Shown: one piece after another, positions 1 to 64,000 of the stretch
Position numbering within the stretch: the stretch's first letter is position 1
Layout of the letters: every line of letters begins with the position of its first letter
Translations under genes and position numbers: made by a program
Source of the DNA: Candidatus Micrarchaeota archaeon
GTDB taxonomy: Archaea; Micrarchaeota; Micrarchaeia; Anstonellales; Bilamarchaeaceae
Assembly (NCBI GenBank): GCA_043821365.1
Contig: JBDRCX010000006.1
Location: forward strand, 64,001 to 128,000
DNA: 64,000 nt
Direction: 5' to 3'
The notes under the pieces: model-generated
The model's database searches: none
Told to the model about the DNA's origin: nothing
Seen by the model: the letters and a program-made list of their open reading frames with translations, nothing else

Positions 1-2
1 AT

Positions 3-1487
3 ATAACTGATATTTATATTGACAGCGAAAACTCTCCTTTGTACGTAGAACATGCAAAATATGGCCTGTGCCACACATTATACAGGTATAATAGAGATTT
101 GCTAGATAGATGTTTCAGAAATATAGTCTATACACTTAAGGGCACTAGAAAATTTGATGAAAGCAACCCGATTGTTGATGTTGTACTAAAAAGACTTTCA
201 ATGAGATGCCACTTACAAAGACCTCCAGCTACATTCGGTGAATTGCAAGCTGCTTTGAGAATTATGAAAGAACAGCCATTTACATATGCACAATATTTAA
301 ACTTTAATTCATTTACCCCGTTTTTTGCAGGCTATGACGATACAATGGTAACCTTAGGTTGTTCTGAAGCAGTTCTTGGATTAAAAGGTGTTGGAAAAAC
401 ATCATTCACTGCAGCAAAAATTACCTCTATTGGAACTAGAAGAAGAATCATACCAGTTCAGGATATTGAAGAAATTCCAGTACGTGCATTTAGAAAACGT
501 GGATTCCATATTGGTGCTGCGAGGGTTCAGAGTTCAGATGTCGAAGAATCCCACACAAAAGAATTAGACCTTGTTGCAATGGCCAATGCTCTTCTGCGTA
601 TGGGTGATGCTGCACTTATTATTAACGAAGTTAGATCACGTGTTGCAGTGCAGGGTATTATCAACTTACTTAATACCCAGCCAGGTGTTTTCCTTTTATA
701 CAATCTACACGCAGAATCACTTCGAGACATTCAAGATAGATTGGAACTGGTATTTGGACTTCCAGCTGCCAGCATGTATGCCACTGATAGATATACCTTC
801 TTGAAAAAAGTAAGATTTGGAAGAAAAGGAAGGATATATCGTGTGGTTGGTTTTGAATTTGAAAGTGACATTGAAGAGAAAAAATTCGTGGAGATATTTA
901 GGTTTAGAAGAGGGGAAAACATAAATAGCTGTACTTGGGAAGCAAAATTCCTTAGAAACCCTGAAGCAAGTATGTGGAATTTTGATAAAGTAGATATAAA
1001 GAAGTTGATGAAGGAAATTGACATTTCTTTTGTACCCCCAGCACTTGGAAGAAGAAGTGAAGAAAGTGGAATTTCACCAGAACAGTATATGCTTCAGGCA
1101 TTCTGGAAAGGAAAAATGTACTATGATATATACAAACTTAGTAAACAGATGAATGATAAACTAATGCTTGAACTTGATTTTGTCCTCAAAGTGAATACTG
1201 CGGCAGGTAGACTACTTGTTTCAATGGAACAGGAACAGGGTGAAATTGATTTTGGAGAAGCATGGGATAGATGGGGACCAATCTTCAAAGATGTTGTAAA
1301 GAAAGACCTTGAAAAACGAAAATTAGGTGTGCCTGAAATACCAGATGAGCCAGAACTACCACAACCAGAAGATGATATCGATGATGGTGATGAACCACCA
1401 GAAGATGAAGAAATGGTTGAAGATCCAAGAATGAAAACTTTGAGAGAACGATTAAGACAAAAGAAATTGGAAACAAAGAAAAAATAG
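3..1487 (+). CDS. Type II/IV secretion (pilus assembly) ATPase, VirB11/CpaF/FlaI-like, 5'-truncated by window edge
   Basis: Frame is open from position 3 (ITDIYIDSENSPLYVEH..KYGLC); Walker A-like GLKGVGKTS, Walker B-like ALIINEVR; acidic Pro-rich C-tail. Confidence 0.7.
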   Translation: MTDIYIDSENSPLYVEHAKYGLCHTLYRYNRDLLDRCFRNIVYTLKGTRKFDESNPIVDVVLKRLSMRCHLQRPPATFGELQAALRIMKEQPFTYAQYLNFNSFTPFFAGYDDTMVTLGCSEAVLGLKGVGKTSFTAAKITSIGTRRRIIPVQDIEEIPVRAFRKRGFHIGAARVQSSDVEESHTKELDLVAMANALLRMGDAALIINEVRSRVAVQGIINLLNTQPGVFLLYNLHAESLRDIQDRLELVFGLPAASMYATDRYTFLKKVRFGRKGRIYRVVGFEFESDIEEKKFVEIFRFRRGENINSCTWEAKFLRNPEASMWNFDKVDIKKLMKEIDISFVPPALGRRSEESGISPEQYMLQAFWKGKMYYDIYKLSKQMNDKLMLELDFVLKVNTAAGRLLVSMEQEQGEIDFGEAWDRWGPIFKDVVKKDLEKRKLGVPEIPDEPELPQPEDDIDDGDEPPEDEEMVEDPRMKTLRERLRQKKLETKKK

Positions 1488-1490
1488 ATC

Positions 1491-2648
1491 TTATTTATTA
1501 TTTTTCATATATTTTTCAATTCGATTCATTGCTTCATTTATTTGTTCAGGTGAACCAAGGAAAACAACCCTGAAGTATTTCCCTTTGAGTGTTGGTGCAA
1601 ATCCAGAGCCTGGGACTGCAACCACACCTGCTTTCAGTAACCCATGAATAAATTCAACATCATTCTTCCAAGGACCTTCTACTTTTATGAATGCATAGAA
1701 AGCACCTTTAGGTGAAGCAAGGCTGAGACCTGGGATCTCACTTACTCTTTTTGCTAGAATATCTCTTCGTTCTTTCAATTGAGCATTAAACTTGGCAATG
1801 TGATCATGTGGTCCTTTAAGTGCAGCAGTATATGCTCTTTGCATCTCCCAATTTACTGATAGTCTTTGGTTGCATAACCTTTGGACTGCATCCTTAATAC
1901 CATCCCATTTATCTCCATGGAATGCTACATACCCAACACGTGCACCTGGATAGATGTAATTTTTAGATAACGAATTACCAGAAATTAATGGAACGTCTTT
2001 ATGAATTTCACGAAGATTTGTGTATTCTCCATCAAAAACAAGTTTCTCATATGCATCATCTGAGATTATTGGGAGGTTGTGTTCTCCTGCAATATTAACA
2101 ATTTCCTGGAGTGTTTTTCTTGAATAAACTGCACCAGTTGGATTATTTGGATTAATAACCAAAATTGCTTTTGTAAATTTATTTATACCTCTTCTGAGGC
2201 TGTCAGTATCTGGCTCGAAAGTTTCATCACAATCATAGAATTCAACAGTACCATAACTTAGTCTTTCTTTTGTAAGATAAAGTGGGTATGTTGGAACAGG
2301 AAGAAGAATATTCCTACCAGGATCAACTAATGCCTGGAAAAGAAAATCAATTCCTTCGCTCAGACCAGATGTTATGAAAACATCTTCGTGAGAGGTTTTT
2401 TCATATTCTGCAATTGCTTTACGAAGATCATGATCTCCTTCGGATGGAGCATAACCAGAATAATTTTGTTTAAGTGCTTCTGCAGCTGCATCAAGAATAT
2501 GTTGCGGTGGTCTAAAACCAAATGGAGCAGGATCACCAATATTAAGATAAACCATTTCGGTTCCTTGTTTTTCCAAACGTTTTGCTTCCTGGACTATATC
2601 TCTAATTGGGTATGAAACTAATTCACTTCTCATAGATGGTTCAATCAT
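1491..2648 (-). CDS. PLP-dependent aminotransferase class I/II (AlaA/AspC-like)
   Basis: LNIGDP, NPNNPTG, DDAY, SLSK(PLP Lys)NYIYPGARVG; start moved to ATG 2648, which follows GGAGGT. Confidence 0.9.
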   Translation of the reverse strand: MIEPSMRSELVSYPIRDIVQEAKRLEKQGTEMVYLNIGDPAPFGFRPPQHILDAAAEALKQNYSGYAPSEGDHDLRKAIAEYEKTSHEDVFITSGLSEGIDFLFQALVDPGRNILLPVPTYPLYLTKERLSYGTVEFYDCDETFEPDTDSLRRGINKFTKAILVINPNNPTGAVYSRKTLQEIVNIAGEHNLPIISDDAYEKLVFDGEYTNLREIHKDVPLISGNSLSKNYIYPGARVGYVAFHGDKWDGIKDAVQRLCNQRLSVNWEMQRAYTAALKGPHDHIAKFNAQLKERRDILAKRVSEIPGLSLASPKGAFYAFIKVEGPWKNDVEFIHGLLKAGVVAVPGSGFAPTLKGKYFRVVFLGSPEQINEAMNRIEKYMKNNK

Positions 2649-2733
2649 GTGAAAACCTCCCGAAAATAGGGATTCATCTACCAAATCAATTAACCAGATA
2701 TATTCTGGAATCTTTTTATTAATGTCGTAATTG

Positions 2734-2796
2734 CATCGATTATGATAATCTGGAACGAACGACGTTCCAGACTTGTTGATACGTCATAAGTCGATG
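2734..2796. other. Nested inverted-repeat element (possible structured RNA or REP-like element)
   Basis: Outer CATCGATTATGA (2734-2745) pairs with TCATAAGTCGATG (2784-2796, one bulge); inner TCTGGAACG/CGTTCCAGA (2749-2771). Confidence 0.5.
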
Positions 2797-2797
2797 G

Positions 2798-3133
2798 TCA
2801 TCTCGGTGAGATTGAAAATGTAAATCTTTTCGATGTCCCGTAATATATTGTTGTTTTGGATAAGGAAGCTAATATGGTGTGGTTATTGCCAGAACGGCAA
2901 TTTGTGAATTCAATACCATTAATGAAAAAACAAAGATTTGTCTTGTTGCCCATTATCTCCATGTCTGATTCAATTTTAATTCTACTAAGATCAGACATGT
3001 CCTGGAAATTATTTCTTAGATAGAGTACACGCCAACTATCCTGAGCCAGTTGAAAATTGTAGAGTAGATTGGACGACTGGTATGGTTCAGGTATAATTGA
3101 AACTATGATTATTGTAAAAAATAATAACGACAA
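2798..3133 (-). CDS. Small pilin-like protein, N-terminal hydrophobic helix
   Basis: Hydrophobic N-terminus (..IQSIEAF)LSLLFFTIIIVSII; last of four coupled small ORFs; start uncertain. Confidence 0.5.
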   Translation of the reverse strand: MSLLFFTIIIVSIIPEPYQSSNLLYNFQLAQDSWRVLYLRNNFQDMSDLSRIKIESDMEIMGNKTNLCFFINGIEFTNCRSGNNHTILASLSKTTIYYGTSKRFTFSISPR

Positions 3134-3154
3134 AAACGCTTCTATTGATTGTAT

Positions 3155-3580
3155 TTAACCACCACAAACAAAAAGCTGTTTTATTTCTTTTTCATCTCCA
3201 GTAACAACGATACGGTAGATACAGATAGGATATGTTTCTGAAGGAGGATTTGTCCCCAAGTAAAGTTTGGATAGGTCTGTTTTTTCCCTTAGATTTTCAG
3301 TTAGATTTTTATTTAATTTTTGTTCATCAATCCAGTTTGGATATTTCACATCATTAATATGTATTGCCGCACTGTTTTTTACCACATTATCTGCTATTGC
3401 AATAATCTTATTCATTATTTTTTGATGACGAGCATTCGTTGCATCTGTACTTGACAAAATAGAAATAGTCTTAGTAAGAAGGAAAATTATCAAAATGACT
3501 GATAGTAGGCTAATTAATCCATCAAGAGCAATAAAACCATTATACTGGTTGGGCCTTGTCTGATTCAAAAACACCACCAA
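3155..3580 (-). CDS. Pilin-like protein (class III signal peptide-like)
   Basis: NG|FIALDGLISLLSVILIIFLL, followed by a small globular domain. Confidence 0.55.
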   Translation of the reverse strand: MVVFLNQTRPNQYNGFIALDGLISLLSVILIIFLLTKTISILSSTDATNARHQKIMNKIIAIADNVVKNSAAIHINDVKYPNWIDEQKLNKNLTENLREKTDLSKLYLGTNPPSETYPICIYRIVVTGDEKEIKQLFVCGG

Positions 3581-3830
3581 CCTCGATAATTTTACTTCCG
3601 TTAGTTATATGAAGTTTGTTTTGCTCTATACTAAAATAGCCATCAAAAGTAGCTTCCACTCCATCATTCAGAGCGCAATCAATTGCTATTGCCATGGAAT
3701 GTGCTTTGTTTATGTCATTCTGGGAGTATATGGAAGATTTATCCATTTCAAAGAGAATTGCCCCGGTTAATATTATTATTAGAATAAATGAAATAAAAAA
3801 TATCATGAAAAATTCTACAGTTAATGACAA
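3540..3830 (-). CDS. Small pilin-like membrane protein
   Basis: LTVEFFMIFFISFILIIILTG hydrophobic N-terminus with Glu; overlaps both neighbours. Confidence 0.5.
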   Translation of the reverse strand: MSLTVEFFMIFFISFILIIILTGAILFEMDKSSIYSQNDINKAHSMAIAIDCALNDGVEATFDGYFSIEQNKLHITNGSKIIEVGGVFESDKAQPV

Positions 3831-4381
3831 GAAACCACCAGTTCTGGCAAAGTAGAATTCACTGAAATAAATATAGAATCAAGAGCCAGCTGAATTTTAT
3901 TTAATTTTATATAATCAAGAGAAAACATATTTTTTGCAAGCGGGTCTAATTTCAGGATTGTTGATATCGAAGGAGCTGAAAACGAAACAGAAAAATCAGG
4001 ATCAAATTCGTGATTTAATAGGCTAGAAATTTTCATATTTGATGAGCCTGCTGCACTTAGCCGCGCTTCATTCTCTCTAAAACATAACGAACACAAATGA
4101 TCATCACAATAGTTTGGATGATCTCTATCATAACTACAAAAATTATCTTTACAATGCATACACATTCTCACATCATGACTTAGATCATATTTTACAAATC
4201 CTTCCATTGCACCTTGTAAAGCACTCTCGATAATTGCTTCTTTTACATTCATAGATAGTGCATATGATCTTTCAATAGCCAATGCTTTGGAAAAATCAAA
4301 TTTATTAGACAGATTAGCCATTGTAGTAAATATAAGCAGAAGAGAAACAAATACCAGTAGAAACGAAAAGTAACCTTTCAT
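3821..4381 (-). CDS. Pilin-like protein with Cys-rich insert
   Basis: MKG|YFSFLLVFVSLLLIF; CMHCKDNFC...YCDDHLCSLC. Confidence 0.55.
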   Translation of the reverse strand: MKGYFSFLLVFVSLLLIFTTMANLSNKFDFSKALAIERSYALSMNVKEAIIESALQGAMEGFVKYDLSHDVRMCMHCKDNFCSYDRDHPNYCDDHLCSLCFRENEARLSAAGSSNMKISSLLNHEFDPDFSVSFSAPSISTILKLDPLAKNMFSLDYIKLNKIQLALDSIFISVNSTLPELVVSCH

Positions 4382-4464
4382 TCATCCCCCGGATTTGCTC
4401 TCAGCTAAAATTAAAATGTCTTTTGTTTAGCTGGAAAATGATAAAAATTAAGAAAAAAAGCTTT

Positions 4465-4647
4465 TCACTTTACTTTTACTGCATAACTGCCAACAACATT
4501 TATCCCTATAACTTTGGCAACTTCTGAACGTTCTGCATCAATAACAACAATCATCCCCGAATATTTTTCTGAAAGTTCACCCTGGCACTTTGGACAGGTT
4601 TTATCTTTTGTATGAACGATATATCTACATTGTTTACAGGCACTCAT
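4465..4647 (-). CDS. spt4: Transcription elongation factor Spt4 (RpoE'')
   Basis: Zn ribbon ACKQC...CPKC and YSGMIVVIDAERSEVAK; directly downstream of rpoE'. Confidence 0.92.
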   Translation of the reverse strand: MSACKQCRYIVHTKDKTCPKCQGELSEKYSGMIVVIDAERSEVAKVIGINVVGSYAVKVK

Positions 4648-5219
4648 TTCTCTTCACCTTTTTTCTTTTCTTTTTTTGGAGCTGCCTTTGCTTCCAACCA
4701 TTCTGGTCTTCCAAGTCCATCTGGTCTCATGGTCAAACCAATCTTTGTATCTGAAGAAGTTGATTTTAAACTTACAGTTGAAACCTTGACAATTAGTTCA
4801 TCTCCTTTTTTTATTACCTTTTTCAGAACTTTTGAACCAAGAGTTTTTGCTTTCTTATCATAATAGAATTTTTCTTTATCAATCTGTGAAACATGTAAAA
4901 GTCCTTGGAACGGACCAATAGATGCGAATGCACCGAATTCAACAATTTCTTTTACTTCTGCCTTGTAGACCTCATTTACCATTGGATAGAAACAAAGTGC
5001 TTCATACTGAACAGAATAATATGCACCACTGTCACCTGGAATGATGGTACCATCAGAAACAACTTTTGGATTGTTAATTGATAATATAATACCAAGATCT
5101 TTGTAAATGCGACCTTCATACCTTTCTCTTACGATTGCCTGAACTGCATTCTCAAGCTCACTGCCAAACATTGATGGCGGTACTCTAATCCGATCTTCAA
5201 CTGTTTTTGTATAATACAT
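4644..5219 (-). CDS. rpoE1: DNA-directed RNA polymerase subunit E' (Rpo7)
   Basis: RIRVPP..FG, S1 domain EIVEFGAFASIGPFQGLLHVSQI, KIGLTMRPDGLG; ATG 5219 follows GGAGG. Confidence 0.95.
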   Translation of the reverse strand: MYYTKTVEDRIRVPPSMFGSELENAVQAIVRERYEGRIYKDLGIILSINNPKVVSDGTIIPGDSGAYYSVQYEALCFYPMVNEVYKAEVKEIVEFGAFASIGPFQGLLHVSQIDKEKFYYDKKAKTLGSKVLKKVIKKGDELIVKVSTVSLKSTSSDTKIGLTMRPDGLGRPEWLEAKAAPKKEKKKGEEK

Positions 5220-5380
5220 GAAATTTTCCTCCTGCTTCACACCGGTTAAAATTTCATTAAACTTCTACCGGCAATATTGAGGATTAGTTCCTCCGTCATT
5301 CGCCTCACGAGATTTTCGTGGGAGAGTCTAGCTAATTTTTTAGCAAGTAATATGAGAATGGATTAGTTTAAATGGCTTAC

Positions 5381-6901
5381 TTATGGTGGGCAGACAGTAG
5401 GTGGCATGTTTTTTCGGCCTTCACAGAAGTCATTGAATTCTGGTTCATATACTTTCTCCCCTTCACCAACATAGCGATACCACTTTCTAACTTCATGGTC
5501 ATAGTACCACCAAATGACCTCTCCGTCAATTACATTTAATCTGTTATGCTCAAACGCATAACGAATATCATTTGCCAGTCGTCTTCCAGTCATGTCATTC
5601 ATTGATTCGGCTTCTTTAATTTCAGCATAAAAACCAAGCTCACGAACAGAAAAATCCTGGAACCCATAAATAAATGGTCCTGCCAGAGGACTTTCGCAAT
5701 TTTTACCTGGAATTCTTCTACAGATAGCTGTTGCTTCTTCTTTATCAAGCCAATAATTTCTATCAGCGTCTGCATAAACAAGCACTCGTGCTTCCAATAA
5801 TTTTCTATTAAGATCAGTAATCTTGTTTCGTTCTGTCATGTATGCCCATACCACCAAACTCACAACTGCAGCTGTGGCTAGAATAATACTAGCATACTTA
5901 AATGCTGACCTTAGTCGTTGAATCCAATGTTTTTCAACAGCTTTTTTATCATATACCCCTTCGCCAGTATTGACAATAACGATAGTATCTTTTGCACCTA
6001 AACCATATCCTCTAGAATATTGCATTGCTCCTGCAAATGCAATAGCAGCAGATGGTTCAGAATGTATTCCAATTTCCTGTAATCTTCTGTACATTCTGAG
6101 TATATCTCTATCTTTTACAGTTATAAGTTCAAGTTTGTTAGCACTTTGAAGATCACGCACTAATTCAGAATACGGAGAACATGGAGTCACAATTTTATCA
6201 GCTATGCTTCGATCACGTTTTTTTGAAAAACGTTTACCAGAAATATGAGCATTAGTAGGAATTGATACTCCTATAATTTTAGGTGCATCTTCTCCCCAAA
6301 GATTTGATGCCTCAACTACCAGCTCAATTGCAAGTTCTGCACTACCAACAGGACAAACAATATGTGATGGTGGACTAGGAATACCACGAGCTGCAAGGTC
6401 TCTCTGAATCTCTTGGATTATTGTCCTATAACCAGTATCAAGTTGATAACTTTCAACCATACGAACTTCTTCATCAGTACAATCAGTGAGTCTCTTTGCA
6501 ATTGACCGCATTTCATCTTGAGTAAGTTCATGATTGGTGAGATCCATTTCGTGGACAAATGAGCATTCTTTTAATCTATCTTTAATGACTTTTGGAAGAT
6601 CTTTTGAAACTATATTCACAACTTTAACTCGGAAACTTTTCCAATCTCTCCCTTCTGATTCAGCAAGAGTTTTTGTTAACTGACCCATACTAAGACCAGA
6701 GTTCCCACATGTAATATGTATAAGAACTGCTTTCTCATCTGGTTTGACAGTTGCTAGTAATGCCTCACATCGCCTGTCCTTGTGGGTGCCAGAAATTTCA
6801 TTAACACTTTCATCCTTTATGAAAGCTCTAGCACCGCGACACATGCCTGAAACCTGATGGTATTCACGTAATGGCGTATGCCCTATTCTGAGTAGTCTCA
6901 T
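5381..6901 (-). CDS. Fold-type II PLP enzyme (threonine synthase/cysteine synthase-like) with TM helix and C-terminal extension
   Basis: SGTHKDR (PLP Lys), TCGNSG, CPVGS, EPSAAIAFAG, IVNTGEG; then TM ASIILATAAVVSLVVWAYM. Confidence 0.7.
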   Translation of the reverse strand: MRLLRIGHTPLREYHQVSGMCRGARAFIKDESVNEISGTHKDRRCEALLATVKPDEKAVLIHITCGNSGLSMGQLTKTLAESEGRDWKSFRVKVVNIVSKDLPKVIKDRLKECSFVHEMDLTNHELTQDEMRSIAKRLTDCTDEEVRMVESYQLDTGYRTIIQEIQRDLAARGIPSPPSHIVCPVGSAELAIELVVEASNLWGEDAPKIIGVSIPTNAHISGKRFSKKRDRSIADKIVTPCSPYSELVRDLQSANKLELITVKDRDILRMYRRLQEIGIHSEPSAAIAFAGAMQYSRGYGLGAKDTIVIVNTGEGVYDKKAVEKHWIQRLRSAFKYASIILATAAVVSLVVWAYMTERNKITDLNRKLLEARVLVYADADRNYWLDKEEATAICRRIPGKNCESPLAGPFIYGFQDFSVRELGFYAEIKEAESMNDMTGRRLANDIRYAFEHNRLNVIDGEVIWWYYDHEVRKWYRYVGEGEKVYEPEFNDFCEGRKNMPPTVCPP

Positions 6902-6958
6902 ATCTCTCCATAATAGTTGTGGTTGTTAGTGTTTTTAAATGTGGTGTTTGATGAGTAT

Positions 6959-6980
6959 TGTCGTATTACTTTGTTCAACA
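6959..6980. promoter_or_regulatory. Putative operator upstream of the first A+B pair
   Basis: TGTCGTATTACTTTGTTCAACA matches the reverse complement of 9328-9349 at 16/22, including the first 10 nt. Confidence 0.5.
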
Positions 6981-7013
6981 GAAGAATAAGAACAAAAAAT
7001 GGGAAATTAAAAC

Positions 7014-7751
7014 ATGGAAATAAATCGTGCATTCAGATCAACAACAAAAATTTTACTTGGACAAGAACTTGGACCAGTGGAAGAATACCATGGATTTCTT
7101 AGTAGATATATTGATCTTCCAGTAGAGACAAAATCAATTCTATCAGGAAAGCCAGTTTATCTTGCAGCAGAAACAAAAAAGAAAATTATATCAAACGAAG
7201 AAATGAGTAAGTTGTCTTTGCCTTCGGTAAGTATCAATGAAATAAAAGATATTGATTCCCTTTTTCATGCAGTTCAAGAAAATTTTCATCATGCAGGAAA
7301 TAAGATTGGGGGTCAGTTCAAAGAAATTAATCGATCAGATGAATGTTATGATGTTTATTTCATTAACAATTGCCTCAATGTTTACGAAACTCAATATGCT
7401 TCAAATTGTCAAATGATGAAGGATACTAAATATGTTTTTGGTTGTGCCTGGGGGGTGGAAAATACTTTTGGGATTAATACGAATGAATTCTACAAAGTTT
7501 CGAGAGTATTTGAATCAACGATGGTTCTTCATTCTAATGATGTCTACTACTCTTACAATTGTAGAAATTGCCATGATGTAATGTTTTGTATGAATCAAAG
7601 ATCAAAAAGAAATGCAATTGGGAATAATGAACTTTCAAAAGAAAAATATTTCGAATTGAAGAAAAAACTTCTTTCTGAAATTTGTGATCTGTTAATTAGG
7701 AAAAAAACTGCACCCGGCCATATGGATTTGTTTCAGGGGGTAAATGAATGA
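7014..7751 (+). CDS. Cys/Ser-rich hexapeptide-repeat protein, single A unit
   Basis: TTKILLGQELG, SINEIKDIDS, FCMNQRSKRNAIGN shared with paralogs. Confidence 0.85.
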   Translation: MEINRAFRSTTKILLGQELGPVEEYHGFLSRYIDLPVETKSILSGKPVYLAAETKKKIISNEEMSKLSLPSVSINEIKDIDSLFHAVQENFHHAGNKIGGQFKEINRSDECYDVYFINNCLNVYETQYASNCQMMKDTKYVFGCAWGVENTFGINTNEFYKVSRVFESTMVLHSNDVYYSYNCRNCHDVMFCMNQRSKRNAIGNNELSKEKYFELKKKLLSEICDLLIRKKTAPGHMDLFQGVNE

Positions 7752-8464
7752 ACATTCAGGAAAAATTTGATGGGACAGCATTAGTACTTTTTGGGACTGT
7801 ATTAGGTGAAATTGATGATTTTGAAAAAACTTTAAGCAAGAAACTACCAAGAACAGTTGGTGAGAAAGGACTAACTATACCACAATATGGCTCATTTAAA
7901 AAAATACCAAAAAACAAAGTTGTTCCAATAACTGAATTAGATAGAGTAGGACAACATAGGATAGAAATTGGACCTGGTGAAAATCTGGAAACCATCTCAG
8001 AAAAATGGTCGGAAAAAGCAATTTTTGTAGCAGATTTGAATGAAGGAATAAACAATGAGGTTATTGATTCTGCAATTTATTATAATCTGACAAATGCTTA
8101 CAAAATAATTGATTGTTTTAGTTCCAAACATATTGCATACTCTTTTTTCTCTGATAATTGCGATCATGCATTTGGAATAGAAAAATGCTTTGATTGTAGT
8201 TTTGTAATGAATGTAAGAGCATCCAGAAAAATAACAAGGGCATATGAAGTTGATTTTTCAGAGAACTGTAGTGACATAATGTTTTGCCATAATGTTGCAA
8301 ATGTTAAAGACTCATTATTTTGCCATAATGTAAAAAATCTGAGATATGCAGTGTTAAATAAAGTAGTTGGAAAGGAAGAGTATCTTAGAATAAAGAAAAT
8401 GGTAATTGAAGAAATAATAAAAAAATTAAAAACAAAAAATTCCTATTTTTTGGCATGTACTTGA
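7748..8464 (+). CDS. Cys/Ser-rich hexapeptide-repeat protein, single B unit (divergent)
   Basis: FCHNVKNLRYAVLN..VGKEEY; ATGA overlap with the upstream A gene. Confidence 0.85.
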   Translation: MNIQEKFDGTALVLFGTVLGEIDDFEKTLSKKLPRTVGEKGLTIPQYGSFKKIPKNKVVPITELDRVGQHRIEIGPGENLETISEKWSEKAIFVADLNEGINNEVIDSAIYYNLTNAYKIIDCFSSKHIAYSFFSDNCDHAFGIEKCFDCSFVMNVRASRKITRAYEVDFSENCSDIMFCHNVANVKDSLFCHNVKNLRYAVLNKVVGKEEYLRIKKMVIEEIIKKLKTKNSYFLACT

Positions 8465-8565
8465 ACGGCGTTCCGTTCAAGATAGTCAAAAAATTCCTAT
8501 TTTTTGGCATGTACTTGAACGGCGTTCCGTTCAAGATAGTCAAAAAATTCCTATTTTTTGGCATG
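8433..8565. repeat. 54-bp tandem repeat (2 full copies + 25-bp partial), two hairpins per unit
   Basis: Units start at 8433, 8487 and 8541; contain CAAAAAAT/ATTTTTTG and CTTGAACGG/CCGTTCAAG; span the stops of two convergent genes. Confidence 0.95.
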
Positions 8566-9309
8566 CTTCCATAAAAGCTCAAACTGTCTGCGGTAGGCTT
8601 CTGCAAGATCCTTTCCACGAATAATAATCCCGTGGAATGGTTCTGAAAATGTAATAAAAGCAACATTATCACCATAGATAAAAGTTGCTGTTGGACTGAA
8701 GAATTCAGATGATAAAAACCTGTATTCAGTGGTACCATAATCCTTTCCTGGAAGAAATCGATCACCTTCCCTAACAAGGACCCGTTCTTTGAGTTTGTGT
8801 TTTTTTAGAAGAAGGAAAATTTTGCTAAGGCCAATGGGATCTGCATCCATGAATTTTTTTTCATCTACACCCATAACAAGATCCTCACCACCGGTACGGA
8901 TAAGGGTTTCAATAACATCCATCATTATGGCTCGCACTGCTTTTTTACCGCTAAAAAGTTCAACCACTGAACGATCTTTCGAAGTGCCTGCTATTTTTGT
9001 AAGTTTTGGCATTATTTTTTTTACATTCTCATCAAATGAACTTGCCCAAGATAGAAATTCAGTTGGTGGAGCTGCATTGTAAAGTCTAACTTTATCTTTG
9101 ATAATAAAACTAACCAAACCTTTTTCAGAGAGTTTTTTCAAAGTGTCATAAACATATGGCCTATAGATACCAGAATATTGTGCAATTGTAGACACTGTTG
9201 CTTCGCCAATTCTCAGAAGAGTTAGATAGGCCAATGCTTCATTTTTTGTAAATCCAAGTTTGGTTAATGATTCTATTTCTTCTTCAAATGCCATAGTTAA
9301 TTTATGCAA
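8551..9309 (-). CDS. TrmB-family transcriptional regulator
   Basis: LGFTKNEALAYLTLL...SGIYRPYVYDTLKKLSEKGLV wHTH, then C-terminal effector-type domain. Confidence 0.88.
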   Translation of the reverse strand: MHKLTMAFEEEIESLTKLGFTKNEALAYLTLLRIGEATVSTIAQYSGIYRPYVYDTLKKLSEKGLVSFIIKDKVRLYNAAPPTEFLSWASSFDENVKKIMPKLTKIAGTSKDRSVVELFSGKKAVRAIMMDVIETLIRTGGEDLVMGVDEKKFMDADPIGLSKIFLLLKKHKLKERVLVREGDRFLPGKDYGTTEYRFLSSEFFSPTATFIYGDNVAFITFSEPFHGIIIRGKDLAEAYRRQFELLWKHAKK

Positions 9310-9327
9310 TATAGCTATTTTTATGTT

Positions 9328-9349
9328 TGTCGTTCTTACTAATACGACA
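9328..9349. promoter_or_regulatory. Inverted repeat TGTCGT-N10-ACGACA, putative operator
   Basis: 6-bp arms in the divergent TrmB/HTH_10 intergenic region. Confidence 0.55.
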
Positions 9350-9445
9350 GCCTCGTGATATAGGCGATGAATAGACGAATAAAGTGTCTATAAGTAAATA
9401 TATGTGGAGCGAATATTTAAATAATAAACAGAACATAATTAAAGT

Positions 9446-10102
9446 ATGAAATTTTGTGAAATGGGAGTTTATCATCATGATTGTTGGTTTACAGATGCAA
9501 TAGAAAAATTCCCAGAACTACAAGTCAAAGAAATATCTGCGCGAGTATGCAAATTAGAATCAGGGACAAAAATAAATACTGCGTGCTATCGTTTATTTTC
9601 ACCAAAAAAAGAATCACTAGATGGTTTTGTCAAGCAGATAGTTCCAAATGTATCTGGTGCTAAGCTTCTTTCTAGTGATGGTTCGGTTGCTTTATTGGAG
9701 GTATCATGGAGAGCACCAAAAACCTCCTACGATACTGTACTTGCAAGTGGATGTTCCACCACTTCATCCTGTTATGCAAAAGATGGATATGAAACATACT
9801 CATTATTCACTGAGGATCCTACGCAAATAAAGAAATTGTTTACAGATATGAATGAGATAGGCGAGGTAAAAATATTTGGCATAAAGAATGAACCAAAAAA
9901 TAATGATAATTACGGTCTAACTCCAAAACAAAGACAGGCACTGGCATCTGCAGTTTCCATGGGATATTACGAATGGCCAAAGAAGGTTAACTTAGAGGAA
10001 CTTGCATCCAGACTTGGAATCAAAAGACGTGCATTACAAGAGAATTTGAGAAAAGCGGAAGGTAGAGTGTTGCAGAAACTTTTGGATGAACTAACTAGTT
10101 AG
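9446..10102 (+). CDS. HTH_10 (bacterio-opsin activator-type HTH) regulator
   Basis: LTPKQRQAL..AVSMGYYEWPKKVNLEELA..LGI...L...LRKAE. Confidence 0.85.
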   Translation: MKFCEMGVYHHDCWFTDAIEKFPELQVKEISARVCKLESGTKINTACYRLFSPKKESLDGFVKQIVPNVSGAKLLSSDGSVALLEVSWRAPKTSYDTVLASGCSTTSSCYAKDGYETYSLFTEDPTQIKKLFTDMNEIGEVKIFGIKNEPKNNDNYGLTPKQRQALASAVSMGYYEWPKKVNLEELASRLGIKRRALQENLRKAEGRVLQKLLDELTS

Positions 10103-10866
10103 TTTTTTGCAATTATCCAAAGTGTATCAAAATATGCCCTAAAACTTTTTACTGCTTCTTCACTTTCAATCAGAAACCCTTTTGGCTCATTAGTAAAAAG
10201 TGCGATAAATGCTTTATTTTTATAGAAAACAATTTCCATATTCGTAATAAAATATTGCGGAAGAAAACGAATCTTAGATTTTTTCTGAGTAGTTGCCACC
10301 ATCTTTCCTTTGATATCAAAATTAGCAAGCATGTTCACTTTGATACCCTTTACTACCCTTCTCAGATGATGTTTATAGAAAAAATTTCTCCACATCGAGG
10401 TTATTTCATCTTTTGTTTCCTCGCCATAATAGGCTCCAATCACAAAATATTCATCATCCTTTTCCAACTCATCAACAAGATTCCTAAAGAAACTTGACAC
10501 CCCCTTAAAGCCTTCATAAAGAGTTGCGTTGGTTTTCTGCTCTGCTGCTTTTTTTTGCATTTCTAAATCAGGAAGCAGTTTCATCAGAAGTTCCCGATTT
10601 TGTTCCATACGCAAACGATTTTCATCAACATAATCCATGATTCGTTTAGGCTCCATTGCAGAGAAATGTTTTATTTTACCCTTGAGTACATGACCAACAA
10701 GACCTTTTTTTTCAAGTCGTCCCAGTATTTTGTAAACCTTGGATGATGAAACAGATGCAAGGGACGCGAGCTCTCCTGTTTTTGAACTGCCAAGTTTGAG
10801 AAGTGCAAGATAGACTTTTACCTCTCCTTTGCTCAATCCAATTTCTTCCAATAACTTCAAATCCAT
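10099..10866 (-). CDS. TrmB-family transcriptional regulator
   Basis: IGLSKGEVKVYLALLKLG...SKVYKILGRLEKKGLV; ends FDTLW. Confidence 0.88.
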   Translation of the reverse strand: MDLKLLEEIGLSKGEVKVYLALLKLGSSKTGELASLASVSSSKVYKILGRLEKKGLVGHVLKGKIKHFSAMEPKRIMDYVDENRLRMEQNRELLMKLLPDLEMQKKAAEQKTNATLYEGFKGVSSFFRNLVDELEKDDEYFVIGAYYGEETKDEITSMWRNFFYKHHLRRVVKGIKVNMLANFDIKGKMVATTQKKSKIRFLPQYFITNMEIVFYKNKAFIALFTNEPKGFLIESEEAVKSFRAYFDTLWIIAKN

Positions 10867-10901
10867 GAATATTATTGATATTTACAATTTATTAATTTTA
10901 G

Positions 10902-10936
10902 CAACTACGACCCCTCCAGGGGAAGATAGAATTAAA
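10902..10936 (+). promoter_or_regulatory. Conserved promoter element (CAACTACGA-CCCC-N4-GGGG, then purine tract and TTAAA)
   Basis: 28/35 identity, ungapped, to 15077-15111. Confidence 0.7.
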
Positions 10937-10960
10937 ATACACGCATTGGGCAGTTAGCCC

Positions 10961-12529
10961 ATGGATTTAGATATTTATAATCATTTAAACAAACAATGGA
11001 AATCAACATACAAAATTCTTCTTGGCCAAGAAGCAGATGAACTAATTGAGCATAAAGATTGGCTCTGTAGAGGTAATGGTCCAAGATTACTAAAAAAATC
11101 TTCTATTTCTGGAAAAGAAATTGTATATTCAAGTGATAAATACTCTGATAATTCAAAATGGATAGGACATGATGAAGTGGGGGGGAAATTCGAACCATTG
11201 AATATGAATGAGATCAAAGATATTGATTCTATAATAGAGGCAGTAAGAGAAAGAATAACCTATTCTGGTAGTGTTGTTCTTGGAAACTCGAAATTTGTCA
11301 AAGGTAGTACAACCATTAGTGATTGTTTTTACATTTTGGATTCAGAAAGAGTTGCATTTTCTAAAAATGTTGCGTACTCAACCAGAGGAGGGTACAGTGA
11401 GAACATATTCGGGTGTTATGGTTTCGGGCCAGTAACATTTGCAATAAAATCATATGGGATAACTGAATCAACCAGGATTTTTTTGACTTCAAAAGCAGAT
11501 TTCTCTTCGGATATTTATTATTCGCATGGGATCTCAAACTGTATGGAATGTATTTTTTCATTCAATATAAGAAGCAAAAGATATGCAATTGGAAATTTAG
11601 TTCTTCCAAAAGAAAAATATGCTTTGCTTAAAAAGAAACTTCTTGCTGAGATTGCAGAAAAATTGAAAAAAGAAAAAACACTACCATCAATTGCTGAATT
11701 GATAAAGCATGAGGGAAATCCGATAGAATTGATAGATTTAGTTGGAACCACATCGAAAACTGAAAAGGAAGACAAACAAAGAATCGAAAAAGCATTTAAA
11801 CAAACAACAGAGGTTTTGATTGGTAAACCATTGAATGGCATAGATAAATATGCAACATGGATGAAACGTGAATCAAGTGTTTTATTGAAACCGGCAAACT
11901 CATGTATATCAGGAGAACCAATCACACTACCAGATTATGCAGGATTCATTGATTACCCGGATCAACGACTATTAACCCAAGAAGAAGCATACCGAGCAGG
12001 TGAAAAACTTGCCATTATAGAGGGAGAGGCACATAAATTATCAATTGAAAACGCTTCTGTTATTCTTAGTAAAATAGCCTATTTCTGTCCGTTTTGGTTT
12101 GCAGGAAAACTTGAGAATAATATTGATTCACCATTGAACATTGATTCTAGAGATTGCTATAGTGGAATCTTATACATACGATCAAAATTATGTGCATTTT
12201 CTTTTAGCCCACGAAGTTGCGAATACTGTTTTGGTTCAAGAGAAGGAAGGCATGTTTCATTTTCCATAAATTCACATTTTTCTATGCGTGTAACCCGTTG
12301 TTTCGAAGTGGACCATTGCTCGGATTGCTCAGATTGCTATTTTTGCCACAATTGCGAAAACGTTCAAGATTCAATGTTTTGTTTTAATGTAAAGAATTTG
12401 AGAAATGCAATTGGAAATACTCCAGTTGATCGCGGATTATATCAACAAACAAAGACCAATTTGAGAGAGTGGTTAGCAGAAAAACTTGAACAGAAAAATA
12501 AGGTGGACTCAACTATTTTTTCACTCTAA
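10961..12529 (+). CDS. Cys/Ser-rich hexapeptide-repeat protein, fused A-B
   Basis: Two internal homologous units; FEPLNMNEIKDIDS; FCHNCENVQDSMFCFNVKNLRNAIGN. Confidence 0.9.
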   Translation: MDLDIYNHLNKQWKSTYKILLGQEADELIEHKDWLCRGNGPRLLKKSSISGKEIVYSSDKYSDNSKWIGHDEVGGKFEPLNMNEIKDIDSIIEAVRERITYSGSVVLGNSKFVKGSTTISDCFYILDSERVAFSKNVAYSTRGGYSENIFGCYGFGPVTFAIKSYGITESTRIFLTSKADFSSDIYYSHGISNCMECIFSFNIRSKRYAIGNLVLPKEKYALLKKKLLAEIAEKLKKEKTLPSIAELIKHEGNPIELIDLVGTTSKTEKEDKQRIEKAFKQTTEVLIGKPLNGIDKYATWMKRESSVLLKPANSCISGEPITLPDYAGFIDYPDQRLLTQEEAYRAGEKLAIIEGEAHKLSIENASVILSKIAYFCPFWFAGKLENNIDSPLNIDSRDCYSGILYIRSKLCAFSFSPRSCEYCFGSREGRHVSFSINSHFSMRVTRCFEVDHCSDCSDCYFCHNCENVQDSMFCFNVKNLRNAIGNTPVDRGLYQQTKTNLREWLAEKLEQKNKVDSTIFSL

Positions 12530-12578
12530 TGACAAATGTCAGTTCATCCTTATATCAGATAAATTTTCAGTAGATTGC

Positions 12579-14222
12579 ATGGAAGGTAGCTACAATGAAC
12601 TCAACAAAGAATGGAAAATAACATCACGACTCGTATTTGGAGGAGAAATAGGGGAACTCCAAGATTATAGAGACTGGCTCATTGAATTGAATAATCCTAG
12701 ATTTACAAAAAACTCCTCAATTTCTGGTAAGGAAACTATTTTCTCAAGTAGTGAATATGATGACCAGTCCAGATTTCTGGCTCTTGACGAAATTCCAGCA
12801 ACACAATATTTTGAACCATTGAAAAATCATCAGATTTTTCAAAATTTGAACGGTAAACCGTTCAATCCTTTGAATATCAATGAGATCAAAGATATTGATT
12901 CCATAGTAGAAGCGATCCAAGAAAGAATCTATTATTGTGGGAATATAGTTTTAGGTAATTCGAAGTTTGTTGAGAAAAGTTCAAACATAACAAACAGTTT
13001 CTATGTTTATGATTCTGTAAAAATTAGTGATTGTAAAAATATAGCATACTCACAGTATCTTCGCCTATGTGAAAATGTATTCGGAACAAATGAGGGTGGA
13101 GAATCAAAATATTGCATACGGTGTTGTATACTTTTCAAAAATGCAAGAAGTTTTGAGTTGTGGAAAAGTACTTGTTGCACAGATTGTTATTATTCATTTG
13201 GATTGAATGGGTGTAATGATGTTATTTTCTCATTTAACATCCAGGGAAAGTCCAACGTAATAGGAAATCTTTCGCTTCCAAAAGACAAATACCGTGAGAT
13301 AAAGAAAAAACTACTTGATGAAATGAGAGACGAACTTGTTAAGACTAAAAAACTACCATCACTCGTAGAGCTGACTATAAAAGAACCGGAAATCCCTGAT
13401 GGCTATGGTTTGTGTGGACAGGATAAGGAAAAAAGCAGAAGTACAGTTGATAGTGCATTTAGCAAAACTTCTGAACTTTTGTTTGGTCAACAACTTCAAG
13501 GAAAGATGGAGGATTACGATGAATGGTTACGCTCACATATAATTGTCCCATATTCTGTGAAATCAGTACTAAGCAAAAAAACAGTCCAACTTTCTCAATG
13601 GCCTGGTTTGGCTCAGTTGCCAAAAAACAGGATAGTAACTTTGAATGAGGCTAGAGAACTAGCCAAACTTATGATAACAAATGAGCAAGCAGAAAGAATA
13701 TCACTAACAAATGCATCAGATTACTTAACAAAAATAGCATATTTCCCACCTGAAGAGATGACAGGAGAAAATACAAACTTAATTGAATGTCAATGGGGAT
13801 CATCAGCAGCAAATTGCTATCGATCTGTGATATGTGTATATAGTAAAAACTGCGGTTATTGTTCCTGGCCACGAAGTTCGGAAAATTGTTTTGGCTGTGG
13901 AATTGTTTTTGACTCTAATTTTTCGATGAAATGCTATGATTCAATTAAACTTTCCAGATGTTTTGAAGTAGATGCATCATCATCCTGTACTGACACGTAC
14001 TTTGCACATAACTGTGAAAATGTACGAGACTCGATGTTTTGCTTCAATGTAAAGAATTTGAAAAATGCAATTGGAAATTGTCAACTCCAAACTGATCAGT
14101 ATAAGAGTATAAAATCATCATTACAAGTGCAACTCCATAATGGATTAGAATTAAAAAAATGTCTTGGTCTAAGTATTTTTAGTCTTAATAGAAATAAGCC
14201 ACTTAAAGCATATCCCACATAA
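12579..14222 (+). CDS. Cys/Ser-rich hexapeptide-repeat protein, fused A-B, with 17-aa insertion
   Basis: Start moved to MEGSYNELNK (12579) by alignment with paralogs; same motifs. Confidence 0.88.
   Translation: MEGSYNELNKEWKITSRLVFGGEIGELQDYRDWLIELNNPRFTKNSSISGKETIFSSSEYDDQSRFLALDEIPATQYFEPLKNHQIFQNLNGKPFNPLNINEIKDIDSIVEAIQERIYYCGNIVLGNSKFVEKSSNITNSFYVYDSVKISDCKNIAYSQYLRLCENVFGTNEGGESKYCIRCCILFKNARSFELWKSTCCTDCYYSFGLNGCNDVIFSFNIQGKSNVIGNLSLPKDKYREIKKKLLDEMRDELVKTKKLPSLVELTIKEPEIPDGYGLCGQDKEKSRSTVDSAFSKTSELLFGQQLQGKMEDYDEWLRSHIIVPYSVKSVLSKKTVQLSQWPGLAQLPKNRIVTLNEARELAKLMITNEQAERISLTNASDYLTKIAYFPPEEMTGENTNLIECQWGSSAANCYRSVICVYSKNCGYCSWPRSSENCFGCGIVFDSNFSMKCYDSIKLSRCFEVDASSSCTDTYFAHNCENVRDSMFCFNVKNLKNAIGNCQLQTDQYKSIKSSLQVQLHNGLELKKCLGLSIFSLNRNKPLKAYPT
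12819..12874. mobile_element. 51-bp in-frame double-hairpin insertion flanked by TTGAA direct repeats
   Basis: TTGAAAAATC/GATTTTTCAA (12819-12842) and TTGAACGG/CCGTTCAA (12846-12865); TTGAA at 12819 and 12870; absent from the paralogs' FEPL(N/D) motif. Confidence 0.6.
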
Positions 14223-14940
14223 ACCAAAAGAATTTTCTATAACCATCTGCCAATTGCCTACTCTTCACTACGAATTGGATTGGGTTGTCACCCAACTTCC
14301 CAACTTCAACCCCAGTAAAACTAACCACATAATCTCCAAAAATATCGATTGCAGTTGGACTTGAATATTTTTTTGGTAGGAACTTATATGGTTTCCCAAC
14401 AAATTTTAGTATCTCTGGTTTATTTTCCTTAACCTCATGATCAAATAAATGCATGAATTTTATACCGCGTTTTTTTCTTTCACTATCAAACTTTGGAAGG
14501 AAATATTGCAATCTAGGATCAAGCCAAAATGCTTTTGCACCTATGAAATAGACTGTTTCTTCTTGCTCAAGTATGTCGTTGAGGTAGTTTTTGAATCCTT
14601 CCATACCTCTATAAAAATAAGCTTCTTCATTTTCTCTAACTTTCCGATATTCTTTCTGAAGCGAAGGAAGGATAGCACCCAATTCATTTTGTCTTTCTAC
14701 AAGTATGTCTGCAAGCCTGTTTGGGTCCCTTGGGATATAATGCTTTTTTCCGGATACTACCAACTCTGATATCAGGCCTTTATCGAGTAATTTTGCGATA
14801 GAATCGTAAATGTTTCTTCTATGAACACCAGAACGTACTGCTATCTTTTCTATTGGTGCCTGGCCCATTCTGATTAATGCTTCGTAAACCTTAACCTCAT
14901 TGATTGTAAGGCCTATTTTTGCAAGTGTATCCTCGTACAT
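14203..14940 (-). CDS. TrmB-family transcriptional regulator
   Basis: IGLTINEVKVYEALIRMG...SGVHRRNIYDSIAKLLDKGLI. Confidence 0.88.
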   Translation of the reverse strand: MYEDTLAKIGLTINEVKVYEALIRMGQAPIEKIAVRSGVHRRNIYDSIAKLLDKGLISELVVSGKKHYIPRDPNRLADILVERQNELGAILPSLQKEYRKVRENEEAYFYRGMEGFKNYLNDILEQEETVYFIGAKAFWLDPRLQYFLPKFDSERKKRGIKFMHLFDHEVKENKPEILKFVGKPYKFLPKKYSSPTAIDIFGDYVVSFTGVEVGKLGDNPIQFVVKSRQLADGYRKFFWFMWDML

Positions 14941-14947
14941 AGTACTA

Positions 14948-14965
14948 TGGTGACATATGTCACCA
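14948..14965. promoter_or_regulatory. Perfect 18-bp palindrome TGGTGACATATGTCACCA, putative autoregulatory operator
   Basis: Lies between an AT-rich TATA-like tract (~14970-14980) and the TrmB start codon at 14940. Confidence 0.65.
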
Positions 14966-15076
14966 ACATTATTTAAATATGCCCAGAGCGTAATAGTTTC
15001 AGGAAGTTTGAAAAGGGAAAATCAAACAAATTAGGTGGGGAGGATTATGATTACACATATTAGATTTAGCGTAAGC

Positions 15077-15111
15077 CAACTACGACCCCCAGGGGGGAAA
15101 ATAAACTTAAA
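15077..15111 (+). promoter_or_regulatory. Second copy of the CAACTACGA-CCCC-N4-GGGG promoter element
   Basis: 28/35 identity to 10902-10936; same context (divergent TrmB and fused AB gene). Confidence 0.7.
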
Positions 15112-15155
15112 GAATAACATCTGGTGCAGTTATAAACAACAAAAAGGCGAGGATT

Positions 15156-16748
15156 ATGGATAATCTGACTACTAACGAGCTTGAGAAGAAATGGAATAGC
15201 TCTTGCAAGCTAATCTTCAATCAAGAAATCGGAGATATGAACAGTTATGAACACTGGCTTACTGAACTTGTTGAACCTATTAATTATCACAAATCAAGCC
15301 TTTCTGGAAAAGACGTCATATCTGCACCAAACGGGTACTCTAAAGAATCAAAATGGCTTGCTTTCGATGAAGTTGATTTTAACAAGAAGTTCGAACCATT
15401 GAATATCAATGAAATTAAAGATATTGATTCATTAGTTCAAGCAATTTCAGAAAGATGGTACTACTCTGGAAACATATTTTTTGGGAATTCAGCATATATT
15501 GAAAAAAGCTCTAACATAAACGACAGTTTTTACATTTTCAAGAGTGCAAGATTCGGGAATTCAAAATATCTTGCCCATTGCACAATAGGAAGACAAAACC
15601 AGGAATGTTTTGGTTGTAATGTAATCAGTGAATCAAAAAACTGTATTAAGTGTTATAGGTCTTTCCGTAATTCACGTTCATTTGAGCTTTGGATGAGCCA
15701 GAATTGCTCTGGATGTTACTACTCATTTGGATTGAATGGTTGTATTGATTGTATATTTTGCTTTAATGTTGAGAGCAGAAGACAATCCATAGGAAATCTA
15801 ACGCTTGAACGTGATAAGTACATTAGCATAAAGAGTAAGTTACTAGAAGAAATAGCAGAAAAACTGCAAAAAGATCGTAGACTCATTTCCTTATTAGAGA
15901 TAATTGACAAAGTTCCGCATAAAGGCCTTAGATTTAGTAATAAAGATGGTATAAACGAACGAAATAATATAAATAAAAACAAAATTGAAAATGCATTTTC
16001 ACAAACAACCAGCACATTATTTAGTAAAAAACTTGAAGGCATTGATGATTATTCAGATTATTTAAACAGACATATAAGAATAACAAAAAAATACTCATCA
16101 GCATTTAGTGGAGATGATCTTTTCATACCAGATTATGCAAATTATTCCAGATTACCTAAAGAAAGACTGCTTAGTTCAGGTGAGGCACACACTCATAGTA
16201 AGACGGTCCAGATAAAACCAAACGACCTAGAAAACCTAAACTTAGACAATGTGCATGAAAAAATAGGTAGGATGTGTTTTTTCAATGCTGAGATGTTTGA
16301 AGGCACGAATTTGAATATGATTGAATGTGCAGTATCTGTTGATTCAGCAGATTGTTATCGGAGTTCAGTAACAGAATACTCGAAACACTGCGGGTATTCA
16401 TTCTGGCCAAGAAGTTCCCAGTATCTGTTTGGTTGTGATTCGCCTTTTGATTCAAGTTTTTGTATTAACTGTTATTCATGCACTTCACTTATACGATGTT
16501 TTGAAGTAGACTGTAGCGGCTACTGTTCAGATCTTTATTTTGGGCATAATTGCGAAAACGTTAGAGATAGCATGTTTTGTTTTAATGTCAAAAATCTCAG
16601 AAATGCAATTGGGAATGTACCACTACAATCTGATTCTTACAAAAAAATCAAAGTAATGCTTCAGAACCAGATTCATGATGAATTACAATCAAAAAAATTC
16701 TTAGAATGGGATATTTACTCCCTGAATAGAGGTGGCAGACATGGCTAA
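15156..16748 (+). CDS. Cys/Ser-rich hexapeptide-repeat protein, fused A-B
   Basis: FEPLNINEIKDIDS; FWPRSSQYLFG; HNCENVRDSMFCFNVKNLRNAIGN. Confidence 0.9.
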   Translation: MDNLTTNELEKKWNSSCKLIFNQEIGDMNSYEHWLTELVEPINYHKSSLSGKDVISAPNGYSKESKWLAFDEVDFNKKFEPLNINEIKDIDSLVQAISERWYYSGNIFFGNSAYIEKSSNINDSFYIFKSARFGNSKYLAHCTIGRQNQECFGCNVISESKNCIKCYRSFRNSRSFELWMSQNCSGCYYSFGLNGCIDCIFCFNVESRRQSIGNLTLERDKYISIKSKLLEEIAEKLQKDRRLISLLEIIDKVPHKGLRFSNKDGINERNNINKNKIENAFSQTTSTLFSKKLEGIDDYSDYLNRHIRITKKYSSAFSGDDLFIPDYANYSRLPKERLLSSGEAHTHSKTVQIKPNDLENLNLDNVHEKIGRMCFFNAEMFEGTNLNMIECAVSVDSADCYRSSVTEYSKHCGYSFWPRSSQYLFGCDSPFDSSFCINCYSCTSLIRCFEVDCSGYCSDLYFGHNCENVRDSMFCFNVKNLRNAIGNVPLQSDSYKKIKVMLQNQIHDELQSKKFLEWDIYSLNRGGRHG

Positions 16749-16974
16749 ACAGTTATCGTCTTCATGCATACGACAACAGGATAAATATGCTGAAAGAGCA
16801 AGTTTACAAATGGGAAAGAAAACTTGGGAAACAAATAAACAGCCAGTTTTGGACCTTATCTTTTCGATGAGTTTTTGGGTACCTTTTTCCAAAAAAGGTA
16901 CAAAACCGCTCTACAGCGGCACTAGAGATATATATTTCAAAAAAGAGATAGTTGGTGTGGGAATATGGAAGTAA
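16741..16974 (+). CDS. Possible small coupled ORF or gene remnant
   Basis: GAGGTG 6 nt before ATG 16741, overlapping the upstream stop; the 3' half overlaps a promoter motif; no recognisable domain. Confidence 0.25.
   Translation: MAKQLSSSCIRQQDKYAERASLQMGKKTWETNKQPVLDLIFSMSFWVPFSKKGTKPLYSGTRDIYFKKEIVGVGIWK
16879..16901. terminator. 10-bp perfect hairpin GTACCTTTTT-CCA-AAAAAGGTAC (possible terminator)
   Basis: Perfect inverted repeat between the AB gene and the ATPase promoter; function inferred. Confidence 0.35.
16901..16919 (+). promoter_or_regulatory. Motif CAAAACCGCTCTACAGCGG upstream of the ATPase TATA-like box
   Basis: 17/19 identity to the reverse complement of 28486-28504; contains CCGCT-N4-AGCGG. 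Confidence 0.7.
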
Positions 16975-19109
16975 GAGAAATACACCTCTACTCGGAAAAA
17001 GTAGAGGATAATGATGTTAAGAATCTGTTCAACCAGGTTACCAAATCTAGGTTTCCACTATTTGGACTGATAGATCTGTCTAATATTTTCTCTCCTAATG
17101 CCCTTACGCTAGTAGTTAAAAGGAATATAAATACAGTAAAATTCTATGCAAAGGAAAAAGATTGCCTCCAGAATATCTCTCCACTAATTTTTCCATACAG
17201 AATGTGTGATCCAAGCTTGCTGAAGCTTTCTGGGGGCTCTTATTTCCCTTTTCCAAGAATGTACATCATCAATGGTGCAACCCATGATCTGCTTGACTTT
17301 ATACTAAAAGAAAAGATAGAACAAATGACATTAAACGTAACAAAAGTCATGGGACAGTTCATTGCAAACGGAACAGTAGTATGTGAAAATGGACAAAAAG
17401 GGATGTTCACTGTGCTAGCACCTCAAAAATTCCTTACGATTAATCTTGAGAAAAACCCATCAATTTACATTGAACTCCTTGAGCCATTGCCAAAACAAAT
17501 ATATGTAAGCTCAAAATTCCCTGTTTTTGAAGAAACCGGAATTACTATGGGTGTGGATAACTACGACCCATTACAACACACAATAATAGCAGGAACTTCT
17601 GGTTCAGGAAAAAGTAAAGGGCTTTTTGTGTTGTTAAAAGCATTAGAAGCAAAGTACAAAGACGGTGCACGGGTGGTTGTGGTTGACCCACATGGGGAAT
17701 TTGCAAGACTGTTCCCTCATGCCAAAGTTATAGATTTCATAAAAAATTATGTTGAGCCACTAGACGTAGGAAAAGATAAATCCCCAATGCTGACCCAGTT
17801 GGTCTCACAATTAATTACCTCTTCGATAGGGCAAGAAAACAAATATTCAGAACGTGTATTGTTTTATACTGTTCACCTTCTCTCATCAATCAATAAACTT
17901 GACCTTAACAATATAAGCCTACTTTTAACAGACTCATCAGTAAAGGCAGAATATGTCAGCATGTGTGATAATGATGAGGTAAAAAGATTCTTTGATGAAG
18001 AATACAATGACATACACATCCACCATTTCAACAATGCTATTCTTCCAATTTTGAACTTTATTGGGGAGTACCAATTGTATTTAGGAAAGGAGAAAAAACG
18101 AGAGGGGCTTTTGGAATCCATCCAACAGAACAGAATAACTGTAGTTGCATTTGACCCCAAATTCTTCGGAAGAAGAATGATTAGTTTCCTTGCTGGAGCA
18201 GTTATCAATCAGATGTATATTCTAGCAATTACAGGAAAACTCCAAGAAAAACCAACTGTTTTGGTTGTTGATGAATTCCCAAGAGTGGAAACAAGAGTAA
18301 CCAAGGACATTCTTTCAGAAACAAGAAAATTCAATTTATTCGCATACCTATCATGCCAGTATTTGGGCCAGCTGAGCAAAGAAGTTCTTGATTCAATTGT
18401 ATCAAATGCAAGAAACATAATTGCATTTAAGATAAATAAACAAGATGCTGCAATGCTCAGCTCAATCATGGAAATAAAGGTCGAGGAATACTTCAAAAAG
18501 AGCAGAGCAACAACTGAACTTGAAGAGTCTAAAAAAGAGATGTTTGTACGTTTACACCAGAGAGAGTGCATTGTCAGATTATTTGATGGTGTCAAATATC
18601 TTTTACCAATGAAACTAAAGATTGTTGATGCAAAAAAGTGGGGGCTGAGAGAAGGGACAGTACCTTACGTTGAAAGAGATCCACCACCAGAGGCACCAGG
18701 AGTGCCAAGATCAAAACCAATGACAAATGCATTCCAAGGACAAGAACCTCAAGAAAGCGAAAAACCACAAATGACACCAGCAGGACCATTACCAAGAATG
18801 TCTGTTTCGCAACAGCAGGGAATACCAGGAGCACCACCAATTGACAATGACACTGGACTGTATTGTGTAGCTGAAGAAGGAGAAACACCACCAGAAGAAG
18901 AAAAAGAAGAGAAACCAGCATTACCAGAACCAATGACTGAGAGTCCATGGTTGCAAGAAACACCAGATGCGATATACCAATTGGAAAAAGCAAAACTTAA
19001 TGGTGTTATAAAAGATATGCCAAAACAACCTAAAGAAACAGAAGATACAGATAAAAAACCAGAAGAGAAAAAACACAAAAAATCAAAAAAACCTAAGAAG
19101 AAAGAGTGA
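16965..19109 (+). CDS. HerA/FtsK/TrwB-superfamily P-loop ATPase (DUF87-like) with low-complexity C-tail
   Basis: HTIIAGTSGSGKS, VVVVDPHGEF, LVVDEFP, SETRKFNL...QYLGQL; Pro/Glu/Lys-rich tail. Confidence 0.85.
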   Translation: MEVREIHLYSEKVEDNDVKNLFNQVTKSRFPLFGLIDLSNIFSPNALTLVVKRNINTVKFYAKEKDCLQNISPLIFPYRMCDPSLLKLSGGSYFPFPRMYIINGATHDLLDFILKEKIEQMTLNVTKVMGQFIANGTVVCENGQKGMFTVLAPQKFLTINLEKNPSIYIELLEPLPKQIYVSSKFPVFEETGITMGVDNYDPLQHTIIAGTSGSGKSKGLFVLLKALEAKYKDGARVVVVDPHGEFARLFPHAKVIDFIKNYVEPLDVGKDKSPMLTQLVSQLITSSIGQENKYSERVLFYTVHLLSSINKLDLNNISLLLTDSSVKAEYVSMCDNDEVKRFFDEEYNDIHIHHFNNAILPILNFIGEYQLYLGKEKKREGLLESIQQNRITVVAFDPKFFGRRMISFLAGAVINQMYILAITGKLQEKPTVLVVDEFPRVETRVTKDILSETRKFNLFAYLSCQYLGQLSKEVLDSIVSNARNIIAFKINKQDAAMLSSIMEIKVEEYFKKSRATTELEESKKEMFVRLHQRECIVRLFDGVKYLLPMKLKIVDAKKWGLREGTVPYVERDPPPEAPGVPRSKPMTNAFQGQEPQESEKPQMTPAGPLPRMSVSQQQGIPGAPPIDNDTGLYCVAEEGETPPEEEKEEKPALPEPMTESPWLQETPDAIYQLEKAKLNGVIKDMPKQPKETEDTDKKPEEKKHKKSKKPKKKE

Positions 19110-20667
19110 ACACGCTCCACTTCAAACTTTTATTATTTTCTAGTTTTTGGTTTATTTCATCTAAAACCATTTTTTTAATTTTAAGATACCTCTCTTTACC
19201 AACCTCAACATTGCCTATAGCGTACCGTTTATTCTTTAGATTAAAACAGAACAGACAATTCGACAAACTTTCGCAGTTATGGCAGAATAATGAATCTGAG
19301 CAATCCCTGCAATTATCCATTTCAAAACATCTTGATAATTTTTGAGAATGATAACAATTGATACAGAAATTAGAATCGAAAATAGTATCAAATCCAAAGC
19401 AATTATTGGAATCCTTGGGCCACATACCACAAGCACAGTATTTTGACCTCACTACGGCAGATGCCTTGTAACAATGTGCTGCTCCAACAGTGACCGTAGA
19501 CTCGATAAAATTCTCAACTTTGCCCTCTCTAATATCAACAGTAAAATAGGATATTTTTCCAATATTTTCATGTGCATTTTCCAAACTTAATTTTTCGACT
19601 TCGTCTAGGTTAAATTTCACAGACTCGCCAATCTGTCTAGCCTCACCCATTGTAACAACAATATCCTCTGGGAGGGCCTCAAGTGCAATAACATAGGGTA
19701 GCATAAGTAGTCTTTTTCCACTGATGGCAGATTTTCTTTCCTCTATTTTATGTGCATGCCTATAGAGCCAATCATGATACTCGTCGATATCCTTTAGTCT
19801 TTTTCCAAAAATTACTGCCGATGTATTTGTAAATGCATTTTCAACTATTTCCTTATTTTCAGAATATTTTTCTTCATCAAGTGGAGGTAAATTTGGCTTT
19901 TGTAATTTGCCTTTTTTAACAATATCAAGCAAAGAAGGCAATGATTTGTTCTTTTTTAGTTCATCAACCATTTGTTCACAGAGGGATTTTTTTATTGAGA
20001 AATATTTTTCTTTGTCGATTTCCAGATTCCCTATGCAGTATCTTTTATTTTTTAAGTGGAAAGAAAAAAGACAGTTGGAACAACCAGTTAGGTTTGATAC
20101 ATAATAACAATCTGAACAGTTCTGAGCAGACCAAATTTCAAACGAACGTTTAACAGAAAATGTCTGAGTACAACGAATACAGAATTCTGTTTCTCCTGGG
20201 CCATGGACTCCAAAACAATTGTTGCTATCCCTACCAACAGTGCAGTAAGCAAGATATTTTGAATTTATAAATTGGGCTGAATCAGTTACATAAAAACAAT
20301 CAGTAAGATTACAACTTCTTTCTACATGGCTTGAGTTACCAAGAACAGTATTACCACAGTAATAAGCCCTATCCGAAACCGCTTGTATAAGAGAATCAAT
20401 ATCTTTAATTTCGTTAATATCCAATGGTTCGAACTTCTTGTTAAAATCAACTTCATCGAAACTTATCCACTTGGAATTTGGATAATACTCCTTTATTGAA
20501 AATGCAACTTCTTTCCCAGATAGGGTTGATTTTCTGATTAGGTTTGAATCGATAAGACCAGAAAGCCATTTTGAATATTCTTCAAGCTCACCAATCTCTT
20601 CGCCAAATAATAGTTTTGTAGTTTTTTTCCATGATTGATTCAGTATATTATACGTTTCTGATGACAT
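19093..20667 (-). CDS. Cys/Ser-rich hexapeptide-repeat protein, fused A-B
   Basis: FEPLDINEIKDIDS; CFNLKNKRYAIGNVEVGKERY; last gene of the minus-strand operon. Confidence 0.9.
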   Translation of the reverse strand: MSSETYNILNQSWKKTTKLLFGEEIGELEEYSKWLSGLIDSNLIRKSTLSGKEVAFSIKEYYPNSKWISFDEVDFNKKFEPLDINEIKDIDSLIQAVSDRAYYCGNTVLGNSSHVERSCNLTDCFYVTDSAQFINSKYLAYCTVGRDSNNCFGVHGPGETEFCIRCTQTFSVKRSFEIWSAQNCSDCYYVSNLTGCSNCLFSFHLKNKRYCIGNLEIDKEKYFSIKKSLCEQMVDELKKNKSLPSLLDIVKKGKLQKPNLPPLDEEKYSENKEIVENAFTNTSAVIFGKRLKDIDEYHDWLYRHAHKIEERKSAISGKRLLMLPYVIALEALPEDIVVTMGEARQIGESVKFNLDEVEKLSLENAHENIGKISYFTVDIREGKVENFIESTVTVGAAHCYKASAVVRSKYCACGMWPKDSNNCFGFDTIFDSNFCINCYHSQKLSRCFEMDNCRDCSDSLFCHNCESLSNCLFCFNLKNKRYAIGNVEVGKERYLKIKKMVLDEINQKLENNKSLKWSVFTLSS

Positions 20668-20668
20668 G

Positions 20669-21433
20669 CTATTTTTTACCCCCCAAATTGTAGATGTTCA
20701 GAACAAGCTTTTTTTCATTTTCTATTTTTTCTGCAATTTCACTCACAATCATTTTCTTTATTCTAAGGTACTCCTCCTTTCCAACTTCCACATTCATTAT
20801 AGCATATCTAAGCGATTTTGCATTAAAACAGAACATACAATTGTTCAAATTCTCGCAGTTATGGCAAAAGTAGCAATCAGTACAGTTGCTACAATCGCTT
20901 AATTCAAAGCACCTTGCTAGTTTTACGGAATTATAACATTTGATAGAAAAATTTGAAGCAAATAAAAAGTGGGAACCAAAACAATATTCTGATTCTCTTG
21001 GCCAAAAACAGTAAGCATCACATTTTGAATAGATATACCAGACTCCATCTAAACAATGTTGGGCATGCATACAGGTGGATGTTTTTTGAAGGTCTTGATT
21101 CTGGCCAAGCATGACATCAGAAGTTACATAGTTTATTTCTTGTAATTTTTCTGAGGCATTAGATAGGGTTAATGTCTTTGCACCATGTTCTGAGATTTGT
21201 TTTTTACCAAGTTCAAGTGATTCTTCTAAAGTAACAAGATTCTTTTTTATGGAATTGAAGAAGAGGATATCTGGCACGTAGACAATCTTGTCACTTACCT
21301 GGGATTTGGTATGGAGTGCTTTGTTTACATTTTCTAAAAGCCAATTTCGATAGCTTTCCAAATTAGTCAATTTTCTACCGAAAATAATTGAAGTGGTTTC
21401 CTGAAAGGCTTTTTCAATTTCCAAATTACCCAT
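20669..21433 (-). CDS. Cys/Ser-rich hexapeptide-repeat protein, single B unit
   Basis: FWPRESEYCFG; FCHNCENLNNCMFCFN; ATG 21433 follows GGTGAT. Confidence 0.88.
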   Translation of the reverse strand: MGNLEIEKAFQETTSIIFGRKLTNLESYRNWLLENVNKALHTKSQVSDKIVYVPDILFFNSIKKNLVTLEESLELGKKQISEHGAKTLTLSNASEKLQEINYVTSDVMLGQNQDLQKTSTCMHAQHCLDGVWYIYSKCDAYCFWPRESEYCFGSHFLFASNFSIKCYNSVKLARCFELSDCSNCTDCYFCHNCENLNNCMFCFNAKSLRYAIMNVEVGKEEYLRIKKMIVSEIAEKIENEKKLVLNIYNLGGKK

Positions 21434-22196
21434 GCACATCACCGTTAATTATATCTATCAATGATGGAAGTTTCTTTCTTGCTTTCAGAATCTCACGCAT
21501 TTCACCAATGAGTTTTTCCTTTAATTTATGGTATTCTTCAGGACTAAATTGGTGGTTTCCGATCATATAACTTTTATTTCTTTGATTGAAAGAAAACATA
21601 CAATTGGTGCAATTTTCCAGACTTCCTGTAAAATAACAATCTGATGCAACATAGTTTCTGATGGTTTCCAAGCATCGGACATTTTTGTAGGTTTCAAAGG
21701 TTTTGATATTAAACTTACTCCCTTCACCAATTGCATTACCACCAAAGATGTACTCTGCAAATCTTAGAACTGATGAGTATGCGACAAATTTACAATCATA
21801 AACATCTTGGGTTTTATAAATAAATGAGGAATTGATGCACCTATTAGAGACCTGAACTTCACGGGAGTTACCAAGAACAACATTACCAATATAATATGCT
21901 TTTTCATTAACAGCTTCAATAATGGAATCAATATCTTTGATTTTGTTTATATCATATTTTTGCTTGCCAATTGTGTTCATATATTGATCAATTTCATCAA
22001 GGCTTAGGAATTTGGCCCCTGGAGCAACTTTTTCAGATGATACAATAACTTCTTTCCCAGATAAGGCGGATTTTTTCATACCAAATGGATCAACATATCT
22101 TAGAAGCCATGTCTCGTATTCACCAAGGTTGCCAAGTTCTTCTCCAAATAGCACCTTGGATGTTTTTTTCCATGCAACATTAATATCAGAATTCAT
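21426..22196 (-). CDS. Cys/Ser-rich hexapeptide-repeat protein, single A unit
   Basis: WKKTSKVLFGEELG; DINKIKDIDS; YYIGNVVLGNS. Confidence 0.88.
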   Translation of the reverse strand: MNSDINVAWKKTSKVLFGEELGNLGEYETWLLRYVDPFGMKKSALSGKEVIVSSEKVAPGAKFLSLDEIDQYMNTIGKQKYDINKIKDIDSIIEAVNEKAYYIGNVVLGNSREVQVSNRCINSSFIYKTQDVYDCKFVAYSSVLRFAEYIFGGNAIGEGSKFNIKTFETYKNVRCLETIRNYVASDCYFTGSLENCTNCMFSFNQRNKSYMIGNHQFSPEEYHKLKEKLIGEMREILKARKKLPSLIDIINGDVHG

Positions 22197-22966
22197 TATT
22201 GCTGCCCCACATTAAAAATATTCAAACTAAGTCGTTTGTCTTTTTCTAGTTTTTTTGTAAGTTCTTCAAGAACTTTTTGTTTTATTTCGAGGTATTTTTC
22301 TTTACCGACTTCGATATTGGCAATTGCGTACCTCTTTGCTTTTACATTAAAACAAAACATGCAGTTATTCAGATTTTCACAATTATGACAGAACAGTGAA
22401 TCAGTACAATTGCTACAGTCACTCATTTCAAAGCAACGATTAAGGTTTTCAGAATTGTAACACTTGATACAGAATTGAGAGGAAAAAGTGTAGAAAGTAC
22501 CAATATTGTAATCTGATTGCCTTGGCCAAAAACAATAGAAACAATATTTGGAACGGACAAGAGCAACACACTTGTAACTATAATGAGATGAATAGTAAAA
22601 ATCACAATCAATAAGATTGCTGCACTCACCATAGCGAGTATTTGGAGTGGTGGTGGATAATTTTGCCAAAAGATTTTTAGCAGTGGAAAAGGTTAGTTGG
22701 TTTAGTTCATCATCAGAAAGATGGTTTTTTCCGTGGGTAAAATAGGCTTCTTCTATGGTAAGTATGTTGTGTTTTATGTCTCGATAAAAATCAAATGGTG
22801 GAAGGTATATTTTTTCACCACTAATAAGTGATTTGCCATATTCATTCGTTGATACATTTTCAGTTAGCCAATCTTCATAATCTTTGAAATTACAAAGTTT
22901 TTTGCCTAGAACAATCGAAGTAATGGTCTGAAAAGATTTTTCAAGATCAGATTCTAGTTTATCCAT
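22196..22966 (-). CDS. Cys/Ser-rich hexapeptide-repeat protein, single B unit
   Basis: FWPRQSDYNIG; FCHNCENLNNCMFCFNVKAKRYAIAN; ATG 22966 follows GGTGAT. Confidence 0.88.
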   Translation of the reverse strand: MDKLESDLEKSFQTITSIVLGKKLCNFKDYEDWLTENVSTNEYGKSLISGEKIYLPPFDFYRDIKHNILTIEEAYFTHGKNHLSDDELNQLTFSTAKNLLAKLSTTTPNTRYGECSNLIDCDFYYSSHYSYKCVALVRSKYCFYCFWPRQSDYNIGTFYTFSSQFCIKCYNSENLNRCFEMSDCSNCTDSLFCHNCENLNNCMFCFNVKAKRYAIANIEVGKEKYLEIKQKVLEELTKKLEKDKRLSLNIFNVGQQ

Positions 22967-23747
22967 TCCAATCACCTTTCCCACTTATTATCTCTATTAT
23001 CGAGGGAAGTTTCTTCTTTCTTTTAAGTTCATCGGCAAATTCACCAACTAATTTTGATTTCAGTTCAGCATATTTATCTTTAGTCAGCTGTATATTGCCA
23101 ATTAGATAGTTCTTATTTCTTTGATTAAATGAAAAGATACAGTTGGTACAGTCCTCAAGACTTGCAGAATAGAAACTATCAGATGCAACATTACAATGAT
23201 AGGTTTCCAAGCACCGGAGTTGTTTGTGCGGATCAAGGACTTTTATACAGAACTGAATCTCTCCACCAAAACAACAACCAAATGAGTACTCTGGACTGCG
23301 AATAGAAGTTGTATATGCAACGTATTTTCCATCATAAACATCCTGGCAACCCATGGCATAAACAGTATTAACGCAACGGTGTGAGTTTATCACATTGGTT
23401 GAATGTCCCAAAACAATATTTCCAGCATAACAGACTTTTTCTTTAGCTGCATGAATAATTGAATCAACATCTTTGATATCATTGATATTGAAGGGCATTG
23501 AAAACATTCTTTTTTCGTATTCATGCATTTCCTCATGACCTATCACTGGTGCTTGTTTTGGCACCCTATTGGATGAGATTGTAACATCATTGCCACTTAG
23601 AATGGATTTTCTTTTTACGATTGGGTCAGTATATGTTTTTAGATAATTTGTAAATTCTGATAGTTCACCAACTTCTTGACCAAGCAGAACCTTACAAGTG
23701 GATTTCCAAGATTTATTTAATTGATTAATAATCATAGCATCAGACAT
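22959..23747 (-). CDS. Cys/Ser-rich hexapeptide-repeat protein, single A unit
   Basis: LNKSWKSTCKVLLGQEVG; FNINDIKDVDS; ATG 23747 follows GGTGAT. Confidence 0.88.
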   Translation of the reverse strand: MSDAMIINQLNKSWKSTCKVLLGQEVGELSEFTNYLKTYTDPIVKRKSILSGNDVTISSNRVPKQAPVIGHEEMHEYEKRMFSMPFNINDIKDVDSIIHAAKEKVCYAGNIVLGHSTNVINSHRCVNTVYAMGCQDVYDGKYVAYTTSIRSPEYSFGCCFGGEIQFCIKVLDPHKQLRCLETYHCNVASDSFYSASLEDCTNCIFSFNQRNKNYLIGNIQLTKDKYAELKSKLVGEFADELKRKKKLPSIIEIISGKGDWNG

Positions 23748-24537
23748 TAGGATCACCTTTTCCTATTGAATAAATGTCAAAATTTACGGTTTTAGTTTTT
23801 GATAATTGATCGTTAATATGAGTAAGTAGAATTTTTTTCACACGCATATATTCTTCACGGCCAACTTCTATGTTTCCTATCGCATAGCGCTTATTTTTCA
23901 CATTAAAGCAAAACATGCAGTCGTTCAGACCTTCTGAATTATGACAGAATAGAATATCGCTTGAATGATAGCAACCATCAACTTCGAATGACCGGATAAC
24001 TTTAACTGAATTGTAAGCATGAATGCAGAATTGGGAATAGGGAGTATTATGGCAACCAAACATATTCTGAGAATACATTGGATAGTTGGAATATGCCACG
24101 TTTTTTATGCCGCCATAAAGGTCGTCACCGTAGTATAGATACATGCCATCCCCTGCACCACTGCATTTTTCAATGTTTGAAAATGTCTTCCATCTGAAAT
24201 TACCGATGGCATAGGCAACTGGTTTTACAATCCTGTTTACCATGTCTTTTATGTCAGAATCCTTTATCTCATCATAAATGAATTTAGTATGATTTACTTT
24301 GTCCATTTCTTCCATGGAAATAGATCTTTTGCTTGAAATTTTTCTCCCCATAAAATTTAGAGTTGGGAAGTTCCAAACCTCAACATCACTAACTGCAGAT
24401 TTAGCTGGATGGGGGAGTGGAACATATTTACCAAGCCAGGGACCATAATCATCAATACCAACTAGTGGTTTGCCAAGTAAAAGGTTAGATGTACTAGAAA
24501 ATTCCTTTTCTAATTCAGGCCAGACCATATTAGGCAC
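23740..24537 (-). CDS. Cys/Ser-rich hexapeptide-repeat protein, single B unit (divergent)
   Basis: FCHNSEGLNDCMFCFNVKNKRYAIGNIEVGREEY. Confidence 0.88.
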   Translation of the reverse strand: MPNMVWPELEKEFSSTSNLLLGKPLVGIDDYGPWLGKYVPLPHPAKSAVSDVEVWNFPTLNFMGRKISSKRSISMEEMDKVNHTKFIYDEIKDSDIKDMVNRIVKPVAYAIGNFRWKTFSNIEKCSGAGDGMYLYYGDDLYGGIKNVAYSNYPMYSQNMFGCHNTPYSQFCIHAYNSVKVIRSFEVDGCYHSSDILFCHNSEGLNDCMFCFNVKNKRYAIGNIEVGREEYMRVKKILLTHINDQLSKTKTVNFDIYSIGKGDPNV

Positions 24538-25306
24538 CCTCCCCCAGAATATCCATTATGGACATTATTCTCTTTCTTTTTTTCAAATCCTCAGCCATTT
24601 CGCCTATTAATTTTGCCCTCAACGGGGCATATTGTTCTTTTGTGAGTTGTACATTGCCGACCATATTTCGTTTTGCACGTACATTGAAAGTGAAAAGGCA
24701 ATCAGATGAACCAGTAACATTATGGCAGAAATAACAATCAGAACTACTTACAGTAAGACTGCACTCAAAACAGCGTTTGAGAGAATTGTTATAGAGGCAT
24801 CTTATGAGCATGGAACTGTCACCGCTTGAAGTTGATGCAAAACAATATTCGTTATTCCGTAGCATGTAGCAGTATGCAACATATTTTCCATTGACAATCA
24901 TTGATGAATCAAGAACATAATTGCTGTCAGTTATGTTATCTGAATTTTTCACAAATTTCGAGTTTCCGAGAACTTTGTTGCCACTGTAAATGAATTTTTC
25001 TTCTACTGCATCAAAGAGAGAATCAACATCCTTGATTCGGTTTACATCAATTGGCTTGGACAGAATAGATGCACTTTGGATTTCTTTATTGTAATCAAAA
25101 AATCTGGCTTTTGGAGGATAATGTTTTGACGTGACAAATAGGTCTTTGCCAGATATTATTGATTTTACTGATTTGCCAACCAATGGTTCTTTTAGATAGT
25201 CAGAATAATCAGACATCACGCTAAGTGGTTCCCCAAATAGGACTTTGGTAGTTTGCTTCCAAGCATTATCCATAATTGTCTCTATGCCATTAGTTTCGAA
25301 TGCCAT
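24530..25306 (-). CDS. Cys/Ser-rich hexapeptide-repeat protein, single A unit
   Basis: AWKQTTKVLFGEPL; IDVNRIKDVDS; YSGNKVLGNSKFV; start set at MAFET (25306). Confidence 0.86.
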   Translation of the reverse strand: MAFETNGIETIMDNAWKQTTKVLFGEPLSVMSDYSDYLKEPLVGKSVKSIISGKDLFVTSKHYPPKARFFDYNKEIQSASILSKPIDVNRIKDVDSLFDAVEEKFIYSGNKVLGNSKFVKNSDNITDSNYVLDSSMIVNGKYVAYCYMLRNNEYCFASTSSGDSSMLIRCLYNNSLKRCFECSLTVSSSDCYFCHNVTGSSDCLFTFNVRAKRNMVGNVQLTKEQYAPLRAKLIGEMAEDLKKRKRIMSIMDILGEGA

Positions 25307-26886
25307 AATTTTGACCCTCTTCCACCTAAATTGAAAATGCTCCACGGAATGCTCTTTCTTTTTTCAAGATCATCAACGATCTGAGCAAGAACAGTGGATT
25401 TAATTGATTTGAACTTATCCTGTGGCAACACTCCATTGCCAATTGCAAACCGTAAATTTTTTGCATTAAAACAAAACATACTATCTCGTACATTTTCGCA
25501 ATTGTGTGCAAAGTAAATATCTGAACAGTTATTTGATGCATCCACCTCAAATGCTCTTGAGAGATTCATGGAATAATATGTGTGAATACAGAAATTCGAA
25601 GTAAATGAAAGACCACAACCATAGACATATTTTGAATGCCTAGGCCAATAGGAAAAGGCAACATTTTCATTGAATGATGCAATTGGACAGTAATAACAAT
25701 TTACAGAAGTATTGCAAAGTGGAACCATGATTAAATTTTTTGTTTCTCCCAATTGACCTTCTGGATTGAAATAAGCAATTTTACCGATTGATTTTTTCAA
25801 GCTAGACAATGACTCTATATCTTCTCCATCAAGTTGCAGATTTTCTCCTAATGCCCAATTTTCCCATTGGGTAACTAATCGATCACGAGAATAAAGGTGG
25901 AATGGTGAAGTTTCACCAAGATAAACTGGTTTTCCGGTTGCCGAAGATTTTTCTTCACTTATATATGGCACATGACTTAGCAACCAGCCCTTATAATTAT
26001 CAATTTGTGAAAGGGGGTTGTTGAATAAAAGAGATGTTGTTTTTTGAAAACCTAATTCAATAGGTCCTTTATTTTTTTGTTCTTTATCATCAGAAGGATT
26101 GAAATTTTTTGGAACAGGAAGTGCATCACAACTTTTTGATGCAATTTCCATCAATGATGGAAGTTTTTTCTTTATCTCAAGCTCAATCTTAAGATCTTCA
26201 ATAAGTTTTTCTTTTAAAGAAAGATATTTTTCTTTTGTCAATTGGATATTTCCTATGACATTTCTTTTGTTTTTTAGATTAAATGAAAAAAGAACATCCT
26301 GTGAACCCTGGACACATGAACTGAAATAACAATCACTTGAATCATAACATTTCCATGCTTCAAGACATCGTGATTGTTTGTGGGTTTCAAATGCCCTTAC
26401 TGTTGAGGTTGTAAAAGCATCACTAACAACACCAAAAAGATATTTGCTACCCCGGCAATATGAACAATATGCCATATATTCTGAATCATAGATAAAATTG
26501 GAATTGTAAACATAGAACGAGTTTTGTACATCTGAACTTTTTTCAACATGTTTGGAATTTCCAAGAACAACATTACCGCAATAGTAAACTCTTTCTTCCA
26601 AAGCTTCAATGATAGAATCGATATCTTTGATCTCATTTATATTCAATGGTTCGAATTTTTGGCCATAATCAATTTCATCAAGTGAAATAAATTTGGCATT
26701 GTCTTCATAATCAGATACGGCACAGTACACTTCTTTATTTGATTTTGCTGATTTTTTATTTTTTAGAGGAACACAACCTTCTGAAAGCCATTCGGAATAG
26801 TTATCAATATCACCTACCTCTGCACCTAAGAGCACTTTCATAGTAGATTTCCAAGACTTGTTTATTGATTCACGAACCTCGGTCAT
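25282..26886 (-). CDS. Cys/Ser-rich hexapeptide-repeat protein, fused A-B
   Basis: FEPLNINEIKDIDS; YWPRHSKY; HNCENVRDSMFCFN. Confidence 0.9.
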   Translation of the reverse strand: MTEVRESINKSWKSTMKVLLGAEVGDIDNYSEWLSEGCVPLKNKKSAKSNKEVYCAVSDYEDNAKFISLDEIDYGQKFEPLNINEIKDIDSIIEALEERVYYCGNVVLGNSKHVEKSSDVQNSFYVYNSNFIYDSEYMAYCSYCRGSKYLFGVVSDAFTTSTVRAFETHKQSRCLEAWKCYDSSDCYFSSCVQGSQDVLFSFNLKNKRNVIGNIQLTKEKYLSLKEKLIEDLKIELEIKKKLPSLMEIASKSCDALPVPKNFNPSDDKEQKNKGPIELGFQKTTSLLFNNPLSQIDNYKGWLLSHVPYISEEKSSATGKPVYLGETSPFHLYSRDRLVTQWENWALGENLQLDGEDIESLSSLKKSIGKIAYFNPEGQLGETKNLIMVPLCNTSVNCYYCPIASFNENVAFSYWPRHSKYVYGCGLSFTSNFCIHTYYSMNLSRAFEVDASNNCSDIYFAHNCENVRDSMFCFNAKNLRFAIGNGVLPQDKFKSIKSTVLAQIVDDLEKRKSIPWSIFNLGGRGSKLWHSKLMA

Positions 26887-28448
26887 TTCATCCCTCCGAT
26901 GGTAAAAATATTAAATCGAAGATTTTTCTTGTCAAGTATTTCTGAACTTAGTTGCTCAGTGATAGATTCTTTTATTTTGGAATAATCTGCTTGTGGGATG
27001 GTCGTATTCCCAATTGCATGCCTCTTGCCTTTTACATTAAAACAGAACATACTGTCACTTAGACCCTCAGAATTATGACAGAAAAATGAATCAGAACATT
27101 TGTTCGACGTGTCTACTTCTAGACAACGGCTAAGATATAGTGAATTATGACAATTGATACAGAACTCGGAATTCATATTACGGTAGCCACCAAAAATATA
27201 CTTTGAACTAAATGCTGATGATATGACACCAAGATTTTCACTTTGGACTATGTCAAAGCCTTTGTAGACATTGTTCGTATAGTAAACTAATGGTGACTGA
27301 ATGATATTACTATTTACACCATCCAAAATTTCAACTGAAAAATAGGCAATTTCAGCGAGATTTGAAATGATTGAATCTACTGAATTGATTTTTGATGGAT
27401 CCAGAGTGAGTTTACTAAGTTCCAACCCTTCCCCTAAAGTAACTAGAAGTTCTTTTGGAAAAAGAGAAAGGGCATATAGATCTGGATGAAGAGGGAGATA
27501 GGTTGTTCTTCCAAACATTGTTTTTATTGAATCCATCTTTATTTTTTCAGATGAAAGCCAAGACTCATAATTTTTTATTGTTCCAGGATCTTTTTTCAGA
27601 ATAATTTTGAATGTTGATGTAAAACTCCTCTCAATTACTTGCATATCGCCTGTATCTGGTTTTTTTGGTGTGGAAAGAACTGGTCGTTTTGGTATTTTTC
27701 CCTTTCTTACTAGATCAAATAATGAAGGGTATTTTTTATTCTTTTTCAGATCATGAACAACTTCGGATATAAGCTTCTTTTTCAATTCTAGATATTTGTC
27801 CCTAGTAAGTTGAAGATTTCCAATTCTATACTTTTTATTTCTTTGGAAAAATGAAAACAAAAGCTCACTAGAATTGACGCATTGATTAGAAAAATAGATA
27901 TCAGTACAATCACCGAGAATTTGACTTTCAAAAATACGCTTGCAATGAAACCCACCATAGAACTTTATTGTAAATTCTGTTTTTCCGAACCACCCTGAAC
28001 CAAAAATATGTTTACTGTTAAGACGAACTAAAGATGAATGGAAAACGTTAGTAGATTGGGAGATATTCAGAGAATTGGCAACATAATTTGAATCCATTAC
28101 AAGATCTGAAGATTCAACGAACTTGGAATTACCTAGAATTCTGTTGCCTGTGTATGTCCATTCTTCAGAAACTGCCCTTGTAATTGAATCAATGTCTTTG
28201 ATATCATTTATTGACAGTGGTTTTGATTCTTTTATTTCATCTGCAGAAATAACTTTTGCCAATTTAGAATAATCTGATGCAAGTACCACATCTTTACCAG
28301 AAATTGCGGATTTTGAAACTTGAGGTTTTGGACAGTACTCCTTCAACCACTCTTCATAATCCCTAAGCTCACCTAGCTCTTCTCCAAGAAGAATCTTGCA
28401 TGTTGATGACCAGGATTTGTTAAGTGATGAATAAAGCTCGGAATTCAT
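26883..28448 (-). CDS. Cys/Ser-rich hexapeptide-repeat protein, fused A-B; first gene of the 9-gene operon
   Basis: LNKSWSSTCKILLGEELG; PLSINDIKDIDS; FCHNSEGLSDSMFCFNVKGKRHAIGN. Confidence 0.9.
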   Translation of the reverse strand: MNSELYSSLNKSWSSTCKILLGEELGELRDYEEWLKEYCPKPQVSKSAISGKDVVLASDYSKLAKVISADEIKESKPLSINDIKDIDSITRAVSEEWTYTGNRILGNSKFVESSDLVMDSNYVANSLNISQSTNVFHSSLVRLNSKHIFGSGWFGKTEFTIKFYGGFHCKRIFESQILGDCTDIYFSNQCVNSSELLFSFFQRNKKYRIGNLQLTRDKYLELKKKLISEVVHDLKKNKKYPSLFDLVRKGKIPKRPVLSTPKKPDTGDMQVIERSFTSTFKIILKKDPGTIKNYESWLSSEKIKMDSIKTMFGRTTYLPLHPDLYALSLFPKELLVTLGEGLELSKLTLDPSKINSVDSIISNLAEIAYFSVEILDGVNSNIIQSPLVYYTNNVYKGFDIVQSENLGVISSAFSSKYIFGGYRNMNSEFCINCHNSLYLSRCLEVDTSNKCSDSFFCHNSEGLSDSMFCFNVKGKRHAIGNTTIPQADYSKIKESITEQLSSEILDKKNLRFNIFTIGGMK

Positions 28449-28485
28449 GTTAGTATGGACGCTTTAATCATATAATAGAGTAACA

Positions 28486-28504
28486 CCGTTGCAGAGCGGT
28501 TTTG
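28486..28504 (-). promoter_or_regulatory. Motif CAAAACCGCTCTGCAACGG upstream of the operon TATA-like box
   Basis: 17/19 identity to 16901-16919; similar ~9-nt spacing to an AT-rich box (TATTATAT). Confidence 0.7.
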
Positions 28505-28535
28505 GCATCTCTCAATGAAATAATGCGTTGTTTAA

Positions 28536-29252
28536 TCAGCGCATGATCCGTAAGATGTCATTCAAAACTGGAAGTAACTTCTTTTCTGCTTTTCTCAAAA
28601 GTTCTGCACAAGTAGACGGACTTATGTCTAGTTTCTTTGACAGCTCTTCTATATTGATTTTTTTAGGTTCTTCATAATACCCATATCTACAGGCAAGATC
28701 AAAAACTTCCATCTGTCTATCTGTTAAAATTTCACTGGCAAATTTTAGTTTACTAAACCCAGACGTTCTAAAATTATCAAGAGAAACTGATTGTGAAGGT
28801 TCAAGATATCTTTTTGATTTGATTTTAAGATCATAACCATGGTCTTTTACAAGTTCCATAAAATGTTTTAAACTTTTGAAATTCGGTGCAAGCATGGTAA
28901 CATGATCAACACCATCCTCTGTCCATGTTGGCTCTATCCACATGGTTTTAGTTTTTGCAAGTGCAGGAGCAGTGGCAAGATCCTTGCTTTGTTTAACAGA
29001 AATTTGTGACTTGTGATTACCTATTATGATTATTGCGACTTCTTTGACTTTTGATTGTTTTTTGAAGAGTTCGACAGTAGACCTGAGGTTGGATGTATCA
29101 ACTTCAAAAAGATTAGTAATTGTTTTTTCATCCTGGCCTATTGTTGCAAGCCATTTTATTTTGACATCTTTTAATTTGTCAGTAACTGCTATTGAAGTAC
29201 AATCATGGATTTGTTCAAGCTCCACAATAAGAGGTTGAATTTTATCAGCCAT
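28536..29252 (-). CDS. HTH_10 (bacterio-opsin activator-type HTH) regulator
   Basis: LTDRQMEVFDLACRYGYYEEPKKINIEELSKKLDIS...LLRKAEKK. Confidence 0.87.
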   Translation of the reverse strand: MADKIQPLIVELEQIHDCTSIAVTDKLKDVKIKWLATIGQDEKTITNLFEVDTSNLRSTVELFKKQSKVKEVAIIIIGNHKSQISVKQSKDLATAPALAKTKTMWIEPTWTEDGVDHVTMLAPNFKSLKHFMELVKDHGYDLKIKSKRYLEPSQSVSLDNFRTSGFSKLKFASEILTDRQMEVFDLACRYGYYEEPKKINIEELSKKLDISPSTCAELLRKAEKKLLPVLNDILRIMR

Positions 29253-29281
29253 ATAACAGATTCACCTTGATGATTTTAATA

Positions 29282-30388
29282 TTATGCAGCTTTTAGATTT
29301 TTTACAGGAAGAACTGTTTGTCCTTGGCCTCTGTGACTTGGGATTCTCTTCTTATCAAGTGCAAATGCCTCCCTTGCTCTTTTGCAGACAGTGTCACATA
29401 TGGAACCCTGTTCAGTTTCCTTATTTGACCTAAGCCAGGCTTCTGCTTCTCTTACATAATGTGTAATTAAAAGAACACGATTTGCTACGATTTCTTCAAA
29501 TGAATGGCCTCTAAGATCACCTTCATTCATATCAAGATTTGTAAATTTAGATGTGAAACATGCAGTAATATGGCCTTCTGCAGTTACACGCATATTATTT
29601 GAGGCACCATCGTGCACATCAGATAAAAAACGTTCGACTCTTTCCCTTGTTGTTAAACCATCACTTAGGATTAATGGTAAAGTGCATGCCCTTCCAGTTC
29701 TGCGCAATGGTTTTGCTGTTAAATCAACATCTAGAAATGGATTTGGAAGAGATCTTGGACTGCCATCAGGATTTGTCCTTCTTGCATTTTCAAAAATTGC
29801 AAAGTTTTCTCTTACCCATCTAAAAAAATCAGTCTCAAGAATTTCTCTTTCTGTTAAAACAGGGAATAGAGAACGGATCTGAACAGGCATCTCAACAGAT
29901 TCAGGAAAACAAAGGACTTTTAGGCCTCTTGCAGCTAACGGTGCTCTTGATATGAATAGAAGAGCATCACGAATTCTATTTTCATCTGAAAGATAACCGT
30001 ATGGATGGTATGTGACATTGAAACGAACGTGTATACCAGATTCTGCAAATTCTCGCAAAACAGTTTCAAGATGATCTTTATCCATATGGGGATTAAATCC
30101 ACCAGTTAATACTCCTATGAAATTTGCATAACGTGAGACTGAACGCAAAAAATTTGGAAGATCGCTGTGATAGGTTGGATCTCCACCTCCAAGTAGATTG
30201 ATTTTTGTTCCAAGATCAGGAACTAGACGGGACTTGGGTCTTAGTCGGAAGTGACCAGACTGAAATAAAAGATCAACATCTTCTGGAGACAGCTCCAGTC
30301 CTTTCATATTGGCACTATCCCCACAGTGCTTGCAACCATTGCCGCATTTGGATGTTGGATCTAATTGGCTGATGGTAAGATTATCCAT
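29282..30388 (-). CDS. Divergent radical SAM protein with twitch/SPASM-like C-terminal Cys
   Basis: CGNGCKHC (CX3CX2C), GGGDP, RVTAEGHITAC, CDTVC. Confidence 0.75.
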   Translation of the reverse strand: MDNLTISQLDPTSKCGNGCKHCGDSANMKGLELSPEDVDLLFQSGHFRLRPKSRLVPDLGTKINLLGGGDPTYHSDLPNFLRSVSRYANFIGVLTGGFNPHMDKDHLETVLREFAESGIHVRFNVTYHPYGYLSDENRIRDALLFISRAPLAARGLKVLCFPESVEMPVQIRSLFPVLTEREILETDFFRWVRENFAIFENARRTNPDGSPRSLPNPFLDVDLTAKPLRRTGRACTLPLILSDGLTTRERVERFLSDVHDGASNNMRVTAEGHITACFTSKFTNLDMNEGDLRGHSFEEIVANRVLLITHYVREAEAWLRSNKETEQGSICDTVCKRAREAFALDKKRIPSHRGQGQTVLPVKNLKAA

Positions 30389-30538
30389 AGGCTAGTATTG
30401 TGTGGAAAACTATATAAAAGTGATGAATAGTGATAGAGAATAAGTGTTTTAATTATTAGCAACTATTTAACATTTGTTAAATACTGGTTGTTAAAAATTT
30501 CACTTCGTGAAATTTTGACAAACCAACATAGTGATATT

Positions 30539-31624
30539 ATGAACAAGATCAAATGTGCAGTTGTTGGGGTTGGAAATTGTTTTGCTGGTCTGGTACAGGG
30601 AATTGAGTATTACAAACTGAATCCTGAACAGAGAGTAGTTGGAGTCATGCATGAAGAGATGGGCGGATATTCTATTCATGATATTGATTTTGTTGCTGGG
30701 TTTGATGTTGATTCTAAAAAAGTGGGCCAAACATTAAGCAATGCGGTTTATGCCGAACCGAATAAAGTAAAATGGGTTGAATCTTTATCTTCCATGAGTG
30801 ATGTTACTGTGAAACAATCCCCCCAATTGGATGGAGTGGGGATATATGTAAGTAAAGTCGTGCACCCAGTAAAAGAAAGGCCAATTGAAGAACTTAAAAA
30901 AGAGATTGTGACAGAGTTGGCTGAAAAAAAAGTAGAGATTATTGTTTCCTATTTACCAGTTGGATCTGATAATGCTACAAAATTCTGGGCACAGGTTTGT
31001 TTGGATGCTGGAGTTGGATTTGTTAATTGTATGCCGAGTTTTATTGCTTCAGATCCAGAATGGGCAGCGAAATTTGAAAATTCTGGAATTCCCATCGTTG
31101 GAGACGACATAAAAGGCCAGGTCGGAGCTACCATAGTTCACAGAACACTTGCAAAACTCTGTGATAAAAGAGCAACAAAAATAGAAAAAACATATCAAAT
31201 CAATGTTGGTGGAAATACTGATTTTTTATCCATGAAAGAACAGGATAGACTCACATCAAAAAAGATATCAAAAACAGAATCAGTTCAATCACAACTTTCT
31301 CAGAGATTGGAGGATGACCAGATATATGTTGGGCCATCAGATTTCATCCCATTTTTAGGAAATACAAAATTAATGTTTATGCGAATAGAAGGTAAGATGT
31401 GGGCAAATATTCCTTATAATATGGAAGTTAGATTAGAAGTTGATGATAAAGCCAATTCAGCAGGAATAGTAGTTGATGCAATAAGATATTGTAGAATAGC
31501 ACTTGACAGAAAGCAAGGAGGCCCATTGATTGGCCCAAGTGCCTGGTTGATGAAACATCCACCAAAACAGTTCAGTGATGATGAAGCACAACGACTTGCA
31601 AGTGAATTTGTAAAAAATAAATAA
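30539..31624 (+). CDS. ino1: myo-inositol-1-phosphate synthase
   Basis: AVVGVGNC, SYLPVGS, GDDIKGQVGAT, QINVGGNTDF, DKANSAG; start moved to ATG 30539. Confidence 0.95.
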   Translation: MNKIKCAVVGVGNCFAGLVQGIEYYKLNPEQRVVGVMHEEMGGYSIHDIDFVAGFDVDSKKVGQTLSNAVYAEPNKVKWVESLSSMSDVTVKQSPQLDGVGIYVSKVVHPVKERPIEELKKEIVTELAEKKVEIIVSYLPVGSDNATKFWAQVCLDAGVGFVNCMPSFIASDPEWAAKFENSGIPIVGDDIKGQVGATIVHRTLAKLCDKRATKIEKTYQINVGGNTDFLSMKEQDRLTSKKISKTESVQSQLSQRLEDDQIYVGPSDFIPFLGNTKLMFMRIEGKMWANIPYNMEVRLEVDDKANSAGIVVDAIRYCRIALDRKQGGPLIGPSAWLMKHPPKQFSDDEAQRLASEFVKNK

Positions 31625-31625
31625 T

Positions 31626-32726
31626 CTAACGTACCAGAGCACGTGCTTTCAAGACAGTGTTTCCATGCCCGCGATGACTTGGAAAACGCTTGGGGTCATC
31701 TATAAATGCTTCTCTTGCTCTTCTACAAACAGTATCACATATTGTACCTGATTCAGACGTATGTGATCTTAGCCATCTTCTTGATTCAGAAATAAGATGT
31801 TCGATAAATAATAAACGATTAGACCGAATTTCATCATAATTATGACCATACAAATCTCCCTCAAAAAAATCTGTTCGTGGAAATCTGGATGATTCACAAC
31901 CTGTCACAAAACCATCATATGTGACTCTAAGAGGATGGACATATAATTGCGGTGCTAAAGCAAGCATAGCTTCAACATTCCTCGTAGTGGTAGTACCAGA
32001 AAGTAAAATACGTGGTAGTGTAAGTGCTCTTCCACTACACCTCAAAGAATCTTCGTTATACTCCAGAATTAATGGTGGTTTGGTAGTATTATATGAAGCT
32101 GCACCAAGATACATCTTTAATGGGGAGGCCATAAAGATCACTCCAAATTTTTTATTTATCCAACGCCAAAGATCGCTTCTCTCGAAATTAGCACGGGTCA
32201 TGTAAGGAAAGGTATGTTTAATAGCACGGTCAACGTGAACAGCAAGTTCTTCAGGTATGCAACGAACACGCAAAGTCCATCCAAGGATACCAGAATCTCT
32301 AAACATCAATAATGTTTTTTTTATTCTAGCATCATGACCATTAGAACCAAAGGGATGATGATTAATGGTGAAATTGATCTTTACTCCAGTTGAACAAAGT
32401 GTATTGACCTTTCTTAATTGTTGTAAAGTTAGTTGGCGACTAACACCACCAGTTAAAACAAGAATTGATGGTGCAAAAGAAGATAAAAGACGTATTAGTT
32501 CAACAAATCCATGCACATACGCAGTTGGATCTCCCCCACCAGCTAAAGCAAACATCTGAGAATTAGCAACGCCAGAAATACCAAAGAAGCCAGAGGTAAA
32601 TATAGCCTCAATATCTTCTAATGGCATGGCTTGCCCATTTGGTAAACTTGAATCGCCGCAATGTTTGCAAAAATTCCCACAGCTAGATGTCGGATCAAGT
32701 TGCCCAATGATTAATTTATCTGCCAT
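31626..32726 (-). CDS. Divergent radical SAM protein, paralog of 29282-30388
   Basis: CGNFCKHC, GGGDP, RVTYDGFVTGC, CDTVC, PSHRGHG. Confidence 0.75.
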   Translation of the reverse strand: MADKLIIGQLDPTSSCGNFCKHCGDSSLPNGQAMPLEDIEAIFTSGFFGISGVANSQMFALAGGGDPTAYVHGFVELIRLLSSFAPSILVLTGGVSRQLTLQQLRKVNTLCSTGVKINFTINHHPFGSNGHDARIKKTLLMFRDSGILGWTLRVRCIPEELAVHVDRAIKHTFPYMTRANFERSDLWRWINKKFGVIFMASPLKMYLGAASYNTTKPPLILEYNEDSLRCSGRALTLPRILLSGTTTTRNVEAMLALAPQLYVHPLRVTYDGFVTGCESSRFPRTDFFEGDLYGHNYDEIRSNRLLFIEHLISESRRWLRSHTSESGTICDTVCRRAREAFIDDPKRFPSHRGHGNTVLKARALVR

Positions 32727-32820
32727 ACTAAACAACTATATACAACAAGATTTAAATATCAGATAGACCAGATAAGAGATAGAAGGTCTGCTTTAAATAA
32801 TATTTTTACTTATTCAAATC

Positions 32821-34557
32821 ATGCTTCTTTTTTCAGATGTTGCAAACTTTTTTCAAGAAATAGAAAAGCGCAGCGGTAGGCTGGAAATGACAGACCTACT
32901 GGCGAATCTTTTCAAGCAAACAACAGCAGATGAAATCGATAGACTAGTTTATATCTTACAAGGAATTCTAGCTCCACCATATGAAGGAATTGATTTGGGA
33001 ATGGGAGAAAGATTCGCACTTGCAGCAATTGCATCAAGTTCTGGCTATTCTACAGCAGAAGTTGAAAAGAATTATAAAAAAAGTGGGGATTTGGGGGATA
33101 CTGCAGAAGAATTTCTTGGTAGAAAAAAACAAACTGCCCTATCAACAACAGACATGGGAGTAACCTACTTATTTGATGCTTTAATGAGGATTGCGAAGTC
33201 TTCTGGACCAGGAAGCCAAGACCAAAAAATAAAAATTCTTACAGAACTTCTGAATAACTCCACAGGTCTTGAATCAAGATACATAATTAGATATGTAACT
33301 GGGAGCCTCAGGCTTGGAGTGGGGGACCCCACAATCCTAGATGCGATTTCTGTTGCGCATGCTGGTGATAAATCACTTAGAGAAAAACTTGAACGTGCAT
33401 ATAATACTTGTTCAGATCTTGGGCATGTTGCAAAGGTATTTTACCAGGATCCAAAAAAGATAGAGAAATTTGTAGTTACTCCATTCAAACCATTGATGCC
33501 TGCGTTAGCTGAAAGAGAGAACACTCCAGAAGCCATAATTAAACGGTTAGAAAAATGCGGAATTGAAATGAAATATGATGGTTTCAGACTTCAATGCCAT
33601 AAAAAAGGAGATAACGTAGAATTATACTCACGAAAACTCGAAAAAATGACAGCCATGTTTCCAGATGTTGTTGAGGCTGTAAAGCAGATTAAAGCTGATG
33701 AACTGATATTTGAAGGAGAAGCTCTTGCATTTGACAATAAGAACAATAGATATTTTTCATTCCAACAAACCATGCACAGAAGAAGAAAACATGGGATTGA
33801 AGATGCATCAAAGGAATTTCCATTAAATGTTTTTGTTTTTGATGTTCTTTATGTTGATGGTAAGGATATGACTGAGATAGCCTACAACAAGAGAAGAAAA
33901 ATAATTGAAAAATTATTCAAAAAAGACATACTTAAACCAAGTGAAATGAAACTCGTAAGCAGTGCAAATGAACTTGAAAAGATATTCCAAAATTCTATTA
34001 GTCAAGGATTGGAAGGGATAATAGCCAAGGATTTGAATGCACCCTATACTGCAGGAAAAAGAAAATTTGCATGGATAAAACTGAAAAAATCCTATGGAAA
34101 GGCAGTCGATACTATAGATGCTGTTATTGTTGGATATTATTTGGGGCAGGGATCTAGAGCTGAGTTTGAATTTGGTGGACTTTTGGTAGCAGTTTACAAT
34201 CCAGATAGAGGGAAATTAGAAACTGTTGCAAGAATAGGATCAGGATTTAGTGAGGACGAGATGAAGAATTTCAGTGAGATGCTTGGTAAAATAAAAACCA
34301 AAAAAGCACCCGCAAAACTAGACTATTCAGTTGAAAAACCAGATTTCTGGGTAACCCCAAAATATGTTGTTGAGGTTGCTTTTGATGATATTACTCAGTC
34401 ATCCATGCACACATGTGGAACTATGGGAGTTGAAGATGAGAAGGGGTATGCATTGAGATTCCCAAGATTGGTTAGATTGAGAGAGGATAAGGGAACAGAG
34501 GAAGTAACAACAACTGAAGAAGTAATTGGAATGTTTAGATTACAACGAAGGGGGTAA
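32821..34557 (+). CDS. lig: ATP-dependent DNA ligase
   Basis: EMKYDGFR (adenylated Lys), EGIIAK, WIKLK, ALRFPR. Confidence 0.97.
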   Translation: MLLFSDVANFFQEIEKRSGRLEMTDLLANLFKQTTADEIDRLVYILQGILAPPYEGIDLGMGERFALAAIASSSGYSTAEVEKNYKKSGDLGDTAEEFLGRKKQTALSTTDMGVTYLFDALMRIAKSSGPGSQDQKIKILTELLNNSTGLESRYIIRYVTGSLRLGVGDPTILDAISVAHAGDKSLREKLERAYNTCSDLGHVAKVFYQDPKKIEKFVVTPFKPLMPALAERENTPEAIIKRLEKCGIEMKYDGFRLQCHKKGDNVELYSRKLEKMTAMFPDVVEAVKQIKADELIFEGEALAFDNKNNRYFSFQQTMHRRRKHGIEDASKEFPLNVFVFDVLYVDGKDMTEIAYNKRRKIIEKLFKKDILKPSEMKLVSSANELEKIFQNSISQGLEGIIAKDLNAPYTAGKRKFAWIKLKKSYGKAVDTIDAVIVGYYLGQGSRAEFEFGGLLVAVYNPDRGKLETVARIGSGFSEDEMKNFSEMLGKIKTKKAPAKLDYSVEKPDFWVTPKYVVEVAFDDITQSSMHTCGTMGVEDEKGYALRFPRLVRLREDKGTEEVTTTEEVIGMFRLQRRG

Positions 34558-34584
34558 ACGCAAATTTTTAATGCTCACCTGATT

Positions 34585-36054
34585 ATGCTAATCATGAAAG
34601 TTGAATTGAAGAAAGGACATTTATCGGATCTTAAAGGAGGACTTCTTTGTGTTTTTGTAATGCAAGGAGAAGAATTACCATGGGATGTTAGACCATTCTT
34701 AGACGGAGTGTCAAAAGAGAGATTTGAAGGAAAACTTCTGCAGACATATTCAACTGACACACTAAAAAAAGCAAAGTTTTCTAAATTGCTTATTGTTGGT
34801 TTGGGTAAAAAAGAAGAATTCAAAACTGATTATTTGAGAAGAGCAGCAGGAACAGCAGTAAGATATGCAACTGGTTCAAAAGAAAAGGAATTGACAATTC
34901 ATATTCCAAGCAAATTTGTTGGCAGACCAGAACTTTTGAAAATGATTCAGGCAACAACCGAAGGTGCGATTCTTGCTGGATATAAATTCCACCAGTATAA
35001 AACCAAGAAAGAGGATTTGTTTTTAGTTGAGAAAGTCAATATTTTGAGCAATGAAGATATAAGAGATGGAATAACCCAGGGAATAGTTTATGCAGAAGCA
35101 CAGAATTATGCACGTGAACTTGATGAACAGCCAGGGAACATAGCAAGTCCGCAGTGGGTTGCAAATGAAGCAAAAAAACTGGCTAAGAAACATGGATTAC
35201 GTTTAACCATTTTGGACAAACATGCAATGAAAAGAAAGGAGATGAATGCGCTTCTAGGCGTTGCACAGGGAAGTGGATATGACCCCTACCTCCTGAAATT
35301 AGAGTACAATAAAGGAAAAACTCCAACATATTGTGTTGTTGGTAAAGGAGTCATTTTCGATAGTGGTGGGATAAGCCTAAAACCATCACCAAATATGCAC
35401 GAGATGAAATATGATAAAACAGGTGCAATAAATGTGCTTGGAGTTATGAAAGCAGTTGCTGAACTAAAACTACCAGTTAGAGTTGTTGGGATAATGCCAA
35501 TGGTAGAGAACATGCCTTCAGGAACTGCCCAAAGACCAGGCGACATAGTAAAATCATATAGTGGAAAAACAATCGAAGTGCTTAATACTGATGCAGAGGG
35601 AAGGCTGATTCTTGCTGATGCGCTGGCTTATGCAACTGAAGAAAAGCCAAAATACATGATAGACATGGCAACCCTGACAGGTGCAATGGTTGTAAGCCTT
35701 GGAAGACATGCAATTGGTTTATTCTCCAATGATGATAATCTTTCTGAGACGATAAAGGATGCAGGAGAAGAAACTCATGAGAGAATTTGGAGAATGCCAC
35801 TTTGGCAGGAATACAGCGAGATGATGAAGTCTGAATTTGCTGATGTTAAAAATATATCAGAAGTTGGAGAAGCAGGATCAATAACTGCAGCTGCGTTCTT
35901 GAAAGAATTCATAGGAAAAACAAAATGGGCACATTTAGATATTGCCGGGGTTGACCACACAAAACCACCTCACCCATATTTTGACAAAGGTGCAACTGGG
36001 ATTGGAGTAAGATTGGTGACTAAAACTTTGGCGAAATTAGCTAAAAAGAAATAA
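34585..36054 (+). CDS. pepA: Leucyl aminopeptidase (M17)
   Basis: GKGVIFDSGG, MKYDK, NTDAEGRLILAD, WAHLDIAG. Confidence 0.96.
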   Translation: MLIMKVELKKGHLSDLKGGLLCVFVMQGEELPWDVRPFLDGVSKERFEGKLLQTYSTDTLKKAKFSKLLIVGLGKKEEFKTDYLRRAAGTAVRYATGSKEKELTIHIPSKFVGRPELLKMIQATTEGAILAGYKFHQYKTKKEDLFLVEKVNILSNEDIRDGITQGIVYAEAQNYARELDEQPGNIASPQWVANEAKKLAKKHGLRLTILDKHAMKRKEMNALLGVAQGSGYDPYLLKLEYNKGKTPTYCVVGKGVIFDSGGISLKPSPNMHEMKYDKTGAINVLGVMKAVAELKLPVRVVGIMPMVENMPSGTAQRPGDIVKSYSGKTIEVLNTDAEGRLILADALAYATEEKPKYMIDMATLTGAMVVSLGRHAIGLFSNDDNLSETIKDAGEETHERIWRMPLWQEYSEMMKSEFADVKNISEVGEAGSITAAAFLKEFIGKTKWAHLDIAGVDHTKPPHPYFDKGATGIGVRLVTKTLAKLAKKK

Positions 36055-36057
36055 TGA

Positions 36058-36801
36058 CTAAAATTCCAACTGAACAGAATTTCTTAATTCACCAAATTCA
36101 GTTGAATAAATAGTAACTTTATCGCCAGCCTGTGCATAGCAACGTTTTGGTAATATTAATCCAGTCCCTGCTAGGATAATTGTTCCTTTTGGCAAGAAAC
36201 CATCTTGACCAATAGTTATTCTTTTTGATTGTGGCAGCGGCCCCAACTGAAGTAGTTCCTCCCTACGTGCAAATATTAATTCTGGAAATTCAGCAAACTC
36301 TCTTAATCTCTGAGAAGTGGAATATGAATTATCATATATGGTGCTTCCATCTCTAATTATTCTTAGTCCGATTTCAATTTCATTCACATTTCCAACCTTA
36401 CTGGCACGGTAAAATCTCGTTCCAATGCTACAACTTCCTGGCCAACACTTTCCAAAATAAGTTGGATCATAATCTGTTTTTGATCTTTCGAATTCAATAT
36501 TCGCTGCAGTAAGATCATTTGCTAGAGCATATGCAACTATAGTATGTTTTGGACCAAGTAATAATGCAAGTTCAGGTTCATACCAATGATCAGTTTGTTT
36601 GCCAGTTTCTGGATGTTTTCTTAATACTAAAGACCCACCACCACGAATAATATCCTCTGGATTTTCTACTTTTTTGAAATAGGAAAATGCATCTTTTCCT
36701 TTGTGTGAACTATGATCTGCACGATCTTTTGCAAAAGAATCTCTAACTGCAAGACTAACTCGGTATGTATATGCACATCCAATAACTTGAATAATTCTCA
36801 T
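36058..36801 (-). CDS. Fumarylacetoacetate hydrolase (FAH) superfamily protein
   Basis: WYEPELAL, AYALANDLTA, GKCWPGSCSIG, GTIILAGTG; start moved to ATG 36801, which follows GGTGA. Confidence 0.75.
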   Translation of the reverse strand: MRIIQVIGCAYTYRVSLAVRDSFAKDRADHSSHKGKDAFSYFKKVENPEDIIRGGGSLVLRKHPETGKQTDHWYEPELALLLGPKHTIVAYALANDLTAANIEFERSKTDYDPTYFGKCWPGSCSIGTRFYRASKVGNVNEIEIGLRIIRDGSTIYDNSYSTSQRLREFAEFPELIFARREELLQLGPLPQSKRITIGQDGFLPKGTIILAGTGLILPKRCYAQAGDKVTIYSTEFGELRNSVQLEF

Positions 36802-36805
36802 TTTA

Positions 36806-38020
36806 TCACCTTCCAAATTTTGCAACCAACTTGTCTCGTATCTGGTCTTTTTTTCTAAGAAGAGCAAGATCATGTTTTCTAATCCAATCATTTGCTTTTG
36901 ATTGGTCTAGAATACCTTGTTCAACAAGTATTCTGGTGTTTGTTAGCCTGCCAGTTAGATGAGCAGTTATTTGTGCTAATCCTGGCGCCACCAATTCATC
37001 TGAGCCAAAACAAATAGTGTGTAAAGCCATGTTCCTCTCATGAGCTGCTTTGACCAGGCTCTTTGTTTTGATTTCTTCTAAAGTTGTTGCAAGCACAATT
37101 TCAACGTCGCCTTTTCTTCCGTTGTCTTGAACCTCTATTGCTTGATTGAAACCACAACCCCCATCATTACCAACTCCAGTCATATGACAGGGAAGTAAGC
37201 CTGAGAGAACTAGATTCGACCAAATTTCTCTTGTTTCATCTCTAGCATCCCAAACCAGATTGTGTGCCATATGCTCTGCAGGGGCAACCAACAACCCATC
37301 AGTTGCATCAACTCTTACAATTGCCCTTTGTTTGAAAGCAGAGACAATATCTTCAACAATTTTTAGAAGTAATTCTGGCTCGATAATTCTTACTACTCCA
37401 TCAACTAATTTTTCTAAATAAATTTCTCTGGTTGTTTCTATTGATTCCGATTTGCCTGATAATAGAAGACCAACCTGTCTTGCAAGTATAAGCAAAGTTG
37501 CAATTGTAACTTCCTCTAGTTTTTGTTGGTCTTGAAGAGGAATGATAATGAGATGGTCTGGAACGTTTTGTTTTGTAATTAACCCATTTGCACTTATTGA
37601 GACGGTTCTGGCACCAGATTTCCTAGAAAGTGCTGACGCGCCCAAGATATTGCATGAGTTTCCGCTTGCACTAACCAAAATTACAAGATCTCCTTTTCTG
37701 GCTCTTCTGGTAAGTATATGGTCGAATAATGATTCGCTTCTTCTGGATAGGATTCCATCAAGTTTTGGATTGCCAAAACTACCAAATTTAATAGTAGGAT
37801 CAACTTCTCGTTCAAGAGCAAAAAGGAATGAATCAGCCTCTGCGTGGCTGCCTCCATTTCCAAAGGCAAAAATATTTCCATTAGCACTTATTGTTTGGAC
37901 AATATCATGAATGATTGGAATTAGAGAGTGATTGCAAACTTCCCTTAGACCTGCCACCACATCTTGGACATATTCTTGTATAAATATACCGAGATCTTTT
38001 TCGAATTGTGGTGGGAACAT
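36806..38020 (-). CDS. Tandem SIS-domain protein (GmhA/DiaA-like)
   Basis: FAFGNGGSHAEA, LVSASGNSCNI; second degenerate SIS repeat (HMAHNL...GVGNDG...GRKGDV). Confidence 0.7.
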   Translation of the reverse strand: MFPPQFEKDLGIFIQEYVQDVVAGLREVCNHSLIPIIHDIVQTISANGNIFAFGNGGSHAEADSFLFALEREVDPTIKFGSFGNPKLDGILSRRSESLFDHILTRRARKGDLVILVSASGNSCNILGASALSRKSGARTVSISANGLITKQNVPDHLIIIPLQDQQKLEEVTIATLLILARQVGLLLSGKSESIETTREIYLEKLVDGVVRIIEPELLLKIVEDIVSAFKQRAIVRVDATDGLLVAPAEHMAHNLVWDARDETREIWSNLVLSGLLPCHMTGVGNDGGCGFNQAIEVQDNGRKGDVEIVLATTLEEIKTKSLVKAAHERNMALHTICFGSDELVAPGLAQITAHLTGRLTNTRILVEQGILDQSKANDWIRKHDLALLRKKDQIRDKLVAKFGR

Positions 38021-38116
38021 ATGTTTACTAATGTATTTTCTTATATATTAAATATGTTAATAAAAAATTACACAAAATGAAAATATTTATATATTAAATT
38101 GCAAATAGAGTAAAAT

Positions 38117-39103
38117 ATGAAGAAATATGGGCTTGATTTATTAGATAGAAAGATACTTTATGAACTTGATAAGAACAGTAGGATGACATTCAAACAGCTT
38201 GGGAAAAAAATAGGCATATCAAAAGAAACTGCAACTTTTAGAGTAAAACGCCTAGTAAAAAACAAGTATATCAAAAATTTTATAACGACAATTCATACTT
38301 CGAATCTGAATCGTTTTTACTATAAACTTTTTTACAAATTTTATGGTACAACACCTGAAATAGATAGGGAGATTGTTGATTATATACAAAATTATCAATC
38401 AGTTGCTTATTTTGCAAGTTCAGAAGGTAGATATGACGTGCTATTCTTGATACTTGCAAAAGATATGAGAGATTTATATAAATTTTTAGTTCTGTTTAGA
38501 GAAAGATTTGGAGGTTATATATTAGAACAGGAAATTGTTACTCTGCCATCAGTACATAGGTTTAATTTTAGGTTTTTTTACGAAGACGGAGAACTCCTGC
38601 ATACAAAATATCCTGTTGAATTAGTGGAACCTAGGATAGACGAAATGGATTACAAGATAATATCAGAAATAGCAAAAAATGCCCGTATTTCATTAACAGA
38701 AATTGCAAAGATAACAAAAACAGACATTAATGTGATTAAATATAGAATGAACAAATTGAAAAAATCAAATATAATTGGTACTCATGTATTAGAGATAAAT
38801 TTTGAGAAGTTCGGCCTCCAACAAATACAAATAGGGTATACATTGAAGAATCACAAATCAATAAACAAAATGATAGAATATGTTGCACAGAACCCAAAAT
38901 CAACATTTGCAACAGTTATGTTAGGAAAGTACGATCTTGCAGTTGAATTCTTTGTAGAGAATATGGAAGAACTTCGTAGGATAATGAATGGGATAAAAAA
39001 AGAGTTCTCAGGAGATATCACAAATCATGATGTTTTCATACTAAAAGAACACACCCTGAACTGGTTCCCATATAAGCTTGGTAATTTTGAAACTAAGGAA
39101 TAA
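38117..39103 (+). CDS. Tandem Lrp/AsnC-family regulator
   Basis: Two repeats: LDRKILYEL.KNSR and MDYKIISEIAKNAR, each followed by a RAM-like segment (GRYD / GKYD). Confidence 0.9.
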   Translation: MKKYGLDLLDRKILYELDKNSRMTFKQLGKKIGISKETATFRVKRLVKNKYIKNFITTIHTSNLNRFYYKLFYKFYGTTPEIDREIVDYIQNYQSVAYFASSEGRYDVLFLILAKDMRDLYKFLVLFRERFGGYILEQEIVTLPSVHRFNFRFFYEDGELLHTKYPVELVEPRIDEMDYKIISEIAKNARISLTEIAKITKTDINVIKYRMNKLKKSNIIGTHVLEINFEKFGLQQIQIGYTLKNHKSINKMIEYVAQNPKSTFATVMLGKYDLAVEFFVENMEELRRIMNGIKKEFSGDITNHDVFILKEHTLNWFPYKLGNFETKE

Positions 39104-39147
39104 AAACACTAGCAATGAAGTGAATATGGATACAAAAAGAACAGTGT

Positions 39148-39558
39148 GTGATAGGTATGGTTAGATATGTTTTCAATGAATTCTCAATAGAGTGGCTTAA
39201 AGAACAAAAATTCACAGATTATGAGATAGATGATGCTCAAAATCTATTGAATAAGGTTGAAGCACAGAGAGACAATAAAGAACTAATTAAGAGGCTCGTG
39301 CAGGGAAAAAGTCCAAGAATAGATGCAATAATTTCATTGCTTAGTTCAATAACAGATGCAGAAGGAAGACCAATTTGTTTTGAAGATAATGGAATGATAG
39401 ACATACCAGACGAAGCACGAGAATATTTTGAGCATGATTTGGAGTTTGAAGAATTAGATATATTTGTCGGCAAACTAAAGAACATAAAATTTGCAAAACG
39501 ATTCTCATACCCAAAAAGAAGAAGTGACAAAAAAGGAGAACGACACAAATCGCTTTAA
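39148..39558 (+). CDS. Hypothetical protein
   Basis: 136-aa ORF filling the gap between genes; no motif recognised. Confidence 0.6.
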   Translation: MIGMVRYVFNEFSIEWLKEQKFTDYEIDDAQNLLNKVEAQRDNKELIKRLVQGKSPRIDAIISLLSSITDAEGRPICFEDNGMIDIPDEAREYFEHDLEFEELDIFVGKLKNIKFAKRFSYPKRRSDKKGERHKSL

Positions 39559-39845
39559 CGAATAATTACAAATCCTTTGAATTTTTCTTCTGACTCAATC
39601 CAAGCATATTCCAGTTCAGAGACATCTGCACCAGATGGTCCGTGATAACACCATTCAAGTAATTTTTCTAATCCTTGTCTGTCTCCTTGAGCCATTATCT
39701 CTACTGATCCATCTTCCCTATTTTTTACCCAGCCAGTTAGACCAAGTTTAAGTGCCATGGTCTGAGTATTGGCTCGGAAGAAAACTCCTTGCACATGACC
39801 AAAAACTTGAATGATAATTGTTTGAAACATAAAAGGAATAGACAA
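39555..39845 (-). CDS. acyP: Acylphosphatase
   Basis: GHVQGVFFR, GWVKNREDGSVEI, GPSGA.V. Confidence 0.93.
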   Translation of the reverse strand: MSIPFMFQTIIIQVFGHVQGVFFRANTQTMALKLGLTGWVKNREDGSVEIMAQGDRQGLEKLLEWCYHGPSGADVSELEYAWIESEEKFKGFVIIR

Positions 39846-39882
39846 AAAAACACTAAAAATATGAGTGTGGGAATTTAATTAT

Positions 39883-41418
39883 CTACATAGCTGTTCTCAA
39901 ATCAAGAAACGCACCATTAAGATTAGAAAGTATTTCTTTACCAACCTCAGTAGAAGGATCTGTGTTTATTGACATTGCATCATCTTTAGTTCTTCCTTTA
40001 GAACCACTACCAAATCTGCGTAAAAGATCAACTGATTCCAGATAGGCTAGAAAAGTTTTTGGTGAAACACTACAATGTCTTGAAATACTTGAACGGATTT
40101 TAGGCCCTTGATAATGTGAAAATCCAACAGCTCCACCTCCGCTTCCCTTACCAAAATCAAATCCTTTACAAATACCAAATACAACATCTCTTGATGTTAA
40201 TCCAGCAGCACGAATATGTTCATCAGTAGCAGAAGAAAATGAAATACTACCTAAAAATTCCTCTTTGGAAGCAAATCCATTTGAACCTGTAGAATCAGAA
40301 GGTAGTTGAACCGACTTGTGTTTATCTCTGCGTATGCAATGTAGTCTGTATCTTTTGACTATCTTATCAAAATCCCTGGTGCCATTGTTTATACGAGTTA
40401 CATAAAAACTTGCTGGAATTGATTCTTTTTCAAGTCTGCGTACAAGATCTTTTAGCAAACGATTATTGGCACGTCTTTCACGAATTTGTTGGATTTCGCT
40501 TGGGCTTGGATGGGTTGCAAGATGATAAAGTCCTGGAAACTCCCTACGAACACACTTGAGTTCCTCTTTTTCAGTTCTTTTTGGAGATGCGGTTGGATCA
40601 ACCCAATATGCTTCTGCAGCTATGCTCAATACCTTGGGAGGTTCAAGATCTTCCCATTGGGTACGCAATTCTGCAAATGCTTGTCGATATACAATTTTAC
40701 GCTTTTCTAACCTTAATTGTTTACGCTTTGCATCTGTAGAAGCTGCACGTGTTCTTCTTTCGATATCGCAGAGTTTCTTAAATCGATCATCATAGTTAGG
40801 ATTAGCAAGGTAAAGAAGTGCATCTAACGAACATGTCTCCATACAAATATCTATTAAAGTGCGCATTAGGTATACAGAGACTACTGAATGTACCAACATA
40901 TCAACTCTATCTGCCAAGCGTGGATCTGATAAACTAGGTGGGTGATCTGCAGACGTAGTTAGGTATGCTTCTAGAATTACATTCTGACCTATATCTGAGC
41001 GTAAACGAGTTAGATCAATAGTAGACAGGGAATCTATAACACCTCTGCTAAGTGTAAGGAACAATTCATTAGATTCTGTATTTGCTTCTCTGAGAAGAGG
41101 GTGAATAAAGTTTGAACACATCATCTTTTTTATTTGAGTTGGCATTAGCTCTTCATAACCTACGCCTGATTTGAGTAATGAGAGTGCTCTAGCAAGAGTC
41201 TGGACCGAAGTATCACCTCCAGGTACTAATTTTACACTACCTGAAAGTCTTGGAAATCTAGACCAGAAAAACCTTGGGAGTTGAAAACCAATGTCAGCCC
41301 TCTGCATAAATGTTTGTATGCCAGCCAATGCGTCTAAAGCTGGAGCCATTTTGATAAAGGTTTTTCCAGTTAATTGTTCTTGTTTTGCAGTTTTTAACCA
41401 TTGACGCATAAGGATCAC
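39883..41418 (-). CDS. Hypothetical protein (orphan)
   Basis: 511-aa open frame; no motif recognised. Confidence 0.7.
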   Translation of the reverse strand: MILMRQWLKTAKQEQLTGKTFIKMAPALDALAGIQTFMQRADIGFQLPRFFWSRFPRLSGSVKLVPGGDTSVQTLARALSLLKSGVGYEELMPTQIKKMMCSNFIHPLLREANTESNELFLTLSRGVIDSLSTIDLTRLRSDIGQNVILEAYLTTSADHPPSLSDPRLADRVDMLVHSVVSVYLMRTLIDICMETCSLDALLYLANPNYDDRFKKLCDIERRTRAASTDAKRKQLRLEKRKIVYRQAFAELRTQWEDLEPPKVLSIAAEAYWVDPTASPKRTEKEELKCVRREFPGLYHLATHPSPSEIQQIRERRANNRLLKDLVRRLEKESIPASFYVTRINNGTRDFDKIVKRYRLHCIRRDKHKSVQLPSDSTGSNGFASKEEFLGSISFSSATDEHIRAAGLTSRDVVFGICKGFDFGKGSGGGAVGFSHYQGPKIRSSISRHCSVSPKTFLAYLESVDLLRRFGSGSKGRTKDDAMSINTDPSTEVGKEILSNLNGAFLDLRTAM

Positions 41419-41541
41419 TAAGCCATAAGTTTACTTGTGTTTAAAAATGGTTGAAATAGTTTTTAAGGATATGTCACACCACCTGATAAAATTCTTAGGC
41501 ATACCTTTAAAACCATTTTCTGACACTACTAGCATGGGTAA

Positions 41542-42708
41542 TTGTTAGTGGGTGGACAACGATTAAGCTTAGCCTATAGAAAAAATGATATAGATCCTAA
41601 ATCATTGGCTAGAGTAATTGCTGGAACACAGAGGTATAAATTTGGAAATTTATTAACAAAAGAACCACCCCCAATAGTGGCACAGATTAGAGATTTTGAA
41701 AGTGAAAGAACTCAAAGAAAATTTAATAGAGAGCTATGGGACAGTGCTGAACAAGGAAGCCTGGAGCGTGTTAAAAGAGCATTAGGGGATGGTGCTGAAA
41801 TAAATACACATGATGAACTAAAAGAAACTGCATTGATGAAAGCTAAGCATGAATTTCATGCTAGAAGCACTGGGCCTTTAGACAAATTGAGAATGATCAT
41901 AGTCATAGCATACTTGAAAGAAGCAGGTGCAACGATAACACACGAAGAAGAGAACATAGTAAATAAAAAAGGAAAGAAAGAAACGCTTGGTGCTTTTGCT
42001 CTTGATAAATTAAAAGAAATAGGAATTGGCATTGGAACAACTATGGTAGCAATTCCCACTGTTTTAGCAGGAATAATGCTGTTTGCATTCGGAGGAATGC
42101 AAGGTGGAATGGGATTGATGACATTTCCATTTGAAATTGTATATGGTGACTTAAAAGAATTTGGAGATATGATGATTAAACTTCCAAACATTCCTTTAAG
42201 CGTTGGGGGAATTCTGATGGGTACGTGTGCTGCTACAATAATTGGTGTTGGAGTTTTTGCAACTGAAAAGTTATTTAGTAGTAAGAATAAAATTGATGAT
42301 TTTGTTAATGAAACAGTAAACGTATTTGCCACTGTTGGTAAAGCACTCGGAGTCGCATGTTCATATTCTGGATTTTACCTTGGTACAATTGCAAATTTAG
42401 CTTATATTGCAGAACATGGAAAAATATCAAAGGAAGGATTCGCCCTCATTAGTTTGAGTGCAATAGGACGCAGTTTATCAAGAGCATTTATAAGACGAGA
42501 AGAAAATGAAAAAACAAATACTGATTTTCACATAAGATGGATAAAAGAAGCATCACGTGATCTTGCAATAATAACTGGTATTGCAACTTTAGGTGGTGCA
42601 GCAATAGCATATGCAACCGGAGTAAGTATGGTACTACATACTGTATTAGTGCCTGCTGCGATTGTTTGTATTGGTTATGGAGCAATAAAATTAGCAACAA
42701 AAAATTAA
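41542..42708 (+). CDS. Ankyrin-like repeat protein with multiple TM helices
   Basis: LWDSAEQGSLERVKRALGDGAEIN.....ETALMKA; several Gly-rich hydrophobic segments; start uncertain. Confidence 0.65.
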   Translation: MLVGGQRLSLAYRKNDIDPKSLARVIAGTQRYKFGNLLTKEPPPIVAQIRDFESERTQRKFNRELWDSAEQGSLERVKRALGDGAEINTHDELKETALMKAKHEFHARSTGPLDKLRMIIVIAYLKEAGATITHEEENIVNKKGKKETLGAFALDKLKEIGIGIGTTMVAIPTVLAGIMLFAFGGMQGGMGLMTFPFEIVYGDLKEFGDMMIKLPNIPLSVGGILMGTCAATIIGVGVFATEKLFSSKNKIDDFVNETVNVFATVGKALGVACSYSGFYLGTIANLAYIAEHGKISKEGFALISLSAIGRSLSRAFIRREENEKTNTDFHIRWIKEASRDLAIITGIATLGGAAIAYATGVSMVLHTVLVPAAIVCIGYGAIKLATKN

Positions 42709-42723
42709 AAATAAAAAATAAGA

Positions 42724-44373
42724 TTAACCCATCATGTCGCCCATACCAGGACCGCCTGGTGGCATTCCACCACCTCGACCTCCTCCTCTTGAGCTAATGA
42801 TATCATCAATTCTGAGAATTAATCTGGCAGTTTCAGTTGCTGAAACAATTGCTTGCTTCTTAACTTTTGCTGGTTCAAATATTCCAGCTGATTTCAAATC
42901 AGCAACTTTACCATGTAGAACATCAACACCAACTGTTTTCCCAGTTGCTTCTTTATGCTTTGTTCTGAGAGAAACAATTGTATCAATAACATCCATACCT
43001 GCATTTTCAGCCAATGCTCTTGGAATTGATTCTAATGCTTCTGCAAATGCTTGAATGGCTAGTTGTTCTCTGCCGCCAATGTGAGTTGCATAGTTATGGA
43101 CTTCTTTGCTTATTTCCATTTCTACACTACCGCCACCAACAACATATTTACCATCTTGTAGGGCACTGGCAACTGCACCACGTGCATCAACAACTGCTCT
43201 TTCGACTTCACTGACAACATGGTCAGTTCCACCACGAACAAATACAGTAACAGATTTTGGATCTTTGCACTTTTCAACAAAAACCATTGATTCGCCAGAG
43301 ACTTTCTTCTCTTCAACAAGACCAGCATTACCAAGGTCTGTATCTTTAAGATCTTCAAGAGTTGAAACAACCATAGCACCAGTTGCGCGAGAAAGTTTTT
43401 CCATGTCGCTTTTTTTCACTCTTCGTACTGCTGTAATTCCTTTCTTTGAAAGGAAATGTTGTACAAGATCATCAATGCCTTTTTGACAGAAGATAACATT
43501 TGCTTTAACTGCAGCAATTTTATCAACCATATCCCTCATCATTTTTTCTTCTTGTTGTAGGAATGCTTCCATTTTATCTGGGGATGTTATTTCGATTTTT
43601 GCATCTGTTTCTGTTTTCTCAATTTCAAGTGCTGCATCCAAAAGAAGGATTTTTGCATTCTTCACTGATTTTGGCATGCCGGCATGAACCACTTCCTTGT
43701 CAACCAATACACCACGGATAAGTTCAGTATCAAGAACTTCGCCGCCTGCCTTCTTTTCAATTTTTATTAAATCAAGATCAACCTTAGTTTTGCCTTCATT
43801 TGTTTCAGCAACCTGCATAACTGCTTCAGCCATTAAAGTAGCGATTTTCTTCTTTTCATCTTCACTACCAATGCCTTTTGAACCCATTGAAACAAGTGCA
43901 ATTTTTACCAAGACTTCTTTGTCGGTGGGTAACACTGGTTCTGAGATTTTTGCAAGTGCTTCTTCGGCTTTCTTAGCAGAAAGTTCATAACCCTTAATTA
44001 TAACTGTTGGGTGTATGTTTTGATCTAAAAGTTCACCTGCTTTTCTAAGTAGATTACCGGCTATAACTACACTGGTGGTAGTTCCATCTCCAACTTCCTT
44101 ATCTTGAGTTTTTGCAACTTCAACCATAAGCTTTGCAGCTGGATGATCAACATTCATTTCTTCAAGAACAGTTCTACCGTCATTTGTTATTACAATGTCG
44201 CCCAAATCAGAAACAAGCATCTTGTCCATACCTTTTGGACCAAGGGTTGTTTTGATTATGTTAGCCACTGCATACCCTATGGCAATGTTAATTCGCATTG
44301 CATCTCTTCCAATAACTCTCTGGGCCCCTTCTGGGAGCACATATGTTTGTTCACCACTTACTTGTTTGCTCAT
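42724..44373 (-). CDS. ths: Thermosome (group II chaperonin) subunit
   Basis: [25 protein letters not shown]-terminal GGM repeats. Confidence 0.97.
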
Positions 44374-44377
44374 AGCT

Positions 44378-44454
44378 ACACCTCATAAAAATTCTTATTT
44401 TTATTAAGTCGAACAACGTTCGACACCTCATAAAAATTTCATTTTATTATTAAG
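44378..44454. repeat. Imperfect ~31-bp direct repeat flanking a GTCGAAC/GTTCGAC hairpin
   Basis: ACACCTCATAAAAATT at 44378 and 44423; hairpin at 44408-44424. Confidence 0.8.
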
Positions 44455-44593
44455 TAAAAATGCTAGTGCATTTTTACACCTCTAATTAAGCATAGTTTTT
44501 AGACTATCAAAATGAGTTGAGATCAAATATGTATCGAAAATGTTTAAAAAACTAGCTAAGGCAGGCGCTAAAAACCTTTTGACCCAGAATACC

Positions 44594-44647
44594 TTTGTTT
44601 ATCTATAGATAATGAGGTGCGGAACATTGGTTCCGCAAGTGAACAAA
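44594..44647. repeat. Nested palindromic element
   Basis: TTTGTT...AACAAA ends enclosing ATCTATAGAT and GAGG-TGCGGAAC/GTTCCGCA (44618-44637). Confidence 0.6.
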
Positions 44648-44700
44648 AATGGATTGGAATTTTTTGGAAAAAATTTCAAGTATTGAAAATGTGATTTTCA

Positions 44701-46020
44701 ATGGATTTAGGTAAAAAACTCAGAGAAGCATTGGCAAAACTCACCAATAGGCCATATGTTGACGAAAATGATGTCAGAGCATTGATAAAGGACCTTCAAC
44801 GGGTGCTGATATCATCTGATGTCAGTGTAAAGCTAGTATTTGCCTTATCAAAAAGAATCGAAGAAAGAGCATTAAAATCAAAAAAGATGGACGCACTTAC
44901 ACTCAAGGAACACGTCACTAAAATTGTCTATGAAGAACTTGTGTCATTAATGGGAGAAAGTTACACTGCAAGATTGGATAAACACAAAATCCTCATGTCT
45001 GGACTTTATGGTAGTGGTAAAACAACCTCTTGCGCCAAGCTTGCACATTTCTATAAAACAAAAGGCTTGAGTGTTGGTCTTGTGGCAGCAGATACTGATA
45101 GACCTGCAGCACAGGAACAATTAGAACAGCTTTCCAAAACAGTTGGAACTGCTTTTTATACGATTAAAGGAGAGAAAAACCCGGCAAAAATTGTAAAAGA
45201 TGCGCTGAAAAAAGCAAAAGAAGACGTAATAATCGTAGACTCTGCTGGAAGAAGTGCATTTGACGGACATTTGGTAGAAGAACTAAGGGAAATTGCAGAT
45301 GTATTAAAACCAGAAGAATGTTACCTTGTTATAAGTGCTGATCTTGGACAAATTGCAGGCAAACAAGCAACAGAATTCAATGCAGCTGTTCCTCTTTCTG
45401 GTGTTTTTGTTACCAAGATGGATGGTTCAGGTAAAGGGGGGGGAGCATTAAGTTCAGTTGCAGCATCCAATGCAAAAATTTCATTTGTTGGTATTGGGGA
45501 AAAATCATCTGACATTGAAGTGTATAATTCTGAAAAATTTGTTGGTAGGCTTTTGGGTGTTCCTGATATCGGAGCCTTAATGGAAAAGATAAAAGAAATA
45601 TCAAAAGAAACTGACCTTAAAAAAATAGAATCAGAAGAACTTACAATTGAATCTTTTTATGAACAATTGAAAGCAGCTAAAAAACTAGGTCCACTTAGTA
45701 GTGTTTTCTCAATGATAGGTGCTGTTGATGTACCAAAAGAAATGGTACAACAAAGTGAGGACAAGCTGAAGAAATTTGAATGTATGATAAATTCGATGAC
45801 AAAGCAGGAAAAAAAAGATGCAAAGATATTGAAAAATAATGCAAATAGGATAGCAAGGATTGCAAAAGGAAGCGGTTGTACAGAAAAAGAAGTCAGAGAA
45901 TTTTTATCTCAATTTGAAAAGATGGAAAAAATGATGAATATGTTTAAGCACAACCGTGGATTTAGAAAAAAGATGGAAAAAATGATGCAAGGCGGAAATG
46001 TTAATCTTCCTAACATGTAA
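44701..46020 (+). CDS. srp54: Signal recognition particle protein SRP54
   Basis: GLYGSGKTT, DTDRPAA, DSAGR, TKMDG; Met-rich M domain with RIARIAKGSG. Confidence 0.97.
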   Translation: MDLGKKLREALAKLTNRPYVDENDVRALIKDLQRVLISSDVSVKLVFALSKRIEERALKSKKMDALTLKEHVTKIVYEELVSLMGESYTARLDKHKILMSGLYGSGKTTSCAKLAHFYKTKGLSVGLVAADTDRPAAQEQLEQLSKTVGTAFYTIKGEKNPAKIVKDALKKAKEDVIIVDSAGRSAFDGHLVEELREIADVLKPEECYLVISADLGQIAGKQATEFNAAVPLSGVFVTKMDGSGKGGGALSSVAASNAKISFVGIGEKSSDIEVYNSEKFVGRLLGVPDIGALMEKIKEISKETDLKKIESEELTIESFYEQLKAAKKLGPLSSVFSMIGAVDVPKEMVQQSEDKLKKFECMINSMTKQEKKDAKILKNNANRIARIAKGSGCTEKEVREFLSQFEKMEKMMNMFKHNRGFRKKMEKMMQGGNVNLPNM

Positions 46021-46052
46021 ATGAGATTGTTTTAAGTATTGTAATTCAATAT

Positions 46053-46577
46053 TTAACTGGATTTTTTGATAATTTTCTTTGCCTCGGAGGATAGCATACA
46101 ACCTTTCTTCTGAAGGAAAATTAATACTCCTTTTAGAATTTGTTGATTTGGAACAATGGCAACATAAATTAGATCATACTCCCTGAAGTAAAGTTGTATT
46201 TTTGGTTCCGAAAGAGTATGTGCCTCAACTTTCTCGATCTCAGTATACCCCCTCTTAGAAAGACTGAAGGATAGGAACCTGCCTTCTAGATATTCCAAAT
46301 AGGTATCATAAAAGACCATTTTAGGATTTATATTATTCAATAGAAAGAACACTGGAGTATAACCTTTCCTTCTTTTAATCGAAGAAGCAACTAGTGGAAC
46401 AACCATCTTACTATGTTCGAATTTTAGTTCTTTTTTATTAATTTCTGATGATCTTTTTAACTGGAATAAGAGATAGAATAATATTAGTAGGCCAAATAAA
46501 AGAAATGGACAAATACATTGGAGGGAGTAGAGAAACGAGGATATTAGTGTGAACCAATCACCATATGCTAAAACCAT
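46053..46577 (-). CDS. Hypothetical membrane protein
   Basis: Hydrophobic N-terminus; no family recognised. Confidence 0.6.
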   Translation of the reverse strand: MVLAYGDWFTLISSFLYSLQCICPFLLFGLLILFYLLFQLKRSSEINKKELKFEHSKMVVPLVASSIKRRKGYTPVFFLLNNINPKMVFYDTYLEYLEGRFLSFSLSKRGYTEIEKVEAHTLSEPKIQLYFREYDLIYVAIVPNQQILKGVLIFLQKKGCMLSSEAKKIIKKSS

Positions 46578-46738
46578 GATAAAAAATAAGAAGATAAATT
46601 ATATATTACAACCCAGAATTAGAATAACAACGCTTTGTACAACAATTAACCACATTTTTGTGCAGGATTTGGTTTTGCTATATTTATTGTGCAAAGCCAA
46701 TAACAACTTTTATAAACACTTTCTAACACAACCAAACT

Positions 46739-47752
46739 ATGGTTCAGACAGTCAAATCCTTATATCAAGCAGTGAACGATAGACGTTCAGTACGAGTCTT
46801 TACAGATAAACAAATTGAACCAGAAAAATTACAAAGAATACTAGAAACAGCAAGAAATGCACCACAAATATCACCAGGCTCATATTCTATTACTGTAGTT
46901 CAAGACCCTAAACAAAAGGCAGATCTTCGAGCAGCATCATTACGTCAAAAATACGTAGAAACTGCACCAACAGATCTTGTTGTTTTAGTAAACAAATATG
47001 ATTTACCTAGTATTCAAGATGCAACAACTGCAACTGCCTATGCTGATCTTACAACTCATGTTTTAGGATTGGGAAGTGTTTGGATAGGTGCATTCCACCC
47101 AGATCAAGTAGGTCAGATTGTAGGTGCAAGACCAAGGCAGGTTCCTGTAGCCATTCTATGTTGCGGTGAACCTGAACCAAGAGAAAATGTTCATAGAACT
47201 CCAAGGAGACCATTAGATGATTTGATAACTGTTATCGGTCGTGACGGTCATTCGATTCCTTATCATGGGATTGGAAGCACAATGCTAGGGAGCAGACTAT
47301 TTTTTGATGTTATAGAACGTAGAATTTCAACAAGAAAGTTTACTGGGAAACCAATCGAAGAAGCCAAAATACACAGAATTATTGAATCTGCAAACAGAGC
47401 TCCGTCTGCAGGAAATCTACAAGCATATGATTTGATGCTGTTTACCGACCCAACTTTGATGAAGATATTTATGAGAACTGCGCTTGGCCAAAAAACAAAT
47501 GGAGAAGGAGCATTGCTGATAGTTATGGCAAATCAGCTTAGATCAAGTATAAAATACAGAGAAAGAGGAGCTGAACTTTATTGTTTACAAGATGCAACAA
47601 TTGCAGCAGCATATGCTGATTTGGCAGCACAAGATGTTGGACTTGGAACAAACATGATTACCAAATTTAATATCCCAAATGTAGCAGCTTTGATTGGAGC
47701 AAATAGATACCAGATACCAATTGCAGTTCTAGCAATTGGGAATATTGCATAA
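46739..47752 (+). CDS. Nitroreductase-family protein with two tandem domains
   Basis: RRSVRVF...AP / RISTRKF...APSAGNLQ; QDAT.A.AYADL and GLG in both halves. Confidence 0.88.
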   Translation: MVQTVKSLYQAVNDRRSVRVFTDKQIEPEKLQRILETARNAPQISPGSYSITVVQDPKQKADLRAASLRQKYVETAPTDLVVLVNKYDLPSIQDATTATAYADLTTHVLGLGSVWIGAFHPDQVGQIVGARPRQVPVAILCCGEPEPRENVHRTPRRPLDDLITVIGRDGHSIPYHGIGSTMLGSRLFFDVIERRISTRKFTGKPIEEAKIHRIIESANRAPSAGNLQAYDLMLFTDPTLMKIFMRTALGQKTNGEGALLIVMANQLRSSIKYRERGAELYCLQDATIAAAYADLAAQDVGLGTNMITKFNIPNVAALIGANRYQIPIAVLAIGNIA

Positions 47753-47784
47753 ATTTTTATTAACAAATTAGCATAATATTGATT

Positions 47785-48171
47785 GGTGAGGGGTAAACTG
47801 GTACGTTTTTTGTTTGTTTGAGGGGGCACGCCCCCTCGTACCCCCGAAAGGAGGTGTGGAACCTTGGTTCCACAAACAAACTAAAATGAGGAAGTTCTGC
47901 CCTCTGCGAGGATAACAGGCTTTAAGGGCTTGAGAGTGCTACAGAAACGATACTTTTTTGTTTAAGGGCTGCCCATTGTACCCCGTTCGCGGGGTGCGGG
48001 GTGTCCCAGCAAACAATAAAAGATGCAACGCGTACTCTTTTATCCAATGACAGAGCAAGGCCTTTGGGCCGCTTTCTGAAATTCGCAAGAATTTTGGAAC
48101 CTTTTGATCTAGTAATAGATCAAATTGAAGTCAAATCCAGTAAATACAAAAGGCAGACTATTCCCCTCACC
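47785..48171 (+). ncRNA. rnpB: RNase P RNA
   Basis: P1 GGTGAGGGG/CCCCTCACC; P2 ACTGG/CCAGT; GAGGAAGTTCTGCC pairing with GGCAGAC (P4); P5 CTCTG/CAGAG; P7 GGATAA/TTATCC; conserved ACAGAAACG and ACAAAAGG loops. Confidence 0.92.
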
Positions 48172-48284
48172 TTCTACTTTTTAGGAAAAAGTGGAGTAAA
48201 AACTGATTATAAAAGAACCAAAAAATTCAATATTTAAATCTTCCACTACATTAAAGTTTCTAACACATTAAAGAGGATAGAAAT

Positions 48285-49298
48285 ATGGGTAGAGTATTAG
48301 AACGCACAGATCGAATACAGCATCGCATTCATCAGCCACCAAAAAGATGGGAAAAAACTTTACGTGAAGACATATGCAGGCATATGCCATCTGATCTATG
48401 GCCAAGCATACCAACCACAACAATGCTTACAATTGCATTAACATTAGCCAGGCCAACGAGTCATTTCTTATGGATAAGCGGGGAGGAAATAGCTGAAATT
48501 GCAATTAGGATGGCCAACCAAAGAGATTCGCCCATATGGGTAAGAACAACTGTTGAAGAATATGGTGGTATGAAACAGACACACTCGGCCATCACTTGGA
48601 GTAGAAGAATGAAGGTAGCTCCTGAGATAGGTGATATGTTAGGTAAAGTAGCAATGTTTATGGCATCAGAAAGACGTAATAAAAGAAATATGGTTGAGCT
48701 TCATGGAGTCATAATTGAATCTGTCCTTGAAATGATGGAAACAGATCGAGAGACAATGATTGATAGACTTGGATTAAACAGACGCAGACAAGCAAACTAC
48801 GAAAGATTAACCAATACCTCAGGTAGAGTTTATGACATTGGTTGTGAAGAAGGTGGGTTGATAACAATTGAACAAGTTAGACAGCCATTGGTCCTAGTTG
48901 AAAAAGACCCAATGATGGTTATGCTTCTTACAGAATATGCAAAACGCCAAGGAAGAGATGATGTTGAAATCGTACCTTCTGACTTTCGTGAAGTTCAGTA
49001 TCAAGAACAGGCATATGCAGTGAACATAAACGGAGTGTTGCATAGTCTAGGGATTAATGAAATTGCAGATGCAGTAACAAGATTATTCGGATTTGTAGAA
49101 AAGGGTGGAATCCTACAAACAGTTGATGCAGATGGATGGTGCTGTAATCACGCAACACCTGAAAAAGTAGTGGAAATAGGGAATGCAATAAGGAGACTTG
49201 GTGCTGAACGTATAGAAGAATATGTTGAAACAGACCAACTCCCATTATGGGGAAAGCCATTCAATATGGCTTATCACAGGTATGTTGCCTGGAAGTAA
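48285..49298 (+). CDS. Class I SAM-dependent methyltransferase-like protein with N-terminal extension
   Basis: VYDIGCEEG, LVLVEKD, SDFREV, NINGVLHSL; motif I is degenerate. Confidence 0.55.
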   Translation: MGRVLERTDRIQHRIHQPPKRWEKTLREDICRHMPSDLWPSIPTTTMLTIALTLARPTSHFLWISGEEIAEIAIRMANQRDSPIWVRTTVEEYGGMKQTHSAITWSRRMKVAPEIGDMLGKVAMFMASERRNKRNMVELHGVIIESVLEMMETDRETMIDRLGLNRRRQANYERLTNTSGRVYDIGCEEGGLITIEQVRQPLVLVEKDPMMVMLLTEYAKRQGRDDVEIVPSDFREVQYQEQAYAVNINGVLHSLGINEIADAVTRLFGFVEKGGILQTVDADGWCCNHATPEKVVEIGNAIRRLGAERIEEYVETDQLPLWGKPFNMAYHRYVAWK

Positions 49299-50234
49299 TC
49301 ACCGAAACGGTCGTGTATTTCTCCTTAATGGTTTTAATCCTGACAATGAAGTCAAAGAAGCTTCGATTGATTCTATTTCATTTGGATCTAAGGCAGCACA
49401 CATATCTGCTTCTATCAATACAGCAGGATATGCAAAGTTTTCACCCAAAGCAGAAAGCCCACAAATTATAGCTGCAACTTTATCAATTTCTGACGAAGTA
49501 GTTTCGATTCTAAGTGGAAGATCATTTTTTGCTGGTTTAATATAGAAAACAGAAATCTGTTTGTTATTTTCAGAATATGGTATTTTTTCAGTGCGTTCAT
49601 AAGCATCCAAAAGAAGATTGCACAAAACACTGTCAGAACAATTTAAACCAAATTCTTTTGCAAGTTTTTTTGAACGTGCGTCTTTTATCACTCCAATCAA
49701 AAAACATTTTCTATCATTGCAATTCTGATAAAGTTTTTTGTATAGTTCAAGCACTTCAATATATAGCTTGAAAAGATCGCTTTCTTTTTGAGGACAGTCA
49801 GAAGGAAGAGGAAGTAGGGAACCATCAATTAGCATAACTTGTGGTGAAAACTTCTCCAAGCATTCAATAGAGCATGATAATTCTTCCTTTAAACGAATTA
49901 AGGAACGGAAAACCAAAGCTTCGTGTTCATCTAATGAATTTTCAATAAATACATCTGGTTTGGGATTTTTTTCAGGATGATAAACAAATGACTGGAGTTT
50001 AGAATTAGAATAAACAAAATGCACTCCAACTGCTCTGCATAATACAATGTCTGCACCATGCATCCTATGATAAAGTAGGCCACCATCAACTGCACAAACT
50101 GAGAGATCAGATTGTACTTTCTCTACCTTGCAGATTTTTTCAGGATTGGATTCACGAATATTTTTTACCTTATCTTTTAGTAGGTTGTAATTCTGTTTGA
50201 TTTCTTTTGCAAGTGTAGAAAGTTTCTCTCTCAT
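49299..50234 (-). CDS. nurA: NurA-family nuclease
   Basis: CAVDGG, MLIDGSL, GVIKD, YPAVLIEADMCA. Confidence 0.85.
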   Translation of the reverse strand: MREKLSTLAKEIKQNYNLLKDKVKNIRESNPEKICKVEKVQSDLSVCAVDGGLLYHRMHGADIVLCRAVGVHFVYSNSKLQSFVYHPEKNPKPDVFIENSLDEHEALVFRSLIRLKEELSCSIECLEKFSPQVMLIDGSLLPLPSDCPQKESDLFKLYIEVLELYKKLYQNCNDRKCFLIGVIKDARSKKLAKEFGLNCSDSVLCNLLLDAYERTEKIPYSENNKQISVFYIKPAKNDLPLRIETTSSEIDKVAAIICGLSALGENFAYPAVLIEADMCAALDPNEIESIEASLTSLSGLKPLRRNTRPFR

Positions 50235-50285
50235 GTAAAGTTAACGATCAAAAACATATTTTAACTCTGTGTAAGATAGAAATAT

Positions 50286-50801
50286 ATGATTCTTTCGGAT
50301 TACGACATAAAAAGAATGCTTAAGGCAAAGAAGATGGAGATACACCCACTTAATCCTGCTCAAATAGGCTCAGCAAGTGTAGATTTGACACTAAGTAAAG
50401 AATGGTATTTTTTCAAAAAATCCTGCTATGGAAAAGTGTTTGACCTGAAAAAAACAAGTTTCAAGAATGCATTTGAAAAGAAGAACAAAAAAGAAGTGGT
50501 ATTGAAACCAGGTGAAATGTGCCTTGGAAAAACCGTTGAAAAAATAAGATTGCCCTCATATATTATGGGAAAATTAGAGGGGAGAAGTAGGTATGCAAGG
50601 ATGGGATTGATAATACATACCACAAGTGCACTTGTACAACCAGGAAGCAACAACCACCAAATTTTAGAGATTGTAAATCTATCTCCATTTCCAATAAGAA
50701 TTCATGCAGGTATGCGGGTATCGCAGGTGGTTTTCCAACTGCTTGAACACCCGACAACAAAACCATACGCAAAGTTTGGTCAAATAGCAAAAAATCAGTG
50801 A
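50286..50801 (+). CDS. dcd: dCTP deaminase
   Basis: ASVDLTL, EGRSRYARMG, LEIVN, RVSQVVF. Confidence 0.92.
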   Translation: MILSDYDIKRMLKAKKMEIHPLNPAQIGSASVDLTLSKEWYFFKKSCYGKVFDLKKTSFKNAFEKKNKKEVVLKPGEMCLGKTVEKIRLPSYIMGKLEGRSRYARMGLIIHTTSALVQPGSNNHQILEIVNLSPFPIRIHAGMRVSQVVFQLLEHPTTKPYAKFGQIAKNQ

Positions 50802-50805
50802 AATT

Positions 50806-51423
50806 ATGAAATTCAGTAACGAGACAATAGCAACAGTAGTGATAATTATACTACTTGTTCTACTTGGTAGTTTTCTATACACTCCATTATTTGAAAACCC
50901 GGGAATGATCTTCAAAGAAGCGCCATTAATAAAAAATAAAGAATTGCAATTATTACCAGGAGAAATATATGTCTATGCATATGTGTTCAATGGAACACAA
51001 ATAAATATGACATACTCTGTCAGCGACGGTGGAAATTGTACACGAATAAGGGTTTTAGAAAGTGTGAATCTATCACAAACCTGTCTTGACAAATGGGGGA
51101 TGGACACTCAGAGGTATAATGCAACCCTAGAAAATCAGCAAATAATTTTCTTTAAACCGTGGATGCTTGCATTGAAAGACGGGTGGAAATGGAAAAATGC
51201 AATGTATATAGACTATAATGGGGCACCATACCCAGTGTCAACATCAGAATACCGAGTTATGAGATTAGAGGAGTATATGAATAGGAGTGTATTTGTAGTT
51301 GAAATAAAATCAGATGGTGGAGTAGAATACGATTGGGTTGATGCAGATAAAAGAATAATACTAAAAATGATTGGGCCTGGTTATGAGATAAATTTGGTTA
51401 ATGAAACTAATGTACCACAGTAA
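50806..51423 (+). CDS. Hypothetical membrane-anchored exported protein
   Basis: N-terminal TM (IATVVIIILLVLLG), then a beta-rich domain. Confidence 0.7.
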   Translation: MKFSNETIATVVIIILLVLLGSFLYTPLFENPGMIFKEAPLIKNKELQLLPGEIYVYAYVFNGTQINMTYSVSDGGNCTRIRVLESVNLSQTCLDKWGMDTQRYNATLENQQIIFFKPWMLALKDGWKWKNAMYIDYNGAPYPVSTSEYRVMRLEEYMNRSVFVVEIKSDGGVEYDWVDADKRIILKMIGPGYEINLVNETNVPQ

Positions 51424-51574
51424 GAGGTATGACGTTTTTTTCCATTTCTTGCTCAGCAACTCTGACAAAAGAAAGTGAATCTTTGCTGATTTTGATCAAT
51501 GGGGGTGCACCCATAGATAACTGAAGTGCTCTGGCACCAATTAATCTTGCAACTTCGTATTTAGTTAAATCCAT
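51407..51574 (-). CDS. rpoK: RNA polymerase subunit K (Rpo6), below the ORF-track size cutoff
   Basis: Translated by hand: MDLTKYEVARLIGARALQLSMGAPPLIK...AEQEMEKNVIPLTVVH (55 aa). Confidence 0.95.
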   Translation of the reverse strand: MDLTKYEVARLIGARALQLSMGAPPLIKISKDSLSFVRVAEQEMEKNVIPLTVVH

Positions 51575-51608
51575 TTAAGCTCACCATAAACAGTGGGATA
51601 GATGTAGT

Positions 51609-52793
51609 CTACAAAACAATATAAACATTGCCTTTCTTGCCGATTGTAATCGCAGTTTCACTATTGAATATTTTTACGATCCCAGAAACAATCTTTATTT
51701 GCATTCCTGCTTTTATTTCAGTTCCCCTACCTTCGAATAAATAGATAACACCCTCATTTCCTGTCTCGTCATTAGCAAGAATACGAACCAGTGTTGCTTT
51801 TACTCGTTTTGATTTTTGATATTCCATTGATTCTGCAGTTTTAACAATAAGAACATCCGTGTTGATATTCCTCATGCCTTGCTTGATTTTAGTTAAATTA
51901 GTTATTTTCATTTCCTTGAACTTGTTTCTAGCCATTTTGAATGCTTGTTGGATCTCCCTCTTTGCCTCGTTGATCATATGATCCATTTCTTTTTTCATTA
52001 TGGTTTCGTCGCCACCTGAAAGCATCATTGTTTCATATGCTTTCTTAAAGAAAGTGTCTGGAAGATGTTCAATTTCTTCACGTTCTTTAAGTTCTTCGAT
52101 TTCAGTTGTTTCCAATGTTGCTATCTCAGCAGAAACACGATCAAGATCTGTTCTTTTTCCAACTTCTCCTAGCTCACCAGATATTTCATCGCCTTCAAGC
52201 ACTTCTGGTTTTACTATTTCGTGTTTTTCTTCGTGAAGATGTTTCTGGCCAGGAACTTGAACAGCACCAATCTCATCAAGATCAGACATTACTTCAAGAT
52301 AACTGGTAAGAAACTCTTGCATAACCTTTCGTCCAGCTTCTTCGGTCTTTTTCCTGCTTCCATGTTGCTGATGTGCACGAAGATAAATCTTCTCTATTGT
52401 AGGCATCATTTTGCTTCTAGCAACTTCTGCCTTTTCTTTACCCAGACGTTTTTCAAAAATCTGAGTTATTGGCCTGAGCATTTTTTCTTTTACATCACTT
52501 GGTTGTTCTTCTGATTTTGTTTCTCTATCGTCATTATCTGAAGAAAAGATTTTTGCAAATGACATGAGTTCTGGTTCAGTTTGTTTTTTCTTTTCCAAGT
52601 ATTGTTGGGCAATGGCACGAACAGATGGATCCTTATCATAGCTTAGCTCAACTAGTGCAAAAACAGCTGCAGGATCATCTATTTCTCCCAATGATTTTGC
52701 CACTCTCTTACGAACTTCTGGCTTTTCATCGAATGTAAGTGATACAAGTTTGTTAATATTAGCAGTTACCGAGTCCATTATACTCAAATCCAC
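51609..52793 (-). CDS. HEAT-repeat protein with C-terminal OB-fold (RPA/SSB-like)
   Basis: DEKPEVRKRVAKSLG...DKDPSVRAIA; C-terminal ILANDETG...LF....IKAGMQIKI...VK.FN. Confidence 0.6.
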   Translation of the reverse strand: MDLSIMDSVTANINKLVSLTFDEKPEVRKRVAKSLGEIDDPAAVFALVELSYDKDPSVRAIAQQYLEKKKQTEPELMSFAKIFSSDNDDRETKSEEQPSDVKEKMLRPITQIFEKRLGKEKAEVARSKMMPTIEKIYLRAHQQHGSRKKTEEAGRKVMQEFLTSYLEVMSDLDEIGAVQVPGQKHLHEEKHEIVKPEVLEGDEISGELGEVGKRTDLDRVSAEIATLETTEIEELKEREEIEHLPDTFFKKAYETMMLSGGDETIMKKEMDHMINEAKREIQQAFKMARNKFKEMKITNLTKIKQGMRNINTDVLIVKTAESMEYQKSKRVKATLVRILANDETGNEGVIYLFEGRGTEIKAGMQIKIVSGIVKIFNSETAITIGKKGNVYIVL

Positions 52794-52856
52794 ATTAATC
52801 TATTTATTCTTTTCATTTGAACAGCTTTCTACGCCGTTAAGGCATGGCCATTTTGG

Positions 52857-53927
52857 TCATGATTGAAGCGATTTTATTGAATTGAGACACTTCTCAATCC
52901 ATTCCATTTTGAAATTACCCATATGAGCTATCCTTAGTCCATTTTCAGCAAATACTCCTCTTGCACCAACAATCTTTATATCATATTCTGATGCAAGTTT
53001 AGATTTTATAAGTTTGGCCTGGTCTGAACTATTGCAAACAAATCCTGTGACAGTATTTGATTCGAAAGTTGGCTCTGCCATTAATTTAAATTCCATTTCA
53101 GTTAGTCTTTTTCTTGTGTATTCAGCTATTTCTGCATGCCTTTTTACTGTAGCTGGAAGTCCTCCATTTTGATCTAAAACACCAAATGCCTCTTGAAGTG
53201 CCCAAAACAAGGTTATTGCAGGTGTGTTGGGTGTTTGCTGGTCTTTTTCATATCTTTTTTTATGACGTTGAAGATTCATATAATATCCTGGAATATTTTC
53301 TCTTTTTGAATATTTTTCCACTGCTTCTTGGCTAAGCCCAAGTAATGCCATTCCAGGAGGTGCACCAATACCTTTTTGGCTCCCAGTAACAAAACCATCA
53401 ACATGGAATTCTTTCATATTGAATTCAGTACCTGGCCATGCAGAAATACCGTCTATGATAGTAAGCATTCCTTTTGATTTTGCATACTTACAAATTTCTT
53501 TTATGTGGTTTTTTACCCCGTAGCCAGTTTCATTGTACACCATGGCCAATACTTTTGCATTGCTATTGTCGATATGCTCTTTTGCCCTTTCTAAATTCCA
53601 ACCCTGGCCCCCATCTAACTTATGCACTGTTGCATCAGAATACAGACTCATTGTAGTGGCAAGATGACCTCCAAATTCTCCATTCGGAAGACAGATTGAT
53701 TTTTCTGATTTTTCACAAAGATTAAGAGCTAATGTTTCAAGGCCAAGTGCACCAGAACCAGATATTACATAGGATTCTTCTGATCCTAGATAGCCCTTCA
53801 GTCTTGTACAAAGGTCAGAATAAAGCTTGGTAAAGTCGCTGCTTCTGTGTGTTATCATCTCTTTACATTGTGCCTGAGAAATTTCATCTAAAACAGGTAC
53901 AGGTCCAGGTGCTAATAATATACTCAT
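52857..53927 (-). CDS. Class V PLP aminotransferase (serine-pyruvate/alanine-glyoxylate-like)
   Basis: PGPVP, NETG, IDGIS, TGSQKG, RIAHMG. Confidence 0.9.
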   Translation of the reverse strand: MSILLAPGPVPVLDEISQAQCKEMITHRSSDFTKLYSDLCTRLKGYLGSEESYVISGSGALGLETLALNLCEKSEKSICLPNGEFGGHLATTMSLYSDATVHKLDGGQGWNLERAKEHIDNSNAKVLAMVYNETGYGVKNHIKEICKYAKSKGMLTIIDGISAWPGTEFNMKEFHVDGFVTGSQKGIGAPPGMALLGLSQEAVEKYSKRENIPGYYMNLQRHKKRYEKDQQTPNTPAITLFWALQEAFGVLDQNGGLPATVKRHAEIAEYTRKRLTEMEFKLMAEPTFESNTVTGFVCNSSDQAKLIKSKLASEYDIKIVGARGVFAENGLRIAHMGNFKMEWIEKCLNSIKSLQS

Positions 53928-53980
53928 AATTTCACCTAATTAAGTAGTTATGAAGATAGGAAAATGAAAATTAAAAATAG

Positions 53981-54526
53981 ATGCTTTTGGATACAGGAAA
54001 AAACATAAAAAACCATATTAAAAATGTTTGTAAAAAGAATATTGTGATGGTAAAAAAGACAATACTAAGAACAACTGAAGCACCAGGAACAAAAAGACAA
54101 GAACCAAAAACAGAACAACTGCCGGCAGCAATAGCTCAAAGAATAATAAATGAAATGAGAGAATATGTAATAAGAGAGAGACTTTTCCCCGGAACCTGGG
54201 ATTCAAGAAATAAAGTAAAATTATTTGCACAAGATACAACAGTTGATTCATTGGATCTTGGAGATGAAATAAAAGTTATAGTTAAGAAATTATTAGAAAA
54301 AAGAATGAATATTGTTGCAGTAAATAATGTAGCAAGAACAACAGGAAGAACTGATATTGAAGGAACTCTTGAAGTTTTTAGAAACCTGAGGGCGTCTTTG
54401 ACTACTTATAGACAAACTATCGACTTACCAGAAGATTATCTTACAACTGCAATTGAACGACTGGACAGGCACATTAGCATGTTAGATAGAGCATCAGAAC
54501 TTAGTAGGAGCACAGGTTCGGTTTAG
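53981..54526 (+). CDS. Hypothetical protein
   Basis: Open frame; real start probably later (MVKK). Confidence 0.55.
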   Translation: MLLDTGKNIKNHIKNVCKKNIVMVKKTILRTTEAPGTKRQEPKTEQLPAAIAQRIINEMREYVIRERLFPGTWDSRNKVKLFAQDTTVDSLDLGDEIKVIVKKLLEKRMNIVAVNNVARTTGRTDIEGTLEVFRNLRASLTTYRQTIDLPEDYLTTAIERLDRHISMLDRASELSRSTGSV

Positions 54527-54527
54527 G

Positions 54528-54710
54528 TTGGCAGAAGGAAACAGTGAGATTACCGAGATGATCCAAGCAGCCCTTGGTGTAAATAGTACATTATTATACC
54601 ATTATCTTGGAAATGAACAAGTAAGATTTAATCAGATAATAACAACAGTAATGGCAGAGGTTAATACTCGTTTTCCTGAGCCAGTGGCTCCAAGAACCTA
54701 TGATGCCTAA
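54528..54710 (+). CDS. Small hypothetical protein
   Basis: 60-aa TTG-start ORF 1 nt after the previous stop. Confidence 0.35.
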   Translation: MAEGNSEITEMIQAALGVNSTLLYHYLGNEQVRFNQIITTVMAEVNTRFPEPVAPRTYDA

Positions 54711-55070
54711 TTACCAATTTTTTACCTGCTCATGGACCATTAAGGAGAATGCTCTGCTTTTTTCCAAAATTGCATTTTTTATCATATTTTTATCTCTGGC
54801 ACGATAGAGATATTCATACCCACCACCTAGTTTATTTTTCTGATCTCTCTCTACAAGTTGTTTAACAGTTAACGAAGCAAGTGCACGTTGAACAACTGAA
54901 CGATCTCTTTTTGTTGCTGAAGATAACTCGGCAATGTTTGTCCATGTTTTTTTATCCAATAATTTTTGGAAAATATTAACTTCCTGTTTTGAGAGTCCGA
55001 AAGAACATTGTAAAAGATCTTTTACTGATAAATCAATACAGGATAAATTCAACTTCATTTTTATCACCAT
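54711..55070 (-). CDS. Small winged-helix transcriptional regulator
   Basis: FGLSKQEVNIF..LL...RDRSVVQRALASL..KQLVER...GGYEYLY. Confidence 0.8.
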   Translation of the reverse strand: MVIKMKLNLSCIDLSVKDLLQCSFGLSKQEVNIFQKLLDKKTWTNIAELSSATKRDRSVVQRALASLTVKQLVERDQKNKLGGGYEYLYRARDKNMIKNAILEKSRAFSLMVHEQVKNW

Positions 55071-55175
55071 AATCGCGAAGCGATCAACAACCAGTTTTTG
55101 CCACGCTTTTTCCCAAAAAGCGTGTGTGCGTTTTTCAACAAAAAAAACATAACTCAGTTCTTTTTAAAAAACGTT

Positions 55176-55194
55176 TGTGCAATATTTTTGCACA
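55176..55194. promoter_or_regulatory. Palindrome TGTGCAA-N5-TTGCACA, putative operator
   Basis: Between a TTTTTAAAAA tract and the glutaredoxin ATG (55196); divergent from the wHTH gene. Confidence 0.5.
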
Positions 55195-55195
55195 T

Positions 55196-55570
55196 ATGAC
55201 CAATTCAAATGACAAAAAATTAGAATTGATACGAAAGAAAAAATTACAGGAGTTGAAATCTATGACAAATGAAAAACAACCAGAAGTAGATGTTTATTCG
55301 ACACCAACATGTCCATATTGTACACATGCAAAAGAGTATTTGCAATCAAGGGGAGTAAAATTCAATGATTGGGATGTTTCTGTTGATAAACAAAAGGCAA
55401 AGGAAATGATTCAGAAAAGTGGGCAAATGGGAGTTCCTGTTCTTCAGATAAATGGGAGAATAATTGTTGGATTTAATAGACCTCTTATCGACGATGCATT
55501 AAGCAGAAAAGCACCTATGAAAAGAGAAGATGCCATACAGAATATTGCATTTGATCCTTTTCAAAAATAA
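55196..55570 (+). CDS. Glutaredoxin/NrdH-like redoxin
   Basis: YSTPTCPYC, SGQMGVP; start moved to ATG 55196. Confidence 0.9.
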   Translation: MTNSNDKKLELIRKKKLQELKSMTNEKQPEVDVYSTPTCPYCTHAKEYLQSRGVKFNDWDVSVDKQKAKEMIQKSGQMGVPVLQINGRIIVGFNRPLIDDALSRKAPMKREDAIQNIAFDPFQK

Positions 55571-55587
55571 ATTAAAAATAAAAAAAA

Positions 55588-58176
55588 TTATTTTTTATAT
55601 TTTGGAACTGGTTTTTTTGTAAAGTAATAGGCTCCGCCCACCACTAAACCAACTAAAGCAAGGACAAATGCTGTTGAAACGCAGTCAATTCCCTTGTCCT
55701 CTTCAACAACAGCCGGAGAGGTTGTTGTTTGATTATCTGTTGGAGTTGTTGGTGGAGCAGAAGCACTGTTTGCCGCAGCAATTGCCTGATTTGCCAATGA
55801 TTCTGCTTCTTCATAATTCCCTGCTTCATATTCTTGTTCTGCTTGTCCAAGCAATCCTTCTGCTTCAGTGGTATTTTTCCCAGAGGCTTTGGCAGATGCT
55901 ATTGCAGACTCGGCTTCTTCAATTGCTTGTTCTGCTTCTGATGGATCAGGAACGCATGTTTCATCTGTGCAGATGTAACCATCTGAACAATCAGAATCTA
56001 GCGTACACTCTGGTTGTTCTTGATCCATACAAACATTGTCAGAACAATATTGGTCTGCTGAACAGTCTAAGTCTTCACAACATCCATATGCTACACATGC
56101 ATGACTTTCTATGTAACCACATTCGCATGTAATTGGCGTACATTCATTTTGTTGGCAGACTTCATCAGAAAGACAGTCTGCATTCACATAACATTCTAAG
56201 GTTAGTCCAGGTGTTTCAACACAGTCACAGTCATCCAAGTCTTGTTTTAATGTTGCTGAATCATAGCCGCTTTTTGATGCTCTTATTATTGCTAATTGGC
56301 CACATCCATCAAATTGTATTTCACCGTTTTCATCTGTCTTACCAATTATATCTCCATTAACTTTTACTTCTGCATTTTCAACTGGATCAGAACCTGAGGT
56401 TACTGTAACAGTATTTTCTTCACAATCTGAAACAAGTTCAATTGAAAGTTCTGGATCTGAAGGAGACGGATCGTTGTTGTTTGATTGCTCATCTGCAAAC
56501 AAACCGAACACATTCCAAAAGGCCGGCATAAGAAGGAACGATGATATGGTGTTATTTTCTGTATCTAACTCTTGTTCAAATTCTTCCCAACAATCTCCCC
56601 CTTCGTATTGACATAATAAACTAACCATAGAAGATTCATCATACCCATTTGATTCTTGGTTTGACCAATGGAAAATTATATCAAAAGATGTTTCATTGTC
56701 TGCCCCCAACCACAAATATTTGCTTCTGAATGATGTCAGATTAGAGGATGGTATCTCCCACAAGGAGTCATTGATAGCATATAGATCGAAATGACTAGCT
56801 AAGAGACTGATGGACATATATGGTGAATAACCATATCGAGTATTTTGTATTAATACATCGTCAACACAAAACCCTATCGTAGAATACACATTATTATAGA
56901 ACCAAGAATCATATATTGCTGGTTGAACTACAGAATAGGCACAATCCATAGTATCATTTACACCACCTAAAGAAAGAACTCCAACATCATTGCCATGTGC
57001 AAGTGCTGATGAAAGATTTACATCTCCAGAATTTCCAAAAAATAAGAAGCCTGCAGCTCCAGCTCCTTCTCCACCTTCGCCACAGTAATTATCATGGGCA
57101 GTATTTCCGGTAAAGTTTACAACCCATGAGTATACAGTCATGAAACCAGATGGAAAAATTGGAAACTCAGTTTTAAACAATTCAAGTTGATAACAGTATT
57201 CTGGGTCTGGTATTGGTGGATTATTACGTGCTGTGTTGTTAACCAAAGTTATCAGATATGATGATTCTACGATAAACCCAGCATGATAGTTATTGTATGC
57301 TAGATTATCTTGTAAATATTCATTGTCGGTATATAAGATAAGAAACCCAACATTATTATCATGAGCTATATTTCCGATCAGATCATTATATGACGTATAA
57401 TAATCTCCTTCAACAAGAAACCCATAACCACAGTTAGACGCATTATTTTGGATTAATGTATTCCAATCTGTCCTATAAAGATAAAAGCCAAAACTACCTT
57501 CTTCTCCTCCGCCCATACAATCAAAAACAGTATTATTTACGAACGTATTATTGTAACCATGCTCCCACTCTTCATCTGCAACTACATAGAAACCTATTGC
57601 AGCATTTTCAATAGTGTTGTTGATAAATAGATTATTATCATCCGCAATATAAAATGCAGTTCCTGCATTAGATAAAATGTAATTATTAGAGATATTATTG
57701 TAAGATAAAGGTTCTACAGCATCCAATAGAATACCTCCACTATGAGAAACCAAATAGTTATTATCGATAGTATTGAAACTAGAATCAGTAAGATAAATCC
57801 CATCAACCGTATTAGTATCAAGATAATTATTCCTTATACTACCAAAAGCGGAATAGAGAAATCTTATACCAAAACCATATCCTTCAATATTACAATTCTG
57901 TACAGTTACATTGTTTGCAGTATCTACATAGACACCATAACCAGAATCAGTATGATTGAGTTTGTATAAGTTAAGACAGTCAATAGTAACATCAGAAATA
58001 TTGACATATATACAGGCTTGCGCACCTGGGCCAACTCCAACACCAGAGATATTGTTGCTTAAATTATAAACCCCAGGTCCATCTTCCTCGTCTATAACAG
58101 TACATTCTGATATCACACCATCAGCAAACGTAGTTCCTAGAACCAACAACAGAAACGCAAAAATATAGAATTTCAT
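55588..58176 (-). CDS. Cell-surface protein: signal peptide, parallel beta-helix (NosD/CASH-like) repeats, Ig-like and Cys-rich modules, C-terminal TM anchor
   Basis: MKFYIFAFLLLVLGTTFA; repeated N..I.NN/GF.. units; C...ADC/C..DLDC/CTLDSDC repeats; TM followed by KK. Confidence 0.8.
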   Translation of the reverse strand: MKFYIFAFLLLVLGTTFADGVISECTVIDEEDGPGVYNLSNNISGVGVGPGAQACIYVNISDVTIDCLNLYKLNHTDSGYGVYVDTANNVTVQNCNIEGYGFGIRFLYSAFGSIRNNYLDTNTVDGIYLTDSSFNTIDNNYLVSHSGGILLDAVEPLSYNNISNNYILSNAGTAFYIADDNNLFINNTIENAAIGFYVVADEEWEHGYNNTFVNNTVFDCMGGGEEGSFGFYLYRTDWNTLIQNNASNCGYGFLVEGDYYTSYNDLIGNIAHDNNVGFLILYTDNEYLQDNLAYNNYHAGFIVESSYLITLVNNTARNNPPIPDPEYCYQLELFKTEFPIFPSGFMTVYSWVVNFTGNTAHDNYCGEGGEGAGAAGFLFFGNSGDVNLSSALAHGNDVGVLSLGGVNDTMDCAYSVVQPAIYDSWFYNNVYSTIGFCVDDVLIQNTRYGYSPYMSISLLASHFDLYAINDSLWEIPSSNLTSFRSKYLWLGADNETSFDIIFHWSNQESNGYDESSMVSLLCQYEGGDCWEEFEQELDTENNTISSFLLMPAFWNVFGLFADEQSNNNDPSPSDPELSIELVSDCEENTVTVTSGSDPVENAEVKVNGDIIGKTDENGEIQFDGCGQLAIIRASKSGYDSATLKQDLDDCDCVETPGLTLECYVNADCLSDEVCQQNECTPITCECGYIESHACVAYGCCEDLDCSADQYCSDNVCMDQEQPECTLDSDCSDGYICTDETCVPDPSEAEQAIEEAESAIASAKASGKNTTEAEGLLGQAEQEYEAGNYEEAESLANQAIAAANSASAPPTTPTDNQTTTSPAVVEEDKGIDCVSTAFVLALVGLVVGGAYYFTKKPVPKYKK

Positions 58177-58223
58177 GAATTGGATGGGAAAGGAGATAAT
58201 AAAAACTTATTTGACAGCCAATC

Positions 58224-59021
58224 TCAGTAAATAACAATCACAGGCTCATAGTATTTTCTCACATTGCCGCCATAAATACGGGCTTCAAGCATACGTGTGA
58301 GTTCTGTTTGTGCTTCCTCTTTAGTTCTATGAAGCCACCCCAATTTCATATTAAGCCTAATTACCCGGCCAGGTATAAGATGTCTGGTTGATTTTGGAGG
58401 CAGGGGGGTGTGTGCTTGGGCTGTTTTAACAATCTCTTCTTTTGTATATGATCTTCTTATGAAAACAGATTTGTTAAGCTCAATTAATTTCTGAACTTCT
58501 TCTTCAGGAATATAATCTATTGATCCTTTTTCTAATAATGAAAAAATATAGTTTTGTTCTTCAACCATTTCCATTAATTTGTATTTTCCTGGGTTAATAA
58601 GAAAACACTCTTTTTCTTGTGACATCAACATGAAAGGAGCTTTCAGATCATCAATTGCTTTTTTTCCTGTTTCATAGTCAACTTTTTCATATTTTAATGA
58701 ATCTAATTTGAAAATTTGTTCTGGCTTCAAGCCTACAAAAGGATACCAAGTGCCAACTTGGATTTCAGGATTCATATAGTCAACTTTTTGGCAAGTTGCA
58801 AAAGGGCATTCAATTATTTCTAAAACTTTCAAGCGATGGTTCCCATCAAGAACTACGCCTGTTTTATCATCAATAATAAGCGGGTCGACAAGATGACCGA
58901 TGTTAAGCATGCCTTCTTTTAGTTTTTTAAGATTTTGAGAAATAATCTGCTCGTGAGAAAGAAGCGTCTTGACCTCTCTTATTTCTAAGCTCTTTAACAT
59001 TTCTTCTGCTAAGATTCCCAT
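58224..59021 (-). CDS. ParB/Srx-fold free serine kinase-like protein (SerK-like)
   Basis: HEQ, DGNHR, DY, VGTWYP, FIRRSYTKEE, PKSTRH..P follow the motif order I recall for Thermococcus SerK. Confidence 0.72.
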   Translation of the reverse strand: MGILAEEMLKSLEIREVKTLLSHEQIISQNLKKLKEGMLNIGHLVDPLIIDDKTGVVLDGNHRLKVLEIIECPFATCQKVDYMNPEIQVGTWYPFVGLKPEQIFKLDSLKYEKVDYETGKKAIDDLKAPFMLMSQEKECFLINPGKYKLMEMVEEQNYIFSLLEKGSIDYIPEEEVQKLIELNKSVFIRRSYTKEEIVKTAQAHTPLPPKSTRHLIPGRVIRLNMKLGWLHRTKEEAQTELTRMLEARIYGGNVRKYYEPVIVIY

Positions 59022-59112
59022 AAATCCACTGTGATAACATATGTTTAAAAGCTATCGGAAAGTGCTTCGGCAGGTGACGATTTGAAGTATAAATAGGCAC
59101 GAAGAGATTTGG

Positions 59113-59976
59113 TTATTTCACATCCATGGTGATTCCTGAACCTGAAAGCACAGAAGGAAGAGAAAATCTTAAATGGTCATGACCAACTAACAGAACACCT
59201 TGTTCAAAATCTTCTTTAGTAATTACAAGAGCAAGATAAAGTTCCCTGCAGCCAAAATTTAGTAGTAAATTTATAGTAGTTATACGATCCATAAAACCAG
59301 TGATATCAGAGGCTGCTGCAGCTTGAGTTAAAACAGTAAGATCAATAAGCGCAATACCTTCATTCACACCATTGATAGGAATCCCCCTTGGTATGAAAAA
59401 TGCTGAAACCTCATCAAAAACTGCTTTTGCACTTGCCCTCAAGTCATCTGAACCATATTGTTCGATGTATCTTTTTAGAATGGATGCGAGTATAGGAAGC
59501 CCTAGTCTGCGATAGTCTGATGAAACTTCTTGGATTATACTGTCTGCACTATCACTAATATTAAACCCGGACTTATGAGCTAGAACAAATGTATGTGAAA
59601 CTGCAATACGAAAAAAATCCTGAACATGAGGTAATGTTTCAAATAGATTATCCAAATCAACATGTGGGTCAAAACGTCGCATATATTGTAGAAGTGTTGC
59701 GTCGTCTGCAGTATTCATAACCAACATGAAATTATAAAATTCACTAATTGTTTGTATAAATGCCAGACCTGCAGTGTGTTTAAGTCTTGGATGCTCAGTT
59801 GCAACAAGAGGAACCCCCAATGTTCTTTCAAGAGATGCTTTTTCATCTGGAAAAACACCTTCCAAAAAAAGTTTTGTGCTGAAGCCTCGTGCAGTTGAAA
59901 ATCTGGCGGCAGTTATGGCTTCCTCTCGCCTTGTTGTGCTGTGATGCTCTGGAAAGACAAGAAGCCGTTTGGTCAT
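59113..59976 (-). CDS. Hypothetical protein
   Basis: Start moved to MTKRLLVF (59976) because the longer ORF overlaps the tRNA. Confidence 0.6.
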   Translation of the reverse strand: MTKRLLVFPEHHSTTRREEAITAARFSTARGFSTKLFLEGVFPDEKASLERTLGVPLVATEHPRLKHTAGLAFIQTISEFYNFMLVMNTADDATLLQYMRRFDPHVDLDNLFETLPHVQDFFRIAVSHTFVLAHKSGFNISDSADSIIQEVSSDYRRLGLPILASILKRYIEQYGSDDLRASAKAVFDEVSAFFIPRGIPINGVNEGIALIDLTVLTQAAAASDITGFMDRITTINLLLNFGCRELYLALVITKEDFEQGVLLVGHDHLRFSLPSVLSGSGITMDVK

Positions 59977-60125
59977 GTGATAATTTTGTTGGGAAACATT
60001 AATAAAGTGATTATTTCTAGTAAAATGTGATAAGCAAGGAACGTTACTCGCTATGAATAAATTAGCCGCATTTTTGTTCCTATAGTGTTCACCGCGAGCC
60101 GAATGGCAAGCACAGCAAACAAAAA

Positions 60126-60196
60126 TGCGACCGCCGGGAATTGAACCCGGCCCGCGAGATTGGCAATCTCGAATCATACCGATAGACTACGGTCGC
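60126..60196 (-). tRNA. tRNA-Gly(GCC), no intron, CCA not encoded
   Basis: GCGACCG/CGGTCGC-A acceptor; CGAGA-TTGCCAA-TCTCG anticodon arm; CCGGG-TTCAATT-CCCGG T-arm. Confidence 0.96.
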
Positions 60197-60370
60197 TTTT
60201 GTTAAATGAATTTATTTTGTAAATTAAATGACAAAATAGGTAGCAGAAGTATAAGGCAAAAACAATAAAAACTGTGACTTTTGATGAATTTTCAATTAGA
60301 AAAAGATATGGATACTGGTACGGAAATGACCTCCCAAAATTGTTTAATAATTGAAATGTAAATACTAACT

Positions 60371-61522
60371 GTGGGAATGAGTAAAGGGTCTTACCTCAAA
60401 AGGATAACATCAAATATGCAAATGCGCAGTGTGGAAATTGGAGAAAAATTAGATGGCACCACACCACCATCAGTATTTGTTGGGAGTTATGGTTATCCAA
60501 AAGTCTATGTTGGACCAATGATGAGCCCAGAGCATGGAGATACTTCCATATTAGACACTCCCGAATCATGGATACCTGGCAAAAAAAATCAGGAGGACAT
60601 AATAAATTTCAGGCTTGGTTTAGTAAGAGGGAAACAGATTGTTGGGATTAAAGATTTCAACAATAAACTAGTGCAAAAACTTCAAGAAATAACTCTTGCA
60701 TCTGGTTCAGTTCAAAGTGAGGCAAAATTTCATGGAAAACCAAGAGGGATTACTTTTGACTCTGAACATCAACCATTTGGACCTAGTGCCACAATAGACA
60801 AGTTTGATATTGATAATGTAAAATGGCACCCTCATCTGGAAAAAACATATTATGATACTGACTTCAAAGCAAAGGATGCTGCAATAGAACTCTACAATGA
60901 GGGAGTATTATTCTCACAAATACAAAAGGCACTTTCAACAGGTACCATGGGCATTGAAAAAAATAGAAAAATTGTTCCAACAAAATGGTCAATAACTGCT
61001 ACCGATACAGTATTAGCCAATCATTTATATGATGAAATAAAATGGAATGAAATAATTGATTGTTATGAGGTTTATGAATTTTCAAGTTTGAATAATTATT
61101 ATGTGATAATATTAACACCAACGCCATGGCAGTATGAATGGATTGAAGCGTTCATCCATGTAATGGAAAACGAAGAACTTGTTTTTGCTGACCATGAATT
61201 AACACGGGGTAAAATTGGCTATTCAACAGTTGGTGGCTGCTATTATAGTTGTAAATTTGGTATCCTAGAGGCATTGAAAAAAATGAAGAAACAGTCTGGC
61301 GCAGTTGTACTGAGGGAGGCTTATGAAGGATATGTACCTCTAGGAGTTTTCAATGTAAGAGAAAATGTTAGAAATGCAATGAAACAACTTCCGAGAAAAT
61401 TTGCAGATTTTAGAAGTTCATTAAATTATGTTTCAGCAAAACTTCGCTTACCAATATCAAGATTCATAGATCAAAGTGTTTTGATTAAAGAAATGTTACG
61501 CTATAAACAAACAACATTGTGA
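60371..61522 (+). CDS. Nre-family DNA repair protein
   Basis: TPPSVFVGSYGYPKV.VGP, PTKWSITATD, GGCYY, YVPLGVFNVRE; ends KQTTL. Confidence 0.85.
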   Translation: MGMSKGSYLKRITSNMQMRSVEIGEKLDGTTPPSVFVGSYGYPKVYVGPMMSPEHGDTSILDTPESWIPGKKNQEDIINFRLGLVRGKQIVGIKDFNNKLVQKLQEITLASGSVQSEAKFHGKPRGITFDSEHQPFGPSATIDKFDIDNVKWHPHLEKTYYDTDFKAKDAAIELYNEGVLFSQIQKALSTGTMGIEKNRKIVPTKWSITATDTVLANHLYDEIKWNEIIDCYEVYEFSSLNNYYVIILTPTPWQYEWIEAFIHVMENEELVFADHELTRGKIGYSTVGGCYYSCKFGILEALKKMKKQSGAVVLREAYEGYVPLGVFNVRENVRNAMKQLPRKFADFRSSLNYVSAKLRLPISRFIDQSVLIKEMLRYKQTTL

Positions 61523-61526
61523 ACTT

Positions 61527-62846
61527 ATGGAAGATACGTTGCAATATTTGTATTCACTAAAAAACCATGGATCAAAACTTGGGCTGGAAAGGATAGAAAC
61601 ATTGCTAAAAAAGCTCAATAATCCAGAGAAATCATTCAAATCAATATTAGTTGCAGGAACTAATGGGAAAGGATCAACAGTTGCAATTATTGATTCTGTA
61701 TTAAGAGATGCAGGTTTCAAAGTTGCAAGATATACGAGCCCACATTTATCTAGTTTAAACGAAAGAATAGTTGTTAATGGAAAGGAGATAAGTGATGATG
61801 ATCTTTTCAGAATTGTGAAAAGTATTAGGAAAATAGTTGATAAAGAAGAGCTACAAATAACTTTTTTTGAATTTATAACTGCAGTTGCATTTGTTTATTA
61901 TAATGAATGTAAAGTGGACTTTGCTGTTCTTGAAGTTGGACTTGGAGGGAGACTTGACGCAACAAATGTTGCCACCCCATTAATATCAATAATAACAAAT
62001 ATCTCTTTAGAGCATACTGAAATACTCGGAGATACAATAGAAAAAATTGCCTTTGAAAAAGGTGGAATAATAAAAAATAATGGGGCCCTTGTAACTGCAG
62101 CTAAAGATGGTTTGATTACCTTAGAAAAAATATGTGATGAAAAAAAATCAAGAACAGTTATTGTTGGAAAAGATATTATTGTGAAAAACTATGATCCGAC
62201 AACAAATGAGTTTGATGCTGAACTTTTTGATAGCACGCACCACTTGAAATTAGGATTAAAAGGAAGATACCAACTTGAAAATGCTTGCTGTTCTCTTGGT
62301 GCTCTTAGCATATTGCAGCAGAACGGAATTATTATTTCAGAAGAGAATATTAGAAGAGGTTTTGAAAAAGTAACTTGGCCAGGAAGAATGGAAACCGTAC
62401 AGAAAAACCCTTTTGTAATACTTGATTGTGCAAAGGATGCTGAAGCTGCAAGAAATTTAAGCAACATAATCAAAAATGATCTTAAATTGAAAAACATCAT
62501 TCTAGTTATTGGGATTTCATCTGATAAAAACATCAAAGAGATGGTAGGCGCATTAGCTCCGTTGGCAAAGAAAGTTATAATAACAACCCATAAAGTTGGC
62601 AATAGAACAGCAGAACCTTCAGTTATTGCTCAGTATGTAAAACAAGAAAAAGAAATAGTAATTGATGTCAAACAGGCAGTAAAAAGAGCATTGGAAATTG
62701 CCGGAGAACACGGTGTGGTTTTGATTACTGGTTCTGTATTTGTTGTAGGCGAAGCAAGAGAAATCTGGTTTAATAAAAAAACAAAACTTGGTTTAGAATT
62801 TAATGATCCCACACCAAGTAATATAAAACTTTACCACAAATCATGA
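61527..62846 (+). CDS. folC: Folylpolyglutamate synthase/dihydrofolate synthase
   Basis: VAGTNGKGS, TSPHL, EVGLGGRLDATN, WPGRME. Confidence 0.93.
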   Translation: MEDTLQYLYSLKNHGSKLGLERIETLLKKLNNPEKSFKSILVAGTNGKGSTVAIIDSVLRDAGFKVARYTSPHLSSLNERIVVNGKEISDDDLFRIVKSIRKIVDKEELQITFFEFITAVAFVYYNECKVDFAVLEVGLGGRLDATNVATPLISIITNISLEHTEILGDTIEKIAFEKGGIIKNNGALVTAAKDGLITLEKICDEKKSRTVIVGKDIIVKNYDPTTNEFDAELFDSTHHLKLGLKGRYQLENACCSLGALSILQQNGIIISEENIRRGFEKVTWPGRMETVQKNPFVILDCAKDAEAARNLSNIIKNDLKLKNIILVIGISSDKNIKEMVGALAPLAKKVIITTHKVGNRTAEPSVIAQYVKQEKEIVIDVKQAVKRALEIAGEHGVVLITGSVFVVGEAREIWFNKKTKLGLEFNDPTPSNIKLYHKS

Positions 62847-64000
62847 ACATGAATTATAAGTACATCCCTCTGATTTTGCTATTATTATACACAGGAATGG
62901 TGTATGCAGATTGTTCAGGTTATCAGGAAACATTTGATGTGAGAGTTTTAGATGCAAAAAATAGAACAGTTGAAGGTGCACTCATCCAAGTGAAGTTTGA
63001 TAGAGGAACATCATTTGGAGATCAATATTTTGTAACTGAACCACAACCAACAAATTCAGGAGGGATTGTAACTTACAAGATCTTAAACCAAGGAACTAAT
63101 ACAAGAGAAATTGATTGTAATATATACATAAACGCAACAATTGGCGGAACAAGTGCAACAAAAACAATTGTGGTTAGTGAACATGGGTCAATAGTAGACT
63201 TAAGAATAGAAGATCTTTACCCTGCAAGATTTTACATAAAAGACCAGTACAAAATTGGGATACCAAATAGCACAGTCACTGTAGATGTTTGGGGACCAGG
63301 AACAACAGATAGCACTGGTGTAGTTAAGGGATATTTGAAAGCCGGAAGCCATCAATATTTTGCCAGTCACAAAGATGCAAGTGAAGGTGGAGTTGTAGAT
63401 GTAGTTGATGATGTTTATTTTGAAATTATTTTCCCCCATTATCCAATAACAATTGAAGTAACAGACGATTATGGGGTTCCTTTAAACGCAACAATAACTA
63501 TTTTCAATGAGACTTTTGAACTAGAAAACGGAGAGTTCCAGCATCCGGAAGTGTTTGGACAACAAGTACCATATGAAATAGTATATCTTGGGGAAGTTGT
63601 CGAAGGAACAATGGATCCTGCCACTGACCCAGATCTTGAAATTAGATTTGATGTTCATGCACCAACAATATCTGAGGTTAAACAAGAAACAACTAATAAT
63701 AGGCCAAAATTAAGCATAACAGTAACTGACACTGGAGTTTATCCAAGTGGACTTGATGTCTCAAGCATGAAGGTCTGGTACAAACAAGAACCATCTGGAC
63801 CAAATGACCTGTGGCATCCGGCAGTAGTATTTACAACTGCAAAAGGACAGTTTACAGCTGAATTCCCAGAAATGGAACCTAACACGATAATTAGTTTCAA
63901 AATAGAGATAAAAGATCAAGCAACTAACAAAGCTGAGCTAGAAGGAAAGTTCACAACATTGGTTGTGGAAAATCCACAAAATACCACTGGAAACAATTCA
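62843..64000 (+). CDS. Secreted/surface protein with Ig-like beta modules, 3'-truncated by window edge
   Basis: ATG overlaps the folC stop; signal peptide MNMNYKYIPLILLLLYTGMVYA; VRVLDAKNRTVEGA; open to position 64000 by manual translation. Confidence 0.8.
   Translation, partial: MNMNYKYIPLILLLLYTGMVYADCSGYQETFDVRVLDAKNRTVEGALIQVKFDRGTSFGDQYFVTEPQPTNSGGIVTYKILNQGTNTREIDCNIYINATIGGTSATKTIVVSEHGSIVDLRIEDLYPARFYIKDQYKIGIPNSTVTVDVWGPGTTDSTGVVKGYLKAGSHQYFASHKDASEGGVVDVVDDVYFEIIFPHYPITIEVTDDYGVPLNATITIFNETFELENGEFQHPEVFGQQVPYEIVYLGEVVEGTMDPATDPDLEIRFDVHAPTISEVKQETTNNRPKLSITVTDTGVYPSGLDVSSMKVWYKQEPSGPNDLWHPAVVFTTAKGQFTAEFPEMEPNTIISFKIEIKDQATNKAELEGKFTTLVVENPQNTTGNNS

Follow-up and report, generated by a model that had tools for sequence, protein, structure and literature searches.

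Putative beta-solenoid module pairs and a single FtsK/HerA-superfamily ATPase in an accessory gene cluster of Micrarchaeota

Related ATPase systems and the Micrarchaeota cluster

Among the described systems that come closest to the locus reported here, HerA and its partners (archaeal HerA-NurA; bacterial SIR2-HerA and DUF4297-HerA) combine a P-loop ATPase, having a beta-rich N-terminal domain and a helical insertion, with a co-occurring partner in a compact operon. Both features are found in our locus, but the putative binding partner is a pair of solenoid proteins, designated A and B, instead of a nuclease or NADase, and one ATPase is accompanied by 1 to more than 20 such pairs. The type IV secretion coupling proteins (TrwB/VirD4/DotL) share with our ATPase a nucleotide-binding domain into which an all-alpha domain is inserted and, if the A/B pairs are indeed clients, the association of one ATPase with many clients. 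In contrast to these proteins, the ATPase displays a beta-rich N-domain in place of an N-terminal membrane anchor, and no T4SS, relaxase or membrane genes lie near the A/B-ATPase loci. By analogy only, the locus also recalls the ESX/type VII systems (EccC; EsxA/B, PE/PPE), in which tandem pairs of paralogous small proteins, acting as heterodimers and expanded into families, have a genomic link to an FtsK/HerA-superfamily ATPase. However, ESX substrates are helical hairpins with a fold unrelated to that of A/B, and EccC is membrane-anchored, contains three ATPase domains and is always adjacent to membrane components, none of which was seen here.

The A and B proteins themselves are best compared with thin beta-solenoids, such as the Tenebrio molitor antifreeze protein TmAFP (1EZG) and those of entries 3ULT and 1M8N, with which their predicted fold shares a 12-residue coil and a core stack of small residues and cysteines (Z 5.4-5.6). 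Unlike these proteins, A and B are cytoplasmic, have no TxT ice-binding face, show no sequence homology to them (no PDB sequence match) and come as paired modules linked to an ATPase. They also differ from TmAFP by Cys columns that are not conserved as pairs and by an extra head domain and C-terminal helix.

Micrarchaeota are tiny symbiotic archaea of the DPANN group. The window analysed here, to which all coordinates refer, is a stretch of 64,000 nucleotides from one 1.2-Mb Micrarchaeota genome. It contains a 22-kb cluster of 14 mutually homologous ORFs (all-against-all BLASTP, E 1e-9 to 1e-163), and every copy of the family in this genome falls inside this single cluster. A first-pass annotation, made from the sequence alone, had described 14 paralogous genes interspersed with three TrmB regulators, two HTH_10 regulators and one ATPase. 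All 14 ORFs were present at the positions it gave, and the regulators and the ATPase were each confirmed by Pfam.

Organization and predicted fold of the A/B modules

The 14 genes encode 20 copies of one module of about 250 aa, 10 of A type and 10 of B type, distributed over six fused A-B genes and four split A,B pairs, with a mutual identity of 20-30% between A and B; family membership was established by BLASTP to paralogs, and the split modules were typed as A or B. On the plus strand, the first pair comprises a split A module (7014..7751) and a split B module (7748..8464) that overlaps its A by 4 nt. In another genome, the A of a minimal ATPase-A-B-TrmB module (locus L016) is a co-orthologue of this A; the B of the present pair is the Cys-poorest B module. 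Three fused genes are encoded on the same strand (10961..12529, 12486..14222 and 15156..16748), the first two each with two family domains and the third also carrying family domains. Homology in the second begins at residue 35, and the ORF call at 12486 is probably about 31 codons too early, with the real start near 12579. The nine remaining genes form a minus-strand operon opening with two fused genes (26883..28448, then 25282..26886), followed by three split A modules, each with its own B (A 24530..25345 with B 23740..24537; A 22959..23756 with B 22196..22984; A 21426..22196 with B 20669..21442), and closing with a fused gene (19093..20667). Here too, one start, at 25345, is probably called about 13 codons too early and would lie near 25306, based on the onset of homology. 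In keeping with the translational coupling proposed for this operon, seven of its eight junctions overlap by 1-64 nt and the eighth is a gap of 1 nt. A 151-nt metatranscriptome contig is identical to positions 19635-19785, inside the last gene of the operon, and the B module 20669..21442 has an 83% identical orthologue in Ca. Bilamarchaeum dharawalense. Next to the cluster, a PLP-dependent (threonine/cysteine-synthase-like) enzyme with one TM helix is encoded on the minus strand (5381..6901; Pfam PALP 5.7e-27, weak NCBIfam matches). This enzyme adjoins the module in 10 loci, those checked all belonging to one taxonomic family, and is probably a recurrent neighbour outside the system.

The A-then-B order, together with paralogy, is strict across 21 loci, the present window included. 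As A always lies 5' of B, either fused or translationally coupled to it, the working unit is expected to be a 1:1 A-B (pseudo)heterodimer. Of 125 modules, 106 had their best match in another genome, and the A and B partners had their best matches in the same foreign gene or pair, which suggests that the pairs are old and co-evolving.

No sequence match to A or B was found in Pfam, NCBIfam, PADLOC or PDB; none of the libraries searched assigned them a function, and no nuclease, NADase or other effector domain was recognised. The conserved blocks noticed at first pass are real and type-specific, IKDIDS and Y.GN..LGNS being confined to A and FCHNCEN..MFCFN.K..RYAIGN to B. In line with the same annotation, no TM helix or signal peptide was seen in these near-neutral, soluble and numerous paralogs (highest 19-residue Kyte-Doolittle mean, 1.64). 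Each module is predicted to consist of an N-terminal alpha/beta domain, a narrow beta-solenoid of 12 residues per turn and a C-terminal helix. The AF2 model of the B module 20669..21442 (pLDDT 82.8, pTM 0.86) had only beta-helices as fold neighbours, including phi29 gp12 (Z 5.7), a ryegrass ice-binding protein (Z 5.6), TmAFP (1ezg, Z 5.4) and left-handed beta-helix (LbH) acyltransferases. Cys/Ser autocorrelation peaks at lags 3, 6, 9, 12, 18 and 24 (0.14-0.30) and falls to about 0 after shuffling, and core ladders become visible in a 12-mer register. The best-conserved B segment has the lowest model confidence (pLDDT 61-64), so that the solenoid reading there rests mainly on sequence periodicity. 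Conservation in B includes invariant E, H-N-x-E, N-x-K and G-N in the last coils, while A modules have a conserved block at the head/solenoid junction; the solenoid flanks are variable in both.

The richness of A/B in cysteine (2-6%, with local CxxCxxCxxC strings) had led to the proposal of a diversified cytoplasmic repertoire of metal- or ligand-binding sensors with cysteines as ligands, a reading that could gain weight if the weak AF2 confidence for the Cys-dense segment of B reflected an absent cofactor. Yet the module alignment contained no conserved set of three or four Cys/His ligands of the zinc ribbon or Fe-S type. Just one column in B (97%) and one in A (90%) are nearly always Cys, whereas the others range from 24 to 87% Cys and are replaced singly by Ser, Thr, Ala, Val or Ile. 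Correlations in presence/absence between Cys columns were mostly -0.3 to +0.4, with no correlated ligand sets, and some modules retain only 3-5 of 18 ladder cysteines. The spacing of 3, 6 and 12 residues follows from the 12-residue solenoid coil. Thus, the proposal found no support and we regard it as highly improbable: the cysteines of A/B are core-packing positions.

The ATPase, its linkage to A/B and the local regulators

The only ATPase of the cluster (16965..19109, plus strand) belongs to the FtsK/HerA superfamily, based on Pfam DUF87 (E 1.2e-10; 42.3 bits against a cut-off of 23.2), and also matches TrwB_AAD_bind (E 9.7e-9; 35.0 bits against 20.5, the best stretch covering just residues 204-261) and, weakly, TraG-D_C. 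In the AF2 monomer model, a beta-rich N-domain (1-170) precedes a P-loop core (200-510) with a predicted helical insertion (274-373), followed by a conserved basic segment (511-570) and a disordered tail, Pro/Glu-rich at first and then Lys-rich. Walker A (G-S-G-G-K, 210-216) and Walker B (D436-E437) are invariant across 18 orthologues, on which basis we consider the enzyme catalytically intact. No membrane anchor was found: the highest 19-residue hydropathy (1.66) falls at position 405, within the core, and the N-terminus is soluble and beta-rich. Foldseek returned 124 PDB matches at E <= 1e-3, and the best 50 of these 124 are HerA, TrwB, VirB4, DotL (T4CC) and DndH chains. The top match was the bacterial HerA of SIR2-HerA complexes (8wiv, 7.5e-9), with a further HerA (4d2i) at 8.9e-9 and TrwB at 1.3e-8 (rmsd 6-7 A over about 340 columns, TM by target 0.41-0.47); TrwB, DotL and VirB4 gave the lowest rmsd among the matches listed. 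As modelled, the ATPase is structurally nearest to HerA, TrwB, VirB4 and DndH among these matches. A full-length equivalog match to HerA proper, including its N-terminal HAS barrel, was not obtained, NCBIfam HerA models scoring 17-21 bits against cut-offs of 800-970 over the P-loop region only, and the match in a PDB profile search was confined to residues 212-264. The best PADLOC matches were mad8 (7.8e-11) and HerA models, and the nearest Atlas clusters, which combine DUF87 and TrwB_AAD_bind (+TraG-D_C), are frequent among episymbiotic CPR.

Within a sample of 201 Micrarchaeota genomes, the A/B family and the ATPase occurred together in 33, the family alone in 2, the ATPase alone in 4 and neither in 162. 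The ATPase was thus present in 33 of 35 family-positive genomes versus 4 of 166 family-negative ones, counts that are not independent events since the genomes are related MAGs. The asymmetry (33/35 versus 33/37) fits a dependence of A/B on the ATPase rather than the reverse, and the four genomes with the ATPase in which A/B went undetected raise the possibility that the motor primarily serves a separate role. Of 20 ATPase-centred loci (about 17 genera), 19 showed the ATPase directly adjacent to A/B genes, among them minimal ATPase-A-B operons (L015, L016 and L018). Around 39 long B-centred loci, the ATPase lay at most 10 kb away in 17 and was not found within 10 kb in 22, the chance of finding one given gene this close in a genome of about 1 Mb being roughly 2% by a rough estimate. 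Consistent with the first-pass suggestion of a DPANN family, A/B genes were found in Micrarchaeota, mostly Anstonellales, and relatives may exist in CPR genomes. Their distribution is accessory and patchy: the module was not found in most Micrarchaeota searched, and the family occurs in 3 of 11 other genomes of the genus. The number of pairs per genome varies from 1 to more than 20 for a single ATPase, reaching tens per 1-Mb genome. Clustering of recurrent neighbours over about 103 loci recovered nothing beyond regulators, housekeeping genes and the A/B family itself. Neither the scanned neighbours nor this clustering included a NurA, Sir2 or DUF4297 partner; no channel, relaxase, T4SS or membrane gene was recurrent in these loci, and no known defence gene recurred beside A/B, whose flanks are occupied by housekeeping genes.

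Five regulators are encoded in the cluster. TrmB-family regulator 1 (8551..9309, minus strand; PF01978, E 1e-17) has an orthologue adjoining the minimal module of L016, whereas regulators 2 (10099..10866, minus; E 7e-16) and 3 (14203..14940, minus; E 1.4e-12) are divergent from the fused genes at 10961 and 15156, respectively. All three carry the TrmB winged helix (47.7-64.2 bits against a cut-off of 25.6), and when compared with NCBIfam TrmB/TrmBL models for the sugar-sensing C-terminal domain of characterised TrmB/TrmBL1, they reach 28-50 bits (cut-offs 500-650), the matches lying largely in the N-terminal portion. The two others, HTH_10 (Bat-type) regulators a (9446..10102, plus; PF04967, E 3.6e-19) and b (28536..29252, minus; E 2e-19), share a C-terminal HTH_10 domain (68.8 and 69.5 bits against 23.1); an orthologue of regulator a is embedded within the array of L009. 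Promoter motifs recur in pairs, as had been noted. The ATPase gene is preceded by a TATA-like box and, about 8 bp further upstream, by the palindrome CCGCTCTACAGCGG (16906..16919, plus); a degenerate copy, CCGCTCTGCAACGG (28486..28499, minus), lies upstream of the TATA-like box of the nine-gene operon. In other genera, the same CCGCT-N4-AGCGG and TATA layout precedes ATPase genes (L004, L006) and arrays (L003, L005, L007, L024). With its own promoter and operator, the ATPase gene is not just an appendage of the A-B gene that precedes it. Orthologues of HTH_10 regulator b are located either beside operator and array or between them in L001, L003, L005, L006, L007, L024 and L025, and this protein is likely the binder of the operator. 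The second palindrome, ACGACCCC..GGGG, has two copies only in the window (10907..10922 and 15082..15097, both plus), each at the promoter of a fused A-B gene (10961 and 15156, respectively).

Co-occurrence, direct adjacency and the shared operator together support the view that the ATPase and the A/B genes belong to one conserved unit. The idea of one coherent system, put forward at first pass, is therefore supported for A/B with the ATPase. The regulators are recurrent (HTH_10 beside 31, tandem Lrp/AsnC beside 19 and TrmB beside 11 of about 103 loci) yet more loosely linked than had been proposed: TrmB genes are near only a minority of arrays, and homologues of HTH_10 regulator b are also present in 6 of 19 family-negative genomes of the same taxonomic family.

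Possible roles of the A/B-ATPase unit

We propose that the cluster represents this genome's full complement of an accessory Micrarchaeota system made of two obligatory parts and local switches. The first part is the A/B pairs, in which A and B have diverged from a common module whose core ladder consists of Cys/Ser/Ala and would assemble as 1:1 (pseudo)heterodimers, and the second part would be the single soluble ATPase, which combines HerA-like and T4SS-coupling-protein-like features and may form a ring motor. Different pairs, each ancient and with its own orthologues in other genera, could then bind one motor as exchangeable clients or adaptors. The blocks common to all pairs, at the head/solenoid junction of A and in the last coils of B, may provide the docking or active surface, and what each pair is specific for would be set by the variable flanks of its solenoids. 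Which pairs are made would be decided by local regulators, the HTH_10 protein presumably acting through the CCGCT-N4-AGCGG operator common to the ATPase gene and the main operon, and the TrmB paralogs at other pairs. That one hexameric motor is served by exchangeable, separately regulated A/B heterodimers has, in our judgement, about an even chance of being correct.

Other arrangements of the same parts have to be weighed against this proposal. A T4SS-coupling-like ATPase might recruit A/B, or cargo bound to them, for Ced/T4SS-like transfer into or onto the host, the arrays being an effector repertoire. The TrwB_AAD_bind score above cut-off, the weak TraG-D_C match, the low rmsd to TrwB, DotL and VirB4 among the Foldseek matches listed and the kinship with Atlas clusters of episymbiotic CPR are in its favour, as is, by analogy, the likeness of one motor with many paired paralogs bearing conserved C-terminal segments to a coupling ATPase with many substrates. 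We nevertheless find such a transfer role unlikely: the ATPase has no membrane anchor, the roughly 103 loci yielded no recurrent channel, relaxase or membrane gene, a rigid beta-solenoid would lend itself poorly to translocation, the pairs evolve slowly as orthologous sets and are not lineage-specific effectors, and the module was not found in most Micrarchaeota searched. This patchy spread (3 of 11 other genomes of the genus) would suit a defence or conflict system of the HerA-plus-partner type (Sir2-HerA, DUF4297-HerA), with A/B heterodimers as sensors or effectors on the ATPase ring against viruses or mobile DNA. Compact ATPase-partner operons with winged-helix regulators alongside, the mad8 and HerA matches in PADLOC, the SIR2-HerA chain at the top of the Foldseek results and the invariant polar cluster of B (E, H-N-x-E, N-x-K), which could be a catalytic site, all point that way. 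However, neither a nuclease or NADase nor any other effector domain could be recognised in A/B, known defence genes do not recur among the housekeeping flanks, HerA NCBIfam scores are far under their cut-offs, and a complement of ancient, conserved pairs that can reach tens in a 1-Mb genome is unlike known defence loci, making this role quite unlikely as well.

The shape of the modules also suggests that A/B rods polymerise through their conserved ends into bactofilin-like cytoplasmic filaments or scaffolds, which the ATPase would assemble or remodel. Modules built as rod-like solenoids, in which the terminal coils are conserved and the flanks vary, a 1:1 stoichiometry and many near-neutral, soluble paralogs are what such a structure might require, but no link of A/B to bactofilin or another filament former was found in sequence or in any specific fold feature. 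That most close relatives can do without it would be surprising for a structural element, and ligand-type regulators at single pairs are unusual for cytoskeletal genes; we consider filament formation improbable.

Returning to the exchangeable pairs on one motor, the near-constant companionship of paired rod-like proteins and one motor ATPase points to an uncharacterised cellular machine. Its most far-reaching form, possible though rather doubtful, would be a new kind of archaeal ATP-driven machine in which a soluble ring ATPase, a hybrid of HerA and coupling protein, loads, threads or deploys regulated paired beta-solenoid rods. Such a machine could serve as a cell-to-cell (symbiont-host) delivery or conflict device specific to Micrarchaeota of the Anstonellales type, and the E/H-N-x-E/N-x-K cluster of B may then constitute a new active site.

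Paired modules of the A/B family and their predicted fold

The first-pass annotation had described this region as 14 cysteine-rich paralogs (7014-28448) together with three TrmB regulators (8551-9309, 10099-10866 and 14203-14940, all minus strand), two HTH_10 regulators (9446-10102, plus strand; 28536-29252, minus strand) and one ATPase, and all of these genes were recovered as such in the ORF list, with Pfam matches for the regulators and the ATPase. Also as described, other long ORFs are absent from the span: the remaining ORFs of at least 80 aa reach at most 135 aa, overlap the named genes and are probably spurious. An 80-aa ORF (16732-16974) that reaches from the fused gene 15156-16748 to the ATPase gene crosses the operator and TATA box of the latter; it has no homologue among the neighbour genes and is probably not a gene. 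All-against-all BLASTP analyses linked all 14 paralogs to one another (E 1e-9 to 1e-163) and revealed that the proteins of ca. 520 aa are tandem duplications of a module of ca. 250 aa. Module typing in the window and in 19 of 20 ATPase-centred loci distinguished two subtypes, A and B, whose pairing is obligate, A always preceding B either in a fused gene or in a neighbouring one. Six fused genes and four split pairs account for the 20 modules of the window, which hold every A/B copy of this genome (87%-complete assembly). The reported lack of transmembrane helices and signal peptides holds for all 14 module proteins, as does the nine-gene operon on the minus strand (19093-28448): of its eight junctions, seven are overlaps of 1-64 nt and the other is a 1-nt gap. 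A perfect tandem duplication of 54 bp (8433-8540) covers the end of the B gene 7748-8464, stop codon included, and both copies have a hairpin (TGAACGGCGTTCCGTTCA) as well as a T-run; duplication of a terminator, or slippage in the recent past, might account for it.

The modules had no match in Pfam, NCBIfam, PADLOC or PDB sequences, and sequence and profile searches of the PDB returned nothing. No description of the family was found in the literature searched on cysteine-rich or HerA proteins of Micrarchaeota, on Bilamarchaeum or on DPANN beta-solenoids, and the CysRReps preprint names Micrarchaeota just within a taxon list. An AlphaFold2 model of the B module, based on an alignment of 45 sequences (pLDDT 82.8, pTM 0.86), displays an alpha/beta head (residues ca. 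1-105, pLDDT >90), a strand-rich coil from residue ca. 107 and a long C-terminal helix (222-243), with the lowest confidence (pLDDT 61-64) in the best-conserved stretch (170-210). Foldseek retrieved nothing from the PDB with this model (best E 1.2). With an exhaustive structure aligner, nearly all matches were beta-helix proteins of modest Z score, including phi29 gp12 (5.7), the ryegrass ice-binding protein (5.6), UspA1 (5.4) and TmAFP (5.4), as well as many left-handed beta-helix acyltransferases. Sequence periodicity supports the predicted solenoid independently of the model: across 125 modules, Cys/Ser autocorrelation reaches 0.14-0.30 at lags 3, 6, 9, 12, 18 and 24 (ca. 0 after shuffling), and Cys/Ser ladders align when modules are set out in 12-residue rows. 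Insect antifreeze helices share this fold class, but neither ancestry nor function.

The paralogs had been proposed as a possible metal- or ligand-binding repertoire, a proposal that the survey of 63 B and 62 A modules did not bear out. Near-invariant cysteines occupy one column in B (97%) and one in A (90%); other columns contain 24-87% Cys and are substituted by Ser, Thr, Ala, Val or Ile. Presence and absence are largely uncorrelated between columns (mostly -0.3 to +0.4), and some modules retain few cysteines. Judged from these alignments, the module cysteines are not ligands. Conservation is instead found at the head/solenoid junction of A (I-N-E-I-K-D-I-D-S and Y-x-G-N-x-x-L-G-N-S) and in the last coils of B (E176, H190-N191-x-E193, F200, N203-x-K205 and G-N213, numbered as in 20669-21442). 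The idea of a DNA mimic was rejected, the modules being near-neutral (median pI ca. 7).

The ATPase and its linkage to the A/B genes

The ATPase gene (16965-19109, plus strand) encodes an intact motor of the FtsK/HerA superfamily, with Pfam matches to DUF87 (1.2e-10) and TrwB_AAD_bind (9.7e-9) and weak ones to FtsK_SpoIIIE and TraG-D_C. NCBIfam and PADLOC gave P-loop-level matches only (CedD, TraD and HerA), plus mad8 (7.8e-11), and sequence and profile searches of the PDB likewise retrieved P-loop matches only. In the AlphaFold2 model, built from 18 orthologues (mean pLDDT 66), residues 1-170 form a beta-rich N-domain and residues 200-510 the core, which carries a helical insertion; the C-terminal third is disordered, the tail being acidic and Pro-rich, then Lys-rich. 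Transmembrane segments are absent from the protein. By Foldseek, the ATPase is equally near HerA (7.5e-9, long alignments of high rmsd), TrwB (1.3e-8, rmsd 6-7 A), DotL, VirB4 and DndH. The nearest Atlas clusters hold ATPases with both DUF87 and TrwB_AAD_bind and come from Micrarchaeota, CPR (Saccharimonadota) and Bacillota. A complex prediction of ATPase residues 1-570 with a B module, run without controls, scored 0.00, a value that speaks neither for nor against an interaction.

The ATPase belongs to the same system as the A/B genes. In an even sample of the phylum, the A/B family occurs in 35 of 201 genomes, mostly within one order; scoring the ATPase in the same genomes (E <= 1e-40) gave 33 with both, 2 with A/B only, 4 with the ATPase only and 162 with neither, counts that are non-independent since the genomes are related. 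A/B genes are the immediate neighbours of the ATPase in 19 of 20 loci selected by ATPase orthologues (ca. 17 genera), among which are three bare ATPase-A-B operons (L015, L016 and L018) and a divergent ATPase|A-B module (L010). In an independent, B-centred set of 77 loci, 29 have the ATPase no more than 10 kb away; among the 39 loci that span at least 15 kb, 17 do. Many A/B pairs are therefore dispersed, with the main array at the single ATPase gene. The four ATPase-only genomes have no A/B gene beside the ATPase gene, although one contig ends there; dependence thus looks asymmetric, with A/B needing the ATPase more than the reverse. Two ORFs of ca. 250 aa downstream of one lone ATPase (genome G032) were rejected as family members (hhalign probability <1%).

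Variations on this arrangement were also observed. Genome G087 carries two separate minimal ATPase-A-B modules (L015 and L016) with diverged ATPase paralogs, each ca. 50% identical to the query; next to one of the modules is a TrmB1 orthologue. A sister genus has a pair of small genes between the ATPase gene and the array (L001, 9431-10577). One of them encodes a nucleotidyltransferase (DUF6036/DUF2204), suggesting that the pair is of toxin-antitoxin type.

Operators, regulators and flanking genes

In front of the ATPase gene, a 14-bp palindrome (CCGCTCTACAGCGG, 16906-16919) precedes a TATA-like box by ca. 8 bp, and a degenerate copy (28486-28499) is placed likewise before the nine-gene operon. 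Other genera show this CCGCT-N4-AGCGG plus TATA layout as well, upstream of ATPase genes (L004 and L006) and of arrays (L003, L005, L007 and L024). Gene order aside, no evidence for joint work of motor and arrays is stronger than this shared operator. As such sites usually adjoin an orthologue of the HTH_10 gene 28536-29252, we infer that its product binds them. Different A/B pairs have separate regulators: the fused genes at 10961 and 15156 have a second palindrome in common (ACGACCCC..GGGG), with a divergent TrmB gene at each. The 64-kb window has nine TACGAC hexamers, of which five (6960, 9343, 10906, 15081 and 16769) belong to promoter or intergenic DNA of the cluster; they include an inverted repeat, GTCGT-N10-ACGAC (9329-9348), between the divergent genes TrmB1 (8551-9309) and HTH_10a (9446-10102). 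TACGAC is a candidate half-site shared by the TrmB paralogs.

Across ca. 103 loci, genes for the ATPase (50), HTH_10 (31), tandem Lrp/AsnC (19), TrmB (11) and a PLP enzyme (10) recur as neighbours; apart from these and housekeeping genes, nothing does. The regulators claimed for the system therefore do recur beside arrays, but they are associated rather than obligatory, since HTH_10b homologues occur in 6 of 19 same-family genomes scored A/B-negative. The Lrp/AsnC protein adds a fourth class to the regulators associated with the family. It has ca. 330 aa, combines two HTH domains of AsnC type with ligand-binding domains of the Lrp/AsnC kind, and lies near or inside arrays (window 38117-39103; L004 6582-7586 and 18799-19797; L012 11790-12791; L013 11810-12793).

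The PLP-dependent threonine/cysteine-synthase-like enzyme (5381-6901), which has one predicted transmembrane helix (337-355) and a C-terminal extension of ca. 150 aa, recurs beside the module within one taxonomic family. In A/B-negative relatives, the HTH_10b homologue adjoins a class-V aminotransferase instead (L021). Directly past the array, two radical-SAM/SPASM-like paralogs of 368 and 369 aa (29282-32735; mutual E 6e-77) flank a myo-inositol-1-phosphate synthase gene. They were considered as maturases of the Cys-rich modules and rejected: homologues of the pair are absent from the 20 ATPase-centred loci, and radical-SAM ORFs beside single arrays elsewhere (L013, and L025, where a SPASM gene is placed between the HTH_10 gene and the array) are unrelated, so that the linkage is not conserved.

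Distribution of the family and a possible motor-solenoid machine

The window (G000:C6:64001-128000) derives from a 1.2-Mb genome in 6 contigs. Its nearest named relative, 83% identical over one module, is Candidatus Bilamarchaeum dharawalense, a member of the Micrarchaeota (DPANN), order Anstonellales, described from groundwater (PMC8561730); DNA runs with this locus are groundwater and biofilm metagenomes. Joints in DNA contigs were dismissed as repeat artefacts, with sides of just 20-21 nt. A query of RNA data with a 4.5-kb piece of the locus listed no run holding it. The sole matching contig of a 2025 groundwater metatranscriptome (151 nt) is identical to 19635-19785, inside the fused gene 19093-20667, a weak hint of in situ transcription given possible DNA carry-over.

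The A/B family is large: at 50% identity, it numbers 1,774 clusters if matches with E <= 1e-3 are counted and 314 if E <= 1e-30 is required. In sequence searches and the genome scan, named matches among those listed were all Micrarchaeota-type archaea, with no bacterial relative among them, and IMG/VR viral contigs contained no relative. Atlas clusters labelled 'CaiB/BaiF family', partly from Bacillota, resemble the module (cosine 0.96; TM 0.78/0.84), and the bacterial and CPR link is a lead. Copy number ranges from one pair to ca. 50 candidate modules per genome in the 201-genome sample, and 3 of 11 other genomes of this genus carry the family. Of 125 modules, 106 have their closest relative in a different genome, and A and B partners find their best matches in the same foreign gene or pair; the pairs are therefore old and distinct and co-evolve, rather than stemming from recent amplification on the spot.

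HerA-partner complexes are the nearest system-level analogues of this association, which can thus be classed with motor ATPases that have partners of their own; a resemblance to ESX EccC and its paired substrates is one of analogy only. The favoured reading, to which we give an even chance, is that the ATPase would act as one ring motor serving exchangeable A-B heterodimers, whose conserved blocks may form a common docking or active surface while the variable coils would provide specificity. ATPase and A/B could represent a categorically new machine.

Narrower readings of its output were ranked. Delivery of the coupling-protein type comes first, though it is unlikely: TrwB and DotL are among the structural neighbours of the ATPase, but it has neither the transmembrane anchor of canonical coupling proteins nor T4SS genes in its neighbourhood. 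Marginally less probable is a defence role like that of HerA with its partners; the ATPase departs from HerA proper both in equivalog scores and in type of partner. Solenoids resembling beta-helix proteins might serve as structural rods, which we regard as improbable, and the metal sensors that a Cys-rich composition had evoked are very improbable with cysteines so freely substituted.

What were Cys-rich hypotheticals are now a defined and testable unit, in which obligate A/B pairs go with a motor ATPase and with an operator sequence and regulators proposed for it. DPANN genomes are small, yet some Anstonellales devote at least 2% of theirs to this system (in this genome, 22 kb out of 1.2 Mb). 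Should the ATPase indeed act on the solenoid pairs, these would be a new client class for FtsK/HerA/VirD4 motors, and could offer a handle on the dealings of uncultured symbionts with their hosts or invaders.

Follow-up and report, generated by a model that had tools for sequence, protein, structure and literature searches.

The convergent arrangement of an ATPase gene and a nine-gene operon in a 64,000-nucleotide stretch of a Micrarchaeota genome (hereafter the window; contig JBDRCX010000006.1, positions 64,001 to 128,000) raises the question of whether the two units are controlled together and, if so, by which factor. The organism is known from its assembly alone, and a sequence-only reading of the window had proposed that a single local HTH_10 protein regulates both units through a 19-bp element found upstream of each. 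To our knowledge, the ATPase and the family of putatively solenoid-like proteins encoded by the operon are among the largest uncharacterised gene sets in Micrarchaeota, and we know of almost nothing on gene regulation in DPANN archaea; a literature search on Micrarchaeota promoters or regulators returned nothing relevant.

Two convergent units and their promoter element

The first unit (16965..19109, plus strand) encodes a 714-aa ATPase of the FtsK/HerA/VirD4 type, with a domain-level match to Pfam DUF87 (42.3 bits; cut-off 23.2) and a match of 35 bits to TrwB_AAD_bind. Its NCBIfam matches to CedD, TraD and HerA are weak and confined to the P-loop region, which is also the only part that aligns with the full-length HerA equivalog model (17.2 bits, cut-off 970). 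The second unit (19093..28448, minus strand), delimited from open reading frames and all-against-all BLAST, is made up of two-module paralogs arranged as three fused genes and three split pairs, none of which matches a Pfam family. A structure model of the paralog (pLDDT 75.9) retrieved nothing from Foldseek at an E of 0.001 or better; via a wide structure search it was matched to left-handed beta-helices, ice-binding proteins, adhesin heads and other solenoids at Z values of 4.6 or less, weak matches that are suggestive, no more, of a solenoid-like fold. The plus-strand paralog genes that adjoin TrmB genes have a different cassette, with a C4-N4-G4 dyad.

The 19-mers lie where the sequence-only reading had placed them, at 16901-16919 on the plus strand and 28504-28486 on the minus strand, with identity at 17 of 19 positions, and both contain the dyad it had described, 5-bp arms flanking a 4-nt spacer. 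The predicted operator dyad at the core of the first (16906..16919, plus strand) has perfect arms, and that at the core of the second (28486..28499, minus strand) has one arm mismatch. The TATA-like box reported near each 19-mer was also recovered, starting 8 nt past the dyad at both sites: ATATATAT (16928..16935, plus strand) is the presumed TATA box of the ATPase promoter and TATTATAT (28470..28477, minus strand) that of the operon promoter. Comparison of orthologues shows that the 5' CAAAA portion of the 19-mer is kept among the closest relatives only. What is conserved is therefore the 14-bp dyad, CCGYT-N4-RRCGG, at a fixed distance from the box: 8 nt separate it from a TATA box of the ATATATA type. 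Across 18 collected sites C1, C2, G3 and C12, G13, G14 of the dyad are invariant, and the distance from dyad to box is 8 nt in all promoters collected, with a spacer that reads roughly sAYYAGsG and is not A-rich. Like upstream activator sites of the TFB-RF1 kind, the dyad is palindromic; its own arms are of 5 bp and its centre of 4 nt.

The AT boxes sit where the leaderless genes of this genome keep their TATA box, the start of which peaks genome-wide at -31 to -29 from the ATG. The operon box spans -29 to -22, with 21 nt between box and ATG both in the window and in the two closest relatives (box start -29), and this gap is 23 nt in most orthologues (box start -31). The ATPase ATG follows its box by 29 nt in the window and by 33 nt in more distant orthologues, distances that, taken with the genome-wide TATA positions, point to a short leader of about 7-11 nt. 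By a TATA matrix that is crude, and in a genome with a faint BRE signal, the best-scoring operon-promoter box ranks at the 29th percentile; for the conserved ATPase box the same crude matrix gives a score of 1.6, against a genome median of 4.0. The boxes thus appear to be non-consensus and below the genome median, a soft argument for weak core promoters.

Two other features of these promoter regions were set aside. A shared 9-mer farther upstream, CCAGTTTTG, we treat as chance, its operon copy lying inside the conserved C-terminal coding sequence of the regulator gene and its spacing being different. An open reading frame that spans the ATPase promoter (16732-16974) we treat as spurious, the region diverging freely with indels in orthologues.

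Rarity and conservation of the composite site

Dinucleotide shuffles exclude a chance origin of the 19-mer pair: the window holds two matches, whereas 100 shuffles averaged 0.03 and none reached two. The genome-wide scan that the sequence-only reading had suggested found the motif to be anything but frequent, with no third 19-mer site at three or fewer mismatches in the whole assembly (1,198,174 bp) and the 9-mer core AACCGCTCT confined to the same two places. In genomes without the paired promoters the bare 14-bp dyad, with no box, is about as frequent as chance predicts, and only the composite of dyad, spacing and box is diagnostic. A search for the same spacer and box elsewhere in this genome gave no additional promoters.

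We scanned 40 genomes of the genus and 176 of the order, with the reversed pattern as a control. Within the genus, 8 of the 40 genomes carry both sites, exactly the pair, and four more have an operon-side or variant site; all matches fall at these promoters except one, apparently due to chance, in a GC-rich and probably coding stretch, and the reversed pattern gave none. The order scan matched the dyad plus TATA pattern almost exclusively at the ATPase and operon promoters: of the 98 further genomes in the family 22 had a match, as did 2 of the 77 genomes from other families (the reversed pattern gave five matches across the 176 genomes). Outside the family the pattern is at chance level.

Orthologous loci carry the motif at both promoters, other genera included, down to about 37% identity of the regulator. 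The ATPase-side site is kept before ATPase orthologues in nine species of the genus and in five checked genomes of other genera; the operon-side site is kept before the first gene of the operon in 11 species of the genus, a number that includes a secondary paralog operon in G012, and, beyond the genus, in G105, G116 and G128. At both promoters the flanks and the 4-nt centre diverge while dyad, 8-nt spacing and box persist (G000, G024, G015, G007, G005 and G003), and the same footprint is present in G044, G047 and G020. The full layout, in which an HTH_10 gene is followed by a dyad, the operon and a facing ATPase gene with a dyad of its own, was confirmed in G105 and G116, which represent two other genera, and its ATPase side was seen in G113 and G112. 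In G128 the two dyad-bearing promoters are split between short contigs, and the 1.5 kb fetched upstream contain no regulator gene. Exceptions occur: the ATPase promoter of G018 has no dyad, and G012 has none at its ATPase and main operon promoters, keeping an SPST-type regulator and one dyad before another paralog gene; the dyad-less ATPase promoter of G012 has a consensus-like TTTAAAT box.

The distribution of the genes themselves points the same way as the sites. The ATPase is present in all 14 genomes that have the paralog family, and the family is absent from all 24 genomes that lack the ATPase. The view that the motif ties the ATPase to the system is supported, but the motif is not the sole evidence for it, since convergent synteny and phyletic co-occurrence agree. 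Judged from these sequence comparisons, it is very probable that the ATPase and the operon are regulated together as a single small system.

An HTH_10 protein as candidate binder

The protein proposed to bind the dyad is a 238-aa HTH_10 regulator encoded at 28536..29252 on the minus strand. Residues 176-227 match Pfam HTH_10 (PF04967) over profile positions 1-52 of 53, with 69.5 bits (cut-off 23.1) and an E of 2.1e-19, and the Pfam search matched neither GAF nor PAS domains. Over the N-terminal 170 aa there is only a sub-threshold match to HVO_A0563_N (15.9 bits, cut-off 27), and this part is modelled as an alpha/beta domain of repeated beta-alpha-beta units. A PDB sequence search found no significant match among solved structures, Foldseek gave low-TM matches only (best Ta1207, TMq 0.43), and the homodimer prediction scored 0.39 against a mark of 0.42, a result given no weight in either direction.

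An HTH_10 gene stands close upstream of the operon-side dyad wherever that flank could be read. In most species it is a regulator orthologue directly upstream of the dyad, with 3 nt between its stop codon and the dyad in G007, G005 and G018; the gene lies about 0.8 kb off in G015 and 2.8 kb off in G012. The SPST recognition helix is retained down to 37% overall regulator identity, and regulator orthologues at 54-55% identity in G009, G042 and G046, in which the helix reads EAA, have no adjacent dyad. More broadly, HTH_10 proteins of a first group (helix S-P/Q-S-T) pair with the CCGYT dyad, and paralogs of a second group (helix S-E/D-A-A-A-G; EAAAG) pair with a CTTGY-N4-RCAAG dyad, which likewise stands 8 nt from a box, here TAAT, and occurs about once per genome, directly after the gene of such an HTH_10 paralog. 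The recognition helix thus covaries with the operator, a correspondence that amounts to about two independent evolutionary events. The second HTH_10 protein of the window (9446-10102) has a different recognition helix. Adjacency, covariation of helix and operator, and this difference favour the protein at 28536-29252, the candidate originally put forward.

Predicted activation and its alternatives

Archaeal activators typically bind just upstream of BRE/TATA, a rule that has exceptions. Ptr2 likewise binds upstream of the BRE/TATA region and is needed for its dedicated operon, and the activator sequence of the bop promoter lies about 52-39 bp upstream of the start. This is the position we infer for the dyads: each would directly precede the BRE position and occupy roughly -52 to -39 relative to the inferred transcription start. 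There the HTH_10 protein at 28536-29252 most likely binds the 14-bp dyad as a dimer and most likely aids TFB/TBP assembly on a weak core promoter, so that the motor ATPase and its presumed solenoid-like partner proteins would be switched on together. Binding, dimer stoichiometry, the transcription starts and signal sensing by the N-terminal domain are all predictions of this model. Co-regulation of the ATPase and the operon by one local HTH_10 factor is supported by the rarity of the motif, its conservation, its position in the promoter and its linkage to the regulator. The complete reading, in which shared operators define a single two-promoter regulon with this protein as predicted activator, we hold with about even confidence.

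The closest likeness is to TFB-RF1 (PF1088) of Pyrococcus furiosus and other Thermococcales. Its palindrome, TCTG-N5-CAGA, lies a conserved distance ahead of a weak BRE and a TATA box; the factor activates two promoters only, and one of its targets adjoins the regulator gene (PMC5937170). Both systems have a palindromic site upstream of BRE/TATA, a two-promoter regulon, a target beside the regulator gene and an architecture conserved across relatives. They differ in phylum, site sequence and targets (an ABC transporter for TFB-RF1), and DNA binding and TFB recruitment, experimentally shown for TFB-RF1 (PMC5937170), are predicted here. Bat and DmsR of Halobacterium are positive regulators; Bat acts via an upstream activator sequence 5' of the promoter, and the HTH of DmsR is of the Bat type (PMC1447603). 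The C-terminal HTH of the Micrarchaeota protein is of the same Pfam family (HTH_10). Bat carries GAF and PAS/PAC sensor domains, whereas the Micrarchaeota protein has an alpha/beta domain of 170 aa for which Pfam gives nothing above threshold, and the site sequence and targets are unrelated to those of Bat and DmsR. EarA-type activators also bind upstream of BRE/TATA, and a dedicated operon depends on them for its transcription; EarA and Ptr2 are functional analogies only, their protein families being different, and the EarA site is not a 5-4-5 palindrome.

Activation is favoured over repression because the site lies upstream of BRE/TATA, because TFB-RF1, Bat and DmsR provide precedents and because the core boxes score below the genome median; the direction of control is thus suggested by a positional rule of thumb with exceptions and by family precedent. 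The same factor could instead act on the same site as a repressor or a ligand-dependent dual regulator, with a footprint that reaches into the BRE, blocks TFB and keeps both units silent until a signal arrives. The geometry would allow this, as the dyad ends 8 nt from the box and a dimer footprint of about 20-24 bp would overlap the BRE position; the 170-aa N-terminal domain could bind a ligand, and archaeal regulators of which TrmBL1 is one can repress or activate (PMC4706686). The site, however, lies upstream of the core elements and not over or downstream of them, the characterised regulators of this HTH type, Bat and DmsR, are activators (PMC1447603), and the core boxes are non-consensus. 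The consensus-like box of the dyad-less ATPase promoter in G012, a single anecdote, would fit a promoter that otherwise depends on an activator. We regard repression or dual control as a possible but distinctly less probable outcome than activation.

The operator could also be genuine and shared but bound by another protein, be it one of the TrmB-like regulators (14203-14940, 8551-9309 and 10099-10866), the HTH_10 protein at 9446-10102 or a regulator encoded elsewhere. Several regulator genes do lie in this island, the adjacency of the HTH_10 gene is circumstantial, and in G112 the ATPase promoter with its dyad has a divergently oriented TrmB-like gene beside it. Yet no TrmB homologue is present within 20 kb of the locus in G007, G005 and G003 or in the fetched segments of G105 and G116, all five of which have a 28536-type HTH_10 gene. 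Paralog genes beside TrmB genes carry the C4-N4-G4 dyad instead, the helix of 9446-10102 differs, and across genera SPST helix and CCGYT dyad go together, which together make a different binder improbable. More improbable still is that the likeness is non-regulatory, being what remains of a promoter cassette after duplication or conversion, a small mobile hairpin element or the terminator hairpin of the upstream genes. A 10-bp hairpin with a T run (16879..16901, plus strand; fold -17 kcal/mol, z = -3.3) lies directly upstream of the first dyad, hairpins of different sequence occupy the matching position before the site in the three closest species, the two promoters of G015 share about 41 nt with one mismatch, hairpin included, in a manner that resembles gene conversion or an inserted element, and the operon-side dyad can stand right behind the regulator's stop codon. 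Most species, however, share just the dyad arms, spacing and box between unrelated flanks, and both promoters have the dyad in genera whose proteins are only 37-70% identical. We also rejected the dyad itself as an RNA or DNA hairpin: its arms do not covary as a stem would, positions 4 and 11 varying independently (C/G 6, C/A 6, T/G 3, T/A 3), and the operon-side copy folds no better than shuffles (z = -0.65). Rfam has no match in 16000-30000. The hairpin at 16879..16901 is probably a terminator or insulator of the preceding paralog gene and not part of the operator.

A wider reading, which we offer as speculation and consider rather unlikely as a whole, would make the Micrarchaeota HTH_10 proteins a set of paralogous local activators with a recognition code, SPST for CCGYT arms and EAAAG for CTTGY arms, that dock 8 nt upstream of TATA over the BRE-like spacer sAYYAGsG as a dedicated TFB-recruitment module. 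The ring ATPase, the expanded beta-solenoid partners and a radical-SAM enzyme would then form one inducible machine, possibly at host contact.

For the narrower reading of a two-promoter regulon under a local HTH_10 activator, the shared operators would show independently that the paralog operon and the ATPase act together. The helix and operator variants offer a natural pair for learning how HTH_10 domains read DNA, and the regulator protein and 40-bp DNA fragments could be tested in vitro without culture. A defined operator would also let the expression of the system be followed in metatranscriptomes.

A shared dyad in the ATPase and operon promoters

The ATPase gene (16965-19109) encodes a 714-aa P-loop protein of the FtsK/HerA/VirD4 kind with DUF87 and TrwB-type matches, and its matches to CedD, TraD and HerA in NCBIfam were weak and confined to the P-loop region. 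It faces an operon of nine genes of one paralog family (19093-28448), three of them fused and the other six forming three split pairs, with further paralogs (three fused genes and one split pair) upstream on the plus strand. These proteins combine an N-type and a C-type module, the modules being about 260 aa long. Searches of Pfam and NCBIfam with the family returned no match, and the clusters closest to it in the ESM Atlas are unnamed archaeal proteins, most common in Microcaldota (Micrarchaeota). A model of one fused paralog (pLDDT 75.9) found no match with Foldseek and showed weak likeness to left-handed beta-helices and other solenoids (Z ≤ 4.6). The gene immediately upstream of the operon, in the same orientation, encodes a 238-aa candidate regulator with a C-terminal HTH_10 domain (28536-29252).

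The sequence-only reading had described a 19-mer shared by the ATPase and operon promoters, and a sequence check bore out both its coordinates and the identity of the two copies at 17 of 19 positions. Each copy contains a 14-bp dyad, CCGYT-N4-RRCGG, with 5-bp arms and a 4-nt center, located at 16906-16919 on the plus strand (ATPase side) and at 28486-28499 on the minus strand (operon side), and at both sites the dyad is separated from an AT box by 8 nt. The motif is rare: the window contains two matches against 0.03 expected from shuffles, no third site with ≤3 mismatches was present in the complete 1.2-Mb assembly (6 contigs, 36% G+C), and the 9-mer core occurs nowhere in that assembly except at the two dyads. 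Apart from the motif, the sequences upstream of the two units show no relatedness.

Among genes of this genome with free upstream space, the TATA consensus is approximately TTTWWAAA and box starts peak at -31 to -29 from the ATG, which is the signature of leaderless transcripts. The first operon gene (ATG at 28448, 21 nt past its AT box) has a box start at about -29; in most orthologues the start is at -31, with a constant box-to-ATG distance of 23 nt. The ATPase ATG (16965) lies 29 nt past its AT box, and box starts at -37 to -41 imply a short leader.

Of 24 genomes sampled in the genus, 10 have an ATPase orthologue, and orthologues also occur in other families of the order; we read 30 to 40 kb of ATPase surroundings in each of ten genomes. 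Six of these (G000, G024, G015, G007, G005 and G003) have ATPases with 71-88% identity, and all six carry the dyad, the 8-nt spacing and an ATATATA-type box at both promoters, with diverged flanks and 4-nt centers, as well as an HTH_10 orthologue close upstream of the operon-side dyad. In G007, G005 and G018, 3 nt separate the regulator stop codon from the dyad, and on contig C54 of G015 about 0.8 kb is inserted between regulator gene and operon operator, versus 3-130 nt elsewhere. The same contig has an in-frame stop in the first operon gene.

Genome scans with a dyad-plus-TATAT pattern, controlled with the reversed pattern, recovered matches in 11 of 40 genomes of the genus (control, 0 matches). 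Eight genomes contained exactly the expected pair, G024 one match plus a one-base variant, and G018 one match; the single match in G011, in a GC-rich and probably coding stretch, is apparently due to chance. A scan of 176 genomes of the order gave matches in 22 of the family's 98 other genomes and in 2 of 77 genomes outside the family (control, 5 matches). Six stretches from other genera were examined for locus layout: G105 and G116 have the complete arrangement of HTH_10 gene, dyad, paralog operon and a facing ATPase gene that is preceded by a second dyad; in G128 the two promoters, each with its dyad, fall on different short contigs, and the 1.5 kb read upstream contained no regulator gene; and in G113 and G112 the site was seen on the ATPase side. 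The shared dyad is real, well beyond chance, and conserved at the family level.

There are exceptions to this pattern. The G018 ATPase promoter has no dyad, and on contig C18 of that genome (L038, L072) the operon-side CCGYT dyad drives a radical-SAM gene that has paralog genes behind it. Upstream of the G018 ATPase (L006), a 13-nt unit with a GATATATA box is duplicated in tandem. Dyads are likewise missing from the ATPase and main operon promoters of G012. This genome keeps an SPST-type regulator and, on the same contig at a distance of 2.8 kb, a single dyad that precedes a different paralog gene.

Candidate regulator and mode of control

The HTH_10 proteins of the genus sort into groups. Group 1, consisting of the window's regulator and orthologues down to 36% identity, has a recognition helix beginning S-P/Q-S-T, and its genes adjoin the CCGYT dyad; even the G105 and G116 regulators, 37-39% identical overall, retain SPSTLAEHLRKAE and the same dyad. 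Regulator relatives in G009, G042 and G046 (54-55% identity) have an EAA helix and no adjoining dyad. Group 2 proteins carry the helix S-E/D-A-A-A-G, and their genes immediately precede another dyad, CTTGY-N4-RCAAG, which is set 8 nt ahead of a TAAT box in the promoter of a radical-SAM gene with a product of about 388 aa (loci L044, L045, L049-L053, L055-L057 and L061 in other genomes of the genus). A genus scan found about one group 2 site per genome, at least 10 of 17 matches falling directly after a group 2 gene, and none in G000, which has no group 2 gene. The 8-nt spacer is alike in both groups (approximately sAYYAGsG) and is not a general promoter feature in the window's genome.

Other proteins encoded nearby might bind the dyad. 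The second HTH_10 protein of the window (9446-10102) has a different helix, KRRALQ. TrmB-like genes are present at some loci (G000, G015 and G112) and missing at those of G007, G005, G003, G105 and G116, and the plus-strand paralog genes beside TrmB-like genes have a different cassette. Taken together, the helix-dyad pairing, the 9446-10102 helix, the TrmB absences and the different cassette favor the 28536-29252 protein as the candidate dyad binder. The other cassette, seen before the plus-strand genes at 10961 and 15156 (about 10900-10935 and 15075-15110), is a CCCC-N4-GGGG dyad before an AT-rich box, in intervals divergent from the TrmB-like genes, and suggests that the island contains another, distinct regulon.

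Binding at this position could in principle repress, by occlusion of TFB, or activate, with four observations tilting the balance to activation. The dyad stops at the start of the BRE, on the upstream side of the core elements. In Pyrococcus, TFB-RF1 recognizes a palindromic site set at a conserved distance before a weak BRE and activates just two promoters, one adjoining its own gene (PMC5937170). Bat and DmsR, which share this HTH type, are positive regulators, and Bat works via an upstream activator sequence (PMC1447603). Finally, and as a softer point, the conserved boxes at both promoters depart from the consensus and, with a crude TATA matrix, score under the median of this genome. Activation would be the more probable sign of control.

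We also considered the dyad as a folded structure and rejected this reading, as shuffled sequences fold just as well as the operon-side copy; an Rfam search gave no match. Positions 4 and 11 of the dyad change independently of each other among the collected sites (C/G 6, C/A 6, T/G 3 and T/A 3), indicating no selection for base pairing, as expected if two half-sites are contacted by protein. A strong hairpin at 16879-16901 is adjacent to the ATPase-side dyad yet a separate element. It consists of 10 bp and a T run and abuts the operator; the closest relatives, G024 and G015, have hairpins in this position at both promoters, with other sequences, and the two G015 promoters have about 41 nt in common, hairpin included. 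Such hairpins may act as terminators or insulators, or may be small mobile palindromes. An 80-codon GTG ORF (16732-16974) spanning the ATPase promoter and operator is probably no gene, the region diverging freely with indels in orthologues.

Association of the ATPase with the paralog system

Three independent lines, namely the shared operator, the conserved convergent layout and phyletic co-occurrence, say that the ATPase belongs to the paralog system. The convergent layout is conserved across genera, and in G031, from another family, contig C1 (L026, L027) carries ten consecutive fused paralogs that face the ATPase, out of 28 paralog-family matches genome-wide; neither a CCGYT operator nor an adjoining HTH_10 gene was found at this locus. 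Among 41 related genomes, the paralog family occurs in 14, all of which (14/14) have the ATPase; three (G030, G035 and G037) have the ATPase without the family, and the 24 without the ATPase also lack the family (0/24). Because the genomes are themselves related, these counts serve as description and not as a statistical test.

A radical-SAM gene (29282-30388) lies just upstream of the window's regulator. Its position beside the regulator, together with the G018 operator that drives a radical-SAM gene and paralogs, hints that the enzyme may be functionally linked to the Cys/Ser-rich solenoid proteins.

The most likely meaning of the dyad is the one proposed by the sequence-only reading, candidate coregulation of the ATPase and the operon by the HTH_10 factor, and the worth of the finding lies in its sharp testability. 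The dyad-box arrangement is a further example of known archaeal promoter architecture, here attached to an uncharacterized system in an uncultured lineage.

Follow-up and report, generated by a model that had tools for sequence, protein, structure and literature searches.

A Micrarchaeota RNase P RNA with a type-M-like core and a dispensable two-hairpin module at the position of bacterial P18

The window analysed here, a stretch of 64,000 nucleotides of DNA from a Micrarchaeota (DPANN) genome, contains at positions 47785-48171 on the (+) strand a sequence that is near-certainly the gene for a functional, expressed archaeal RNase P RNA. The RNase P RNA is a textbook case of a ribozyme that trades RNA structure for protein. 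Structurally, the RNA of this gene is a new variant of the known ribozyme, and its novelty lies in a module of two hairpins, helix A and helix B, in the joining region J15/2, not in the core. On balance, we lean towards the view that the gene encodes a functional type-M-like RNase P RNA with a dispensable J15/2 module that acts as a tertiary brace. The structural facts of this explanation are near-certain, and the brace mechanism itself, which we consider the likeliest role of the module, stands at about an even chance.

The gene is complete with a length of 387 nt, its ends are closed by P1 as read by hand, and a whole-genome search identified a single copy in the 1.2-Mb genome. It is located in a 530-nt gap that separates two protein genes, and its G+C content is higher than that of the surroundings. 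The P4 pseudoknot is formed by CR-I and CR-V, including the bulged U, and every relative matches its strands exactly or almost exactly. The CR-II ACAGAAACGA, CR-III GAUGMAACG, and CR-IV AGUCNAAU motifs are arranged in the right order within P1/P2. The RNA is transcribed, and protein subunits of RNase P are encoded by the same genome. The whole RNA folds far more stably than shuffled sequences (z = -6.2), and its minimum-energy fold includes P15, helix A, and helix B (Table 1).

A search of the window at the Rfam gathering threshold gave no RNase P RNA, and permissive filters were needed. The Infernal comparison with the Rfam model of archaeal RNase P RNA, which the initial annotation had proposed, then gave a match to RF00373 at positions 47852-48172 (permissive cmscan, E = 5.6e-9) with a score of only 37.5 bits, where the gathering score is 84 bits. 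Among the relatives, RNAs without the module score 97-107 bits and pass the threshold, while carriers of the module score 32-68 bits and fall below it. The low score of the window RNA is thus explained by insertions and not by a doubtful identity. A model of the conserved core from the 5' strand of P4 to P15 (R2) gave 110 bits on the window RNA. In a plain DNA search, homologs were confined to the genus, and covariance models were therefore used for a wider reach. The window's own genome is here called G000, and other G numbers refer to relatives.

Table 1. Elements of the RNase P RNA gene and its immediate flanks, in positions of the window.
Feature	Position	Strand	Basis and pairing
TATA-like box UUUUUAUUAA, putative archaeal promoter	47754..47763	+	Inferred from sequence; centre ~26 nt upstream of P1
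P1 5' strand GGUGAGGGG	47785..47793	+	Pairs with 48163-48171
P2 5' strand ACUGG	47797..47801	+	Pairs with CCAGU 48137-48141
P3 with three-hairpin GC-rich cassette	47804..47887	+	Fold
P4 5' strand (CR-I) GAGGAAGUUCUGCC, bulged U	47888..47901	+	Pairs with GGCAGACU 48152-48159
P5 5' strand CUCUG	47902..47906	+	3' strand CAGAG 48051-48055; sequence and structure of model R2
P7 5' strand GGAUAA	47910..47915	+	3' strand UUAUCC 48040-48045; sequence and R2 structure
P9, single hairpin from P7 to P10, CAGGC / UUUAAGG / GCUUG, no P8	47916..47932	+	Sequence; cmscan deletes P8 of the model
P10/11 5' strand AGAGUGC, 7 uninterrupted pairs	47933..47939	+	3' strand 48032-48038
J11/12 (CR-II) UACAGAAACGAUAC	47940..47953	+	ACAGAAACG invariant in alignment A3
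P12 with GC-rich multi-hairpin cassette	47954..48021	+	Fold
J12/13 (CR-III) GAUGCAACG	48022..48030	+	Conserved GAUGMAACG
P15, plain hairpin GGCC-UUUG-GGCC, 4 bp; no L15, P16, P17, or P6	48059..48070	+	Sequence; pairs covary
Helix A, 11 bp (one U-G and one G-U pair), GCAA loop	48074..48099	+	Strands 48074-48084 / 48089-48099; covariation
Helix B, 9 bp, GUAA loop	48103..48124	+	Strands 48103-48111 / 48116-48124; covariation
J15/2 (CR-IV) AGUCAAAU	48129..48136	+	AGUC.AAU nearly invariant; aligns to AGucGAAU of RF00373
P2 3' strand CCAGU	48137..48141	+	Pairs with 47797-47801
P4 3' strand (CR-V) ACAAAAGGCAGACUAU	48146..48161	+	ACARAAGGC in every relative
P1 3' strand CCCCUCACC	48163..48171	+	Pairs with 47785-47793
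Run of five T, putative archaeal transcription stop	48178..48182	+	Inferred from sequence

The outer parts of the RNA are also recognizable in the relatives. The P1 strands GUGAGGGG and CCCCUCAC are kept in all of them, and P2 is represented by GGUAGC/GCUACC, so that the pairing survives the change in sequence. The closest relatives have a similar AT-rich box and a AUAAUAUUGAU motif upstream of the gene, and CUUUUUAGGAAAA is found again after P1 in several relatives. The CR-I strand is present as an exact GAGGAAGUUC in every relative, the P9 loop CUUUAAGGG is conserved throughout the genus, and a GCAAG stretch precedes P15. The P3 cassette is missing or different in the relatives, and part of it matches other sites in the genome at 91-95% identity, as a dispersed repeat, while many relatives have a simple tetraloop hairpin in place of the P12 cassette.

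The core of the RNA is reduced in the manner of type M. The criteria for this type are the absence of P8, the absence of L15/P16/P17/P6, and an uninterrupted P10/11 (PMC1874661). In the window RNA, a single hairpin occupies the place of P8 and P9, P15 is a 4-bp hairpin that also covaries as a hairpin, and P10/P11 consists of seven uninterrupted pairs, in a helix that is not notably elongated. The initial annotation had read from the sequence a type M-like core with one helix between P7 and P10 (CAGGC/GCUUG), a minimal P15, an 11-bp GCAA-capped and a 9-bp GUAA-capped helix at the P18 position, and no P19, and all of these elements were recovered at the positions where it had placed them. The extra helices lie between the 3' side of P15 and J15/2, which corresponds to the bacterial J18/2, and the distance from AGUCAAAU to the 3' strand of P4 is only 10 nt (CCAGU of P2 and AAAU), and P19 is therefore absent.

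Type M has been reported only from Methanococci and Archaeoglobi (PMC7191817), and one example is the RNA of Methanocaldococcus jannaschii, which Wan et al. 2019 studied with cryo-EM (cited in PMC12974513, a 2026 survey). The window RNA shares with the RNAs of Methanococcales and Archaeoglobus the single hairpin for P8 and P9, the P15 hairpin without L15/P16/P17/P6, the uninterrupted P10/11, and the regions CR-I to CR-V, and its genome encodes the same protein subunits. It differs from them in that it has two extra hairpins in J15/2 and optional cassettes in P3, P12, J2/4, and after J12/13, and in that the module-bearing RNAs score under the gathering score of RF00373. Furthermore, its host belongs to the Micrarchaeota (DPANN) and not to the Methanococci or Archaeoglobi, which places it outside the type M lineage of Methanococcales and Archaeoglobales. 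The core is thus probably type-M-like by convergence, with a reduction that was independent of that in the Methanococci and Archaeoglobi. In the survey, which covered 298 archaeal RNAs, P8 and P16/P17/P6 had been lost independently in several archaeal lineages (PMC12974513). A plain P15 hairpin that is followed directly by CGC-UU-AGUC is also present in the 20 RNAs sampled across seven further families of the order, and the reduced catalytic domain is therefore an order-wide trait. This kind of reduction was already known, and the type-M-like core is therefore no novelty by itself.

The module consists of two hairpins with a total length of 52-56 nt that extend from the CGC after P15 to J15/2. 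The distance from J5/15 (GAGCAAG) to J15/2 (AGUCMAAU) is bimodal, with 13-18 nt in RNAs that contain only P15 and 60-71 nt in RNAs that contain P15 and the two hairpins. The RNAs of 22 congeners were extracted by anchoring on the invariant P4 strands, and the span between these strands ranged from 141 to 344 nt. In a structure-blind MAFFT alignment of 15 carriers, compensatory double changes were observed in 19 of the 22 predicted pairs. After realignment of 17 orthologous modules and two second-site copies, described below, with the covariance model R1, 95.4% of the cells were paired and 22 of the 23 pairs changed on both sides, in an alignment that is fitted to the model, whereas the MAFFT result is independent of it. 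Both sides changed in all 11 pairs of helix A (96.4% of cells paired) and in all nine pairs of helix B (92.7%). No shuffle out of 500 matched any of the five covariation measures, and only 32-57% of the cells were paired in controls where the partner was slid by 1-3 columns. The analysis of covariation across related genomes, also suggested at the outset, thus bears out both stems: helices A and B are real and are kept by compensatory changes well beyond chance.

The stem sequence of helix B turns over completely among 30 RNAs from nine genera, and its loop is a GNRA tetraloop in 25 of them (GUAA in 18, GCAA in six, and GCGA in one). The loop of helix A has the GNRA form in 19 of the 30 RNAs, and the remainder contain UUCG, UAAA, CAAA, and other loops. 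The description of both helices as GNRA-capped therefore holds for the window RNA and, among the relatives, for helix B, but not for helix A in general. The lengths of the stems are held at ~11 bp in helix A and 9-12 bp in helix B. Junction nucleotides also recur across genera, with CC-UU at the foot of helix B and AUUGA or AUGGU after it.

To describe the distribution of the module, we searched related genomes with both models. The R1 model identified the module in 18 of the 40 genomes of the genus. Its matches in a sample of 151 genomes from the phylum were restricted to the window's own family, with none in the 123 genomes from other families. With the R2 model, the RNA was identified in every one of the 40 genomes of the genus. 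At the level of the family, 81 of 99 genomes gave a match, and these belong to 16 of its 23 genera. A two-hairpin insert is located at the same J15/2 site in at least nine of these 16 genera (g1, g15, g19, g21, g22, g24, g91, g94, and g96), several of which are mixed with regard to its presence, and it was not found in any sampled member of g16, g20, g90, g92, and g100. About 31 of ~73 parsed RNAs in the family contain the module, and these family tallies are lower bounds that combine two sequence-pattern parses, with about ten RNAs unparsed. The module is absent from all 20 sampled RNAs of the seven sister families of the order.

The presence of the module was mapped onto an SRP54 phylogeny of 30 genomes with 27 scored tips, in an unrooted analysis. 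The observed labels need at least nine changes and thus do no better than shuffled ones, with a mean of about 10; the strongly supported branches alone force four to five changes. The module differs between the sister species G000 (present) and G024 (absent), G023 (present) and G048 (absent), and G018 (present) and G005 (absent). In pairwise alignments, the RNAs in each of these pairs are otherwise near-identical and differ by clean insertions or deletions of whole units. In G023, for example, an insertion of 54 nt begins immediately behind GCGCCGC and has no border repeats beyond 2-3 ambiguous bases. Variants of the module are common within the SRP54 clades, such as the GGCCGC-GUAA-GCGGNC helix B of G010, G049, and G023. 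All nine changes can be losses, and on parsimony the pattern would fit one early origin in the family followed by recurrent precise loss. We favor a single origin with losses because neither the site nor the architecture varies and the variants are shared within clades. The module is a real but dispensable peripheral element that is inherited in step with its host; its dispensability follows from the frequent losses, and any benefit would be small or condition-dependent.

In the role that we consider likeliest for the module, the two helices would project from the catalytic-domain junction at the site where bacteria carry P18, and the conserved G(U/C)AA loop of helix B may find its docking site in the minor groove of a different ribozyme helix or on a protein subunit. 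Such docking could stiffen a core that is deprived of P8, P16/17, and P6, with helix A serving mainly as a spacer or strut of fixed length. In bacteria, P18 has been described as an interdomain brace between the C- and S-domains that was added distal to the tRNA interface and docks into P8 (PMC12974513). Because P8 is gone, the docking partner must differ from that of P18. The brace is supported by the GNRA loop that helix B retains in most RNAs while its stem is rewritten, and by the constant stem lengths. Several observations speak against it. P8, the receptor of the bacterial L18, is absent, and no receptor for loop A or loop B was identified. Loop A deviates from the GNRA form in a third of the RNAs, and the statistics make no compelling case for a higher GNRA frequency in loop B than in loop A. 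Losses are frequent and separate even sister species whose cores are nearly identical, and the presence of the module tracks neither the loss of subunits nor the size of other insertions. An inert insert that is merely kept folded would also covary, and for this reason, together with the frequent loss, we put the brace at about one half.

A unit with a similar layout is present at a second site in the RNase P RNA gene (rnpB), after J12/13, which corresponds to the bacterial P13/P14 position. This unit was identified in G017, G018, G019, G023, and a second contig of G015 with R1 and with R3, a module-only model built from nine in-register modules that misses atypical copies such as the one in G018. 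It is a hairpin pair of 48-50 nt located after GAUGCAACGC in the S-domain, with the layout AUCYUGA-stem-GCAA-stem-GRGAG-C-UUU-stem-loop-stem-AAUGA, and it has several unpaired nucleotides in common with the J15/2 module. It is also cleanly present or absent between sisters. The helix registers differ among the pooled copies of the module (alignment A4). Outside rnpB, the R3 model gave matches to a look-alike in G064 (48.6 bits, 30 nt from a tRNA-Ala gene), to one in the window's own genome (C6:327239-327293, 39.3 bits) in a run of at least five hairpins that have no Rfam match, and to three further look-alikes at 31-33 bits. Two of the look-alikes have an additional outer stem, with which the hairpin pair forms a three-way junction. 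The look-alikes are weak and number 0-3 per genome, and none was found with R3 in G024, G048, G005, and G049.

These copies raise the question of whether the two hairpins are a neutral or selfish portable element that settled in a tolerant site of rnpB and is folded only so as to avoid harm, with no contribution to function. Besides the second rnpB site and the look-alikes, this would explain a patchiness on the tree that equals that of shuffled labels, and it would agree with the presence of the P3 and P12 cassettes in the same RNA and with the dispersed repeat that makes up part of the P3 cassette. However, the copy number is very low, there are no terminal repeats and no target duplication beyond the ambiguous bases at the border, and the J15/2 and second-site copies in G023 are far from identical, which excludes a recent transposition. 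Furthermore, the J15/2 position is constant and the variants follow the host clades, as expected for one old insertion, and conservation across genera extends to the GNRA loop of helix B and to the junction nucleotides (CC-UU ... AUUGA/AUGGU). We consider a neutral or selfish insert rather unlikely. Ongoing transposition is disfavored by the small number of copies, the missing end repeats, the differences between the two copies in one RNA, and the constancy of the site. An ancient descent from a mobile building block is conceivable. Two specific forms of mobility were rejected. A mobile element residing beside tRNA genes is not indicated, since only one of the five free-standing look-alikes abuts a tRNA gene, and the few, weak look-alikes per genome and the repeat-free indel borders do not agree with a dispersed repeat of the MITE or REP type.

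The same copies could also point to a portable DPANN three-way-junction module that has been grafted, by transfer at the DNA or RNA level, into at least two sites of the RNase P RNA and into other, unannotated structured RNAs, and that convergently rebuilds bacterial braces. We regard this as an unlikely reading. If it were true, expansion segments would be gained and discarded between sister species.

The docking surface could alternatively be a protein. The module may be a binding platform for L7Ae/Rpp38, for the unusually short Rpp30, or for a lineage-specific factor, rather than an RNA-RNA brace. The P12 and P3 expansions of archaea have been reported as protein-binding sites (PMC12974513), and the recurrence of the two-hairpin layout at the second rnpB site and at other loci would resemble a shared recognition module. 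As for the proteins, Rpp29 was identified in 39, Rpp21 in 40, and Pop5 in 35 of the 40 genomes of the genus. The Rpp30 protein is short, a feature that would also suit a platform: it was identified in 30 of the 40 genomes as reading frames of about 150 amino acids that match only the C-terminal third of PF01876. The window's own genome encodes Rpp29, Rpp21, and Pop5, and Rpp30 was not detected there at E <= 0.001. However, the module sequence shows no evident K-turn signature (a 3-nt bulge and tandem G-A pairs), the module is unrelated to the detection of any of the four subunits, and no candidate protein co-varies with it. A protein platform thus seems quite improbable to us. We also considered whether the module compensates for a lost protein and rejected this, since Rpp29, Rpp21, Pop5, and the short Rpp30 vary independently of the module, with non-detections of the four subunits spread evenly over carriers and non-carriers in the 40 genomes. 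Compensation by other RNA insertions was likewise rejected: the lengths of the 5' region, the S-domain, and J2/4 do not differ between carriers and non-carriers, where total RNA lengths are approximate for some RNAs, including the window RNA, in which the automatic detection of P1 erred.

The sequencing runs that contain the DNA are groundwater metagenomes, and 79% of the sampled words were present in a groundwater metatranscriptome (X2). Contig 7 from X2, with a length of 290 nt and a depth of 77, corresponds to positions 47864-48153 of the window with 0 mismatches and 0 gaps, and spans the P12 cassette, P15, both extra hairpins, and J15/2. Cover by RNA falls to zero on either side, in stretches that the DNA runs still cover. 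Another RNA contig, of higher abundance, represents a relative similar to G003 and continues beyond position 48078 into its own helix A and helix B. No joint that skips the module (48073-48128) was found in any run. A joint that skips 68 nt (47953-48022) was considered as a sign of splicing and rejected, as it is the allele of a relative without the P12 cassette and is also present in the DNA runs. At the level of contigs, the dominant transcript retains the module. An intervening sequence, such as a bulge-helix-bulge intron, that is excised from the mature RNA would explain the clean whole-unit indels between sister species, but it is very improbable and was rejected, since the continuous RNA contig shows that the insert stays in the RNA, the relative's contig retains its module too, no bulge-helix-bulge could be drawn at the module boundaries, and long covarying stems with conserved tetraloops are atypical of such introns.

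The preferred reading, a brace that is peripheral to a reduced core, can be compared with known expansions of the RNase P RNA. In the survey, Rfam models were applied to 349 archaeal assemblies, yielding 298 archaeal RNAs in which P18 was scored explicitly (PMC12974513). In its text, archaeal expansions are named only at P12 and P3, ES2.1 is called "the bacterial expansion segment", and archaeal deletions are generally not coincident with added segments (PMC12974513). Our literature search gave no account of the RNase P RNA structure in Micrarchaeota or DPANN, nor of an archaeal J15/2 element. The suggestion in the initial annotation of an undescribed variant is thereby upheld for the module, whose carriers among the relatives fall below the Rfam threshold. 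It does not extend to the core, in that the reduction was already known and the plain P15 is order-wide, and about half of the genus is without the module. Because the carriers score below the threshold, they are likely missing from standard annotation, and rnpB is probably unannotated in about half of these genomes; the R1 and R2 models recover such RNAs.

The archaeal expansions at the tips of P12 and P3 (ES5.1/5.2 and ES3.1; PMC12974513) are similar to the module in that they are lineage-specific additions to a reduced RNA, and the window RNA itself contains such cassettes. However, they lengthen the tips of helices, whereas the module adds a new branch to the catalytic domain, within one of its conserved single-stranded joiners. 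Among the bacterial helices, P5.1/P15.1 (P18.0) of type B and P13/P14 of type A are likewise lineage-specific and replace lost tertiary bridges, and the position of P13/P14 is filled by the related two-hairpin unit in G017, G018, G019, and G023. The sequences, loops, and partners differ, and the bacterial helices are fixed across large clades, whereas the module is optional between sisters.

A further parallel is the bacterial P18 (ES2.1 of PMC12974513), which has the same topological position as the module, is also GNRA-capped and peripheral, and has been lost sporadically in some lineages. The proposed roles are also alike, as a brace away from the tRNA interface. However, P18 is one helix, whereas the module is a pair of hairpins that forms a three-way junction with the core, and the P18 loop docks into P8, which is absent from the window RNA. 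There is no sign of common descent, since only one family of Micrarchaeota carries the module and the sister families lack it. In the prevailing picture, bacteria have added RNA braces such as P18, while archaea have shed RNA and gained proteins (PMC12974513). The Micrarchaeota family departs from this picture in that its reduced core has gained a branch in the catalytic domain at the site of P18 with the four core proteins retained, and sister pairs such as G023 and G048 represent natural deletion mutants in which the contribution of a peripheral RNA brace could be gauged.

The covariance model built from the two-hairpin module alone (R3) found a look-alike of this module elsewhere in the window's own genome, G000 (see the table). 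The look-alike is intergenic and lies within a row of at least five consecutive hairpins. It had no Rfam match and no tRNA gene was located close by; it may represent an unannotated structured RNA. Three free-standing two-hairpin units are also present in a relative, genome G064, the RNase P RNA of which is apparently without an insert at J15/2. A tRNA-Ala(CGC) gene lies at a distance of 30 nt from one of the three units, and in two of the units the hairpin pair is closed by an outer stem, which gives a three-way junction. The junction in L250 has a UGA on each of its two strands.

Two-hairpin units outside the J15/2 position.
Feature	Genome	Position	Strand	Remark
Free-standing module look-alike	G000	C6:327239-327293 (= L248:1501-1555)	(-)	R3, 39.3 bits; outside window
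Free-standing two-hairpin unit	G064	L246:1501-1556		
Free-standing two-hairpin unit	G064	L250:1501-1556		
Free-standing two-hairpin unit	G064	L252:1501-1550		
Second-site two-hairpin unit		L019:1604-1653		after J12/13
Second-site two-hairpin unit		L020:1420-1469		after J12/13
Second-site two-hairpin unit		L010:1588-1636		after J12/13
Second-site two-hairpin unit		L011:425-472		after J12/13
Second-site two-hairpin unit		L166:1432-1479		after J12/13

The RNase P RNA of the window also contains GC-rich multi-hairpin cassettes in both P3 (47804-47887) and P12 (47954-48021), which are missing or substituted in relatives. Within the P3 cassette, the segment at query positions 63-102 is matched at C6:400991-401030 and C3:124501-124533 in G000, with 91-95% identity, and at several places in its module-less sister genome, G024. 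Given these matches, this part of the cassette belongs to a dispersed hairpin repeat. Other inserts are seen in the RNAs of the relatives. The P8 position, between P7 and the P9 hairpin, is filled by two extra hairpins in G015 (L002) and G003 (L005), and the P19 position, between the 3' strands of P2 and P4, contains an insert of about 100 nt in G003 and inserts of 25-60 nt in G010, G016, G021, G043, G044, and G053. In the window (47916-47932) and all relatives, the loop of the single P9 hairpin, CUUUAAGGG, is nearly invariant across the genus, in RNAs with or without the two-hairpin module. This conserved loop could make contact with a protein or take part in a tertiary interaction.

In most of the family's genomes, srp54 and the gene for the RNase P RNA lie side by side, frequently with less than 300 bp between them, and in the window the two are separated by two extra genes (srp54, 44701-46020). 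The SRP54 genes of four family members (G192 C29, G197 C140, G081 C20, and G199 C63) have reading frames of about 1000-1050 amino acids in which the SRP54 match is split after residue ~108, suggesting an intein or other large insertion. The only counterparts of Rpp30 in the genus are reading frames of about 150 amino acids, whose matches to PF01876 cover its C-terminal third and score under the curated cut-off. At a threshold of E <= 0.001, no Rpp30 at all was detected in the genome of the window.

Five RNAs of the genus have a related two-hairpin unit of 48-50 nt as an insert following J12/13 (GAUGCAACGC); the sister genome, G048, lacks the unit cleanly. The insertion site of this second unit matches the position of P13/P14 in bacterial RNase P RNAs.
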